DNA from: Podarcis liolepis
Lineage: Eukaryota
DNA: 64,000 nt
Reading direction: 5' to 3' (one strand)
Assembly (NCBI GenBank): GCA_965112155.1
Contig: OZ218110.1
The position numbers and the translations under genes were made by a program. Within the stretch, counting starts at the first letter, position 1, and the number at the start of each line of letters is the position of its first letter. This document shows, piece after piece, positions 1-64,000 of this stretch. The notes beneath the pieces were generated by a model. The model saw only the letters and a list, made by a program, of their open reading frames with translations, had not been told where the DNA came from and ran no database searches.

Positions 1-322
1 TGGGAGGAGCTTATCAGACCTAGCAGGGCAGCAGTTGAAGAAGGAGCAAAAAGGGTTTTCTTGTGTGTTTCTTTGTGGCTGATTAGCTGTTTTCCCTGTG
101 CAAAGGTCAGAGGGGGCAGGGTTTCTGTTGAGGCAGGGGATTAGCTGTGGGAGGAGCTTATCAGACCTAGCAGGGCAGCAGTTGAAGAAGGAGCAAAAAG
201 GGTTTTCTTGTGTGTTTCTTTGTGGCTGATTAGCTGTTTTCCCTGTGCAAAGGTCAGAGGGGGCAGGGTTTCTGTTGAGGCAGGGGATTAGCTGTGGGAG
301 GAGCTTATCAGACCTAGCAGGG
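1..322 (+). repeat. 147-bp tandem monomers in the CR1 5' UTR (at least 2.2 copies)
   Basis: TGGGAGGAGCTTATCAGACCTAGCAGGG starts at 1, 148 and 295; the units appear identical. Confidence 0.92.
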
Positions 323-379
323 AAGCGGCGCGCACAGTTTCATCCATCTTTTAGTTTTAGGGGAGCTAAAGTTCTCAAG

Positions 380-1408
380 ATGGAGGGGGAGGGAACAGCT
401 GCAGTCGCCTGCGGTTCCTGCGCAATGTTTGCCATCTTGCCAAAGGTTGCAGGCAGCTTTACCTGCAGCAATTGCATGTTGATTGCCCTCTTAAAAGACA
501 AAGTCCAGCAACTGGAGGAACATGTAGCTACGCTCCAAAGAATTAGAGAGCTGGAGCTCTTCTTGGAAGCAACAGAGCACACCGTCTCCACCAAGGAGGA
601 GACAGGGGACTCCCCTGAGAAGGAGGCTAGTTCACCAACACAGGAGCCAGATATATGGAGAAACGTGACTCAAAGAAGTAAGAGGCCCAGGGTTCGCTCT
701 GATTGTTTAGAAATGCACAATCGCTTTGAGGTCCTCTCCCCTAACATGGAAGACGAAGAGCAGACTCCATTTGAGGATCTCTCCCTCATTACAGTCGATC
801 AGGTATATGAAGACGAGCAGCAAAGTCAGTCTTCAGGGAATGTGCAGGCGATCTTGGAACGGACAGCTCACGGAAGAACCCCGACCAAACCTAAGAGGAG
901 GCGTGTAGTGGTGATAGGGGATTCCCTACTGAGGGGAACAGAAGCAGTGATCTGTGGGCCTGACAAGATGTCTCGGGAAGTGTGCTGTCTCCCCGGGGCT
1001 AAGATCCAAGATGTAACTGAACGACTGCAAGGAATCATAAAACCCACTGACAAATACCCCTTCCTCTTGGTTCATGTGGGAACCAATGACACTGCAAGCA
1101 ATAGCCTCCAGAAGATCAAAAGAGACTACGAGGCTCTCGGCAGGAAATTGAAGCAACTAAATGCACAAATTGTCATCTCATCTGTCCTCCCAGTTAAACG
1201 ACGTGGCCCAGGGAGAGAGGGAAAAATAGTGGAAGTGAACAGCTGGCTTCGCAAATGGTGTAAACAGGAACGGTTTGGATTCTTAGATCACGGACTGCAG
1301 TTTCTTGAAGATGGACTTCTGGCAAGCAATGGGCTGCACCTCACAACGGTTGGGAGAAATGTTTTTGCAAAAAATCTCAGAAACCTCATCAGAAGGGCTT
1401 TAAACTGA
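380..1408 (+). CDS. CR1 ORF1p: zinc finger, coiled coil and SGNH/GDSL esterase domain
   Basis: First in-frame ATG at 380 (the track's GTG start at 245 lies in the UTR repeats). CxxC...CxxC, heptad [36 protein letters not shown]. Confidence 0.9.
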
Positions 1409-1413
1409 CTAAT

Positions 1414-4335
1414 GTGGGGGAGGGAGACAGTGCTCCTGAAGGTAGGAGTCTATCAATTGATGAAGATGGTCATCCAAATGTCATAGACCAAATGGAGCAA
1501 GCAGCACGCAGACCTAGTGGTGGGAGGAAAAAATCCTTAAATAATAGACACGGGGGAATGATTAATGGACTTCAATGTCTGTACACTAATGCGCAAAGCA
1601 TGGGAAATAAACAAGATGAGCTTGAGCTCTTGGTACAGCAAACTAAATATGACATAATAGGCATCACTGAAACCTGGTGGGATAAGTCCCATGATTGGAA
1701 TGTAATAATGGGGGGATACAATCTATTTCAGAGAAACAGACCAGACAAGAAAGGAGGAGGAGTGGCGTTATATGTCAGGGATGTGTATACCTGTGAAGAA
1801 ATCCAAGATTTAGAACCTCAAAGCCAAAGTGAGAGCATTTGGGTCAAAATTAAGGGAGAGAAGAATAACAGAGACCTCATTGTGGGAGTTTACTATAGAT
1901 CCCCAAGCCAAACGGAGGACATAGATGATGCCTTCCTGGAACAGATGGCCAAGCATGCAAAAGGAAGGGAGATAGTAGTAATGGGGGACTTCAATTACCC
2001 GGATATTTGTTGGATGTCAAACTCAGCCAAGAGCATAAGGTCAAACAGATTCCTCACTGGCCTTGCAGACAACTTCATTGTCCAGAAAGTGAGAGAAGCA
2101 ACAAGAGGAACAGCCATTTTAGATCTTGTCCTAACCAATGTTGATGACCTGGTTAGTGGGGTAGAAGTGGAAGGATCATTAGGCGCGAATGATCATGCTC
2201 TTCTGAAGTTTACTATACAGCGGAAAGGAGCAGCCAAGCATACTAGGACTCAATTTCTTGACTTTAAGAAAGCCGACTTCATAAAACTTAGGGAAGTGCT
2301 GGGTGAGATCCCATGGACAGTAATACTAAAAGGAAAGGGAGTTCATGATGGCTGGGAGTTTGTTAAGAGGGAGATAGTAAAAGCACAACGTCAGGCAATA
2401 CCAATGAGACGGAAACATGGAAGGTGCTTAAAGAAGCCAGGGTGGCTATCTAAAGAACTTTTAACTGAGTTAAGATTAAAAAAGGATGTGTACAAAAAAT
2501 GGAAAAGGGGGGAAACCACCAAAGAGGAATTCAAACAAATAGCCAGCACGTGTAGACACAAAGTCAGAAAAGCTAAAGCACAGAATGAACTCAGGCTTGC
2601 TAGAGAGGTTAAAAGCAACAAAAAAGGCTTTTATGGGTATGTTCGTAGCAAAAGGAAGAACAAAGAAACAGTGGGGTCACTCAGAGGAGAAGATGGTGAA
2701 ATGCAAACAGGGGACACAGAAAGGGCTGAACTCCTCAATGCCTTCTTTGCCTCAGTCTTCTCCGATAAAGAAAACAATGCCCGACCTGAAGAATTTGGAG
2801 CAAATGATTCAGCAGAGGAAACACAGCCCAGAATAACTAAGGAGATAGTACAAGAATACTTGGCTAGTTTAGATGTATTCAAGTCTCCAGGGCCAGATGA
2901 ACTGCATCCAAGAGTATTAAAAGAACTGGCAGATGTGATCTCAGAACCACTGGCAGTCATCTTTGAGAATTCCTGGAGAACAGGCGAAGTCCCGGCAGAC
3001 TGGAGGAGGGCAAATGTTGTCCCTATTTTCAAAAAGGGGAAAAGAGAGGACCCAAATAATTACCGCCCAGTCAGTCTGACATCAGTACCAGGGAAGATTC
3101 TGGAGCAGATCATTAAGCAAACAGTCTGTGAGCACCTAGAAAGGAATGCTGTGATCACCAACAGTCAGCATGGATTTCTGAAAAATAAGTCATGTCAGAC
3201 TAACCTGATCTCGTTTTTTGACAGAATTACAAGCCTGGTAGATGAAGGGAACGCAGTGGATGTAGCCTACCTTGATTTCAGCAAGGCATTTGACAAGGTG
3301 CCCCATGACATTCTTGTAAAGAAGCTGGTAAAATGCGGTCTTGACTATGCTACCACTCAGTGGATTTGTAACTGGCTGACTGACCGAACCCAAAGGGTGC
3401 TCATCAATGGTTCCTCTTCATCCTGGAGAAGAGTGACTAGTGGGGTGCCACAGGGTTCTGTCTTGGGCCCGGTCTTATTCAACATCTTTATCAACGACTT
3501 GGATGATGGACTCAAGGGCATCCTGATCAAATTTGTAGATGACACCAAACTGGGAGGGGTGGCTAACACCCCAGAGGACAGGATCACACTTCAAAACGAC
3601 CTTGACAGATTAGAGAACTGGGCAAAAGCAAACAAGATGAATTTTAACAGGGAGAAATGTAAAGTATTGCACTTGGGCAAAAAAAATGAGAGGCACAAAT
3701 ACAAGATGGGTGACACCTGGCTTGAGAGCAGTACATGTGAAAAGGATCTAGGAGTCTTGGTTGACCACAAACTTGACATGAGCCAACAGTGTGACGCGGC
3801 AGCTAAAAAAGCCAATGCAATTCTGGGCTGCATCAATAGGAGTATAGCATCTAGATCAAGGGAAGTAATAGTGCCACTGTATTCTGCTCTGGTCAGACCT
3901 CACCTGGAGTACTGTGTCCAGTTCTGGGCACCACAATTCAAGAAGGACACTGACAAACTGGAACGTGTCCAGAGGAGGGCAACCAAAATGGTCAAAGGCC
4001 TGGAAACGATGCCTTATGAGGAACGGCTAAGGGAGCTGGGCATGTTTAGCCTGGAGAAGAGGAGGTTAAGGGGTGATATGATAGTCATGTTCAAATATAT
4101 AAAAGGATGTCACATAGAGGAGGGAGAAAGGTTGTTTTCTGCTGCTCCAGAGAAGCGGACACGGAGCAATGGATCCAAACTACAAGAAAGAAGATTCCAC
4201 CTAAACATTCGGAAGAACTTCCTGACAGTAAGAGCTGTTCGACAGTGGAATTTGCTGCCCAGGAGTGTGGTGGAGTCTCCTTCTTTGGAGGTCTTTAAGC
4301 AGAGGCTTGACAACCATATGTCAGGAGTGCTCTGA
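1414..4335 (+). CDS. CR1 ORF2p: apurinic-like endonuclease plus reverse transcriptase
   Basis: 973-aa open frame: [27 protein letters not shown] (APE); [31 protein letters not shown] (RT). Start uncertain (GTG 1414; first in-frame ATG 1492). Confidence 0.96.
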
Positions 4336-4763
4336 TGGTGTTTCCTGCTTGGCAGGGGGTTGGACTCGATGGCCCTTGTGGTCTCTTCCAACTCTATGAT
4401 TCTATGATTCTATACTCATGGGCTGAAGAACTAGAGAGATGTCTCTCAAGGCATCCAGGTCTCAAGGGGCTCATACAAAGTTGGTTCAGATGGAAATGTC
4501 TGAGGAAAATATGGGGAAATGATTACAGATGAAATCACCAATGGGACTTCAAGCACCATTTTATGTTAGTCATGGTTGATGGCATTTTCAGTTCTTTGCA
4601 CCATGACTCTTCCTTTGTGTGTTCCTTGTGACGTGCACAGAAATGTATCAGTCTGAATTATCTGAATACTTTTATTCAAATTCTTGATTCTGAATCAATT
4701 CAGAGGCAGCTGCTGGCAAAGGAGGGTTTTTGCCTGGGTTCAGATTCACTTCCTCTCACTGTG

Positions 4764-5208
4764 TATCTCTGCTCCACAGTAATACACAGCCGTGTCCTCA
4801 GGTTTAAGGCTGCTCATTTGCAGATAGAGGAGGCTGTTGGAATTATCCCTGGAGATGGTGAATCATCCCTTTACTTTATCCAAGTAGCAAATGTCAGATG
4901 AACCTGCATTTATACTTGCAACCCATTCCAGGACCTTTCCCTGAGCCTGTCTTCCCCAGTGCATCCATTTGCTGCTGAAGGTGAACCCAGAGACTTGACA
5001 GGAGAGGCGGAGGGACTCCCCAGGCCTTTTCACATCGCCTCCAGACTCAACCAGCTGGACCTCTGACTGGACACCTAGAAAGAAAGGCATTTTAAAAGAC
5101 CTGCTCTATGTTTTTAACACCCATGATGTACTAGCTGTCTTCAACAGAAAGGATGGATTTACCTCCAAAGGCTGCTGAAAAGAAAACAAGTTGAAGCAAA
5201 GCTATCAT
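4764..5208 (-). pseudogene. IGHV: IGHV pseudogene VH1 (family 1, clan III-like)
   Basis: Leader 5163-5208 ([15 protein letters not shown]), V exon 4764-5074 with in-frame TGA at 4863-4865 (CGA>TGA) and WGRQ. RSS CACAGTG 4757-4763, 23 bp, GCAAAAACC 4725-4733. Octamer variant ATGTAAAT 5290-5297. Confidence 0.93.
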
Positions 5209-6222
5209 TTTCCCTGTGTGAAATGTTGTCCCTAGCATGCAGGCAAAGGGAGGGTGTCTGACTGCTATAAAGAGGAAGTTTCTGTGAAGATTTACATACC
5301 CATCAGGATAAAAGGACTAGCAGAAACATTTGGCAATGTAGAACTGGAGGCATGTCTGCTCTTTGCAAAAATATTCTTCTTTGCTACCATACAATGCACA
5401 CAGCTCTTTACAGTGGTGGATTTATGTATCCATATCAGGTTAGAAAAGCAACACAGGCTTCTTTTTTTGAACATGTCCAGTGCCCTTATTAGGGATGGTG
5501 GTGAACGGCTCATTAACTTAAATGGAATGATATGATCAAATGAGGTTTCAGAAAGTTTAGATTGGGAATTAAATAAACATGTAGATAAGGGCACAGGAAA
5601 GAGGGAAAAATGTTTGTCAAATGTCATCTCTTAAAGGTTTTAAACAAAAAGGTAGAAGATACAGTTTATCCTGCCTTAAGACCAAATAATTCTGCACCAG
5701 GCAAGGCATGCTCACAGTTCCTTATTTTTACCTTTCTCAAAACAACAAAAGTCATTTATAATGTGCCCTTTGCAATGTGTGAATGAGGAAATATGAAAAA
5801 TGTGTTTGCACCCTGGGTTGCTAACATGCTGCCCATGGGTGCCCATGCATCTGCAGAAAGCTTCCCTTGTTCTCTCTCCCCCCCCCCCCCGAGATTAGCC
5901 TTTAAATAAGCACAGTCTGTATAACAGGTTGTGGTGTGTGGTGGGGTGCTTGTGGTGTTTGTGCATAGTGCCCATAACAGATTTTTCTGATATCCATATG
6001 TGCCCATGGGTTGTTGGTGGCTCCTGGCCTACATGAACCAGACACTTGAGTCACAAAAAAATAAAAAATAAAAAAATAAATGAACAGGAGAATCTTTTAC
6101 TGATCAAACAATCGCTATTGGTATCTCCAAAAGTAGAACTAGGAACAAATGTGTGTTGTTCTAAAGGTATGCCTATTTTAACCTGCTTACCTAATGAAGA
6201 GCTTATGCACCCAATGTTAATG

Positions 6223-6388
6223 NNNNNNNNNNNNNNNNNNNNNNNNNNNNNNNNNNNNNNNNNNNNNNNNNNNNNNNNNNNNNNNNNNNNNNNNNNNNNN
6301 NNNNNNNNNNNNNNNNNNNNNNNNNNNNNNNNNNNNNNNNNNNNNNNNNNNNNNNNNNNNNNNNNNNNNNNNNNNNNNNNNNNNNNNN
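6223..6388. other. Assembly gap (N run); paralogous gap at 30343-30474, another at 55142-55455
   Basis: Runs of N. The first two lie at the same position in the two duplicates. Confidence 0.99.
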
Positions 6389-6942
6389 TTATCATGCTAT
6401 CTCAACACAGGCATATGTGCACATGTGGAAAGTAATCTCAACCCAATATGTTAAATTAAACATAAAAAGGCCTTAACTTCCATAGAAATGTACAGAGTGA
6501 GCATCACGTGTTACATTGCCCATGAAAAACAATGATAGAAACAAGAATATAACCATATATAGGAAGGTGTTGAAGACAGGATCAAGATTTCTATATTTTT
6601 AAGAGTTATGCTCTCCCCTCTCAAACACTGTCAAGCAATGGATATCTCCCCCTTTCCCTGGTCCAGTGTCTACCTGAGTGCTTCAAGGAAGAGCAATGTG
6701 AAGTATAGTGAAAATAGCTGGAGCCTCTGAGAGCTGCTTGAACCTGTGCAAAACCATAACCTGGAATGTGTTTTGGGGTCTCATTGTAAAATGGGATGGT
6801 GAATGTTGATGTGCAAAAGGGGACATGAAAATATTCCTTTAAACTATAAGTTGCAATGCTTGTTCCTCAAGATTGTAATTGAGAGCAGCCATGTGAAAAG
6901 GAGGGTTTTTGTCTGGCTTCAGATTCACTTCCTCTCACTGTG

Positions 6943-7383
6943 TCTCTTGCACAGTAATACACAGCCGTGTCTTCCGATTTAAGGCTGTTCATTTGCAGAT
7001 AGAGGAGGCTGTTGGAATTGTCCCTGGAGATGGTGAATCGTCCCTTGACTTTATCCAAGTAGTAAATGTAATCAGATTGGGGATATATGTAGGCTACCCA
7101 TTCCAGGCCCTTTCCAGGAGCCTGCCTCACCCACGCCATGTAGTAGCTGCTGAAGGTGAACCCAGAGGCCTGGCAGGAGAGGTGGAGGGACTCCCTAGGC
7201 CTTTTCACATCTCCCCCAGACTCAACCAGCTGGACCTCCGACTGGACACCTAGAAAGAAAGGCATATTGAGAGACCAGATCCATGTTATGAACACCTAGA
7301 ATGTACCAGCTTTCTTTAACTGGAAGAATGAATTTACCTTCAAAAACTGCTGAAAAGAAAACCAGTTGAAGGAAAACTATCAT
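6943..7383 (-). CDS. IGHV: IGHV segment VH2 (family 1), open; CDR1 [11 protein letters not shown]2 IYPQSDYI
   Basis: Leader 7338-7383 ([15 protein letters not shown]), V exon 6943-7249 with C-W-C framework. Consensus RSS: heptamer 6936-6942, 23 bp, ACAAAAACC 6904-6912. ATGTAAAT 7487-7494. Confidence 0.96.
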
Positions 7384-8129
7384 TTTCCTGGTCTGATTCT
7401 TTGAGAGAGTTAAGCAAGAAGCGGTCCCACATGTGCATGGGAAGGGAGGTTCTCTGACTGCTTTAAAGAGGAAGCTCTCTCTGAAGATTTACATACCCAT
7501 CGGTATAAAAGTACCAACAGAGACTCTGGGCAGTGAGGGACTGGAGTCATGTCTGCACATTGTCAGAAATCTCCTTCTTTGCTGCTGCACAGTTTATACA
7601 GGTCTTTACAGTGATGCTTTGATGTATAACTCTCAGGGGGGGAAAGCAACACAAGTGTTCAGAAATTCCATCACATTCAGCATGCCCAGTATATGTACCG
7701 TTGAAGGTGGGGACCAATTTCTTACCATAAATATGGAGAGGAATTGGGCTGGAAGGATATGGTCAAATGAAGTAGAAGAAAATGTAGATTAAATAACACT
7801 TTAAATCACAGCTCAGCAAAGAAATGAAATGTCTGTGGAATGCTCTCTCTTAAAGGCTTTAAATAAATATATATATGAGTAGCATATGTATAAGAATCCC
7901 GTCTTAATGTTGAATAGTAGAGCACATGACATAACATTCTCACAGCTCCTTGTTCTTGCTCTCCTCGAAGCACAGGGAATCCTGTATTTGTAATATATAA
8001 ATGAGAAATATAAAAGCTGTGTTTACATGGGGGGGGTGTCACTAACATGGAGCTCACGAGCGCGTATATATGCAGGTTCAGTAACATTCACTATTTGTTT
8101 GTCAAGGCATCCTCCCTATTCTTTGGTCC

Positions 8130-8600
8130 TCCACAATACCAAGAATAAGATACACAACAACCAATACTTGGGTGAAATCAGGCCACAACTTTATTGACAA
8201 CAAAAGTTTGGCATAGATATTGGGTATACCCCTTCCCTTTCTGGCAAAAGAACTTGTGTTTTGGGGATAACAAGAAATGAGGGAGTCAATAAAGGGGTAT
8301 CTCCTCCACTGGATTGCACCTGGGGAGTGCTGTGGCTCCTCACCCCTGCCTGGGCATCCCAACTGATGTATCTCCCCACGATCCCTTTAACGGGATATTC
8401 CATTTCAAAGGCTCCCCTCAGAACACGACTTTGCCTATCCAATGCCAAAAACTGTCAAAGTTGTGACATTTGCAATGAGGTTGGCAAAAAGCAGAGGGCT
8501 GAGTGGGAAAATTTCAACCTGGTCCCCAATACGGTGATCGTCTATGCCATAGCAAGGTGGAGCAGAACAATATGAAATAGCAATATGTAAAGTGGGTGGG
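8130..8600 (-). mobile_element. Degenerate LTR/DIRS(Ngaro)-like repeat; paralogues near 15830, 32230, 39630 and 58330
   Basis: Minus strand reads CAATAAAGTTGTGGCC, the same polyA-region motif as the element at 18881. Homology with the paralogous flank at ~24940 stops at this point. Boundaries approximate. Confidence 0.4.
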
Positions 8601-9653
8601 TGGGAATCCAACGAAAAGTGGTTGCAGAACAAGCCATGGGCCTGTATTACATACTGGAGGAACGAGCTTTAACTTGGTTGCCCATGTTTGCTCCCGATTC
8701 ACTGATTAGGCAAGTGGACAAGGCAAATTACTGAAGCAACAAGTTTGGCCAAGAGCCTTCCTTTGATGCCTGGGAATCCCAAGTCAGATCCTGGCATGCA
8801 AGGGAATGCCAGCCAACAATGATGCCCACCCAAGAGGGGGAATTCATTTCTGATAGTATCCTCTCTTCCCAATGGAAATTTGGTTTCAAAGAATCTCTTT
8901 AGTGTAGCCAATACAACAAGTTGTGGCGTGTAGCTGGTTGTGGTGTTTGTGTGTGTAGTGCCCAGTATAGAATGTTTGATGGCCCTTGGAGTAAATGAAA
9001 AAGAGAACTGAATCACAATTTAAAAATAAATATTTGTAGATCTGATCTGGAACCTGAAATCATAATTTGAGGCCATTTTTTCATGTTCCTCCTCCACAAG
9101 AGGTCTGAAGGGTGGCAAAATGAGAAGGATCCATTTCTGAAATGTATTCCTGTTTGTGGAATGCTCTCCCCAGTGAGGATTGCCTGGAACCATCATTATA
9201 AATCTGTAGGCACCAGGCAAAACCTTTCCTCTATAACCAGGCCTTTGGCCTTTAACTATTTGTGGTCTCTTAAAAGTGGGTGAGTTGTTTTTAATGTATT
9301 CTTCTTTCCTTTTTGTTTTAACATATCTATAAAAGGTGTTTTGTTTCTTTGGTTGTAAGTCTCATTGGATTGCCCTGGGCGAGATTAAGGAACTGATAAA
9401 TTCATAATAATAACACTAATAAATGATTATAGTTTGCCTGGGGAGAGCCGTAGGTATACAGCTGCATGGCTAGCTGGCTGTCTCCGTTTGAATGGGCAGA
9501 CTATCAGTCTAAATTATTTTAACAGGTTTCTTTGGTCTCTGGCAGCTAATAGAATGTCCCTATCTTCATTTGGAATGTTGGAGGGAATGCAACTCCTCTG
9601 TTTGATTGAAGGAGGGTTATTGTCTGGCTTCAGATTCACTTCCTCTCACTGTG

Positions 9654-10094
9654 TCTCTTGCACAGTAATACACAGCCGTGTCTTCCGATTTAAGGCGGTT
9701 CATTTGCAGATAGAGGAGGCTGTTGGAATTGTCCCTGGAGATGGTGAATCTTCCCTTCACTTTATCCAAGTAGTGAATTGTACCCGAAGTGGAGCTTATG
9801 TAGGCCACCCATTCCAGGCCCTTCCCAGGAGCCTGTCTCACCCAGTGCATGCCATAGTCCCCAAAGTTGAATCCTGAGGCTTGACAGGAGAGGTGGAGGT
9901 ATTCCCCAGGCCTTTTCACATCTCCTCCAGACTCCACCAGCTGGACCTCTGATTGAACACCTAGAAAGAAGGGCATTTTTAGAATTCTGCTGCATGTTAT
10001 TAACTCCCAGAGTACCCCAACCATCTTTAACTGAAAGGATGTATTTACCTCCCAAAGCTACTGAAAGGAAAACTAGTTGAAGCAAAACTATCAT
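9654..10094 (-). CDS. IGHV: IGHV segment VH3 (family 1), open; CDR1 [11 protein letters not shown]2 ISSTSGTI
   Basis: Leader 10049-10094, V exon 9654-9960. RSS heptamer 9647-9653, nonamer ACAATAACC 9615-9623. Canonical octamer ATGCAAAT 10198-10205. Confidence 0.96.
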
Positions 10095-11868
10095 TTTACT
10101 TGTCTAAACCTGTGAGAGTGTTGAGCAAAATTTGGTCCCAAATATGCAGAGGAAGGGAGGCTGTGTGACTGCTTTAAAGGAGAAGCTTTCGCTGAAAATT
10201 TGCATACCCATCAAGATAAAAGCACCAACAGAGACTTTGGGCAATGAGCGACTAGAGGCATATCTGGACTTTGCAAAAATCTGTCTCTTTGACACTTTTT
10301 GACATTTGCAGAGCTCTTTACATCTGTGGATATGTGTACCTCACAGGATGCACAAGCAACATGGAAACTCTGGGCTCATCAACACTTCCCTTTGTCCTGT
10401 GGGTCCAGGATGTTCTTTTGTTTAGTTGCTTTCCCCTGGTTCTACTGAACCATAACAAATGTCAATCCACAGAAAACCTGGTTGATTTTTGTTCCTATTC
10501 AGTGTTAAACCATGGCTTTTCCTGGAGAAAGTGATGGGAGAAAAGAAAACACAGGAATAAGAGTAGTGTGGGCAAGCCCACTTTCACTCAGAGCATGCCA
10601 AGCACTTTGTGGAAGATAGTGTGCAATTCCTGAACATGCTTGTGGGAAGAATCAAGCTGCAATAATGTGAAGAAATGAAGTTGGAGAGAGATGATGATGA
10701 TGATTTTATTATACTTATATATAACTCTTCATCATTAAATCTCAGGAGGGTTCACAAGATTAAAATACAATGCAAAAGCACAAATAAATAGTTAAAACAT
10801 TAAGTAAGTCAGCCGTCATGACTTGTCACAGCAGCTGTGGAGGAGACTTTGGCCTGACTGTGGTGGTAGCTGAGGAAGTGGGGCATTTAAACAGAAGCCA
10901 GGGCGGCTTCTGTAGATCTGGGATGTTCTGTTCAAAGTAGGACAGTTGGAAGGTCTGCTGTACAACAAATAGTTTGTTTACACATGCCCTCAATCTATAG
11001 GCTATCCATATTTGTAGAAAAGAAGATTGTGCCATGGATTCCTTCCCCACAAACTGTTGCCCATGAGCTGAGAGCACAGAGATAATTGCTTGAAAGTTTC
11101 TCAGGGACTCAAAGTCTCAGGGGGGTTATAGAAAGTTGGTTGACCAGGAAACATCTGAGAAAGTAATTGCTTCACAGATGAAATCACCAACCGTAATTCG
11201 AGCAGCATTTTATTTCAGTCCTGGCAGATGGGGCGTTTTCTCATGTTTGCACCATGACTGCCCCCTTGTGAGAAACAAGAGGGGGAAGAGGTCTGCTTTT
11301 GTGACTAGATGCTTAATGTGCCAAATGACATTTGGTAGAGATTAATGGGTTTTCCTTCCAGTGAAGCCAAATTCTCCTTTAGACCATTTGATCATCCTGG
11401 TTTTTTTATTTTCATTCATTCGCAATTGCCTTACAAAATTTTTTTGTTTATCAATACTCAAAGAGTTTTAAAAACAAATAAGCAATGATCATACCTTGGT
11501 CACAATAATGCAATGCCATTAAACCTTGTTTTACCAAACTTTGCACCAGTGATGGAGCTTCATGCTCTGGAACCAGGGGGTGGAGAGCAGGCGGGAGAGG
11601 GGCTGGGGGCATCCCAGGGGAAGAGCGCGCCGCTGACAGGGGCGTGGCACATGTCCTGGGGGTGGGGCGTGCCACCTGCCGGGGGTGCCAGCCGCAATGG
11701 TACCCCACCAGGATCGCACTGCCAGGGGTGGTGCGCTCCTCCCCACACCTCTTCCTCCTCCAGTGCTTCTCACTGTAACCTCTGTCTACTAAACATGTTC
11801 TATACCTTTCAGTCTCACCACATGCATTTCTTTTGATTGTATAAATCCACTTGCAGAAGGAGAGAGAC

Positions 11869-11976
11869 TCTATCTATCTATCTATCTATTTATCTATCTA
11901 TCATCTATCTATCTATCATCTATCTATCATCTATCTCTATCATCATCTATCTATATACCTATCTATCATCTATCTA
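11869..11976. repeat. (TCTA)n/(TCA)n compound microsatellite; paralogue ~35979-36111
   Basis: Direct reading. Confidence 0.95.
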
Positions 11977-11982
11977 ATATAT

Positions 11983-13842
11983 AGGGTTGGCGCCATCGCC
12001 GAATGGCGGACTCCCTCCGAGCTCCAGAGGGAGTCTGCTCGGCAGGGGTTGGGTCCCGTCGCGCCGGCGACGCGGGGACCCTCAAAAACCATGGGCGCGG
12101 ATGCCCATGGACCTGGTGACTCGTCGGGCACCGTTAGCGACCCCCCGACCCGCGAAGGAGCCTTTTTAAAGGCTACGGAGCGGGGGGGGCGTGGTGCTGT
12201 GAGTCTTCTGCTTCCCCTGCCGAGTGAAGCCGCATGCCATTCGACGGAGAGCGCTGACTTCTTCTTTTGAAAATTTAGACTAAAAATAACAACCCGTGAG
12301 TAATTTGGAAATCGGACCTAAAAGGAAAAAAAAAATTGGATTCGGTACGAGTGGGGGTGGTGCAAAAAGGAAGTCCGTCTCCCCCCTATTGTAGACAATT
12401 TAAAGCAAGGATTTGACAACTAAGGTCAGAAGAGTCTTTTTTTTTATTGATAAAAGTTATTAATTTCACGATGGGAAATTACAAGTAACTGTGCTGGAGG
12501 AGAAGAGTGGATTGTGAGAGTTAAAGTGCAACCCCCCCCGGGAACCGGGAGTGATCCGTGAGAGAGCCTGTGAAGAGATATAGAGATTTTGACAGCTGTC
12601 AAAGTAGCTGTCAAAGTTGGAGAATAAAAAGAGAACTTTGCTATGAGGACTTTGCTGGTTAGATTTGTTACAATTTGGATATAAATTGTTGAAAACCAGG
12701 AATAACAAGTTAGCTTGACTTTTGGGTTTGATCTGGAAGGAAACTAAGTTACCATAATCCCCCTAGAGGGGTTTTGGGACATTACAAGAATGGCTGTAAG
12801 TGGAAAAATACTCATGGAATTGAACAGGACTTTTTATCTCCTGGGAAAGCTGCAAAAGCGAAACATTATTTTGTCTACAGAGGTTTCTACACTAAAGGAG
12901 ACAATAGATATATCTACTGAAGAATGGAAGGGACTTGACGCAAGTTTTTGTTCCTGAACAAATAATAGCCTCTGTAGAGGAACCAGAAGTTTTTGAATTA
13001 GAATGTTTTTGCAGCGGAACAGGAAAAGAAACCTGAGAAAAGTGAGGAATGAGAACAAGGGATTTATGATGATTTGGAAGAGAATGAAGGAGGAGCCATA
13101 TTATTGTAAAAGATCAAGGAAGGCCAAAGGGCTGTCAGGGAGGACACAAAGGAAAACAAGAATTGGACTAAGCTGGAAGTTAGAGCATTTGGGACATTCA
13201 GACTTAAAAGGATTAAGAAACAGAATTTGAGTTTTACTCTTAAATATAGAGGTCTGGATGGAAGAAAAATGGACTTTCTTGAGATGGAGCTTCTCTAAGA
13301 TTGGGCGTTTGAAGCTAAAGATTACCAAGAAAACCGGCAAAGTGGAGCTGAGAGAGATTTGGACATGGACGTGAGGTCTCCAGGCTGATAGCAGATAGAC
13401 TGATGGATATTGGGGATCGAAACCGGGAAAGGGGGGAGGGAGATTTGGAATCCAAAGGGTGTAAAATTATATTTTGAATCTTTTTTTTAATTTTTTTTAT
13501 TTCGTTTTGCTGTGTGTATTAAAAAGGGGAATTCGTGGAAGGGAATTGGGGTTGACCTTGGGGGGGGGAATTATTGTTGAAAGAGGGTGGCACTTAAAGG
13601 GAAAAGTGGTTATATAAGATGAAATTAAATTGAATATTGGGTTAAATATAATAAGTTTTAAATTTGGGGTAAGAACTTGTGGAACTAATCTAATGGAAGT
13701 GGAATACAAGAGGGAGAGGGGTGAGGAAGTCCTGGAAAGATGTTGATGAAAGCAAGATTTAAAATGAAAGTGCTTTTTTCTTTTCTTTTCTTTTTTGTGT
13801 TTTGGATTTTTTGGAAATTTTAATAAATATGATTTAAAAAAA
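11983..13842 (+). mobile_element. Putative non-autonomous L1-derived element (CpG-rich 5' end, decayed ORF1-like middle, AATAAA plus A tail)
   Basis: CpG-island-like start, purine-rich interrupted frames, AATAAATATGATTTAAAAAAA end. Not seen next to the paralogous flank at ~55700 (a gap lies close by). Internally deleted copy at 36118-36485. Confidence 0.55.
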
Positions 13843-14442
13843 TTACAATGTTTGTGTGTTTCGATAGGCAGCTCTCTGCATAAATAAAAGCCCTTGTTAC
13901 ACATGCATATCTGAATTGTTATATATGTTTGCTTTGCTGGAAGACCCTAAGGAGAAGCAGAGACTTGTGTGGAGAGATGGTGTCCCGACTCCATCCTTTC
14001 TCCCAATGAAGATATTTCCACACGCAGAGGCCATGTAAAATGCTTTACGGCAACTAAATAAAGTATATGCACTACATAAAGAAAACATCATATGGCCTCA
14101 CCATAGGCAAGTGCACACACGTGAGCCTTAAAAAGACCCTAACTTCCAAAAATGCATGAACAGAGAGCATCATGTGTGTTATATAATTCATGTAAAAGAG
14201 GGATAGAAGCAGGAATTAAACCACAAGATGCTGCTTGAACCCATGTTAAATCCTGACCGTCTTTGGGTCACATAGACTTAAATAAGAAATATATTTAGGA
14301 GGGCTGACACACTAAAGGGGACAAACAAAAAATCTTTTGAACTACATGTTTCTTCAGTCTCTTGCAGCCGAACCATCTCAGAAAGCATCTGTGTGCAAAG
14401 GAGAGTTTTTGCTTGGCTTCAGATTTACTTCCTCTCACTGTG

Positions 14443-14883
14443 TCTCTTGCACAGTAATACACAGCTGTGTCCTCAGGTTTCAGATTGTTCATTTGCAGAT
14501 AGAGGAGGCTGTTGGAATTGTCCCTGGAGGCAGTGAATCTTCCCTTTACTTTATCCGAGTAGTAAATGTAATTCGATTGAGGATATATGTAGGCCACCCA
14601 TTCCAGGCCTTTTCCAGGAGCCTGTCTCACCCAGTGCATGTGAGCAACCCAAAAGTTGAACCCGGAGGCTTGGCAGGAGAGGCGGAGGGACTCCCCAGGC
14701 CATTTCACATCTCCCCCAGACTCAACCAGCTGGACCTCCGATTGGACACCTAGAAAGAAAGGCATATTGAGAGACCAGATCCATGTCATTAACACCCAGA
14801 ATGTACCAGCTTTCTTCAACTGGAAGAATGAATTTACCTCCCCAACCTGCTGAAAAGAAAACAAGTTGAAGGAAAACTATCAT
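14443..14883 (-). CDS. IGHV: IGHV segment VH4 (family 1), open; CDR1 [11 protein letters not shown]2 IYPQSNYI
   Basis: Leader 14838-14883, V exon 14443-14749. RSS heptamer 14436-14442, nonamer GCAAAAACT 14404-14412. ATGTAAAT 14987-14994. Confidence 0.95.
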
Positions 14884-15071
14884 TTTCCTGGTCTGATTCT
14901 TTGAGAGAGTTAAGCAAGAAGCGGTCCCACCTATGCATGGGAAGGGAGGTTCTCTGACTGCTTTAAAGTGGAAGCTCTGTCTGAAGATTTACATATCCAT
15001 CAGTATAAAAGCACCAACAGAGACTCTGGGCAGTGAGGGACTAGAGTCATGTCTGCACTTCGTCAGAAATC

Positions 15072-15530
15072 TTTTGCTGGGTTTGATGGGGAAGAAGATT
15101 AAGAAATCGGACCAAAGACTATTCATGTACACCACAGCAGTGGCAAGGAATATGCTGGCCCAATATTGGCAATTACAAGAAATTCCTACCATTGCGGAGT
15201 GGCAGACGAAAATGATGAATTACGCCAAGTTAGCCAAGCTGACTGGCAGGATTCGGGATCGGGATGATCAGAGATTCCAGGATAGTTGGAGTAAAATTGT
15301 TGTGCACTTTAAGGATAACTGTAAAAATTTAAAGACACTGGCAGGACTGAAGGAACTCCTACAATGAATAAGATAGATATAAGGTCAAAAAACTATAATA
15401 CGTGACTGGGGAGAACAAGGGATACCTGCTGAAGGTAAGGAGGGAAGTCGCAAGCTCGGCAGAGCTAAAAGTGTATATGTGGGCTAAAGAAATGTAAAAT
15501 GAATTTGAAAAGAAAATAATAAAAAATTAT
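15072..15530 (+). mobile_element. 5'-truncated L1-type LINE (ORF2 C-terminus, 3' UTR, A-rich tail)
   Basis: Frame LLGLMGKKIK...RLFMYTTAVARNMLAQYW...EWQTKM...AKLT...FQDSW resembles vertebrate L1 ORF2 C-termini. Absent from paralogues at 7572 and 57552. Confidence 0.75.
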
Positions 15531-16639
15531 TGATGAAGAAATGAAATGTCCATGGAATGCGCTCTATTAAAGGCTTTAAATAAAAATATACAGGAATAGC
15601 ATATGTATAAGAATCCTGTCTTAATGTAGAATAGTAGAGCACATGACATAACATTCTCATAGCTCCTTGTTCTTGTTCTTCTCACAGCATGGGGAATCCT
15701 GTCTCTGTAAGATGTGAATGAGAAATACAAAAGCTTTGTTTACATTGGGCGGAGTGTTATATGGGTGCATATGCATATTCAGAAACATTCCCTGTTTGCA
15801 TGTCAAGGCATCCTCCCTACACTTTGGTCCTCCCCTATACCAAAATTAAGATACACAACAACGAATACTTGGGTGAAATCAGGCCACAACTTTATTGACA
15901 ACAAAAGTTTGGCATAGGTATTTTGTACACCCCACCCCTTCCTGCTAAAAGAACTTGTGTTTTGGGGACAACAAGAAATGAGGGAGTCCCAGACCTACAC
16001 CAGGGGGTATCTCCCCCACTGGATTGCCCCTGGGGAGTGTTGTGGCCCCTCACCCCTGCCTGGACATCCGGACAGAAGCATCTCCCCATGATCCCTTTAA
16101 CAGGATACTCCGCTTCGAAGGCAGGGGCTACAACTGCCCCTCAAAGCAAGACTATACCTATCCAATGCCCAAACTGTCAAAGTTGTGACAATTACAATCA
16201 GGAGGGCAAAAATCAGAGGGCTAAGTGAGAAAATTTCAACCTGGCCTCAAATTCGGTGGAGCAGAGCAACATGCAATAGGAATATGCAAAGTGGATGGGT
16301 GGAGATCTAATGAAAAGTGGCTGCAGAACAAGCCACAGGCCTGTATTATATACTGGAGGAACGAGCTTTAACTTGGTTGCCCATGTTTGCTCCCGATTCA
16401 CTGATTAGGCAAGTGGACAGGGCAAATTACTCAAGCAACAAGTTTGGCCAGAGCCTTCCTCTACTGCCTGGGAATCCCAAGTCAGATCCTGGCAGACAGG
16501 GGAATGCCAGCCCACAATAGCGCCTACCCAAGAGGGCGAACACACTTCTGACGATATCCTCTCTCCCCAATGGAAATTTGGTTTCAAATAAGCTCTTTAG
16601 TGTAGCCAATAGAACAAGTTGTGGTGTGTAGCTGGTTGT

Positions 16640-16640
<1 letters not shown>

Positions 16641-16678
<38 letters not shown>
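16641..16678. repeat. (TG)n microsatellite; paralogue ~40435-40472
   Basis: Direct reading. Confidence 0.95.
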
Positions 16679-16681
<3 letters not shown>

Positions 16682-17398
16682 GCCCATTATAGAATGTTTG
16701 ATGGCCCTTAGTGTAAATGAAAAAGAGAACTGGGTCACATTTTAAAAATAAATATTTGTAGATCTGATCCGGAACCTGAGATCATAATTTGAGGCTGGTT
16801 TTTTCATGTTCCTCCTCCTTCATGATGTCTGGAGGGTGGCAAAATGAGAAGGAGCCTTTTCTGAAATGGATCCCTGTTTGTGGAATGCTCTCCCGAGTGA
16901 GGATTGCCTGGAACCATCATTATACATCTGTAGGCACCAGGCAAAACCTTTCCTCTATAACCAGGCCTTTGGCCTTTAACTATCCGTGGTCTCTTAGAAA
17001 TGGATGAGGTGTTTTTAATGTATTTCTCTTTACTCTTGGTTATATTGTATCTATGTGGGGTTTGTTGTCTCTTGGATTATAAGTCGCATTGGATTGCCAT
17101 GGGTAAGAAAAAGCAACTGAGAAATTCATAATAGTAGCACTAATAAATCATTATAGTTTCCCTAGGAAAATTCCCAGGTGTACAGCTGCATGACTAGCTA
17201 GCTGTCTGTGTGTGAATGGGGACCTGGAAAAAGAAAGTGGCAGACTATGGGACAAAATTATCTTAACAGGTTTCTTTGATCACTGGCAGCTGATATAATA
17301 TCCCTATTTTCATGTGGAATCTTGCAGAGAATGCAACTCCTCTGTTTTGATTAAAGGAGGGTTTTTGTCTGGCTTCATATTCACTTCCTCTCACTGTG

Positions 17399-17839
17399 TA
17401 TCTTGCACAGTAATACACAGCAGTGTCCTCGGGTTTAAGGCTGTTCATTTGCAGATAGAGGAGGCCGTTGGAATTGTCCCTGGAGATGGTGAATCTTCCC
17501 TTCACTTTATCCAAGTAGTACATTGCACCTGAATTGTGGCTTATGTAGGCCACCCATTCCAGGCCCTTCCCTGGAACCTGCCTCACCCAGTTCATGCCAT
17601 AGCCCCCAAAGTTAAACCCAGAGGCTCGACAGGAGAGGCGGAGGAACTCCCCGGGCCTTTTCACATCTCCTCCAGACTCCACCAGCTGGACCTCTGATTG
17701 GACACCTAGAAAGAAAGGCATTTTAAGAAGTCTGCTGCATGTTAACAACACCCAGAATGTACCAACCTTTGATAACTGGTATGAGAAATTTACCTCCTAA
17801 AGCTACTGAAAAGAAAACAAGCTGAAGCAAAGCTATCAT
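17399..17839 (-). CDS. IGHV: IGHV segment VH5 (family 1), open; CDR1 [11 protein letters not shown]2 ISHNSGAM
   Basis: Leader 17794-17839, V exon 17399-17705. Consensus RSS (heptamer 17392-17398, nonamer 17360-17368). ATGTAAAT 17943-17950. Confidence 0.96.
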
Positions 17840-18082
17840 TTTTGCCTGCCTGATGCTTTGAGAGATTTGACCAAAATGTGGCCCCTAGTATGCAGGGATA
17901 GGGAGAGTGTTTGACTGCTTTAAAGAGGAAGCTCTCTCTGAAATTTACATAACCAGGAGGATAAAAGTACCAACAAAGACATCTGACAATGTCTGACTGG
18001 AAGCAAATGGTGACCTGGCAAAAATATACTGCACAATTTGCATAGCTCTTAACCTTGATGGGCTTATGTATCCTCCTCATGC

Positions 18083-18983
18083 AGTGGCGTAGCGTGGGGG
18101 TTGCAGGGGGGGCCGGCCGCACCGGGCGCAACATCTGGGGGTTAGGGTTAGGGGGCGCAAATCCACGGGTTAGGGGGGTGCAAATCCATGGGCTAGGGGG
18201 CGCAACTCTGGTGAGACTTGGCAAATTAATATGAATATAAAGCCACTCCCGACATAAGGGGGGGGTGGCGGGCTCACGCCCACCATCATCTGGGGAATCC
18301 TCAGGCCGCGTCATCCCCTGGGCCAGCAAATCGGCAGGCTGCAGGGGTGGGGCTAGGGTCACTTAAGGACGGCGCGGCCCGAGATCGCCCCTTTTCCTTC
18401 CCTGTTCCAGCTGCGGTTTCCCACCCACCCACCCTCTAGGTCTTCCCTCGGACTTTGCTATGGAACTCGGTTGGTCGCCGCAAAGGGCCTGGTAGGAGTT
18501 TTTCCACTCGGCAAATTGGCATTGATTTAAAGCCATTTGGTTTTTTCGCCTACCGCGTAGCCAAACATCACAACACATTCAGTTTTGGCGGTTAGGCATT
18601 GGTAGGGGTATTATTATGCAGATGAGTAGGGGGGGAGGAGCGCCATCACCTTCTCCAAATATTGAAGGGTAGTCTGATAAAGGATTCCGGGGGGGCGTTG
18701 CCTCGTCTGAAACCTATGGAGGCTAGGGCCCAAAGCACGCTCCCGAGCGATGACCCCTCGGGGAGCGCCTAGGGATGTGCATCTCAGGGGCTCCCCCTGT
18801 TGGTGTTAACCCTTTCTGGTTCTATGCCGGATAGTCTGATAGGACCAACGCCTAAAGCCAATACTGCTCTTACCTGTAACCAATAAAGTTGTGGCCATTT
18901 TTCGCCCATTAACCTAAAATTCTACTGTCCTGTGTCTTTATTTACTCCAACTGGAGGGGGGGGGTTGTGTGACTTGGCAAATA
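18083..18983 (+). mobile_element. Composite insertion: hAT-like left end with TTAGGG-like subrepeats, plus an LTR/DIRS(Ngaro)-like element; paralogue ~41875-42779
   Basis: Starts CAGTGGCGTAGC. GC-rich body bounded by a GACTTGGCAAAT direct repeat (~18215 and ~18971), with AATAAAGTTGTGGCC near the 3' end. Confidence 0.5.
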
Positions 18984-19619
18984 CAAATACCTACATGAAT
19001 CAGGAAATTTACTTGCATCAGTCAAGCGTTATCAAGCGTTGGCAAGCAGTCCTTTTTTATTCTTGACAGAAACAAGCAAAACAGAGGCATCAGTAGAGGA
19101 GATCTGACTATTGTCTGACTGGACCGCACCTCCTTCCATTGGCATTTTCTGTTCTTGACAGCATCACTTCCCTCTTGTGGGGAACAGGAAGAGGTGGGAT
19201 ATAATTCCAGGAGTCTTGGTTTCTGACAAGATGCTTAATTTGCAAAATGACATTTGGCATAGATTTGTGGGTATACTGTCTAGTGACATGGGGAAGAGCA
19301 AAGCAGCACCGAACATGTAGTTGCACCTAATACAATTTCAAGTATTAGAGATTGATTTTTAAAATTATTATTCTTTCAGTTAATTCTTCTCTTAACATAC
19401 CACAGAATACACCATTGCTGAACAGAACTGCCAAACCATAGGTTTTCCATATCTGATTATTTTCCTCACCACAATGGAGAGGTAGGTGTTGGGGAATAAG
19501 TGTTATGTATGCACATAAACACAATTCTCATGGAATTTATAATATTTATTTCCAGCATTTTATTCTAGCTTTTCCCTCGATTTCAAGGTGCTATACATTA
19601 TATCGTCCTCCTCATATAT

Positions 19620-19740
19620 TTCTCATTATACACCAGTAAGGTAGGTCAGACTGAGAGGCTGTGACTGACCCAAGGTCATCTAGTGAGCTTCATGCACAAG
19701 TAGGTATTTGAACCCGGGTTTCCCATGTCCTATGTGCTGC
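19620..19740 (-). mobile_element. Old tRNA/CORE-type SINE remnant; copies near 22250, 43430, 52250 and 61720
   Basis: GTGACTGACCCAAGGTCA...TTTGAACCCGGG resembles the young SINE at 26190-26432. Confidence 0.55.
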
Positions 19741-20203
19741 AGAGGTTTCAGCCCATGCCAAGAGGTGATGGGATGATGAAGAAATACACAATGGCCAATT
19801 CACAATATTGTAAAAAGTCTACATTTCTTCTTGAGGTCCATCGCAAGCAGCCTTAAGCATAACTCAGAGGTAAGAGCAGACAAAACACAAATAATCATCT
19901 ATTTTTAAAACTGGATATTGAATTTAGGTGGTAGGAAAAAAAATGCTGCAGCAAAGTCATTTGGTACAGTGTTGTACGGATCCACATTGGTCTACTTCCA
20001 TTGTGTGTCACTTTTGCAGGTTTCCATCAGTATAATCGTTTCTGCATTATATTACAGATTGAAGAGGCAGGCAGTTTGGATGTTGTTCCGCATCATCTGT
20101 GGAATGTAGAATTGCTCTGTCACAGTTTTCACAGTGTATTTTTTTTTATAGAAGCAGGACTTCTACTTTTTGAACAGGGCCCAATAGGCTTTGTCTCACT
20201 GTG

Positions 20204-20651
20204 TCTTTTCTGGCACAGAAATACACAGCGGAGTCTGCAGCTGTCAGGGAGTTCAGCTGGAGAGAGAATTCATTCTTTGAGGCATCTGAAGAAATGCTTG
20301 CTCGGCTCTTCAGAGAAGGGGCATGTGCTGTGTTTCCATTATAGGGGTATATCTCTGCAATCCATTCCAGACTTTTCCCAGGAGCTTGACGGATCCAATC
20401 CCATGCATAATACTGAGTAGAGATGGAGAAACCTGTGACTTTACAAAGCAGGTTGAGATTCTCTCCTGGTCTCGCTATTCCTGGCCCAGATGATACAAGC
20501 TGAATGTCTGAGGAGACCCCTTGGAAAGAGAAAAGAGGGTAATGATTGATTGGACATCATCCAATCACCACATAAATTAAATTAATATTGCAGAACTTCC
20601 CTTACCTTTAGAAAAAGCCAACAAAGAAAACAAGAGCAACAAGAGCTCCAT
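20204..20651 (-). CDS. IGHV: IGHV segment VH6 (family 2, clan II/VH4-like), open; not in the ORF track
   Basis: Manual translation: leader 20606-20651 [15 protein letters not shown]; V exon 20204-20519 [41 protein letters not shown]...IYPYNGNT...YFCARK. Heptamer 20197-20203, nonamer TCAAAAAGT 20165-20173. ATGTAAAT 20770-20777. Confidence 0.94.
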
Positions 20652-22826
20652 AATGTTGATGAATGAATGTTCTAGAGATACAGGAAAGAGGGGACTGTGG
20701 GCTGGGAAGCAAGTGAAGATTTTATATTCAGGGCATTTCATTCGAAACTACTCCCAACTTCCTGGTGGCATTTACATGAGACCTCCCCAGTGAGGCACAT
20801 GAGGCAGATAAAAGCAGTTTGGGGGATCAGGGTTTACTGCTGGTTCCTCTTTGTCCCCTGCACAAACACAAACACACAAAGACAAATGCACACAGAGTGG
20901 AATTCTAATGGAGAGGGGCATAGATGGAATGTAAAATTCAATCAAAGACATTCGTGTTGGAGCAAGGTTTGGAAGAGATAAATGCATTGGTGATGGATTC
21001 TTCCTTTATCCTTTAAAACTGCTGGTTGTGGTGCTAAGTTCAAGGGACGGTCATTTATTATTATGATTATCATCATCATCATAATTTCAGCCTCCCTTCA
21101 CCATGCACCTATAGAGATGCTGTTAGTGTGATGCAATTATAATTTCAAATGTAGCTTGTAAAAAAAAATGGCTGGGAGGGGGTTCTGCTTTGGCAACGTG
21201 GAGAAGAGGAATTTTTAGGTAAATAAAAGAAAATGTAAGCTATAGCTACCATCTTTATAGTCAAACCCCAGTGCACCCTTCTTCCACCCCTCGAATGCCC
21301 ACCACCCTCCCAAATGCAACACCATTATTTATTATCTCTGCTCCGGAAAAACATCAAGAGACTTTAAAAAAAAAAAGGCTTCCTCTGCAAGGAGGGAGAT
21401 ATTAAAAAGTTTCCTTTGCATAATATTTAGGAAAGTGCTCTAAATATTTGAAAGGAGGCCATTTGCTTTCATAGGCAAAGGAAAGAGATAAAGTTGAGCC
21501 AATTCCACCCACCCATCTCTCTTTTGCTTGGGGAGGGGTTTATTGACAAGACTGCTTAAGTACACAAGGGATGTGGCTAAGGATAGAGGGGAATCATGGA
21601 GGTTGTCTGGGTGAATTAAGAAAGAGTGCTCCTCACCAGCATCAAACTTTGGACAAGGGTGGGAAAGTCGCTTGTCATTCCATTCACTGCTGATGGCATT
21701 TTCTGTTCTTCACACCATGGCTGCCCCCTTGTGGGGAGAAGGAAGAGGTGGAATATTATTGCAGGAGTTTTGGTTTCTAACAGGATGCTTCATTTGCAAA
21801 ATGACGTTTGACATAGATTTGTGGGCGTATCTTCTAGTGATATTGGGAAGAGCAAAGCAGCACTGAACATGTAATTGCACCCAAAACACATTTCAAGTAT
21901 TAGATCTTGATATTTTACAGTTTTTATTCTTTCAGTTAATTCATGTGTTAAGATGCCACAGAACACACCATTGCTGAACAGATCTGCCAAACCATATGTT
22001 TTCCAAATTTAATTCTCCTCACCACAATGTGTAAGTGTGTGGACATTAGTAATCTGATCAGCTCCATCCACTTGGCTGTGGCAAGCAGGCATTAACATAA
22101 AGAACATTCCCATGGAATTTGTTCTATTTATTCATAGCATTTTATACCAGCTTTCCCCTCGAAGAATTCAAGGTGCTATACATTATATCCTCATCCTCAT
22201 ATCCTCACAACACTCTGATATCCCTCTCCTCACATATTCCCCTCAACACCCCAGTAGGGCAGGTCAGGCTGAGAGGCTGTGACTGACCCAAGATGATCCA
22301 CTGAGCTTCATGGACAAGTAAGGATTTGAACCCAGGTTTCCCAGGTTCTTTGTGCTGCAGAGGAGGTTTCAAGCCATGCCAAGGGATGATGGGATGATGA
22401 AGAAAGACACAATGGCCAAATCAGAATATTGCAAAAATCCCACATTTCTACTTAATGTCTATCGCCACCAGCCTTAAGCATAACTCAGAGGTATGAGCAG
22501 ACAAAACACAAATAATCATGCATTTGCAAAATTGGATGTTGAATTTAAGTGGTGGTGGTGGGGGGAGATGCTGCAGCAAAGTATTTTTGTACAGCGTTGT
22601 ACTGATCCACATTGGTCAACCTCCTTTGTGGATCACTTCTGCAGATTTCCATCAGTATAATCATTTCTGGATTAAGTTGCAGATTGAAGAGGCAGGCAGT
22701 TTGGATGTTGTTCCGCATCATCTGTGGAATGTAGAATTGCTCTGTCACAGTTTTCACAGTGTATTTGTTTATAGAAGCAGGACTTCTTCTTTTTGAACAG
22801 GGCCCAACAGGCTTTGTCTCACTGTG

Positions 22827-23274
22827 TCATCTCGGGCACAGAAATACACAGCGGAGTCTACAGCTGTCAGGGAGTTCAGCTGGATGGAGAACTCGTTCTT
22901 TGAGGCATCTGAAGAAATGCTTGCTCGGCTCTCCAGGGAAGGGGCATATGCTGTGTCTCCATCATAGGGGTATATCTGTGCAATCCATTCCAGACTTTTC
23001 CCAGGTGATTGACGGATCCAATGCCACCAATAGTACTCAGTAGAGATGGAGAAACCTGTGACTTTACAAAGCAGGTTGAGATTCTCTCCTGGTCTCACTA
23101 TTCCTGGCCCAGATGATACAAGCTGAATGTCTGAGGAGACCCCTTGGAAAGAGCAAAGAGAGCAATGAATGATTGGACGTCATCTAATTACTACATGAAG
23201 TAAATTAGCATTGCAGAACTTCCCTTACCTTTAGAAAACACCACCAAAGTAAACAAGAGCAACAAGAGCTCCAT
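22827..23274 (-). CDS. IGHV: IGHV segment VH7 (family 2), open; CDR1 [13 protein letters not shown]2 IYPYDGDT
   Basis: Leader 23229-23274, V exon 22827-23142. Heptamer 22820-22826, nonamer TCAAAAAGA 22788-22796. ATGTAAAT 23393-23400. Confidence 0.95.
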
Positions 23275-23677
23275 AATGTTGATGAATGAATGTGCTAGAG
23301 ATATAGGAAAGAGGGGACTCTGGGCTGGGAAGCAAGTGAAGATTTTATATTCAGGGCTTTTCATCTGAAACCACTCCCAATTTGCTGGTGTCATTTACAT
23401 GAGACCTCCCCAGTGAGGCACATGAGGCAGATAAAAGCAGTTTGGGGGGTCAGGGTTTGCTGCTGTCTTCCTCTTTGTCCCATGCACACACACACACAGA
23501 CAAATGCACACAGAGTGGAGTTCTAATGCAGGGGGCATAAATGGAATGTAAAATTAAATCGAAGACATTTGTGTTGGAGGAAGGTTTGGAAGAACATAAT
23601 ATACTGGGGATGATTTTTTCTTTCTTTTATGCTTTAAAACTGTTGGTTGTGGTAGATCTGTCAATAGACTGGCTTAT

Positions 23678-23691
23678 TGTTATTATTGTTG

Positions 23692-23737
<46 letters not shown>

Positions 23738-23745
23738 TACTATTT
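23678..23745. repeat. (TTA)n microsatellite; another at ~53612-53673
   Basis: Direct reading. Confidence 0.93.
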
Positions 23746-24979
23746 TCATCCTCCCTTCCTGATGCACTTATAGAGATGCTTCTGGTGTGACGCAACTATA
23801 ATTTCAAATCCAGCTTGTGAAAAAGTTGGGCTGGGATGGAGCTCTGCTGTGGCAACCTGGAGAAGATATATTTTAAGTAAATAAAAGAAAATGTAATGGG
23901 TTCCATCTTTATATTCACACCCCAGGGCACCCTTCATTCATCCCTAGAATGCCCACCACCCTCCCAAATGCTACACCTTTATTATTATTCTTGCCTCATG
24001 AAATCACATCAAGAGTCTTTTTTAAAAATGCTTCGTCTGCAAGGAGGGAGATATTTGAAAGTTTTCTTTCCCTAAATATTTAGAAAAGTGCTCTACATTT
24101 GAAAGGAGGCCATTTGCCTTCCTAGGCAAAGGAAAGATACAAAGTTGAGCCAATTCCACTCAGCCCTGTCCCTTTTGCTTGGTGAGGGGTTGACTGACAA
24201 GAAGTCGTAAGCACACAAAGGTTGTGGCTCAGTATTTAGCAGGAGCATGGAGGTTGTCTGGGTGAATTAAGAATGAGTCCTCCTCACAAGCATTTGCCTT
24301 TGGACAGGGGTGGGGAAACTCATTGAAATGTTTTGGGACTCCAACGCCTTTCATCCTAGGGGTAGCTATTTTGAAGTTCGAGAGATGATGATGATGATGG
24401 TGATGATGATGACTTTATTATAGTTATATAGCACTTTTTATCATATAACCTCAGGATGCTTCACAAGATTAAAATACAGCTTAAAATAAAAAATAAATAG
24501 TTAAAATATTAAGTACGTCAGCGTTCTTGACTGGTCACAGTGGCTGTGGAGGAGACTTTTGCCTCACTGTGAAATGGTCAAATGAAGTGGAAGAAAATTT
24601 AGATTAAGTATGAAGAAACACTGTAGATCACAGCTCAGCAAAGAAATGAAATGTTTGTGGAATACCCTCTCTTAAAGGCTTTAAATAAATAAAAAACAAC
24701 AACACAACAACACAAAAAGCACATGTACAAAAATCCCATCTTAATGTAGAGCACATGACACAACATTCTCATAGCTCCTTGTTCTTCCTCTTCTCAAAGC
24801 ACGGGGAATCCTGTCTTTGTAATAGGCAAATGAGAAATATAAAAGCTGTGTTTACATGGGGGTGTCACTAAACATGCTGGTCATGACTGCATATATATGC
24901 ATGTTCAGAAACATTTCCTATTTACGTGTAAAGGCATCCCCTTTGGTCTTATTTGAGCAGTAAAAGACACTAACTAACT

Positions 24980-25022
<43 letters not shown>

Positions 25023-25294
25023 TCAACATCAACAACATCAACAATATAATGAACAGTGATCACCCTGTGTGTTATATAATTCATGTAAAAGAGGGATAGA
25101 AGCTAGAATCAAACCACTAGGTGCTGCTTGAAGCCATGTAAAATCCTGACCTTAAATATGTCTTTGGCCTCAGAGACCAAATAACAAACAGGTGGGGGGA
25201 GTGCTGGCATGCTAACGGGGACAAATATCTCAGAGAGCGTCTGTGGACAATGGAGGGTTTTTGCTTGGCTGCAGAGTCACTTCCTCTCACTGTG

Positions 25295-25736
25295 TCTCTT
25301 GCACAGTAATACACAGCCGTGTCCTCTAGTTTCAGGTTGTTCATTTGCAGATAGTGGAGGCTGTTGGAATTGTCCCTGGAGATGGTGAACCGTCCCTTGA
25401 CTTTATCCGAGTAGCGTTTGGCAGATGAATCTGTACTTATGTCTCCCACCCAATCCAGGCCCTTTCCAGGAGCCTGCCTCACCCACACCATCCAGTAGCT
25501 GCTGTAGGTGAAGCCAGAGGCTTGACAGGAGAGGTGGAGGGACTCCCCAGGTCTCTTGACATCCCCTCCAGACTCAACCAGCAGGACTCCAGATTGGGCA
25601 CCTAAAAAGAAAGACATTTTAGCATAACTGCTGCATGTTATTACACTCAGAGTGTCCCATGCTTCTTGATTTGAGAACGGATGAATTTACCTCCAAGAGC
25701 TGCAGAAAATAAAACAAGTTGTAGCAAAAGTATCAT
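25295..25736 (-). CDS. IGHV: IGHV segment VH8 (family 1, divergent subgroup), open; CDR1 [11 protein letters not shown]2 ISTDSSAK
   Basis: Leader 25691-25736, V exon 25295-25601. Heptamer 25288-25294, nonamer GCAAAAACC 25256-25264. Canonical ATGCAAAT 25847-25854. Confidence 0.95.
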
Positions 25737-26132
25737 CTTCCTTATCTAATGCTAGAGAGCTGAGTGAAAAGTGGCCTCAGGTATTCAGGGTCACTGGTGC
25801 TGGGAGGAGGTCTGACCATCCTAAATAGGTGTCTCTCTCTCTGAAAATTTGCATACCCAGCTGGAGAAAAGCAGCAACAGAGACTTCAGGCAGTCTCTGA
25901 CTGTAGGCATATCTAGTCTTTGAAAAATTCTGCTTCCTCGTTAACGTACAACTTCCGTACTTCTTAACAAGGGTGGAAATATATATCTTTCTAAGGATAA
26001 AATGAATACACAAACATTTGAGGGGGAAAAGAATCCCCTTGAACATGCCATGTACTCCCGGTGAACAATTTCTTGACATTGTTGCAGGGAGGAATTGTGC
26101 CAGAATGGCAAGTTCAAGTGAAGCAGCAGAAG

Positions 26133-26432
26133 GGAAGAAGAAGAAGAAGAAGAAGAAGAAGAAGAAGAAGAAGAAGAAGAAGAAGAAGAAGAGGAGGAGT
26201 TTGGATTTGATATCCCGCTTTATCACTACCCGAAGGAGTCTCAAAGCGGCTAACATTCTCCTTTCCCTTCCTCCCCCACAACAAACACTGTGAGGTGAGT
26301 GGGGCTGAGAGACTTCAGAGAAGTGTGACTGGCCCAAGGTCACCCAGCAGCTGCATGCGGAGGAGTGGGGAATCGAACCCGGTTCACCAGACTACGAGAC
26401 CACCGCTCTTAACCACTACACCACACTGGCTC
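26133..26432 (-). mobile_element. Young tRNA-derived SINE (Squam3-like) with (TTC)n tail
   Basis: Minus strand: GAGCCAGTGTGGTGTAGTGG (box A) ... GGTTCGATTCC (box B) ... CTT tail. AAGGGAA-like duplication on both sides. Empty site at ~46745. Family name from memory. Confidence 0.85.
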
Positions 26433-27101
26433 TTAAGGGAAAGCTTAAGTTAAGCACCAATTTAATTCGGTCATGGCCGATGGCATTTTCTGTTCTTCGC
26501 ACCATGACTGCCCCCTTGGGGAGACGAGGAGGAGGAGGTTGTGGTGGTAGGGAGTTCTGAGGTCTTGTATTTTGACAAGATGGTTAATATGTGATAGGAT
26601 AAAGATTTATGAATTTTCCTTCAGTGATGACAGAAGATGTGTTCTAAGACTATAATAAGAAAGGGGATGGAAGCTAGAATTATACTTTAACTAGGAGGTT
26701 TCAGAAATCAGACTCTCCTTTGTTGGAGGTTTTTAAGCAGAGGTTGTCAGGGATTCTTGCATTTAGCAAAAGAAGTGTTAATTTACCAATCCCAAGTGTT
26801 ATCTTACCAATCTTAAGCAATAGAGGGCATCTGTGTTTGTTTGGTGTCAAACTCATGCCTGACAATTCTGTTGCACACCATCCCAATCTCCGAGAAGCAA
26901 AAAATTCCAGGGGTCAGAGGTGCATTCAGGGGAACATGACAAGTATGGTTGCACTACACTTGGAGTCTTGGGGTGCCATAACTATGATTTAGTATGGAGC
27001 ATGAGAGGTGGGGGTTTCAGTTTTTGGCATCGCACAGGGTGCTGCTGAAATTTGAGATCCCAAGGTTCAGCACTGCAGGGTTTCCAGCCCTTGGTGTAGA
27101 T

Positions 27102-27434
27102 CAGGGGTCTGCAACCCGCGGCTCCAGAGCTGCATGTGGCTCTTTTACACCTTTGCCGCGGCTCCGGGGCGGATACTAGCAAGGGGAGGAGGCGCATTGT
27201 GCGCCCCGACACTCCCCACTGTGGCGGGCGCTGTACTGGCTGTTGTGACGTCACATGGGGGCGGTGTGTGCCTTAGCCACGCACTGTCACGACGTCACCT
27301 TCCCGCCCGCTGTCAGATCGGAGGGCAGTGGCGCACATGCTTTAAATGTCGCAATGGTTTTGCGGCTCCCAGTTTTTTCCCCTTCGGAAACGGGTCCAAG
27401 TGGCTCTTTTTGTCTTAAAGGTTGCAGACCCCTG
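27102..27434. mobile_element. hAT-superfamily MITE (333 bp)
   Basis: TIR CAGGGGTCTGCAAC/GTTGCAGACCCCTG. 8-bp TSD GTGTAGAT (27094-27101, 27435-27442). Empty site at ~48520. Confidence 0.95.
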
Positions 27435-28020
27435 GTGTAGATGAACCAGACAGTAGAGTCACACTTTAAAATATGAAGTATTTCTCTCCTCTCAAAAATC
27501 ACTATATAGGTTGAACTAGGCACACATCATACTGCACATGTCCTGCTTCCACATTATGTATTGCATAATCACTATCTATGACAGTTTTATTTTAATGCGT
27601 CCAATCTATAGGACACCTAGATTAGGAGAGAAGTCAATTGTGTCATGGATTCCTCCTCCATGAATTTTTACTAATGGGCTGAAGAACTAGAGAGATGTCT
27701 CTCATGGCTTCAGGGTCTCAAGGGGCTCATACAAAGTTGGTTCACATGGAAATGTCTGAGGAAAATATGAGGAAATGATTACAGATGAAATCACCAGTGA
27801 TACTTCAAGCACCATTTTATGTTAGTTGTGGTTGATGATATTGTTAGTTCTTTGCACCATGGCTCTCCCTTTGTGTGTTCCTTGTGACGCGCAGAGAAAT
27901 GTATCAGTCTGAATTATCTAAATACTTTTATTCAATTTCTTGATTCTGAATCAATTCAGAGGGCAGCTGCAGGCAAAGGAAGGCTTTTGCCTGGGTTCAG
28001 ATTCACTTCCTCTCACTGTG

Positions 28021-29318
28021 TATGTCTGCTACACAGTAATACACAGCCATGTCCTCAGGTTTAAGGCTGTTCATTTGAATCATAGAATCATAGAGTTGGA
28101 AGAGACCACAAGGGCCATCAAGTCCAACCCCCTGCCAAGCAGGAAACACCATCAGAGCACTCCTGACATATGGTTGTTAAGCCTCTGCTTAAAGACCTCC
28201 AAAGAAGGAGACTCCACCACACTCCTCGGCAGCAAATTCCAATGTCGAACAGCTCTTACTGTCAGGAAGTTCTTCCTAATGTTTAGGTGGAATCTTCTTT
28301 CTTGTAGTTTGGATCCATTGTTCCGTGTCCGCTTCTCTGGAGCAGCAGAAAACAACCTTTCTCCCTCCTCTATGTGACATCCTTTTATATATTTGAACAT
28401 GGCTATCATATCACCCCTTAACCTCCTCTTCTCCAGGCTAAACATGCCCAGCTCCCTTAGCCGTTCCTCATAAGGCATCGTTTCCAGGCCTTTGACCATT
28501 TTGGTTGCCCTCCTCTGGACACGTTCCAGTTTGTCAGTGTCCTTCTTGAATTGTGGTGCCCAGAACTGGACACAGTACTCCAGGTGAGGTCTGACCAGAG
28601 CAGAATACAGTGACACTATTACTTCCCTTGATCTAGATGCTATACTCCTATTGATGAGGCCCAGAATTGCATTGGCTTTTTTAGCTGCCGCGTCACACTG
28701 GTGGCTCATGTCAAGTTTGTGGTCAACCAAGACTCCTAGATCCTTTTCACATATACTGCTCTCAAGCCAGGTGTCACCCATCTTGTATTTGTGCCTCTCA
28801 TTTTTTTTGCCCAAGTGCAATACTTTACATTTCTCCCTGTTAACATTCATATTGTTTGTTTTTGCCCAGTTCTCTAATCTGTCAAGGTCGTTTTGAAGTG
28901 TGATCCTGTCCTCTGGGGTGCTAGCCACCTCTCCCAGTTTGCAGATAGAGGAGGCTGTTGGAATTATCCCTGGAGATGGTGAATCGTCCCTTCACTTTAT
29001 CCAAGTAGCGAATGTCAGGTGAACCTGCATTTATATTCCAGGCCATTTCCCTGAGCCTGTCTTCCACAGTGCATCCATTTGCTGCTGAAGGTGAACCCAG
29101 AGGCTCGACAGGAGAGTCAGAGGGACTCCCCAGGCCTTTTCAAATCCCCTCCAGACTCCACCAGCTGGACCTCTGACTGGATAGCTAGAAAGAAAGGCAT
29201 TTTAAGAGACCTGGTGTATGTCTTTAACACCCATAATGTACTAGCTTTCTTCAGCAGAAAGGATGGATTTACCTCCAAAGGCTGCTGAAAAGAAAACAAG
29301 CTGAAGCAAAGCTATCAT
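28021..29318 (-). pseudogene. IGHV: IGHV pseudogene VH9 (paralogue of VH1), disrupted by a CR1 insertion in FR3 and an 11-bp FR2/CDR2 deletion
   Basis: Leader 29273-29318; V pieces 28942-29184 and 28021-28077. Conserved Trp codon is TGT. Heptamer 28014-28020, nonamer GCAAAAGCC 27982-27990. Confidence 0.94.
28078..28941 (-). mobile_element. 5'-truncated CR1 (ORF2 C-terminus and 3' UTR), near-identical to the element at 1-4413
   Basis: ORF 28152-28928 matches the ORF2 C-terminus. Tail AATCATAGAATCATAG at 28078. TTTG at both junctions. Confidence 0.96.
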
Positions 29319-31035
29319 TTTCCCTGTGTGAAATGTTGTCCCAGGCATGCAGGCAAAGGGAGGGTGTCTGACTGCCTTTGAGAGGAAGCTTCCTCTGAAG
29401 ATTTACATACCCATTAGGATAAAAGGACTAGCAGAAACATTTGGCAATGTAGAACTGGAGGCGTGTCTGCTCTTTGCAAAAATATTCTTCTTTACTACAA
29501 TACAATGCACACAGCTCTTTACAGTGGTGGATTTATGTATCCATATCAGGTTAGAAAAGCAACACAGGCTTCTTTTTTTGAACATGTCCAGTGCCCTTAT
29601 TAGGGATGGTGGTGAACGGCTCATTAACTTAAATGGAATGATATGATCAAATGAGGTTTCAGAAAGTTTAGATTGGGAATTAAATAAACATGTAGACAAG
29701 GGCACAGGAAAGAGGGAATTTTTTTTGTCAAATGTCATCTCTTAAAGGTTTTAAACAAAAAGGTAGAAGATACAGTTTATCCTGCCTTAAGACCAAATAA
29801 TTCTGCACCAGGCAAGGCATGCTCACAGTTCCTTATTTTTACCTTTCTCAAAACAACAAAAGTCATTTATAATGTGCCCTTTGCAATGTGTGAATGAGGA
29901 AATATGAAAAATGTGTTTGCATCCTGGGTTGCTAACATGCTGCCCATGGGTGCCCATGCATCTGCAGAAAGCTTCCCTGGTTCTCTCTCTCTCCCCCCCC
30001 CCCCCAGATTAGCCTTTAAATAAGCACAGTCTGTATAACAGGTTGTGGTGTGTGGTGGGTTGCTTGTGGTGTTTGTGCATAGTGCCCATAACAGATTTTT
30101 CTGATATCCATATGTGCCCATGGGTTGTTGGTGGCTCCTGGCCTACATGAACCAGACACTTGAGTCACAAAAAAATAAAATAAAAAAATAAAATAAAAAA
30201 TGAACAGGGGAATCTTTTGCTGATCAAACAATCGCTATTGGTATCTCCAAAAGTAGAACTAGGAACAAATGTGTGTTGTTCTAAAGGTCTGCCTATTTCA
30301 ACCTGCTTACCTAATGAAGAACTTATGCACCCAAAGTTAATGNNNNNNNNNNNNNNNNNNNNNNNNNNNNNNNNNNNNNNNNNNNNNNNNNNNNNNNNNN
30401 NNNNNNNNNNNNNNNNNNNNNNNNNNNNNNNNNNNNNNNNNNNNNNNNNNNNNNNNNNNNNNNNNNNNNNNNNNCATGCGATCTCAACACAGGCATGTGT
30501 GCACATGTAGAAAGTGATCTCAACCCAATATGTTAAATTAAACATAAAAAGGCCTTAACTTCCAAAGAAATGTAGATAGTGAGCATCACGTGTTACATTG
30601 CCCATGAAAAACAATGATAGAAACAAGAATATAACCATATATAGGAAGGTGTTGAAGACAAGATTTCTATATTTTTAAGATTTCTATATTTTTAAGAGTT
30701 ATGCTCTTCCCTCTCAAACACTGTCAAGCAATGGATATCTCACCCTTTCCCTGGTCCAGTGTCTACCTGAGCGCTGCAAGGAAGAACAATGTTAAGTATT
30801 GTGAAAATAGCTGGAGCCTGTGAGTGCTGCTTGAACCTCTGCAAAACCATAACCTGGAATGTGTTTTGAGGTCTCATTGTAAAATAGGATGGTGAATGTT
30901 GATGTGCAAAAGGGGACATGAAAATATTCCTTTAAACTATAAGTTGCAATGCTTGTTCCTCAAGATTGTAATTGAGAGCACCCATGTGAAAAGGAGGGTT
31001 TTTGTCTGGCTTCAGATTCACTTCCTCTCACTGTG

Positions 31036-31476
31036 TCTCTTGCACAGTAATACACAGCCGTGTCTTCCAATTTAAGGCTGTTCATTTGCAGATAGAGGAG
31101 GCTGTTGGAATTGTCCCTGGAGATGGTGAATCGTCCCTTGACTTTATCCAAGTAGTAAATGTAATCAGATTGGGGATATATGTAGGCTACCCATTCCAGG
31201 CCCTTTCCAGGAGCCTGCCTCACCCACGCCATGTAGTAGCTGCTGAAGGTGAACCCAGAGGCTTGGCAGGAGAGGTGGAGGGACTCCCTAGGCCTTTTCA
31301 CATCTCCCCCAGACTCAACCAGCTGGACCTCCGACTGGACACCTAGAAAGAAAGGCATATTGAGAGACCAGATCCATGTTATGAACACCTAGAATGTACC
31401 AGCTTTCTTTAACTGGAAGAATGAATTTACCTTCAAAAACTGCTGAAAAGAAAACCAGTTGAAGGAAAACTATCAT
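31036..31476 (-). CDS. IGHV: IGHV segment VH10 (paralogue of VH2), open
   Basis: Leader 31431-31476, V exon 31036-31342. Consensus RSS (31029-31035, 30997-31005). ATGTAAAT 31580-31587. One amino-acid difference from VH2 (KSED>KLED). Confidence 0.96.
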
Positions 31477-33757
31477 TTTCCTGGTCTGATTCTTTGAGAG
31501 AGTTAAGCAAGAAGCGGTCCCACATGTGCATGGGAAGGGAGGTTCTCTGACTGCTTTAAAGAGGAAGCTCTCTCTGAAGATTTACATACCCATCGGTATA
31601 AAAGTACCAACAGAGACTCTGGGCAGTGAGGGACTGGAGTCATGTCTGCACATTGTCAGAAATCTCCTTCTTTGCTGCTGCACAGTTTATACAGGTCTTT
31701 ACAGTGATGCTTTGATGTATAACTCTCAGGGGGGGAAAGCAACACAAGTGTTCAGAAATTCCATCACTTTCAGCATGCCCAGTATATGTACCGTTGAAGG
31801 TGGGGACCAATTTCTTACCATAAATATGGAGCGGAATTGGGCTGGAAGGATATGGTCAAATGAAGTAGAAGAAAATTTAGATTAAATATGAAGTAACACT
31901 GTAAATCACAGCTCAGCAAAGAAATGAAATGTCTGTGGAATGCTCTCTCTTAAAGGCTTTAAATAAAAATATATATGAATAGCATATGTATAAGAATCCC
32001 GTCTTAATGTTGAATAGTAGAGCACATGACATAACATTCTCACAGCTCCTTGTTCTTGCTCTCCTCAAAGCACAGGGAATCCTGTATTTGTAATATATAA
32101 ATGAGAAATATAAAAGCTGTGTTTACATGGGGGGGGGGTCACTAACATGGAACTCGTGAGCGCGTATATATGCAGGTTCAGTAACATTCACTATTTGTTT
32201 GTCAAGGCATCCTCCCTATTCTTTGGTCCTCCACAATACCAAGAATAAGATACACAACAACCAATACTTGGGTGAAATCAGGCCACAACTTTATTGACAA
32301 CAAAAGTTTGGCATAGATATTGGGTATACCCCTTCCCTTTCTGGCAAAAGAACTTGTGTTTTGGGGATAACAAGAAATGAGGGAGTCAATAAAGGGGTAT
32401 CTCCTCCACTGGATTGCACCTGGGGAGTGCTGTGGATCCTCACCCCTGCCTGGGCATCCCAACTGATGTATCTCCCCACGATCCCTTTAACGGGATATTC
32501 CATTTCAAAGGCAGAGGCTACAACCTCCCCTCAGAACACGACTTTGCCTATCCAATGCCTAAACTGTCAAAGTTGTGACATTTGCAATGAGGATGGCAAA
32601 AGGCAGAGGGCTGAGTTGGAAAATTTCACCTAAAACGGTGATCATCTATGCTATTGCAAGGTGGAGCAGAACAACATACAATAGCAATATGTAATGTGGG
32701 TGGGTGGGAATCCAATGAAAAGTGGCTGCAGAACAAGCCATGGGCCTGTGTTATATACTGGAGGAACGAGCTTTAACTTGGTTGCCCATGTTTGCTCCCG
32801 ATTCACTGATTAGGCAAGTGGACAAGGCAAATTACTGAAGCAACAAGTTTGGCCAAGAGCCTTCCTTTGATGCCTGGGAATCCCAAGTCAGATCCTGGCA
32901 TGCAAGGGAATGCCAGCCAACAATGATGCCCACCCAAGAGGGGGAATTCATTTCTGATAGTATCCTCTCTTCCCAATGGAAATTTGGTTTCAAAGAATCT
33001 CTTTAGTGTAGCCAATAGAACAAGTTGTGGTGTGTAGCTGGTTGTGGTGTTTGTGTGTGTAGTGCCCAGTATAGAATGTTTGATGGCCCTTGGAGTAAAT
33101 GAAAAAGAGAACTGAATCACAATTTAAAAATAAATATTTGTAGATCTGATCTGGAACCTGAAATCATAATTTGAGGCCATTTTTTCATGTTCCTCCTCCA
33201 CAAGAGGTCTGAAGGGTGGCAAAATGAGAAGGATCCATTTCTGAAATGTATTCCTGTTTGTGGAATGCTCTCCCCAGTGAGGATTGCCTGGAACCATCAT
33301 TATAAATCTGTAGGCACCAGGCAAAACCTTTCCTCTATAACCAGGCCTTTGGCCTTTAACTATTTGTGGTCTCTTAAAAGTGGGTGAGTTGTTTTTAATG
33401 TATTCTTCTTTCCTTTTTGTTTTAACATATCTATAAAGGGTGTTTTGTTTCTTTGGTTGTAAGTCTCATTGGATTGCCCTGGGCGAGATTAAGGAACTGA
33501 TAAATTCATAATAATAACACTAATAAATGATTATAGTTTGCCTGGGGAGAGCCGTAGGTATACAGCTGCATGGCTAGCTGGCTGTCTCCGTTTGAATGGG
33601 CAGACTATCGGTCTAAATTATTTTAACAGGTTTCTTTGGTCTCTGGCAGCTAATAGAATGTCCCTATCTTCATTTGGAATGTTGGAGGGAATGCAACTCC
33701 TCTGTTTGATTGAAGGAGGGTTATTGTCTGGCTTCAGATTCACTTCCTCTCACTGTG

Positions 33758-34198
33758 TCTCTTGCACAGTAATACACAGCCGTGTCTTCCGATTTAAGGC
33801 GGTTCATTTGCAGATAGAGGAGGCTGTTGGAATTGTCCCTGGAGATGGTGAATCTTCCCTTCACTTTATCCAAGTAGTGAATTGTACCCGAAGTGGAGCT
33901 TATGTAGGCCACCCATTCCAGGCCCTTCCCAGGAGCCTGTCTCACCCAGTGCATGCCATAGTCCCCAAAGTTGAATCCTGAGGCTTCACAGGAGAGGTGG
34001 AGGGATTCCCCAGGCCTTTTCACATCTCCTCCAGACTCCACCAGCTGGACCTCTGATTGAACACCTAGAAAGAAGGGCATTTTTAGAATTCTGCTGCATG
34101 TTATTAACTCCCAGAGTACCCCAACCATCTTTAACTGAAAGGATGTATTTACCTCCCAAAGCTACTGAAAGGAAAACTAGTTGAAGCAAAACTATCAT
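33758..34198 (-). CDS. IGHV: IGHV segment VH11 (paralogue of VH3), open
   Basis: Leader 34153-34198, V exon 33758-34064. Heptamer 33751-33757, nonamer ACAATAACC 33719-33727. ATGCAAAT 34302-34309. Confidence 0.96.
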
Positions 34199-36013
34199 TT
34201 TACTTGTCTAAACCTGTGAGAGTGTTGAGCAAAATTTGGTCCCAAATATGCAGAGGAAGGGAGGCTGTGTGACTGCTTTAAAGGAGAAGCTTTCGCTGAA
34301 AATTTGCATACCCATCAAGATAAAAGCACCAACAGAGACTTTGGGCAATGAACGACTAAAGGCATATCTGGACTTTGCAAAAATCTGTCTCTTCGACACT
34401 TTTTGACATTTGCAGAGCTCTTTACATCTGTGGATATGTGTACCTCACAGGATGCACAAGCAACATGGAAACTCTGGGCTCATCAACACTTCCCTTTGTC
34501 CTGTGGGTCCAGGATGTTCTTTTGTTTAGTTGCTTTCCCCTGGTTCTACTGAACCATAACAAATGTCAATCCACAGAAAACCTGGTTGATTTTTGTTCCT
34601 ATTCAGTGTCAAACCACGGCTTTTCCTGGAGAAAGTGATGGGAGAAAAGAAAACACAGGAATAAGAGTAGTGTGGGCAAGCCCACTTTCACTCAGAGCAT
34701 GCCAAGCACTTTATGGAAGACAGTGCATGATTCCTGAACATGCTTTAAGGAGAATCAGGCTGCAATAATGTGAAGAAATGAAGTTGGAGAGAGATGATGA
34801 TCATGATGATGATGATTTTATTATACTTATATATCACTCTTCATCATTAAATCCCAGGATGGTTCACAAACTAAAATACAATGTAAAAGCATAAATAAAT
34901 AGTTAAAACGTTAAGAACGTCAGCAGTCATGACTTGTCACAGCAGCTGTGAGGGAGTCTTTGGCCTGACTGTGGTGGTGGCTGAGGAAGTGGGACATTTA
35001 AACAGAAGCCAGGATGGCTTTTGTAGATCTGGGACGTTCTGCTCAAAGTAGGACAGTTGGAAGCTCTGCTGTACTACAAATATTTTGTTTACACATGCCC
35101 TCAATCTATAGGCCATTCATATTTGTAGAAAAGAAGATTGTGCCATGGATTCCTTCCCCAGAAACTGTTGCCTATGGGCTAAGGGCACAGAGATAATTGC
35201 TTGATAGTTTCTCAGGGACTCAAATTCTCAGGGGGCTCATAGAAGGTTGGTTGAGCAGGAAACATCTGAGAAAGTATTTGCTTCACAGATGAAATCACCA
35301 ACCGTAATTCGAGCAGCATTTTATTTCAGTCCTGGCAGATGGGGCGTTTTCTCATCTTTGCACCATGACTGCCCCCTTGTGAGAAACAAGAGATGGAAGA
35401 GGTCTGCATTTGTGACTAGATGCTTAATGTGCCAAATGACATTTGGTAGAGGATTAATGGCTTTTCCTTCCAGTGAAGCCAAATTCTCCTTTAGACCATT
35501 TGATCATCCTGATTTTTTTATTTTCATTCATTCGCAATTGCCTTACAATTTTTTTTTTTTTTTGTTTATCAATACTCAAAGAGTTTTAAAAACAAATCAG
35601 CAATGATCATATCTTGGTCACAATAATGCAATGCCATTAAACCTTGTTTTACCAAACTTTGCACCAGTGATGGAGCTTCATGCTCTGGAACCAGGGGGTG
35701 GAGAGCAGGCGGGAGAGGGGCTGGGGGCATCCCAGGGGAAGAGTGGACAGGGGCGTGGCACATGTCCTGGGGTGGGGCGTGCCACCTGCCGGGGGTGCCA
35801 GCCGCAGTGGTACCCCACCAGGATTGCGCTGCCAGGGGTGGTGCGCTCCTCCCCACACCTCTTCCTCCTCCAGTGCTTCTCACTGTAACCTCTGTCTACT
35901 AAACATGCTCTATACCTTTCAGTCTCACCAGATGCATTTCTTTTGATTGTATAAATCCACTTGCAGAAGGAGAGAGACTCTATCTATATCTATCTATCAT
36001 CTATCTATCTATC

Positions 36014-36056
<43 letters not shown>

Positions 36057-36117
36057 ATCTATCATCTATCTCTATCATCATCTATCTATATACCTATCTA
36101 TCATCTATCTAATATAT

Positions 36118-36485
36118 AGGGTTGGCGCCATCGCCGAATGGCGGACTCCCTCCGAGCTCCAGAGGGAGTCTGCTCGGCAGGGGTTGGGTCCCATCGTGCC
36201 GGCGACGCGGGGACCCTCAAAAACCATGGGCGCGGATGCCCATGGACCTGGTGACTCGGCCCGCACCGTTAGCGCCCCCCCGACCTGCGAAGGAGCCTTT
36301 TTAAATTTGGGGTAAGAACTTGTGGAACTAATCTAATGGAAGTGGAATACAAGAGGGAGAGGGGTGAGGAAGTCCTGGAAAGATGTTGATGAAAGCAAGA
36401 TTTAAAATGAAAATGCTTTTTTCTTTTCTTTTCTTTTTTGTGTTTTGGATTTTTTGGAAATTTTAATAAATATGATTAAAAAAAA
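36118..36485 (+). mobile_element. Internally deleted copy of the 11983-13842 element
   Basis: 5' and 3' ends joined at TTTTAAA (~36299-36305). Confidence 0.7.
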
Positions 36486-37080
36486 TACAATGTTTGTGTG
36501 TTTTGATAGGCAGCTCTCTGCATAAATAAAAGCCCTTGTTACACATGCATATCTGAATTGTTATATATGTTTGCTTTGCAGGAAGACCCTAAGGAGAAGC
36601 AGAGACTTGTGTGTGAAGGTGTCCCGACTCCATCCTTTCTCCCAATGAAGAAATTTCCACACCCAGAGGCCATGTAAAATGCTTTACGGCAACTAAATAA
36701 AGTATATGCACTACATAAAGAAAACATCATATGGCCTCACCATAGGCAAGTGCACACACGTGAGCCTTAAAAAGACCCTAACTTCCAAAAATGCATGAAC
36801 AGAGAGCATCATGTGTGTTATATAATTCATGTAAAAGAGGGACAGAAGCAGGAATTAAACCACAAGATGCTGCTTGAACCCATGTTAAATCCTGACCGTC
36901 TTTGGGTCACATAGACTTAAATAAGAAATATATTTAGGAGGGCTGACACACTAAAGGGGACAAACAAAAAATCTTTTGAACTACATGTTTCTTCAGTCTT
37001 TTGCAGCTGAACCATCTCAGAAAGCATCTGTGGGCAAAGGGGGGTTTTGTTTGGCTTCAGATTCACTTCCTCTCTCTGTG

Positions 37081-37530
37081 TCGCTTCTTTCTCTTGCACA
37101 GTAATAAACAGCCGTGTCTTCAGGTTTCAGATTGTTCATTTGCAGATAGAGGAGGCTGTTAGAATTGTCCCTGGAAGCGGTGAATCTTCCCTTCACTTTA
37201 TCCGAGTAGTAAATGTAATTAGATTGAGGATATATGTAGGCCACCCATTCCAGGCCTTTCCCAGGAGCCTGTCTCACCCAGTGCATGACATAGCCCCCAA
37301 AGTTGAATCCAGAGGCTCGGCAGGAGAGGCGGAGGGACTCCCCAGGCCTTTTTGCATCTCCCCCAGACTCAACCAGCTGGACCTCCGATTGGACACCTAG
37401 AAAGAAAGGCATGTTGAGAGACCAGATCCATGTTATTAACACCCAGTATGTACCAGCTTTCTTCAACTGGAAGAATGAATTTACCTTTCAAAGCTGCTGA
37501 AAAGAAAACAAGTTGAAGGAAAACTATCAT
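37081..37530 (-). CDS. IGHV: IGHV segment VH12 (positional paralogue of VH4), open, with a 9-nt 3' extension and variant RSS
   Basis: Leader 37485-37530, V exon 37081-37396 ending CARERS. Heptamer CACAGAG 37074-37080, nonamer ACAAAACCC 37042-37050. ATGTAAAT 37634-37641. Confidence 0.9.
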
Positions 37531-37718
37531 TTTCCTTCTCTGATTCTTTGAGAGAGTTTAGCAAGAAGTGGTCCCACGTATGCATGGGAAGGGAGGTTCG
37601 CTGACTGCTTTAAAGTGGAAGCTCTGTCTGAAGATTTACATACCCATCAGTATAAAAGCACCAACAGAGACTCTGGGCAGTGAGGGACTAGAGTCATGTC
37701 TGCACTTCGTCAGAAATC

Positions 37719-39329
37719 TTTTGCTGGGTTTGATGGGGAAGGAGATTAAGAAATCAGACCAAAGACTATTCATGTACACCACAGCAGCGGCAAGGAATAT
37801 GCTGGCCCAATATTGGAAATTACAAGAAATTCCTACCATTGCGGAGTGGCAGACGAAAATCATGAATTATGCCAAGTTAGCCAAGCTGAATGGCAGGATT
37901 CGGGATCAGGATGTTCAGAGATTCCAGGATAGTTGGAGTAAAATTGTTGTGCACTTAAAGGATAACTGTAAAAATTTAAAGACACTGGCAGGACTGAAGG
38001 AACTCCTACAATGTATTGAGGCATCTAATCATAGCCTGCATTTTTATCAAGGCTTATAGTTTGATTAGGGTCTGTATTTTAAAATGAGCTTAAAGATTTT
38101 CAAATGTTTTATGCCAGGCAGAAGACCAGCTGCCTAAGTACTTTGGCAAGATGTTTATCCTCCTGGACAAGGGGGCCCCCTGATTTATAGCAGAAAACAA
38201 TTCTCAAAGTCGTAAAAAGGGAATTACAGGCTGAGACCAAGGTTACACTGACCCTACAGAATTAATAGTTGGTAAATAGTAAAATAAAACCATGTGCCTT
38301 AAACTTGAGCCATATCTTCCTAAGGTTAAAGGCCAAGAGTAAATGGAAAAGAAAGCAACTGGCTGAGAAGGGAAGTGTAAATAGAAGAAGAGGCTTTTAT
38401 TTTGAGGCTGTAAACTGTTCCTTCCTTTCCTTTGAGAAGGTTTATTCTTCTAAAAAGCTATCTATGATAATGTATGAAATATACTGGCTTAAATGTAATT
38501 ATGCAAAGGATCTAGAAAGAAATAAATGTTAAATTCTTATTTCATAGAGTCATATTGCTGTAGGAGACCAGAGGGGCAGATGAGCCCAGCCCCCTGCCAG
38601 ACAGGAGACGCCATCAAGCACTCCTGATATATGGTTGTCAGGCCATTGTTTAAAGACCTCCAAAAAGGAGATCTTTCATTGATGATGCATGAGAATGTGA
38701 ACCCAAGATCCCTGACATCTGTCTAAGATAAAAATTTAAAACTATTAACCATCTGTTTTGGAGGGCAATAGGGCAAGGAGGGCAAGAGGTGAGCTGGTAA
38801 TTAAGGTTCCTTGTTGAGACAAATGTAAGATATATGACTACTTATTTGTCATTTATAGATAGAAGAATATATAGCCTTTTGTATCCCATAAAAGGCAATA
38901 GGAAATGGGTGTATCTTTTAGGATTGGTTATAGCAATCAGCCAATAGGAAATTCAACCAGGCTGATTGGACAGAGGCAGCCAAAGGAGGAGCAACGGGGC
39001 TGGACTGAGGGAATATAAGTGCTGGCCATAATGACAGGAGACCAGGCCAGAGCTTGGTAACCATATACCACTGTGCCTCTCATTTATTTGTCTGACAAAT
39101 AAATTATTATTTTAATTTCTCTATTGCTGCGTTGAATATTTCATTCCAGCTAAGCGTTAACCACAAGCAGGGTGCTACAGTATAAGATAGATATAAGGTC
39201 AACAAACTATAATACGTGACTGGAGAGAACAAGGGATACCTGCTTGGCAAGCTTGGCAAAGCTAAAAATGTATATGTGGGCTAAAGAAATGTAAAATGAA
39301 TTTGAAAAGAAAATAATAAAACATTATTG
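37719..39329 (+). mobile_element. L1 3' fragment (paralogue of 15072-15530), split by a solo LTR
   Basis: Same sequence as 15072-15530, interrupted at 38017-39179. Confidence 0.75.
38017..39179 (+). mobile_element. Solo LTR (1163 bp; ERV1- or Gypsy-type by its 4-bp TSD)
   Basis: TG...CA ends (TGAGGCA/TGCTACA). TSD GTAT at 38013-38016 and 39180-39183. CCAAT boxes ~38940-38968, TATAA ~39014, AATAAA ~39098. Empty site at ~15365. Confidence 0.9.
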
Positions 39330-40434
39330 ATGAAGAAATGAAATGTCCATGGAATGCGCTCTATTAAAGGCTTTAAATAAAAATATACAGGAATAGCATA
39401 TGTATAAGAATCCTGTCTTAATGTAGAATAGTAGAGCTCATGACATAACATTCTCATAGCTCCTTGTTCTTGTTCTTCTCACAGCATGGGGAATCCTGTC
39501 TCTGTAAGATGTGAATGAGAAATACAAAAGCTTTGTTTACATTGGGCGGAGTGTTATATGGGTGCATATGCATATTCAGAAACATTCCCTGTTTGCATGT
39601 CAAGGCATCCTCCCTACACTTTGGTCCTCGCCTATACCAAAATTAAGATACACAACAACGAATACTTGGGTGAAATCAGGCGACAACTTTATTGACAACA
39701 AAAGTTTGGCATAGGTATTTTGTATACCACCCCTTCCTGCAAAAAGAACTTGTGTTTTGGGGAAAACAAGAAATGAGGGCGTCCCTGACCTACATCAAGG
39801 GGTATCTCCCCCACTGGATTGCACCTGGGGAATGTTGTGGCCCCTCACCCCTGCCTGGGCATCCGGACAGAAGCATCTCCCCATGATCCCTTTAACAGGA
39901 TACTCCGTTTCGAAGGCAGGGGCCACAACTGCCCCTCAAAGCAAGACTATACCTATCCAATGCCCAAACTGTCAAAGTTGTGACAATTACAATGAGCAGG
40001 GCAAAAATCAGAGGGCTAAGTGAGAAAATTTCAACCTGGCCCCAAATTCGGTGGAGCAGAGCAACATGCAATAGTAATATGCAAAGTGGGTGGGTGGAGA
40101 TCTAATGAAAAGTGGCTGCAGAACAAGCCACAGGTCTGTATTATATACTGGAGGAACGAGCTTTAACTTGGTTGCCCATGTTTGCTCCCGATTCACTGAT
40201 TAGGCAAGTGGACAGGGCAAATTACTCAAGCAACAAGTTTGGCCAGAGCCTTCCTCTACTGCCTGGGAATCCCAAGTCAGATCCTGGCACACAGGGGAAT
40301 GCCAGCCCACAATAGCGCCTACCCAAGAGGGCGAACACACTTCTGACGATATCCTCTCTCCCCAATGGAAATTTGGTTTCAAATAAGCTCTTTAGTGTAG
40401 CCAATAGAACAAGTTGTGGTGTGTAGCTGGTTGT

Positions 40435-40476
<42 letters not shown>

Positions 40477-41191
40477 TACTGCCCATTATAGAATGTTTGG
40501 TGGCCCTTAGTGTAAATGAAAAAGAGAACTGAGTCACATTTTAAAAATAAATATTTGTAGATCTGATCCGGAACCTGAGATCATAATTTGAGGCCGTTTT
40601 TTTCATGTTCCTCCTTCATGATGTCTGGAGGGTGGCAAAATGAGAAGGAGCCATTTCTGAAATGGATCCCTGTTTGTGGAATGCTCTCCCCTGTGAGGCT
40701 CTCCTGGAACCATCATTACACATCTGTAGGCACCAGGCAAAACATTTCCTCTATAACCAGGCCTTTGGCCTTTAACTATTTTTGGTCTCTTAGAAATGGA
40801 TGAGGTGTTTTTAATGGATTTCTCTTTACTCTTGGTTATATTGTATCTATGTGGGGTTTGTTGTCTCTTGGATTGTAAGTCTCATTGGATTGCCATGGGT
40901 AAGAAAAAGCAACTGAGAAATTCATAATAATAGCACTAATAAATCATTATAGTTTCCCTAGCAAAATTCCCAGGTATACAGCTGCATGACTAGCTAGCTG
41001 TCTGTGTGTGAATGGGGACCTGGAAAAAGAAGGTGGCAGACTATGGGACAAAATTATCTTAACAGGTTTCTTTGATCACTGGCAGCTGATATAATATCCC
41101 TATTTTCATGTGGAATCTTGCAGAGAATGCAACTCTGTTTTGATTAAAGGAGAGTTTTTGTCTGGCTTCAGATTCACTTCCTCTCACTGTG

Positions 41192-41632
41192 TATCTTGCA
41201 CAGTAATACACAGCAGTGTCCTCGGGTTTAAGGCTGTTCATTTGCAGATAGAGGAGGCCGTTGGAATTGTCCCTGGAGAGGGTGAATCTTCCCTTCACTT
41301 TATCCATGTAGTACATTGCACCTGAATTGTGGCTTATGTAGGCCACCCATTCCAGGCCCTTCCCTGGAACCTGCCTCACCCAGTTCATGCCATAGCCCCC
41401 AAAGTTAAACCCAGAGGCTCGACAGGAGAGGCGGAGGAACTCCCCGGGCCTTTTCACATCTCCTCCAGACTCCACCAGCTGGACCTCTGATTGGACACCT
41501 AGAAAGAAAGGCATTTTAAGAAGTCTGCTGCATGTTAACAACACCCAGAATGTACCAACCTTTGATAACTGGTATGAGAAATTTACCTCCTAAAGCTACT
41601 GAAAAGAAAACAAGCTGAAGCAAAGCTATCAT
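41192..41632 (-). CDS. IGHV: IGHV segment VH13 (paralogue of VH5), open
   Basis: Leader 41587-41632, V exon 41192-41498. Heptamer 41185-41191, nonamer ACAAAAACT 41153-41161. ATGTAAAT 41736-41743. Confidence 0.96.
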
Positions 41633-43978
41633 TTTTGCCTGCCTGATGCTTTGAGAGATTTGACCAAAATGTGGCCCCTAGTATGCAGGGATAGGGAGAG
41701 TGTTTGACTGCTTTAAAGAGGAAGCTCTCTCTGAAATTTACATAACCAGGAGGATAAAAGTACCAACAAAGACATCTGACAATGTCTGACTGGAAGCAAA
41801 TGGTGACCTGGCAAAAATATACTGCACAATTTGCATAGCTCTTAACCTTGATGGGCTTATGTATCCCCCTCATGCAGTGGTGTAGCGTGGGGGGTGCAGG
41901 GGGGGCCGGCCGCACCGGACGCAACATCTGGGGGTTAGGGTTAGGGGGCGCAAATCCACGGGTTAGGGGGGCGCAAATCCATGGGCTAGGGGGCGCAACT
42001 CTGGTGAGACTTGGCAAATTAATATGAATATAAAGCCACTCCCGACATAAGGGGGGGGGTTGCGGGCTCACGCCCACCATCATCTGGGGAATCCTCAGGC
42101 CGCGTCATCCCCTGGGCCAGCAAATCGGCAGGCTGCAGGGGTGGGGCTAGGGTCACTTAAGGACGGCGCGGCCCGAGATCGCCCCTTTTCCTTCCCTGTT
42201 CCAGCTGCGGTTTCCCACCCACCCACCCTCTAGGTCTTCCCTCGGACTTTGCTATGGAACTCGGTTGGTCGCCGCAAAGGGCCTGGTAGGAGTTTTTCCA
42301 CTCGGCAAATTGGCATTGATTTAAAGCCATTTGGTTTTTTCGCCTACCGCGTAGCAAAACATCACAACACATTCAGTTTTGGCGGTTAGGCATTGGTAGG
42401 GGTATTATTATGCAGATGAGTAGGGGGGGGAGGAGCGCCATCACCTTCTCCAAATATTCAAGGGTAGTCTGATAAAGGATTCTGGGGGGGCGTTGCCTCG
42501 TCTGAAACCTATGGAGGCTAGGGCCCAAAGCACGCTCCCGAGCGATGACCCCTCGGGGAGCGCCTAGGGATGTGCATCTCAGGGGCTCCCCCTGTTGGTG
42601 TTAACCCTTTCTGGTTCTATGCCGGATAGTCTGATAGGACCAACGCCTAAAGCCAATACCGCTCTTACCTGTAACCAATAAAGTTGTGGCCATTTTTCGC
42701 CCATTAACCTAAAATTCTACTGTCCTGTGTCTTTATTTACTCTAACTGGGGGGGGGGGGGATGTGTGACTTGGCAAATACAAATACCTACATGAATCAGG
42801 AAATTTACTTGCATCAGTCAAGCGTTATCAAGCGTTGGCAAGCAGTCCTTTTTTATTCTTGACAGAAACAAGCAAAACAGAGGCATCAGTAGAGGAGATC
42901 TGACTATTGTCTGACTGGACCGCACCTCCTTCCATTGGCATTTTCTGTTCTTGACAGCATCACTTCCCTCTTGTGGGGAACAGGAAGAGGTGGGATATAA
43001 TTCCAGGAGTCTTGGTTTCTGACAAGATGCTTAATTTGCAAAATGGCATTTGACATAGATTTGCGGGTATACTGTCTAGTGACATGGGGAAGAGCAAAGC
43101 AGCACCAAACATGTAGTTGCACCAAATACACATTTCAAGTATTAGATCTTGATTTTTAAAATTATTATTCTTTCAGTTAATTCTTCTCTTAACATACCAC
43201 AGAATACACCATTGCTGAACAGAACTGCCAAACCATAGGTTTTCCATATCTGATTATTTTCCTCACCACAATGGAGAGGTAGGTGTTGGGGAATAAGTGT
43301 TATATATGCACATAAACACAATTCCCATGGAATTTATAATATTTATTTCCAGCATTTTATTCTAGCTTTTCCCTCGAATTCAAGGTGCTATACATTATAT
43401 CGCCCTCCTCATATATTTCCCATTATACCCCAGTAAGGTAGGTCAGACTGAGAGGCTGAGACTGACCCAAGGTCATCTAGTGAGCTTCATGCACAAGTAG
43501 GTATTTGAACCCGGGTTTCCCATGTCCTATGTGCTGCAGAGGTTTCAGCCCATGCCAAGAGGTGATGGGATGATGAAGAAATACACAATGGCCAATTCAC
43601 AATATTGTAAAAAGTCTACATTTCTTCTTGAGGTCTATCGCAAGCAGCCTTAAGCATAACTCAGAGGTAAGAGCAGACAAAACACAAATAATCATCTATT
43701 TTCAAAACTGGATATTGAATTTAGGTGGTAGGAAAAAAATGCTGCAGCAAAGTCATTTGGTACAGTGTTGTACTGATCCACATTGGTCGACCTCCACTGT
43801 GTGTCACTTTTGCGTTTCTGCATTATATTACAGATTGAAGAGGCAGGCAGTTTGGATGTTGTTCCGCATCATCTGTGGAATGTAGAATTGCTCTGTCACA
43901 GTTTTCACAGTGTATTTTTTTTATAGAAGCAGGACTTCTACTTTTTGAACAGGGCCCAATAGGCTTTGTCTCACTGTG

Positions 43979-44426
43979 TCTCTTCGGGCACAGAAATACA
44001 CAGCAGAGTCTGCAGCTGTCAGGGAGTACAGCTGGAGAGAGAATTCATTCTTTGAGGCATCTGAAGAAATGCTTGCTCGGCTCTTCAGAGAAGGGGCATA
44101 TGCTGTGTTTCCATTATAGGGGTATATCTCTGCAATCCATTCCAGACCTTTCCCAGGAGCTTGACGGATCCAATCCCATACATAATACTGAGTAGAGATG
44201 GAGAAACCTGTGACTTTACAAAGTAGGTTGAGATTCTCTCCTGGTCTCGCTATTCCTGGTCCAGATGATACAAGCTGAATGTCTGAGGAGACCCCTTGGA
44301 AAGACAAAAGAGGGCAATGAATGATTGGACATCATCCAATCACCACATGAAGTAAATTAATACTGTAAAACTTCCCGTACCTTTAGAAAAAGCCACCAAA
44401 GAAAACAAGAGCAACAAGAACTCCAT
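43979..44426 (-). CDS. IGHV: IGHV segment VH14 (family 2), open; CDR1 [13 protein letters not shown]2 IYPYNGNT
   Basis: Leader 44381-44426, V exon 43979-44294. Heptamer 43972-43978, nonamer TCAAAAAGT 43940-43948. ATGTAAAT 44545-44552. Confidence 0.95.
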
Positions 44427-44828
44427 AATGTTGATGAATGAATGTGCTAGAGATACAGGAAAGAGGGGACTCTGGGCTGGGAAGCAAGTGAAGATTTTTT
44501 ATTCAGGGCTTTTCATCCGAAACCACTCCCAACTTCCTGGTGGTATTTACATGAGACCTCCCCAGTGAGGCACATGAGGCAAATAAAAGCCATTTGGGAG
44601 ATCAGGGTTTGCTGCTGCTTTCCTCTTTGTCCCATGCACACACACACACACAGACAAATGCACACAGAGTGGAGTTCTAATGCAGGGGGCATAAACGGAA
44701 TGTAAAATTCAATCGAAGACATTTGTGTTGGAGGAAGGTTTCGAAGAAATAAATATACTGGGGATGATTTTTTCTTTCTTTTATGCTTTAAAACTGTTCG
44801 TTGTGGTGGATCAGTCAATAGACTGGCT

Positions 44829-44860
<32 letters not shown>

Positions 44861-45606
44861 ATCCTCCCTTCCACATGCACCTATAGAGATGCCTCTGGTG
44901 TGACACAACTATAATTTCAAATGCAGCTTGTGAAAAAGTTGGGCTGGGATGGAGCTCTGCTGTGGCAACCTGGAGAAGATGAATTTTAAGTAAATAAAAG
45001 AAAATGTAAGATATGTGTTCCATCTTTATATTCACACCCCAGGGCACCCTTCATAGACAATGGAAAGAGACAAAGTTGAGCCAATTCCTTCCACCCCTCT
45101 CCCTTTTGTTTGGTGAGGGGTTGACTGACAAGAAGTCGTAAGCACACAAAGGTTGTGGTTCAGGATATAGCAGGAGTGTGGAGGTTGTCTGGGTGAATTA
45201 AGAAGGAGTCGTCCTCACCAGCATTTGCCTTTGGGCAGGGGTGGGGAAACTCATCGAAATGTTTTGGTACTCCAACGCCTTTCATCCTAGGGGTAGCCAT
45301 TTTGAAGTTCGAGAGATGGTAATGATTTTATTATAGTTATATATCACTTTTCATCATAAAACCTCAGGATGGTTCACAAGATTAAAATACAACTTAAAAT
45401 GAAAAATGTTCTTCCTCTTCTCAAAGCACGGGGAATCCTGTCTTTGTAATAGGCAAATGAGAAATATAAAAGCTGTGTTTACATGGGGGTGTCACTAAAC
45501 ATGGTGCTCATGACTGCATATATATGCATGTTCAGAAACATTTCCTATTTACATGTCAAGGCATCCTCTTTGGTCCTCTTTGAGCAGTAAGAAGACCCTA
45601 ACTTAA

Positions 45607-45661
<55 letters not shown>

Positions 45662-45664
45662 TAA
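45607..45664. repeat. (AAT)n microsatellite; the paralogous site ~24980-25042 carries (AAC/ATC)n
   Basis: Direct reading. Confidence 0.93.
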
Positions 45665-45909
45665 TGAACAGTGAGCATCCTGTGTGTTATATAATTCATG
45701 TAAAAGAGGGATAGAAGCAAGAATCAAACCACAAGATGCTGCTTGATGCCATGTAAAATCCTGACCTTAAATATGTCTTTGGTCTCAGAGACTTAAATAA
45801 CAAACAGGTGAGAGATTGCTGGCATGCTAAAGGGCACAAATATCTCAGAGAGCGTCTGTGGGCAAAGGAGGGTTTTTGCTTGGCTGCAGATTCACTTCCT
45901 CTCACTGTG

Positions 45910-46351
45910 TCTCTTGCACAGTAATACACAGCCGTGTCCTCTGGTTTCAGGTTGTTCATTTGTAGATAGAGGAGGCTGTTGGAATTGTCCCTGGAGATAG
46001 TGAACCGTCCCTTGACTTTATCCGAGTAGCGTTTGGCAGATGAATCTGTATTTATATCTCCCACCCAATCCAGGCCCTTTCCAGGAGCCTGCCTCACCCA
46101 CGCCATGTAGTAGCTGCTGAAGGTGAACCCAGAGGCTTGACAGGAGAGGTGGAGGGACTCCCCAGGTCTCTTGACATCCCCTCCAGACTCAACCAGCAGG
46201 ACTGCAGATTGGGCACCTAGAAAGAAAGGCATTTTAGCATAACTGCTGCATCTTATTACACTCAGAGTGTCCCGTGCTTCTGGATTTGAGAACGGATGAA
46301 TTTACCTCCAAGAGCTGCAGAAAATAAAACAAGTTGTAGCAAAAGTATCAT
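45910..46351 (-). CDS. IGHV: IGHV segment VH15 (paralogue of VH8), open; CDR1 [11 protein letters not shown]2 INTDSSAK
   Basis: Leader 46306-46351, V exon 45910-46216. Heptamer 45903-45909, nonamer GCAAAAACC 45871-45879. ATGCAAAT 46462-46469. Confidence 0.96.
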
Positions 46352-47249
46352 CTTCCTTATCTAATGCTAGAGAGCTGAATGAAAAGTGGCCTCAGGTATT
46401 CAGGGTCACTGGTGCTGGGAGGAGGTCTGACCATCCTAAATAGGTGTCTCTCTCTCTGAAAATTTGCATACCCAGCTGGAGAAAAGCAGCAACAGAGACT
46501 TCAGGTAGTCTCTGACTGTAGGCATATCTAGTCTTTGTAAAAGTCTGCTTCCTCGTTAACGTAAAACTTCCGTACTTCTTAACAAGGGTGGAAATACATA
46601 TCTTTCTAAGGATAAAATGAATACACAAACATTTGAGGGGGGAACGAGTTCCCTTGAACATGCCATGTACTCCCGGTGAACAATTTCTTGACATTGTTGC
46701 AGGGAGGAATTGTGCCGGAATGGCACGTTCAAGTGTAGCAGCAGAAGGAAAAGCTTAGATTAACCATTAAGCAAAAATATTCTTTGTAATTTTTTTTATA
46801 GGTATCCTGACTTGAAGTAAAGAATCAGAGCAAAAGACAAGGCCCTCTCATGGTCTCTTGTTTCTGGCCTGCCCATGGTTACCTGTTTACACACAGAGCC
46901 ATTCCCTGTGAAGCACAGCTCGCAGCCCCACTTCAGCTGAAATTAGGCTTCAGTAAATAAACACTTTAGCCAACAGAATAGTTGGCTGTGGTGTATGCAG
47001 TTGGTGCTCTTTCAGCAATGGTTTTCACCATGGGGTCTATCGATATACAGCTTATATATGGGTACACTGTCTTATGGTAGAATATTGGAGAAAATGACAA
47101 GGCATTCTCATAGAATCTTGTTGCTGCCCTTCTCATGTTTGAAATAGGAAATAGGAAAGTTGTGTTTACATCAGAGGGTGGCAGTGTGGCAACCTTCCTT
47201 GCTTTCCATATATTCCACTTCCCCCGTTGAAATTAGGCGTGAAGGTAGC

Positions 47250-47359
47250 ACTTGACAATCATATGTCAGGAGTGCTCTGATGGTGTTTCCTGCTTGGCAG
47301 GGGGTTGGACTCGATGGCCCTTGTGGTCTCTTCCAACTCTATGATTCTATGATTCTATG
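47250..47359 (+). mobile_element. Very short CR1 3'-end insertion
   Basis: Matches 4306-4413, including the (ATTCTATG)n tail. Confidence 0.92.
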
Positions 47360-48777
47360 ACTTGATTGTAGCCAAGATAATAGTTTGTGGTGTGTGGTTG
47401 ACTATGGTGTTTCTGTGTGCTGCCCACGAGATATTTTTTTTCTGGGTGGCACATATGTCCATGGGTCCAGAATAGTTGATGACCCCTGGTCTACATGAAC
47501 CGGATGCTTCATTCACATAAATAGCAAACAGAAGTATTTTCATCCCCAAAGGTAAAACTGGGGGCAAACTGTATGCTTTTCAATCAGAACAATCTCCATC
47601 GGTCACACAAGAAAATGTCATATGCCATGCCCATGGGTCAGTCACTATTTATGTTTCTTTTGACGTCTTCAGGCTATAGGGCACCCAGAATCAGACACTA
47701 GCTGATTAGGCCATGAATTCCCCCTTCATGAATTGCTACCCATGGGCTGGCGACATAAGAGAAGATTGTGAGAAAGTCTCTCAGGGAGTCAAATCTCAAG
47801 GGGCTCCTAAAATGTGGCTTCACAATAAATGTCTGAGGAAATGATTAGCCTCGCAGATGAAACCACCAACTGTACTTAAAGCACCAATTTAATTTGGTCA
47901 TGGCCGATGGCATTTTCTGTTCTCGGCACCATGACTGCCCCCTTGGGGAGACGAGAAGGAGGAGGTTGTGGTGGTAGGGAATTCTGATGTCTTGTAGTGT
48001 GACAAGATGGTTAATATGTGATAGGATAGAGATTGATGAATTCTCCTTCAGTGATACCAGAAGATGTGTTCTAAGACTATAATAAGAGAGGGGACAGAAG
48101 CTAGAATTTTACTTTAACTAGGAGGTTTCAGAAATCAGACTCACCTTTGTTGGGGGTTTTAAAGCAGAAATTGTCAGGGATTCTTGCATTTAGCAAAATA
48201 AGTGTTAATTTACCAATCCCAAGTGTTATCTTACCAATCTTAAGCAATAGAGGGCATCTGTGTTTGTTTGGTGTCAAACTCATGCCTGACAATCCTGTTG
48301 CACACCATCCCAATCTCCGAGCAGCAAAATATTCAGGGGTCAGAGGTGGATTCAAGGGAACATGACAAGTTTGGTTGCACTAGACATGGAGTCTTGGGGT
48401 GCCATAACTATGATTTAGTATCAAGCATGAGAGGTGGGGGTTTCAGATTTTGGCATCGCACAGGGTGCTGCTGAAATTTGGGATCCCAAGGTTCAGCACT
48501 GCAGGGTATCCAGTCCTTGGTGTAGATGAACCAGACAGTGGAGTCACACTTTAAAATATGAAGTATTTTTCTCCGCTCAAATATTAGTATAGGCATATAA
48601 TTTGAACTAGGCACTATAGGCATATAAAGGTTGAACTACTAATATTTATTTTTTTAATGTGACTCCGTTCTCTTCTTCATTTACACCAAGAGCCACCAAA
48701 CATTCTGCAATACAACTCCTCTGTCTTGATTAAAGGAGAGTTTCTGTCTGGCTCCAGATTCACTTCCTCTCACTGTG

Positions 48778-49218
48778 CCTCTTGCACAGTAATACACAGC
48801 CGTGTCTTCGGGTTTAAGGCTGTTCATTTGCAGATAGAGGAGGCTGTTGGAATTGTCCCTGGAGACGGTGAATCTTCCCTTCACTTTATCCAAGTAGGAA
48901 ATTGTACCCGAAGTGGAGCTTATGTAGGCCACCCATTCCAGGCCCTTCCCTGGAACCTGTCTCACCCAGTGCATGCCATAGCCCCCAAAGTTGAATCCAG
49001 AGGCTCGACAGGAGAGGCGGAGGTACTCCCCAGGCCTTTTCACTTCTCCTCCAGACTCCACCAGCTGAACCTCTGATTGGACACCTGGAAAGAAAGTCAT
49101 TTTAAGAAGTCTGCTGCATGCTACCAACACCCAGAATGTAACAACCTTCGATAACTGGTATGAGAAATTTACCTCCTAAAGCTGCTGAAAAGAAAATAAG
49201 CTGAAGCAAAGCTATCAT
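48778..49218 (-). CDS. IGHV: IGHV segment VH16 (family 1), open; CDR1 [11 protein letters not shown]2 ISSTSGTI
   Basis: Leader 49173-49218, V exon 48778-49084. Heptamer 48771-48777, nonamer ACAGAAACT 48739-48747. Confidence 0.95.
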
Positions 49219-49320
49219 TTTTGCTTCCTGGTGCTTTGAGATATTTGACCAAAATGTGGTCCTTAGTATGCAGGGATAGGGAGAGTGGTTTGGCTGCTTT
49301 AAAGAGGAAGCTCTCTATGA

Positions 49321-49380
49321 AATTTACATTTACATTAAATTTACATTTAAATTTTCATTTTCATTTACATTTACATTTAC
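49321..49380 (-). promoter_or_regulatory. VH16 octamer site expanded into a (TTTACA)n array with five ATGTAAAT motifs
   Basis: ATTTACAT at 49322, 49328, 49339, 49363 and 49369; the first is at the normal distance from the ATG. Confidence 0.8.
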
Positions 49381-49882
49381 TCTGGTGCCCACCAGAGTGG
49401 GCGAGAACACTTTTCACAGTATCTGCACTCCCCAGTGGAAATTTCAAAGGAGTTCTTTATTGTAGCCAAATAAGAAGCTGTGGTATGTGGCTTGTTGTGG
49501 TGTTTGTGTGTACTGCCCATTGCAGAATGTTTGATGGCCCTTGGTGTAAATGAAGAAGAGAACGGAGTCACATTTTTAAAATAAATATTAATAGATCTGA
49601 TTCGGACTCTGAGATCATCAATGGAGGCCCCTTTTTCATGTTCCTCCTTTACATGATGTCTGGAGGTTGGCAAAAGGAAAAGGAGCCTTTTCTGCAATGG
49701 CTCTCTGTTAGCGGAATGCTCTCCCCAGTGAAGCTCACAGAGAACCATCATTCTACATCTGTAGGCATCAGGCAAAAACTTTCCTCTATAGCCAGGCTTT
49801 TGCACTTTATCTATCCATGGTCTCCTAGAAGGGGGTGAGGTGTTTTAAATGTATTTCTCTTTCCTCTTGGTTTTAACGTATC

Positions 49883-50317
49883 TGTCAGGGAACTGACATC
49901 GGAGCCAGAGGCGGAGGGAAGGCTCCCAAGTGATGCTGGAGAGGGACCCAGCAGGGAGAGAGGCAGCTCATCAGCTGGGGAAGGAAATCAGCGCAACACC
50001 AGGGATAAAGGGGGGCAGATGGGGGAATCAGCGAGAGGGCTCCAGGACTATTCACTGGACACCAGCGGGGAGAGCACGGGTCCTCTGCTACCCACGCCCT
50101 CCCTGCGCAGAAGACTTCCGCGCAGGGAGAGTAGGAGGAGACTTGGCGTCAAACAGCTTTTATGATGGAAAAGGTTTAAGAAACGCCCACTGACGGATTC
50201 TGCTAGCGACTGAGGCAGCCACGAAGTGAAGGGCTGTCCAGACAGGAAAGGTTTAACAAGCCAACTTAGCCAGGAGTGGCGGCAACTTGCGCACGAGCAA
50301 CCCCTATATTCATCACA
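49883..50317. mobile_element. Solo LTR (435 bp, Gypsy-like)
   Basis: TGTCA...TCACA ends. 5-bp TSD GTATC/GCATC. Empty sites at ~17050 and ~9325. Confidence 0.82.
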
Positions 50318-50666
50318 GCATCTATGAGGGGTATTTTGTCTCTTTGGTTGTAAGTCTCATTGGATTACTGTGGGTGAGATAAAGGAACTGGCAAATTCAT
50401 AATAATAACACTAATAAATGATTATAGTTCGCCTAGGGAGAGCCCCAGGTATACAGCTGCATGACTAGTTGGCTGTCTCCGTGTGAATGGGGACCTGGGA
50501 ATTGGAGGTGGCAGACTATTGGTCTAAATTGTCTTAAGAGGTTTCTTTGATCTCTGGCTAATACAATGTCCCAGATTTCATGTGGAATGTTGGAGGGAAT
50601 GCAACTCTTCTGTTATGATCAAAGGAGGGCTTTTGTCTGGCTTCAGATTCACTTCCTATCACTGTG

Positions 50667-50760
50667 TCTCTTGCACAGTAATACACACCCGTGTCCTCGG
50701 GTTTAAGGCTGTTCATTTACGAATAGAGGAGGCTGTTGGAATTGTCCCTGGAGATGGTGA
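50667..50760 (-). pseudogene. IGHV: IGHV relic VH17: FR3 3' half plus RSS only
   Basis: [13 protein letters not shown]...YYCARD. Heptamer 50660-50666, nonamer ACAAAAGCC 50628-50636. Fused at 50761 to VH 3'-flank sequence. Confidence 0.9.
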
Positions 50761-51035
50761 TGGGCGAGATAAAGGAACTGACAAATTCATAATAATAACA
50801 CTAAAAAATGATTATAGTTTGCCTAGGGAGAGCCCCAGGTGTACAGCTGCATAACTAGCTGGCTGTCTCCGTTTGAATGGGCAGACAGTGAAAATTATCT
50901 TAACAGGTTTCTTTGGTCTCTGACAGCTAATAGAATGTCCCTATTTTCATTTGAAATGATGGAGGGAATGCAAATCCTCTGTTTTGATTAAAGGAGGGTT
51001 TTTGTCTGGCTTCAGGTTCACTTCCTCTCCCTGTG

Positions 51036-51229
51036 CCTCTTGCACAGTAATACACAGCCGTGTCTTCGGGTTTAAGGCTGTTCATTTGCAGATAGAGGAG
51101 GCTGTTGGAATTGTCCCTGGAGGTGGTGAATCTTCCCTTCACTTTAACCAAGTAGTAAATTGTACCTGAACTGGAGCTTATGTTGCCCACCCATTCCAGG
51201 CCATTCCCTGGAACCTGTCTCACCCAGTG
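51036..51229 (-). pseudogene. IGHV: IGHV relic VH18: FR2-CDR2-FR3, broken at CDR1
   Basis: [26 protein letters not shown]...YYCARG. Heptamer CACAGGG 51029-51035, nonamer 50997-51005. No FR1 or leader. Confidence 0.9.
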
Positions 51230-51255
51230 AAATGCTGTTAATAAATAGAATAAAT

Positions 51256-52092
51256 TCCATTCCCTCCAACATTCCACATGAAAACAGGGAAATTATATCA
51301 GCTGCCAGAGACCACAGAAACCTGTTAAGATAATTTTCACCGATAGTCTGCCACCTCATTTCCCCTGGTCCCCATTCACACGGAGACAGCCAGCTAGTCA
51401 TTCTGCTGTACACCTGGGGCTCTCGCTGGGCAAATTATAATAATTTATTAGTGTTATTATTATGAATTTGTCAGTTCCTTTATCTTGCCCAGGACAATCC
51501 AATGAGACTTACAACCAAAGGGACAAAATACCCCTTATAGATATGGTAAAACCAAGAGGAAAAAGAAAGACATTAAAAACACCTCACCCACTTCTAAGAG
51601 ACCATGGATAGTTAAAGGGCAAAGACCTGGTTATAGAGGAAAGGTTTTGCGTGGTGCCTGTGGGTGTATAATGATGGTTCCAGGCGATTCTCACTGGGGA
51701 GAGCATTCCACAAACAGGGAGCCATTGCAGAAAAGGCTCCTTCTCATTTTCTCACCCTCCAGACATCATGTGGAGGAGAAACATGAAAAAAGGGCCTCAA
51801 ATGATGATCTCATTGTCTGGATCAGTTCTATGAATTTTTAATTTATACCCAGGACCATCAAACATTCTGCAATGGGCACTACACACAAGCACCACAAACC
51901 ACACACCACAGCTTGTTCTTTGCCTACACTAAACAGCTTGTTTGAAGTTTTCATTGGGGAGAGAGGATACTGCAAGAAGTGTTCTCGCCCCCTCTGGTCG
52001 GCACAATTGTGGTCTGGCATTCCCCTGCGTGCCACAATCTGACTTGGGATTCCCTGACAGCACATGAAGGCTCTCAGTCAAACTTGCTGCCT
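51256..52092 (-). repeat. Inverted copy of the family-1 VH 3'-flank
   Basis: Reverse complement of ~49390-50600 (without the LTR) and of 59305-59728. Confidence 0.88.
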
Positions 52093-52756
52093 TGACTGTG
52101 GTATGAATGCATGCACATAAACACCATTCCCATGAAATTTAATTAATTTATTCATTCATAGCATTTTATTCCAGATTTTCCCTCGAAGAATTCAAAGTGC
52201 TATATATGACATCCCCCTCCTCATATATTCCTCACATCACTCCAGTAAAGTAGCTTAGGCTGAGAGGATGTGACTGGCCCAAGGTCATCTAGTGAGCTTC
52301 ATGGACAAGTAGGGATTTGAACCCAGGTTTCCCATGTCCTATGTGCTGCAGAGGAGGTTTCACCATTTCTGAAAGTCCACATTCCTTCTTGAGGTGTATC
52401 CCCAGCAACCTTAAGCATAACTCAGAGGTGTGAACAGACAAAACACAAATGATCATGTATTTACAAAACTGCATGTTGATTTTAGGTGGTAGAAATAATG
52501 CTGCAGCAAAGTCTTTTTGTACAGTGCTGTACTGATCCACATTGGTCTACTTCCATTGTGTGTCACTTCTGTAGGTTTCCATCAGTATAATCATTTCTGG
52601 ATTAAGTTACAGATTGAAGAGGAAGGCAGTTTGGATGTTGTTCCGCATCATCTGTGGAATGTAGAATTGCTCTGTCACAGTTTTCACAGTGTATTTGCTT
52701 ATAGAAGCAGGACTTCTACTTTTTGAACAGGGCCCAATAGGCTTTGTCTCACTGTG

Positions 52757-53204
52757 TCTCTTCGGGCACAGAAATACACAGCGGAGTCTGCAGCTGTCAA
52801 GGAGTTCAGCTGGAGGGAGAACTCATTCTTTGAGGCATCTGAAGAAATGCTTGTTCTGCTCTTCAGGGAAGGGGCATATGCTTTTCCTCCACTATAGGGG
52901 TATATCGTTGCAATCCATTCCAGACCTTTCCCAGGAGCTTGACGGATCCAACTCCACTCATAGTACTGAGTAGAGATGGAGAAACCTGTGACTTTACAAA
53001 GCAGGTTGAGATTCTCTCCTGGTCTCGCTATTCCTGGTCCAGATGATACAAGCTGAATGTCTGAGGAGACCCCTTGGAACGAGAAAAGATGGCAATGAAT
53101 GGTTGTTCATCATCTAATCGTCCCATGAACTAAATAAACATTGCAGAACTTCCCTTACCTTTAGAGAACACCACCAAAGAAAACAAGAGCAACAAGAGCT
53201 CCAT
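52757..53204 (-). CDS. IGHV: IGHV segment VH19 (family 2), open; not in the ORF track; CDR1 [13 protein letters not shown]2 IYPYSGGK
   Basis: Manual translation is open. Leader 53159-53204, V exon 52757-53072. Heptamer 52750-52756, nonamer TCAAAAAGT 52718-52726. ATGTAAAT 53324-53331. Confidence 0.94.
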
Positions 53205-53611
53205 AATATTGATGAATAAATGTGTGCTAGCGATACAGGAAAGAGGGGACTCTGGGCTGGGAAGCAAGTGAAGATTTTATATTAAGGGCATTCATCCAAA
53301 ACCACTCCCAACTTGCTGGTGGTATTTACATGAGACCTCCCCAGTGAGCACATGAGGCAGATAAAAGCCATTTTGGCATCAGGGTTTGCTGCTGGCTTCC
53401 TCTTTGTCCCCTGCACACACACAAACACACACACACTGGCAAATGCACACAGAGTGGAGTTCTAATGGAGGGGGCATAGATGGAATGCAAAATTCAATCA
53501 AAGATGTTGGTGTTGGAGCAAGGTTTGGAAGAGATTAATGTACTGGGAATGGATTTTTCTTTTATACTTTAAAACTGCTTGTTGTGGTGGAAAATGCAAA
53601 GGACTGGCATT

Positions 53612-53674
<63 letters not shown>

Positions 53675-55455
53675 TCTGCCTCCCTTCCCCATGCAACTTT
53701 AGAGATGATGCTGGTGTGATGCAACTATAATTTCAAATGTAGCTTGTGGAAATAATGTGCTGGGAGGGAGCTCTGCTATGGCAACCTGGAGAAGTGGAAT
53801 TTTAAGTAAATAAAAGAAAATGTAAGATATAGGTTCCATCTTTATATTCACACTCCAGTGCACCCTTCATTCACCACTGGAATGCCCACCACACTCCCAA
53901 ATGCAAAACCATTATTTATTATCTCCCCTCATGAAATTACATCAGGAGTCTTAAAAAATATTTTTTTAAATGCTTCCTCTGCAAGAAGGGAGATATTGGA
54001 AAGTTTCATTTGCATAAATATTTAGAATAGTACTATATACTTGAAAGGAGGCATTTTGCCTTCATAGGCAAAGGAAAGAGACAAAGTTGAGCCAATTCCA
54101 ACCACCCCTCTCCCTTTTGTTTGGTGAGGGGTTGACTGACAAGAAGTCATAAGCACACAAGGGTTGTGGCTCAGGATATAGCAGGAGCATGGATGTTGTC
54201 TGGGTGAAGTAAGAAGAAGTCCTCCTCACCAGCATTTGCCTTTGGACAGGGGTGGGGAAACTCATCCAAATGGTTTGGGAGTCCAACGCCTTTCATCCTA
54301 GGGGTAGCCATTTTGAAGTTCGAGAGATGATGATGATGGTCATGATGGTGATGATTAATGGGTAGAGATAATGATGATGAAGGGCGGCTTCTGTAGATCT
54401 GGGACGTTCTGCTTAAAGTAGGACAGTTGGAAGGTCTGCTGTACTACAAATATTTTGTTTACACATGCCCTCAATTTACAGGGCATCCATATTTACAGGG
54501 CATCCATAGAAAAGAAGCTTGTGCCATGGATTCCTTCCTCACAAACTGTTACCCATGGGCTGAAGCACAGAGATAATTGCTTGAAAGTTTCTCAGGGACT
54601 CAAAGTCTCAGGGGGCACATAGAAAGTTGGTTGACCAGGAAACATCTGAGAAAGTAATTGCTTCACAGATGAAATCACCAACCGTACTTCGAGCAGAATT
54701 TTATTTCAGTCCTGGCAGATGGGGCGTGTTCTCATCTTTGCACCATGACTGCCCCCTTGTGAGAAACAAGAGACGGAAGAGTTCTGCTTTTGTTTGTTTT
54801 ACCAAACTTCTCACCTGTGATGGAGCTTCATGCTCTGGAACCAGGGGGCGGAGAGCAGGCAGGAGAGGGCCTGGGTGCATCCCAGGGGAAAAGCGCGCTG
54901 CCTACAGGGGCATGGCACGTGTCCTGGGAGCGGGGTGTGCCACCTGCAGGGGCGTGGGGGGCAGCCATGATGGTACCCCACTGGTATCGCGCTGCCAGGG
55001 GCAGTGTGCTCCCCCCGCACACCTCTTCCTCCTCCAGTGCTTCTCACTGTAACCTCTGTCTACTAAACATCTCTATAACTTTCAATCTCACCAGATGCAT
55101 TTCTTTTGATTGTATAAATCCACTTGCAGAACGAGAGAGAGNNNNNNNNNNNNNNNNNNNNNNNNNNNNNNNNNNNNNNNNNNNNNNNNNNNNNNNNNNN
55201 NNNNNNNNNNNNNNNNNNNNNNNNNNNNNNNNNNNNNNNNNNNNNNNNNNNNNNNNNNNNNNNNNNNNNNNNNNNNNNNNNNNNNNNNNNNNNNNNNNNN
55301 NNNNNNNNNNNNNNNNNNNNNNNNNNNNNNNNNNNNNNNNNNNNNNNNNNNNNNNNNNNNNNNNNNNNNNNNNNNNNNNNNNNNNNNNNNNNNNNNNNNN
55401 NNNNNNNNNNNNNNNNNNNNNNNNNNNNNNNNNNNNNNNNNNNNNNNNNNNNNNN

Positions 55456-55695
55456 GTGGTACCTTGGGTTAAAGACACTTCAGGTTACAGACGCTTCAGG
55501 TTACAGACTCTGCTAACCCAGAAATAGTACCTCGGGTTAAGAGATTTGCTTCAGGATGAGAATAGAAACTGTGCAGTGGCGGTGTGGCGGCAGTGGGAGG
55601 CCCCATTGGCTAAAGTGGTACCTCAGGTTAAGAACAGTTTCAGGTTAGGAATGGACCGCCAGATCGAATTAAGTTCTTAACCCGAGGTACCAATG
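55456..55695. mobile_element. Tc1/mariner (Tigger-like) MITE, left end next to a gap
   Basis: TIR GTGGTACCTTGGGTTAA ... TTAACCCGAGGTACCA, with internal repeats of the TIR motif. Confidence 0.75.
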
Positions 55696-55932
55696 TCTAT
55701 TTAGAATGTTTGTGTATTTTGATAGGCGGCTCTCTGCATAAATAAAAGCCCTTGTTACACATGCATATCTGAATTGTCATATATGATTGCTTTGTAGGAA
55801 GACACTAAGATGTTTTAGGAGAAGCAGAGTCTTGTGTGGAGAGATGGTGTCACTACTCCAACATTTCTCCCAATGAATAAATATCCAAACCCAGAGGCCA
55901 TGAAAAATGCTTTACGACAACTAAATAAAGTA

Positions 55933-56537
55933 CCGTATTTTTCGCCCTATAGGACGCACTTTTTCCCCTCCAAAAATGAAGGGGAAAGGTGTGTGCGTCC
56001 TATGGGGCGAATGCAGGCTTTCGCTGAAGCCTGGAGAGCGGGAGGGGTCGGTGCGCACCGACCCCTCTCACTCTCCAGGCTTCAGGAGAGCCCCAGCGCC
56101 AGCCTCATAAGGTTGGGGGACAGAGGGAGACGGAACGCCGCCATCCCGCTGTCTCCCGAAGTGGTTTGGAGGCTGACGCGGGGAGACCCCGCCGCCAGCC
56201 CCGCAAGCTCCGGGGACAGTGGGGAGGCGCAGCGCTGTGGGGAGGCGCAGTCTCCCCTCTGTCCCCGGACCTGATTTGAAGGCGGGCGGCGGGGAGAAGA
56301 GTGCTTCTCCTCGCTGCCTGCCCCACAAGCTCCGGGGACAGCTGGGAAGTGCAGCGCGTCTTCCCGCTGTCCCCGGACCTGATCTCAAGGCGGGCGGTGG
56401 GGAGAAGAGCGCTTCTCCCCACTGCCGGCCCCACAAGCGCCTGGGGGGGGGGGAATAAACATTTTTTCCTTTATTTTCCCCCCAAAAAACTTGATGCGTC
56501 CTATGGGCCAGTGCGTCCTATGGGGCGAAAAATACGG
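55933..56537. mobile_element. Tc1/mariner (pogo/Tc2-like) MITE with GC-rich internal repeats
   Basis: TIR CCGTATTTTTCGCCCTATAGGACGCAC. TA TSD. Empty site AAGTATATGC at 14061. Confidence 0.92.
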
Positions 56538-56932
56538 TATATGCGCTACATAAAGAAAACATCATATGACCTCACCATAGGCAAATGCACACACGTGAGC
56601 CTTAAAAAGACCCTAACTTCCAAAAAGAAAAAAAAAATGAACATTGGGCATCATGTGTGTCATATGTAATTCATGTAAAAGAGGGAGAGAAGCAAGAATT
56701 GAACCATAGCTTGCTGCTTGAACCCATGTAAAATCCTGACCTAAAATATGTCTTGGGGCCACATTGACCTAAATAAGAAACAGTTGGGGAAGTGCTGACA
56801 CACCAAAGAGGACAAAAAAGAATCATTTGAACTACATGTTTCTTCAGTCTCTTGCAGCTGAATCAATTCAAAGGGCAGCTGTGGGCAAAGGAGGGTTTTT
56901 GCTTGGCTCCAGATTCACTTCCTCTCACTGTG

Positions 56933-57373
56933 TCTCTTGCACAGTAATACACAGCCATGTCTTCCAGTTTAAGGCTGTTCATTTGCAGATAGAGGAGGCT
57001 ATTAGAATTGTCCCTGGAGACGGTGAATCTCCCCTTCACTTTATCCAAGTAGGAAATGTAATTAGATTGGGGATATATGTAGGCCACCCATTCCAGGCCT
57101 TTCCCAGGAGCCTGTCTCACCCAGTTCATGTAAGCATTCCCAAAGTTGAACCCAGAGGCTTGGCAGGAGAGGCGGAGGGACTCCCCAGGCCTTTTCACAT
57201 CTCCCCCAGACTCAACCAGCTGGACCTCCGATTGGACACCTAGAAAGAAAGGCATATTGAGAGACCAGATCCATGTTATAAACATCCAGACTGTATCAGC
57301 TTTCTTCAACTGGAAAAATGAATTTACCTCCCCAAGCTGCTGAAAAGAAAACAAGTTGAAGGAAAACTATCAT
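56933..57373 (-). CDS. IGHV: IGHV segment VH20 (family 1, VH4-like), open; CDR1 [11 protein letters not shown]2 IYPQSNYI
   Basis: Leader 57328-57373, V exon 56933-57239. Heptamer 56926-56932, nonamer GCAAAAACC 56894-56902. ATGTAAAT 57469-57476. Confidence 0.96.
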
Positions 57374-57966
57374 TTTCCTGGTCTGAGAGAGATAAGCAAG
57401 AAGTGGTCACACATATGCAAGGGAAGGGAGGTTCTCTGACTGCTTTAAAGAGGAAGCTCTCTCTGAAGATTTACATACTCATTAGTATAAAAGCACCAAC
57501 AGAGACTCTGGGCAGTGAGGGACTAGAGTCATATCTGCACTTTGTCAGAAATCTCCTTCTTTGCTGCTGCACAGTTTGTACAGGTCTTTACAGTGATGAT
57601 TTTATGTAGAACTCTCAGGAAAAAAGAGCAACGCAGGTTTTCAGAAACTCCATCACTTTCAGCATGGCCAGTGCTTGTACCATCAAAGGTGGGGAACAAT
57701 TTCTTAGCATAACTGTGGAGAGGAATTGGACTGCAATGATATGGTCAAATGAAGTGGAAGAAAAATCTAGATTAACACTGTAGATCACAGCTCAGCAAAC
57801 AAATGAAATATCCGCGGAATGCTCTCTCTTAAAGGCCTTGAATAAAAAGATACATGAATAGCATAGGTATAAGAATCCTGTATTAATGTAGAATAGAAGA
57901 ACACATGACATAGCTCCTTGTTCTTGCTCTTCTCAAAGCATGGGGAATCCTGTCTCTGTAAGATGT

Positions 57967-58207
57967 CAAAATAAAAAAATTCCTTCCAGTAGCACCTTAA
58001 AGACCAACTAAGTTAGTTCTTGGTATGAGCTTTCGTGTGCATGCACACTTCTTCAGATACACTGAACTGGCAACTTCTGTTTCAGTGTATCTGAAGAAGT
58101 GTGCATGCACACGAAAGCTCATACCAAGAACTAACTTAGTTGGTCTTTAAGGTGCTACTGGAAGGAATTTTTTAATTTTGACTATGGCAGACGGCTACCT
58201 ATCTGTA
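57967..58207. mobile_element. Penelope-like pseudo-LTR insertion forming a ~100-bp-arm inverted repeat
   Basis: Arms ~57965-58066 and ~58080-58182 are near-perfect reverse complements. 12-bp TSD TCTGTAAGATGT (57955-57966, 58208-58219). Empty sites at ~15704 and ~39501. Confidence 0.85.
58087..58124 (+). ncRNA. Minimal type I hammerhead ribozyme motif (mirror copy on the minus strand at 58023-58060)
   Basis: GTAT-CTGAAGA-A-GTGTG CATG CACAC-GAAA-GCTC-ATAC: stem I GTAT/ATAC, core CUGANGA and GAAA, palindromic AGCU stem III. Confidence 0.7.
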
Positions 58208-58945
58208 TCTGTAAGATGTGAATGAGAAATACAAAAGCTTTGTTTACATTGGGGGGGGTATATGGGTGCATATGCACGTTCAGAAACATTCCCTGTTTGC
58301 ATGTCAAGGCATCCTCCCTTTGGTCCTCCCCAATACCAAGAATAACACAACAACCAATACTTGGGTGAAATCAGGCCACAACTTCATTGACAACAAAAGT
58401 TTGGCATAGGTATTTTGTATACCCCACCCCTTCCTGCAAAAAGAACTTGTATTTTGGGGACAAGAAGAAATGAGGGAGTCCCTGACCTGCATCAAGGGGT
58501 ATCTCCCCCACTGGATTGCACCTGGGGAGTGTTGTGGCACCTCACCCCTGTCTGGGCATCCGGACAGAAGCATCTCCCCATGATCCCTTTAACAGGATAC
58601 TCTGTTTCGAAGGCAGGGGCTACAACCGCCCCTCAGAACAAGACTATACCTACCCAATGCCTAAACTGTCAAAGTTGTGACAATTACAATGAGGATGGCA
58701 AAAAGCAGAGGGCTGAGTTGGAAAATTTCAACCTGGACCCCAACACGGTGATCGACTATGCTATAGCAAAGTGGAGCAGAACAACATGCAATAGCAATAT
58801 GTAAAGTGGGTGGGTGGGGATCCAATGAAATGTGGCTGCAGAACAAGCCATGGGTCTGTATTATATACTGGAGGAACGTCCTTTAACTTGGTTGCCCATG
58901 CTTGCTCCCGATTCACTTGATAAGGCAAGTGGACAGGGCAAATTA

Positions 58946-59303
58946 CCCATATATACTCGAGTATAAGCCGACCGAATATAAGCCGAGGAACCTAATTTTA
59001 CCACAAAAAACCGGGAAAACTTATTGACTCGAGTATAAGCTGCTTCACCACACCACAAACCTTTCCCTCCCAGCCCCTCCCGTTCCCCTGCCTACCTAGG
59101 GTGCTGCCGAGAGGTCAGAGGCTGGTGGCGACAGCGGCAGAGGAAGAACAAACAGCTCGAAATGGCTGTTATCAGGGTGCTAGTTCCTCCTCCACCACTG
59201 ATGACAGCTGCGGACAGGGACCCTCAATCGAGTATAAGCCGAGGGGGGTTTTTCAGCATAAAAAATATGCTGAAAAAGCCGACTTATACTCGAGTATATA
59301 CGG
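58946..59303. mobile_element. Tc1/mariner-type MITE
   Basis: TIR ...TATATACTCGAGTATAAG / CTTATACTCGAGTATATACGG. TA TSD. Empty site AAATTACTCAAG at ~16425. Confidence 0.9.
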
Positions 59304-60048
59304 TAGTCAAGCAACAAGTTTGGTAGAGCCTTCCTGTGAGGTCTGGGAATCCCAAGTCAGATCCTGGCACGCAGGGGAGTGCCTGCCCACAATGAGGTAC
59401 ACTGCAGAGGGCGAGCACACTTCTCACAGTATCCTCTCTCCCTAATAGAAATTTCAAAGAAGCTCTTTAGTGTAAGCAATAGAACAAGCTGTGGTGTGTG
59501 GCTGGTTGTGGTGCTTGTGTGTAGTGCCCATTGCAGAATGTTTGATGGTCCTTGGTGTAAATTAAAGATCCATAGAACTGATCCAGACACTGAAATCATC
59601 ATTTGAGGCCCTTTTTTCATGTTCCTCCTCCACATGATGTCTGGAGGGTGAGAAAATTAGAAGGAGCCTTTTCTGCAATGGCTCCCTGTTTGTGGAATGC
59701 TCTCTCCAGTGAGAATCGCCTGGAACCATAACTCAGAGATGTGACCAGACGAAACACAGATAATCATGTATTTACAAAACTGGATATTGATTTTGCAGCA
59801 AAGTCATTTTGTAAAGTGTTGTACCGATCCACATTTTTCTATTTCTATTGTGTGTTACTTCTGTAGGTTTCCATCAGTATAATCATTTCTGGATTAAGTT
59901 GCAGATTGAAGAGGCAGGCCGTTTGGATGTTGTTCCGCATCATCTGTGGAATGTAGAATTGCTCTGTCAAAACTTCCACAGTCTATTTGTTTATAGAACC
60001 AGGACTTCTTCTTTTTGAACAGGGCTCAATAGGCTTTGTCTCACTGTG

Positions 60049-60496
60049 TCTTCTCGGGCACAGAAATACACAGCGGAGTCTGCAGCTGTCAGGGAGTTCA
60101 GCTGGAGGGAGAACTCATTCTTTGAGGCATCTGAAGAAATGCTTGCTCGGCTCTTCAGAGAAGGGGCATATCTTGTTTCTCCATTATAGGGGTATATCCA
60201 TGCAATCCATTCCAGACCTTTCCCAGGAGCTTGACGGATCCAACTCCACCAATAGGACTGAGTAGAGATGGAGAAACCTGTGACTTTACAAAGCAGGTTG
60301 AGATTCTCTTCAGGTCTCACTATTCCTGGCCCAGATGATACAAGCTGAATGTCTGAGAAGACCCCTTGGGAAGAGAAAAGATGGCAATGAATGGTTGTTC
60401 GTCATCTAATGGCCCCATGAAGTAAATTAATATTGCAGAACTTCCCTTACCTTTAGAAAAAGCCACCAAGGGAAACAAGAGCAACAAGAGCTCCAT
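60049..60496 (-). CDS. IGHV: IGHV segment VH21 (family 2), open; CDR1 [13 protein letters not shown]2 IYPYNGET
   Basis: Leader 60451-60496, V exon 60049-60364. Heptamer 60042-60048, nonamer TCAAAAAGA 60010-60018. ATGTAAAT 60615-60622. Confidence 0.95.
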
Positions 60497-60897
60497 ATTG
60501 TTGATGAATGAATGTGCTGGAGATACAGGAAAGAGGGGACTCTGGGCTGGGAAGCAAGTGAAGATTTTATATTCTGGGCTTTTCATCCAAAACTACTCCC
60601 AATTTCCTGGTCACATTTACATGAGACCTCCCCATTGAGGCACATGAGGCAGATAAAAGCCGTTTGGGGAATCAGTGTTTGCTGCTGGCTTCCTCTTTGT
60701 CCCCTGCACACACACAAACAAACAGGGAAATGCACAAAGAATGGTGTTCTAATCGAGGGGGCATAGATGGAATGCAAAATTCAATCAAAGACGTTGGTGC
60801 TGGAGGAAGGTTTGGAAGAGATTAATGTACTGGGAATGGATTTTTATATATATACTTTAAAACTGCTGGTTGTGGTGGAAAGTTAACGGGGCTGGCA

Positions 60898-60929
<32 letters not shown>

Positions 60930-62273
60930 ATTATTATTTCATAGTCAATGGAAAGAGACAAAGTTGTGCCAATTCCACCCACCCCTCTCCTTTTTGCTTG
61001 GTGCAGGGTTGACTGACAAGAAGTCATAAGCCCACAAGGGTTGTGGCTCAGGATGTAGCAGGAGTGTGGAGGTTGTCTGGGTGAATTAAGAAGGAGTCCT
61101 CCTCACCAGCATTTGCCTTTGGACAGGGGTGGGGAACCCAATGCCATTCCAGTTATTGCAGATGGAATTTTCTGTTCTTCACACCATGGCTGCCCCCTTG
61201 TGGGCAGCAGGAAGAGGTGGAATATGGATCTTGGTTTCTGACGGGAAGTTTAATTTGCTAAATGGCATTTGGCATAGATTTGTGGTTGTAGCTTTTAGTG
61301 ACATTGGGAAGAGCAAAGCGGCACTGAACATGTAGTTGCATCAAAAACACATTTTAAGTATTAGATCTTGATTTTTAAGTTATTATTCTTTCAGTTAATT
61401 CACCTGTTAACATATCACAGAACACACCAGTGCCGAACATACCTGTCTAACCATGTTTTCCAAATGTGATTCTTCTCTTCCCCACAATGGAGAGGTAAGT
61501 GTGTGGACATGAGTAATCTGATCAGCTCCACCAACTTGACTGTGGTATGCATGCATGCATAAACACCATTCCCATGGAATTTATTCTATTTATTCATTGT
61601 ATTTAATCCCAGATTTTCCTTCGAAGAATTCAAGGTGCTATACATTATATCCCTCTCCTCATATCCTCACAACACTCCGATATCCCCCTCCTCATATATT
61701 CTTCACAACACTCCAATAAGGTAGCTTAGGCTGAGAGGCCGTGACTGACCCATGGTCATCTAGTGAGCTTCATGGACAAGTAGGGATTTGAACCCGGGTT
61801 TCCCAGGTTGTATGTGCTGCAGAGGAGGTTTCATGCCATTCCAAGGGATGATGGGATGATGAAGAAAGGCAGAATGGCAAATTCACAATTTTGTTAAAAG
61901 TCCACATTTCTACTTGAGGTCTATCGCAAGCAGCCTTAAACATAACTCATAGGTATGAGCAGACAAAACACAAATAACAAAAAAGGATATTGATTTTAGG
62001 TGGTAGGAGAAAATGTTGCAGCAAAGTCATTTTGTACAGCATTGTACTGATCCACATAAGTCTACTTCCATCGTGTATTCCTTCTGTAGGTTTTTTCATC
62101 GGTATAATCATTTCTGGATTAAGTTACAGATTGAAAAGACAGGCAGTTTGGATGTTGTTCCGCATCATCTGTGGAAAGTAGAATTGCTCTGTCAAAACTT
62201 TCACAGTGTATTTGTTTATAGAAGCAGAACTTCTACTTTTTGAACAGGGCCCAATAGGCTTTGTCTCACTGTG

Positions 62274-62723
62274 CTATCTCGGACACAGAAATACAAAGCG
62301 GAGTCTGCAGCTGTCAAGGAGTTCAGCTGGAGAGAGAATTCGTTCTTTGAGGCATCTGAAGAAATGGTTGCTCGGCTACTTAGAGAAGGGGCATATGCCT
62401 TTCCTCCATCATAGGGGTATATCCGTGTAATCCATTCTAGACCTTTCCCAGGAGCTTGACGGATCCAACTCCACCAAGAGTACTGAGTAGAGATGGAGAA
62501 ACCTGTGACTTTACAAAGCAGATTTAGATTCTCTCCTGGTCTCACTATTCCTGGCCCAGTTGATACAAGCTGAATGTCTGAGGAGAACCCTTGGAAAGAG
62601 AGAAAAGAGGGCAATGAATGATTGGACATCATCCAATCACCACATGAAGTAAATTAATACTGTAAAACTTCCCATACCTTTAGAAAAAGCCACCAAAGAA
62701 AACAAGAGCAACAAGAGCTCCAT
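62274..62723 (-). CDS. IGHV: IGHV segment VH22 (family 2), open; CDR1 [13 protein letters not shown]2 IYPYDGGK
   Basis: Leader 62678-62723, V exon 62274-62589 ending YFCVRD. Heptamer 62267-62273, nonamer TCAAAAAGT 62235-62243. ATGTAAAT 62839-62846. Confidence 0.95.
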
Positions 62724-64000
62724 GTTGATGAATGGATGTCCTAGAGATATAGGAAAGAGGGGACTCTGGGCTGGGAAGCAAGTGAAGAGTTTATATTCAG
62801 GGCTTTTAATCCAAAACTATTCTCAACTTCCTGGTGGAATTTACATGAGACCTCCCCATTGAGGCAGATAAAAGCAGTTTGGGGGAATCAGGGTTTCAGC
62901 TGACTTCCTCTTTGTCCCCTGCACACACAACCACATAGAGACAAAAGCATACAGAGTGGAGTTTTAATGGAGGTGGCATAAACGGAATGCAAAATTCAAT
63001 CAAAGGTGGTGTTGGAGGAAGGTTTGGAAGAGATTAATATACTGGGGATGGATTTTTCTCTCTTTTATACTTTAAAACTGATGATGATGATTTCAGCCTC
63101 TCTTCCCCATGCTCCTATAGAGATGCTGTTGGTGTGTTGCAATTATAATTTCAGATGCAGCTGGTGAAAAAATTAGGCTGGGAGGGAGCTCTGCTGTGGC
63201 AACAGAAGAGGAATTTTTATGTAAATAAAAGAAAATGTAAGATATAGGTACTGCCCTTATATTCACAGCCCAGTGCACCCTTCCCCCACCCCTGGAATGC
63301 CCACCACCCTCCCAAATGCAACACTGTTATTTATTATCATGAAATCCCATCAAGAGTCTTTTGGGGGGGGGAATGCTTGCACTGCAAGGAGGGAGATATT
63401 TCAATGTTTCCTTTGGATAAATATTTAGAATAATCCTCTGCATTTGAAAGGAGGGCGTTCGCCTTCATAGGCAAAGGAAAGAGACAAAGTTGAGCCAATT
63501 CCACCTCCCCCCCTTTTGCTTGGGGAAGGGTTGACTGACAACAAGTCATAAGCACACTAGGGTTGTGGCTAAGGATGTCGCAGGAGTGCAGAGGTTGTCT
63601 GGGTGAATTAAGATGGAGTCGTCCTCACCAGCATTTGCCTTTGTACAGGGGTGGGGAAACTCATCCAAAGTTTTGGGAGTCCAACGCCTTTCATCCTAGG
63701 GGTAGCCATTGTGATGCCATCCAGTAGTTATTGGTCTCCAAGTCACATCAGTCTTGCCATCAAAGCAAATTATCAGGGGCAGTGGGAGCAGGAGCCCAGG
63801 AACATTTGCAGGGCCACAAGTTCCACTCCCCTGCCATTGGATAAAAGAGAAAGACTGCCAATTTTTGACCATCTATGACTGGAGGCAGGAGTGGAAAAGG
63901 TCTGGAAGTAGTTTGAGGATAGGCTCACTGTGTATGCCAGGCACACTGCTCCTACTTTTCCTTCTTGGAAACAGATTTCTCAGGTTCTCCACAAATTTCC

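Follow-up and report, generated by a model that had tools for sequence, protein, structure and literature searches.

A CDR1-spanning patch shared by distant heavy-chain V genes of the lizard Podarcis liolepis, a likely product of germline exchange

The window analysed here is a stretch of 64,000 nucleotides from the lacertid lizard Podarcis liolepis (contig OZ218110.1, assembly GCA_965112155.1) and carries part of an immunoglobulin heavy-chain V (IGHV) cluster, with all V genes of the window on the minus strand (Table 1). VH2, VH10, VH8 and VH15 each have the features of IGHV genes: a leader exon, a short intron, a V exon with C22, W36 and C96, an RSS with a 23-nt spacer, and an upstream octamer. 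In VH2 these comprise an ATG, a GT/AG intron of 88 nt, an open V exon, and the RSS CACAGTG-23-ACAAAAACC. Homologues of these V genes found under PF07686 are named Ig heavy V. The locus as a whole gives 113 V hits; many V exons in the cluster are open, and the genes on both sides of the exchange described below are intact.

Of the three VH families, the exchange tests cover family 1. We aligned 56 family-1 genes and used the 40 with an ungapped frame in the permutation, run simulation, diagnostic-site and clustering analyses; the trees held 27-28 rows, the triplet scan 26, and the triplet null simulation 15. Of the 16 window hits, 13 entered the analyses; those dropped were VH9 and a pair of pieces near 50.7-51.2 kb. 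The figure of 16 family-1 genes in the window, as given in the original prediction, is reached only by counting broken pieces and by taking VH9, which a LINE splits in two, as one.

Table 1. V genes and shared tracts of the window (positions are those of the whole stretch; nt numbers are those of the V exon).
Feature	Position	Strand	Description	Basis
VH2	6904..7383	-	IGHV gene intact from the leader ATG through the RSS nonamer; mosaic of the likely recipient line	Gene anatomy, trees
VH2 tract identical to VH15	7102..7169	-	68 nt, exon nt 70-137	
VH4	14404..14883	-	Sister of VH2/VH10, GFNF-type CDR1 (host state)	Trees, diagnostic sites
VH8	25256..25736	-	Sister of VH15; 12 exon differences from VH15, 5 of them in the tract	
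VH10	30997..31476	-	Intact twin of VH2 in the second copy of a ~24-kb duplication; differs from VH2 at 2 exon sites	
VH10 tract identical to VH15	31195..31265	-	71 nt, exon nt 67-137	
VH12	37042..37530	-	Sister of VH2/VH10, GFNF-type CDR1; itself likely mosaic at 37289-37318 (VH16-like)	
VH15	45871..46351	-	Intact IGHV gene of VH8 type except in the tract; best present-day match to the donor	
VH15 copy of tract	46069..46139	-	End of FR1, CDR1, most of FR2	
VH19 (named in this analysis)	56894..57373	-	Sister of VH2/VH10, GFNF-type CDR1, CDR2 type as in VH2/VH10	

It had been claimed that VH15 (46091-46136) matches VH2 (7124-7169) base for base across CDR1; this is so, and the real run is longer, extending over 71 nt with VH10 and 68 nt with VH2 and taking in 11 FR2 codons (36-46). 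Over the whole exon VH15 differs from VH10, and likewise from VH2, at 40 of 297 nt, and outside the patch donor and host are about 17% different (40/226 sites). The exact 30-nt CDR1 occurs genome-wide only in VH2, VH10 and VH15. The claim that VH15 is otherwise of VH8 type also holds, for the leader, intron, FR1 start, CDR2 and 3' flank, with VH8 and VH15 forming a clade at 100/100 outside the tract. The two are indeed a sister pair, but as positional paralogues they may stem from an older duplication, their non-coding divergence being 3.4-8.4% against 2.45% between the VH2-VH3 block copies.

Chance is rejected as the source of this identity. In a Sawyer-type permutation among the 13 intact window genes the VH15-VH10 tract has a global P of 0.0002, and it and its VH2 twin are the only tracts below 0.05; the same permutation is weaker when confined to third positions (global P 0.054) or run over the 40 cluster genes (0.054, rank 7). 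The plain permutation of 40 genes is topped by framework-only runs between distant genes, and we therefore relied on parametric nulls, in which simulations without recombination but with site rates gave P 0.0017 for the run in this pair and 0.022 for any pair. The best triplet makes VH2/VH10 the child of VH4 and VH15 (P 2.5e-8; Bonferroni 0.0004 over 15,600 triplets), and none of 4345 no-recombination simulations reached its signal (P below 0.0003). The PHI test was not significant on exons only (P 0.17; 0.20 without VH2/VH10) and gave P 0.015 with leader and intron (0.008 without VH2/VH10). The significant tract looked for among the family-1 genes is found by permutation, parametric nulls and triplet scan.

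Separate trees along the gene are likewise incongruent, as had been foreseen. Outside the tract VH2 and VH10 cluster with VH4, VH12, VH19 and the outside gene o9248 (100/98), o9248 branching outside a 100/98 clade of the others, and forcing VH2/VH10 together with VH8/VH15 is rejected (AU P 7e-6). Inside the tract VH4, VH12, VH19 and o9248 fall within the GFNF clade (95/91), and holding VH2 with these four sisters is rejected (AU P 0.008); in both tests the groups were named after the trees had been seen, and the tract test put no constraint on the identical VH10 and VH15 rows. The tract clade of VH2, VH10, VH8 and VH15 is itself weakly supported (80/82 in one tree analysis, 46/44 in another). 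Taking as diagnostic those sites where the sisters of VH2/VH10 differ from a state common to VH8 and VH15, VH10 sides with VH8 and VH15 at 12/12 sites in the tract (donor-type sites spanning 31203-31249, nt 83-129), 1/49 upstream (where 47/49 side with the sisters of VH2/VH10), 1/9 in the start of FR1, and 3/21 in CDR2 and FR3.

Four of the 12 tract sites are synonymous (nt 87, 114, 126 and 129), so protein convergence does not explain them. This agreement weighs against a history without any exchange, in which ancestral sequence was retained and selection converged on a common CDR1 motif; so do the parametric nulls (run, P 0.0017-0.022; triplet, P below 0.0003) and the silent differences among the independent SSYYMA genes of the cluster. 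We regard such a history as highly improbable, even though the CDR1 of homologues most often begins with GFTFSSY, the patterns SxYYMxW and SxYWMxW appear in 26 and 20 of the 120 proteins listed, and the global P is just 0.054 at third positions and in the 40-gene set.

Because VH2 and VH10 nest among GFNF-type sisters outside the patch, and VH10 sides with VH8 and VH15 at 12/12 sites inside it, the recipient was probably the VH2/VH10 ancestor and the donor the VH8/VH15 line. Germline exchange between distant VH sublineages, covering CDR1, is supported by permutation, trees, simulation and triplets, but the direction first proposed, into VH15, is probably reversed. No triplet with VH15 as recombinant child survives correction (best Bonferroni P = 1). 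It is improbable that VH2/VH10 instead kept an ancient SSYYMA CDR1 and gave it to the ancestor of VH8 and VH15 before that pair split. Two genes lying far from it in the family, o9031 and o9041 of the same cluster, also carry SSYYMAW, and at nt 114 and 126 in FR2 the outgroups of VH8/VH15 agree with the sisters of VH2, so that those sites alone carry no direction. This polarity, however, would require the GFNF tract to have been gained independently two or more times around VH2/VH10, since o9248 lies outside the 100/98 clade, and the clade beyond that is GFNF-type as well; o9031 and o9041, moreover, differ from VH10 and VH15 at 9 of 71 tract sites, and were rejected as direct donors.

The differences between VH8 and VH15 bear on whether anything happened afterwards. 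Five of them do fall close together (nt 78, 86, 98, 99 and 104, within 27 nt), as had been observed, but this clustering is not significant (P 0.086 in the uniform test, 0.15 in the weighted one, 0.34-0.43 if the doublet counts as one). At codon 33 VH15 has TAC and VH8 has TGG; TGG is also found in the four nearest outgroups checked (o9028, o9256, o9262 and VH1), while TAC is native to VH19 and o9248, two of VH2's four sisters. A one-way transfer consequently requires that two bases changed on the VH15 or VH8 branch, via a stop or Cys codon, and codon 33 alone leaves a modest chance of a later back-transfer into VH15. An old transfer into VH2/VH10 could then have been followed by conversion of the patch, over at least codons 33-35, from VH10, VH2 or a lost third gene into VH15, which would rescue the direction of the original prediction as a second event. 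VH15 equals VH10 at all five differences, the triplet VH15 = VH8 + VH10 has a nominal P of 5e-4, and the 71 nt show no difference despite the old-looking mosaic. That P value, however, lies at about the 5% level of the best no-recombination triplet (4.3e-4) and is biased because VH10 already holds a patch of the VH8/VH15 lineage; the clustering is not significant; nt 78 and 86 look private to VH8 (the state at nt 86 is in 0/38 other genes), which also has private replacements outside the tract (codons 52, 79 and 88); and the run TAC-ATG-GCG occurs in o9031 too and could be ancestral in VH8/VH15. On balance we consider this second step unlikely. A genome-wide search for a donor of the VH8 CDR1 (28-nt pattern, at most 2 mismatches) matched VH8 alone. 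The refuting case named beforehand, an ancestral SSYYMA with VH8 altered by point mutation under selection, comes close for VH8 itself.

The inherited nature of the mosaic is seen in the intact RSS, in its presence in both VH2 and VH10, and, at the protein level, in the Podarcis lilfordi protein P0005 (CAI7934902.1), which shows this combination too, with 4/99 residues unlike those of VH10. P0005 was the sole lacertid-named row among the 120 of 247 matches listed in a search with VH2 CDR1-CDR2; no VH8/VH15 orthologue from another species appeared among the 120 of 2831 protein hits listed, nor among those listed of 1513 longer hits. Because a P. lilfordi protein shares it, the mosaic is likely old and no assembly error. 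Near-identical paralogues abound in the cluster, and the mosaic is read from assembled sequence, yet an assembly or polishing artefact, with reads copied between paralogues, has a negligible probability given two separate mosaic genes and an NCBI record named for P. lilfordi that is absent from the 113 V hits of the locus.

With a bounded tract of identity beyond chance, conflicting trees and an inherited state all present, we consider it likely that VH2 and VH10 are mosaics whose ancestor took up a patch of 47-71 bases through germline ectopic homologous recombination, likely gene conversion, with the VH8/VH15 line as donor. Parsimony on the tree would give the direction, and a single event, predating the VH2/VH10 duplication, would suffice. 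Both ends of the patch may have been resolved in the conserved framework blocks flanking CDR1 (the donor is identical to VH19 over nt 67-82 and 130-137), so that the patch would look CDR-sized without any machinery that targets CDRs. The outcome would be a VH15-type CDR1 joined to a VH19-type CDR2 in one gene, with VH8 afterwards drifting mostly by point mutation. Conversion and a double crossover are indistinguishable here. A VH8/VH15-type gene with a GFNF CDR1, the would-be reciprocal product, is found in 0 of the 113 V hits; loss or another haplotype could account for this.

The idea that CDR-sized cassettes are exchanged among lizard VH genes fares only partly well. A second mosaic in the CDR1 region is supported, with VH12 as recipient and a VH16-like gene as source (parametric global P about 0.005), but the VH2/VH10 tract includes the FR2 codons noted above, and other significant tracts of the triplet scan (nt 147-241, nt 176-273, and intron to nt 72) span CDR2-FR3 or intron-FR1; across the family, tracts are not confined to CDRs. 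We are doubtful of a broader scenario in which recurrent, selected germline conversion reshuffles CDR1 in lacertid IGHV genes, with the patch moved twice in opposite directions, VH12 converted from a VH16-like gene, and a conversion-prone V locus that perhaps converts somatically in lizard B cells as well.

Germline recombination that copies sequence between V genes is an ordinary reshuffling route of antibody gene clusters. In pig germline VH genes a 'mix and match' of shared CDR1 and CDR2 is ascribed to genomic gene conversion, and there, as in the lizard, germline CDR exchange is superimposed on block duplication (PMC3384076). The pig frameworks are described as nearly identical (PMC3384076), whereas in this lacertid the roughly 17% divergence outside the patch makes donor, recipient and both boundaries readable. 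In human IGK, exchange between duplicated proximal and distal V-gene units was likewise found through incongruence along an alignment, but it involves a 16.7 kb tract in units more than 98% identical and homogenises them, whereas the lizard tract of 47-71 nt joins diverged genes and yields a new CDR1/CDR2 pairing (bioRxiv 10.1101/006866). A reptile IgH locus with segmental duplication and identical tracts is also reported from turtles, where permutation-tested tracts in mosaic IgD2 exons are read as exon exchange or conversion, in constant-region exons rather than in a V-gene CDR (bioRxiv 10.64898/2026.07.17.739153). Birds, too, copy short templated tracts from V gene to V gene, but somatically, from upstream pseudogenes into one rearranged functional V; in the lizard an inherited change links two intact, unrearranged genes, and the cluster has many intact V genes (PMC3308330). 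The avian layout of one functional V with an array of pseudogene donors is not that of the lizard cluster, and a link to avian somatic conversion, an AID-dependent templated change in rearranged V genes of B cells, is not needed to explain the tract. According to a 2014 review, it was unclear by what mode somatic change proceeds in reptiles (PMC4279169).

Germline V-gene exchange is thus already published for pig VH and human IGK, and the lizard tract indicates no new mechanism; it is a clean new example, and our literature search, with most subscription journals beyond its reach, found no report of such exchange among the germline V genes of a lizard. The practical warning is that orthology calls, and trees built on whole exons, mix histories in this cluster. 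The antibody loci of lacertids are little studied, and this tract lets one read how a V gene acquired a new CDR1/CDR2 pairing through a single step rather than through point mutation.

The window (G000:C14:9176001-9240000, G000:C14 being our handle for the contig) lies within a cluster of immunoglobulin heavy-chain V genes. When the 444 kb around it and a separate 20 kb of the contig were searched in translation, 113 V hits came up, on the minus strand throughout; the closest named homologue among the protein matches listed is from Podarcis lilfordi. Within the window, a tandem duplication has placed gene pairs about 24 kb apart (table). VH2 and its duplicate VH10 have a CDR1-region tract in common with VH15, the sister of VH8; in these four genes leaders, splice sites, octamer-like motifs and 23-spacer recombination signals are all intact, and VH10 and VH15 are today 14.9 kb apart. 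The 46-nt identity originally reported between VH15 and VH2 is exact, but the identity extends further: VH15 matches VH10 without a difference over 71 nt (V-exon nt 67-137) and VH2 over 68 nt (nt 70-137), although 40 of the 297 exon sites are different in each comparison. This run takes in codons 23-45, from late FR1 through CDR1 into FR2, most of which it covers. Donor-type diagnostic sites occupy nt 83-129 and the host-type sites bounding them are nt 66 and nt 138, so the tract measures 47-71 nt; one donor-type base, at nt 56, lies outside it and is common to VH3/VH11.

Positions of features in the window and, where prefixed, on the contig
Feature	Position	Remark
VH1/VH9, VH2/VH10, VH3/VH11, VH4/VH12, VH5/VH13, VH6/VH14		duplicate pairs, offset ~24 kb
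VH8/VH15		pair, offset 20.6 kb
Duplicate copies compared, first block	6393-12170 vs 30475-36305
Duplicate copies compared, second block	15368-21281 vs 39182-45052	divergence 15-17% past 20768
VH1	4752-5080	in-frame stop in FR3; G for usual V after W36
865-bp element adjoining VH1	3546-4410	opposite orientation, 98% identical to VH9 copy
865-bp element in VH9	28077-28941	interrupts FR3; TTTG at both ends
VH12 patch	37289-37318	exon nt 68-97
Broken V gene	near 51.0-51.2 kb	5' part missing; adjoins inverted copy of intergenic sequence
Repeated 3' piece following broken gene	50655-50760
Region of broken gene	50500-52100
VH2 3' flank	below 6940	clusters with o9241
o9241	G000:C14 near 9241472	outside window
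Mosaics outside window (o9031, o9087, o9099, o9038)	G000:C14 9031587, 9087010, 9099361, 9038164
Third-family genes with YYMAW	G000:C14 9173925, 9337891	at CDR1 end

That a germline exchange took place is, in our judgement, very nearly certain. Among the 13 intact window genes, a Sawyer-type permutation gave a global P of 0.0002 for VH10-VH15 and for VH2-VH15, and no other pair fell below 0.19; third positions alone gave 0.054, as did a 40-gene set, in which framework runs between distant genes ranked above. Because permutations disregard rate variation along the gene, a null was generated by simulation without recombination at position-specific rates, under which a 71-nt run has P 0.0017 for the VH10-VH15 pair and P 0.022 for any comparably diverged pair. 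In a triplet scan of intron plus exon in 26 genes, VH2/VH10 come out as the child of VH4 and VH15 (P 2.5e-8, Bonferroni 0.0004), a value reached in none of 4345 simulations of 15 genes (smallest 2.4e-6). PHI was not significant on exons alone (P 0.17) and gave P 0.015 with the intron added.

The original prediction had VH15 receiving the tract. Outside it VH15 is indeed of VH8 type throughout, but trees show VH2/VH10 to be the genes that switch partners. Upstream, in the start of FR1 and in CDR2 plus FR3, they cluster with VH4, VH12, VH19 (56894-57373; this name is ours, those up to VH16 being the original ones) and o9248 (one of the V genes outside the window, named by kilobase position), a clade supported at 100/98 in the concatenated non-tract tree, with o9248 outermost. 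In the tract tree these four sisters fall inside a clade of GFNF-type CDR1 (95/91), and VH2/VH10 group with VH15 and VH8, at 80/82 in one tree and just 46/44 in another; the AU test rejected alternative placements for groups defined post hoc (P 0.008 for the tract and 7e-6 for the sequence outside it). A site was counted as diagnostic if VH8 and VH15 share a base that three or all four of the sisters lack. VH10 agrees with VH8/VH15 at all 12 such sites in the tract (4 of them synonymous), against 1 of 49 upstream, 1 of the 9 in the start of FR1 and 3 of 21 downstream. Since the donor states are common to VH8 as well as VH15, the patch points to VH2/VH10 as the genes that changed; on these sequence comparisons their line is the likely recipient, and transfer into VH15 is mostly unsupported.

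The packing of five VH8/VH15 differences in CDR1, also invoked originally, does not stand out: the tract holds 5 of the 12 exon differences, and their clustering has P 0.086 under uniformity, 0.15 with family-wide variability and 0.34-0.43 when an adjacent pair is scored once. Of 38 other genes, none shares the VH8 base at nt 86 and 3 share the one at nt 78. VH8 also stands alone in its replacements at codons 52, 79 and 88; changes private to VH15 are silent. A genome-wide search found no genomic donor for the VH8 CDR1 within two mismatches. Codon 33 is TGG in VH8, o9028, o9256, o9262 and VH1, and TAC in VH15, VH2/VH10, VH19, o9248, o9031, o9038 and o9041. Either VH8 went from TAC to TGG, or VH15 went from TGG to TAC ahead of donating, or VH10 later converted VH15; this back-transfer we consider improbable. 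The nominal P of 5e-4 for the triplet VH15 = VH8 + VH10 is about the 5% level of the best triplet under the null. In a third, distant VH family, too, two genes have a CDR1 ending in YYMAW, so the motif recurs at the protein level.

The P. lilfordi protein CAI7934902.1 (species per NCBI) combines GFTF-IN-YYMAW with a YIYPQS CDR2. Against VH10 it has 4 differences in 99 residues, and against VH15 12 differing residues within codons 47-99; it equals none of the 113 V hits at this locus; the mosaic is thus present in another assembly and, judging from this protein, is likely older than a species split. No VH8/VH15 orthologue was found among the protein matches listed. Between VH8 and VH15 the divergence is 3.4-3.5% for the leader, the intron and the 5' flank and 7.6-8.4% for the 3' flank; for the copies of the VH2-VH3 block it is 2.45%. 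These values fit, without proving, the order VH8/VH15 split, transfer, VH2/VH10 duplication.

The duplicate copies have diverged unevenly (0-8% per 300 bp; a single substitution in the 600 bp over VH2/VH10). Together with the rise listed in the table, this suggests that copies were homogenised locally and that co-linearity breaks upstream of VH14. VH1 is likely a pseudogene, as is its twin VH9. The 865-bp element that interrupts VH9 has a reverse-transcriptase tail and, on its 3' side, short tandem repeats; we take it to be a CR1-like LINE, and the insertions at VH9 and VH1 are young.

Further mosaic signals indicate that exchange is recurrent. The VH12 patch matches VH16, not the twin VH4, and a VH16-like source has nominal P 3.3e-5, Bonferroni 0.51 and a parametric global P of about 0.005; VH19 versus VH4 gives a signal at nt 176-273 (Bonferroni 0.037), in which either gene could be the changed one. 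Outside the window, the triplet scan gave strong candidate signals at about nt 147-241 (CDR2-FR3) in o9031, o9087 and o9099 and from the intron to nt 72 (intron-FR1) in o9038, with Bonferroni values of 1e-6 to 5e-4. CDR1 is included in two of the three window cases, but the tracts extend beyond the CDRs; the predicted exchange of CDR-sized cassettes is borne out only in part. In VH2/VH10 the 3' flank falls with o9241 (100/99) and FR3 is nearest to VH3/VH11 (2-3 differences in 99 nt), so these genes may bear an additional recombination junction.

From general knowledge of homologous recombination, the likeliest route would be ectopic recombination in the germline between neighbouring paralogues, resolved in identical framework blocks on both sides of CDR1; VH15 equals VH19 over nt 67-82 and 130-137. 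The product is a gene, still intact and retained in two copies, whose CDR1 and CDR2 are newly combined.

In the cited papers, gene conversion is counted among the processes of birth-and-death evolution in immunoglobulin loci and the chicken somatic system is described (review, PMC3308330), the mode of somatic change in reptiles is termed unclear (review, PMC4279169), and conversion-like tracts are reported in turtle IgD exons (preprint, 10.64898/2026.07.17.739153). Among the papers that our literature search listed there was no lizard case of germline V exchange. This kind of event is known from pig germline VH, where CDRs are shared in 'mix and match' fashion through duplication and genomic gene conversion (review, PMC3384076), and from human IGK, with an interlocus exchange of 16.7 kb (10.1101/006866); VH2/VH10 are a further example.

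Follow-up and report, generated by a model that had tools for sequence, protein, structure and literature searches.

Length changes near the 3' end of germline V genes have been described before. In cattle, the germline 3' extension of IGHV1-7 was formed by an 8-nt duplication, which is clean and single, shifts the frame and serves ultralong CDR3s (PMC5994613). In zebrafish, the germline indels of TRAV11-6 and TRAV52-1 (displaced RSS) are of 1-2 nt only and are harmful since joining is guided by microhomology, and in mouse Tra in-frame joining is near random, at 35.6% (PMC10322711). Near-random joining likely applies to a D-containing heavy chain as well.

Joints of the open-and-shut type are described as somatic (PMC2213516). 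The germline-joined Ig genes of sharks are coding joints in which the RSS is lost, with trimming and P bases and little sign of TdT (PMC2193156, PMC2193153), and the first of these reports cites, with a caveat, RAG-1 from the ovary of zebrafish and RAG-2 from oocytes of Xenopus. Among human indels, slippage accounts for about three quarters, while non-slippage insertions, partly due to template switching, make up about 2.5% (PMC3638132). Among the matches listed in our literature search, at most the best 20 each and mainly from openly available papers, none described a germline scar of the open-and-shut kind in the V genes of an amniote. Here we describe a lizard IGHV gene with a 9-nt insertion at the border of V coding end and heptamer, which is real, inherited and probably ordinary in origin.

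A longer V end in an intact IGHV gene

The window, by which we mean the whole stretch of 64,000 nucleotides of Podarcis liolepis DNA analysed here, belongs to a cluster of squamate IgH V genes that lies on the minus strand, and 22 V-RSS matches were found in it versus about one expected. The gene under study has a clan III-like IGHV exon with an open frame (37081-37396, minus strand), whose spliced product ends in YYCARERS. Its leader exon of 46 nt, followed by a GT donor, lies at 37485-37530 (minus strand), and its octamer-like promoter motif at 37634-37641 (minus strand) is one mismatch from the octamer consensus, a form shared by the sister gene and by most of the family. In the promoter of another V gene, with heptamer start at 48777 (minus strand), seven octamer-like motifs stand in a row at about 49330-49380, mostly 6 nt apart. 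The gene is intact, with leader, GT/AG splice sites, open frame, conserved Cys and Trp and a 23-RSS all present. Its best protein identity among the matches listed was 85%, to a Podarcis lilfordi VH, with none higher, and a CARERS-like tail occurred in 0 of the 120 homologues listed, many of whose gene models stop or splice at the V end.

Along the minus strand, the end of the gene reads TGTGCAAGAGA AAGAAGCGA CACAGAG, a 23-nt spacer and ACAAAACCC. The insertion (37081-37089) thus stands between the ancestral V end and the variant heptamer CACAGAG (37074-37080), and is followed by a spacer of the family type (37051-37073) and a nonamer with one A missing from its A run (37042-37050). The ambiguity by a GA given in the preliminary description is borne out, as the insert slides 2 nt upstream and is equally placeable up to 37083-37091, which is 0 to -2 from the heptamer. 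By locus profile score, the RSS of the assembled haplotype is joint third-weakest of 78. The gene lies in one copy of a segmental duplication (28938-46751), and the other copy (4817-26136, 93-96% identical) holds a sister V gene with its RSS (14404-14749, minus strand), which serves as proxy for the earlier state. The two genes are 95% identical, the family-type 23-RSS and downstream DNA match, and the nine bases are absent from the sister. A segment of about 1.17 kb upstream of the gene (38016-39182) is missing at the sister position; it holds no frame of more than 87 codons, and only a 130-nt repeat in it has matches elsewhere in the locus.

The insertion was present in four of the four DNA runs examined. 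Single contigs bridge it with at least 31 letters on each side in X1, X13 and X3, which span two organism labels, and coverage in X10 comes solely from overlapping contigs (16 V-side letters, or 5 RSS-side letters). From X1, which may be the assembly's own source, one could suspect a faulty assembly, or a somatic joint carried by a lymphocyte clone of the sample that was sequenced. X13, X3 and X10 are three other samples from two other studies, under two organism labels, and recurrence of the insert in them rules out such an artefact, whose probability we put at practically nil. The insertion is therefore confirmed as real and inherited. It lengthens the V end in the germ line by three codons, at the place where RAG cuts, as had been described from the sequence.

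The preliminary description had also taken the variant heptamer and nonamer as companions of the insertion, which did not hold. The nonamer variant is the loss of one A from the A run, and the fifth A is kept in the insert-bearing contigs of X13, X3 and X10. Contig depths, and how far the sites lie from contig ends, suggest that the insert is joined to a canonical heptamer in one X13 contig and one X10 contig. The X13 contig has a substitution inside the insert, from Arg to Thr, and the X10 contig has the 48-nt downstream deletion typical of paralogues 25294 and 45909; the V end with the insert would thus be joined in X10 to the downstream type of a paralogous RSS (45871-45909, minus strand). 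It is likely that the longer V end has recombined onto this second RSS background. Since the insert occurs with an intact nonamer and apparently with a canonical heptamer, both RSS variants are best regarded as separate from the insertion event.

In the runs compared for use of the gene in rearranged transcripts, reads over it numbered 11 in X23 and 0 in X21. None of the 11 X23 reads spans the insert, and all are less than 95% alike and paralogue-like. Three X23 reads, perhaps from one clone and also less than 95% alike, run 3 nt into the insert and then into J.

Source of the nine bases

We consider it probable that the inherited 9-nt extension has an ordinary source, namely slippage during replication, or a template switch, on the purine-rich end of the V and its spacer. 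Eight of the nine inserted bases are purines, and compared with published human N1 base frequencies (bioRxiv 10.1101/248021) at least five A (p 0.024) and at least eight purines (p 0.026) would rarely be expected. Two tandem duplications of the gene's own end, AAG and AAGAGA, match the insert in 8 of 9 positions, one substitution off, with p 0.013 for uniform random 9-mers and 0.017 for two TdT-like compositions of our own choosing. Two slips and a transversion are required for this parse, which was picked after the sequence had been seen, and much of its fit is due to composition, because 103 of 504 shuffles of the insert fit the two-duplication model equally well.

Simpler templates were tried and rejected. 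The nearest single tandem duplication differs from the insert at 3 of 9 positions, and positions 3-11 of the gene's own spacer match at 7 of 9, which is not significant (p 0.08-0.17). The rarity of non-slippage insertions among human indels counts against local copying insofar as the template is imperfect. The composition and duplication tests depend on each other and were chosen after the sequence was seen; together they lean towards local copying, short of proof. Slippage in the purine run, which the preliminary description had named as the alternative to its own model, is then the better reading, given the A-rich and purine-rich insert and the two-duplication parse.

By that model, TdT had put nine N bases onto untrimmed ends in an open-and-shut joint of the germ line. 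The position at the cut and the retention of the gene's own RSS suit it, as does the lack of an exact local template, and such joints exist in lymphocytes (PMC2213516). Against this stand the A-rich and purine-rich composition, the separate origin of the RSS variants, and the absence of P nucleotides, since T or TC would be expected from an AGAGA end left untrimmed, and the insert begins with A. Missing P nucleotides are common and compatible with RAG action. A loss of 0-2 coding bases by trimming is indistinguishable from the placement ambiguity of the insert. The model moreover requires RAG and TdT together in the germ line, and its shark precedent shows little evidence of TdT activity in the germline joints (PMC2193156). 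A RAG/TdT scar is accordingly a very improbable source, and the separable RSS variants, the missing P nucleotides and the composition and two-duplication parse speak for local copying instead.

A longer end might otherwise have come by gene conversion from another V, either through shared origin with the 8-nt end of the V gene at C14:9248389 (CVRERK versus CARERS), a clade-mate, or from a donor that this haplotype no longer has. Gene conversion appears active at the locus: in the CDR1 region (37265-37340, minus strand) paralogues 48777, 33757, 9653 and C14:9248389 are closer to the gene than is the sister (43 of 45 versus 37 of 45 positions), and this region is likely a conversion tract, in the insert gene or in the sister. 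The insert on a second RSS background in X10 also agrees with such exchange. However, the sole exact genome match of a 17-mer over the insert is itself, and none of the 17 one-mismatch genome matches lies in the IgH locus, for which reason a paralogous donor was rejected. The ends of the gene and of C14:9248389 differ by three substitutions and a gap in about nine nucleotides. Capture of a D segment was likewise rejected, the longest match being 5 nt among the 19 D segments compared; no D or J is fused to the gene, and the RSS is retained. As conversion also merely shifts the question of origin elsewhere, we give it a slight chance. The preliminary description had held that a local duplication or a copy from another VH would speak against its scar; the second finds no exact donor in the genome, and the first fits imperfectly (8 of 9).

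Length changes at the V/heptamer border

In the window, 13 of the 22 V-RSS matches have an end of 11 nt from Cys codon to heptamer, and in nine of them it is exactly TGTGCAAGAGA. The others measure 14 nt (six, another family), 15 nt (two) and 20 nt, the last in the insert gene only. The 11-nt end is the common vertebrate state, judging by the read-through tails that many among the 120 homologues listed show. Intact V genes also have ends of +1, +2 and +8, so that the frame is unconserved among length variants. The preliminary description was right that the insertion keeps the frame, with the product YYCARERS, but this carries no weight as evidence when such ends occur in intact genes.

Several other long ends were observed. 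Two broken V genes of the window (4725-4778 and 27982-28035, minus strand) share a 15-nt end (+4), and the change lies about 5 nt inside the coding end. The clade-mate V gene C14:9248389 (C14:9248371-9248408, minus strand) has an 8-nt extension before its heptamer and a nonamer shifted by one base; the extension equals the first bases of its own spacer at 8 of 8 positions (p about 0.002). Five open-frame V genes of one long-branch lineage near the D cluster (C14:7847124, 7859391, 7878199, 7893784 and 7906499, minus strand) have a 19-nt end (CARDRA or CARHRA) and the heptamer CACTCTG. Their 8 extra nucleotides look by eye like a heptamer duplication that has decayed; together with the heptamer in use they make up a short inverted repeat. 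The V-end pattern had no match in C14 8.07-9.02 Mb. Three D-like segments with paired 12-RSSs (C14:7917478-7924256, minus strand) are situated upstream of some 40 D-proximal V genes and stand separate from the main D cluster (7.780-7.806 Mb).

Indels were then counted over 460 kb of the locus, in which 81 V-RSS matches, less three dropped as non-V and with 23 damaged-RSS ends added, gave 101 V ends. On a spanning tree of these ends (91-92 of its 100 edges with at least 80% identity, double counts removed), exon and spacer had 0.10 and 0.11 indels per 100 sites, intron and downstream DNA had 0.73-0.81, and the stretch from Cys to heptamer had 1.84. The 101 ends showed 15 distinct length changes in this zone, and 6 of its 10 insertions are exact tandem copies. 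Substitutions in the last two coding bases (10 and 6) were near the spacer values (0-8). By its indel rate, the zone is free of the constraint that acts on exon and spacer, as would be expected were the frame reset by joining. Border enrichment, a check named in the preliminary description and made here for this locus only, was found in part: the border rate is 2.4 times that of the flanks (nominal p 0.003; 15/815 versus 87/11283 sites), but an indel rate equal to or above it was seen in 2 of the 23 control windows of 9 nt.

Given the flank rates, the chance of one insertion of at least 6 nt is 0.43-0.67 in the Cys-heptamer zone and 0.16-0.29 within the three placements next to the heptamer. 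For two long insertions no more than 2 nt from the cut in the set of 101 V ends, of 9 nt in the insert gene and 8 nt in C14:9248389, it is 0.013-0.046. This last value and the raised border rate would fit a RAG cut at the V/heptamer border in germ cells or the early embryo, closed without TdT by templated, polymerase-theta-like end joining, which would also explain the other long extensions of the locus. The third 8-nt extension, that of the D-proximal lineage, agrees with this and was left out of the border indel test for its long branch; germline RAG activity with little sign of TdT is accepted for sharks (PMC2193156, PMC2193153). On the other side, besides the control windows, the bias towards insertion at the border is not significant (10:4 versus 32:28 in the flanks, p 0.25), several border insertions cannot be put at the cut, P nucleotides and clear trimming are lacking in the insert, and selection for a longer CDR3 or an AG-rich context could yield the same excess. 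We therefore hold this origin of the insertion to be unlikely. A broader proposal is that lizards still occasionally make germline RAG cuts at IGHV/RSS borders and join them by templated repair, with bases copied from the RSS or coding DNA close by. The three independent 8-9-nt extensions would be its scars, and an amniote would have a targeted supply of longer germline CDR3 that recurs; this seems to us improbable though not negligible.

Proposed path and comparison with described systems

Under local copying, the simplest path would be a tandem copy of AAG and a tandem copy of AAGAGA, followed by one later substitution. The extension was likely kept because the bases from Cys codon to heptamer are free to change length; selection may spare such an insertion, because the V(D)J joining step would reset the frame. 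Drift or mild selection could then have kept the longer V end, ectopic recombination may have moved it onto at least one other RSS background, and separate RSS changes would have followed, with a weakened RSS in the assembled haplotype. An untrimmed end is predicted to add up to three residues, Glu-Arg-Ser, at the start of CDR3.

Unless there is a neutral control, short indels next to an RSS should not be taken for RAG scars. The lasting lead beyond this single insert is a modest excess of long insertions at the cut site. Should that excess be real, it would be evidence that RAG acts in the germ line of an amniote, and would offer a genomic signature that can be counted for a question long open.

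Compared with the described systems, the insertion resembles open-and-shut joints in that the change lies at the coding/heptamer border with the same RSS rejoined (PMC2213516), yet it is inherited and shows no P bases or clear trimming, and its composition leans away from that of N regions. It shares with the germline-joined shark genes a heritable change at the RAG site (PMC2193156, PMC2193153), but the lizard gene is unjoined and its RSS is present. As in slippage and template-switch insertions, a short germline insertion seems copied from nearby DNA (PMC3638132), although the template here is imperfect and the assignment to this class correspondingly indirect. Like zebrafish TRAV11-6 and TRAV52-1, the gene has a germline indel between Cys and RSS in a V otherwise usable (PMC10322711). 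The closest of the described cases is cattle IGHV1-7, in which, too, a germline V is lengthened near its 3' end, with the RSS kept and extra residues at the start of CDR3 (PMC5994613), whereas the lizard insert is probably an imperfect compound copy and keeps the phase. As ordinary mutation, the present case makes a small addition, namely that lizard V genes repeatedly lengthen the germline start of CDR3, as cattle IGHV1-7 does.
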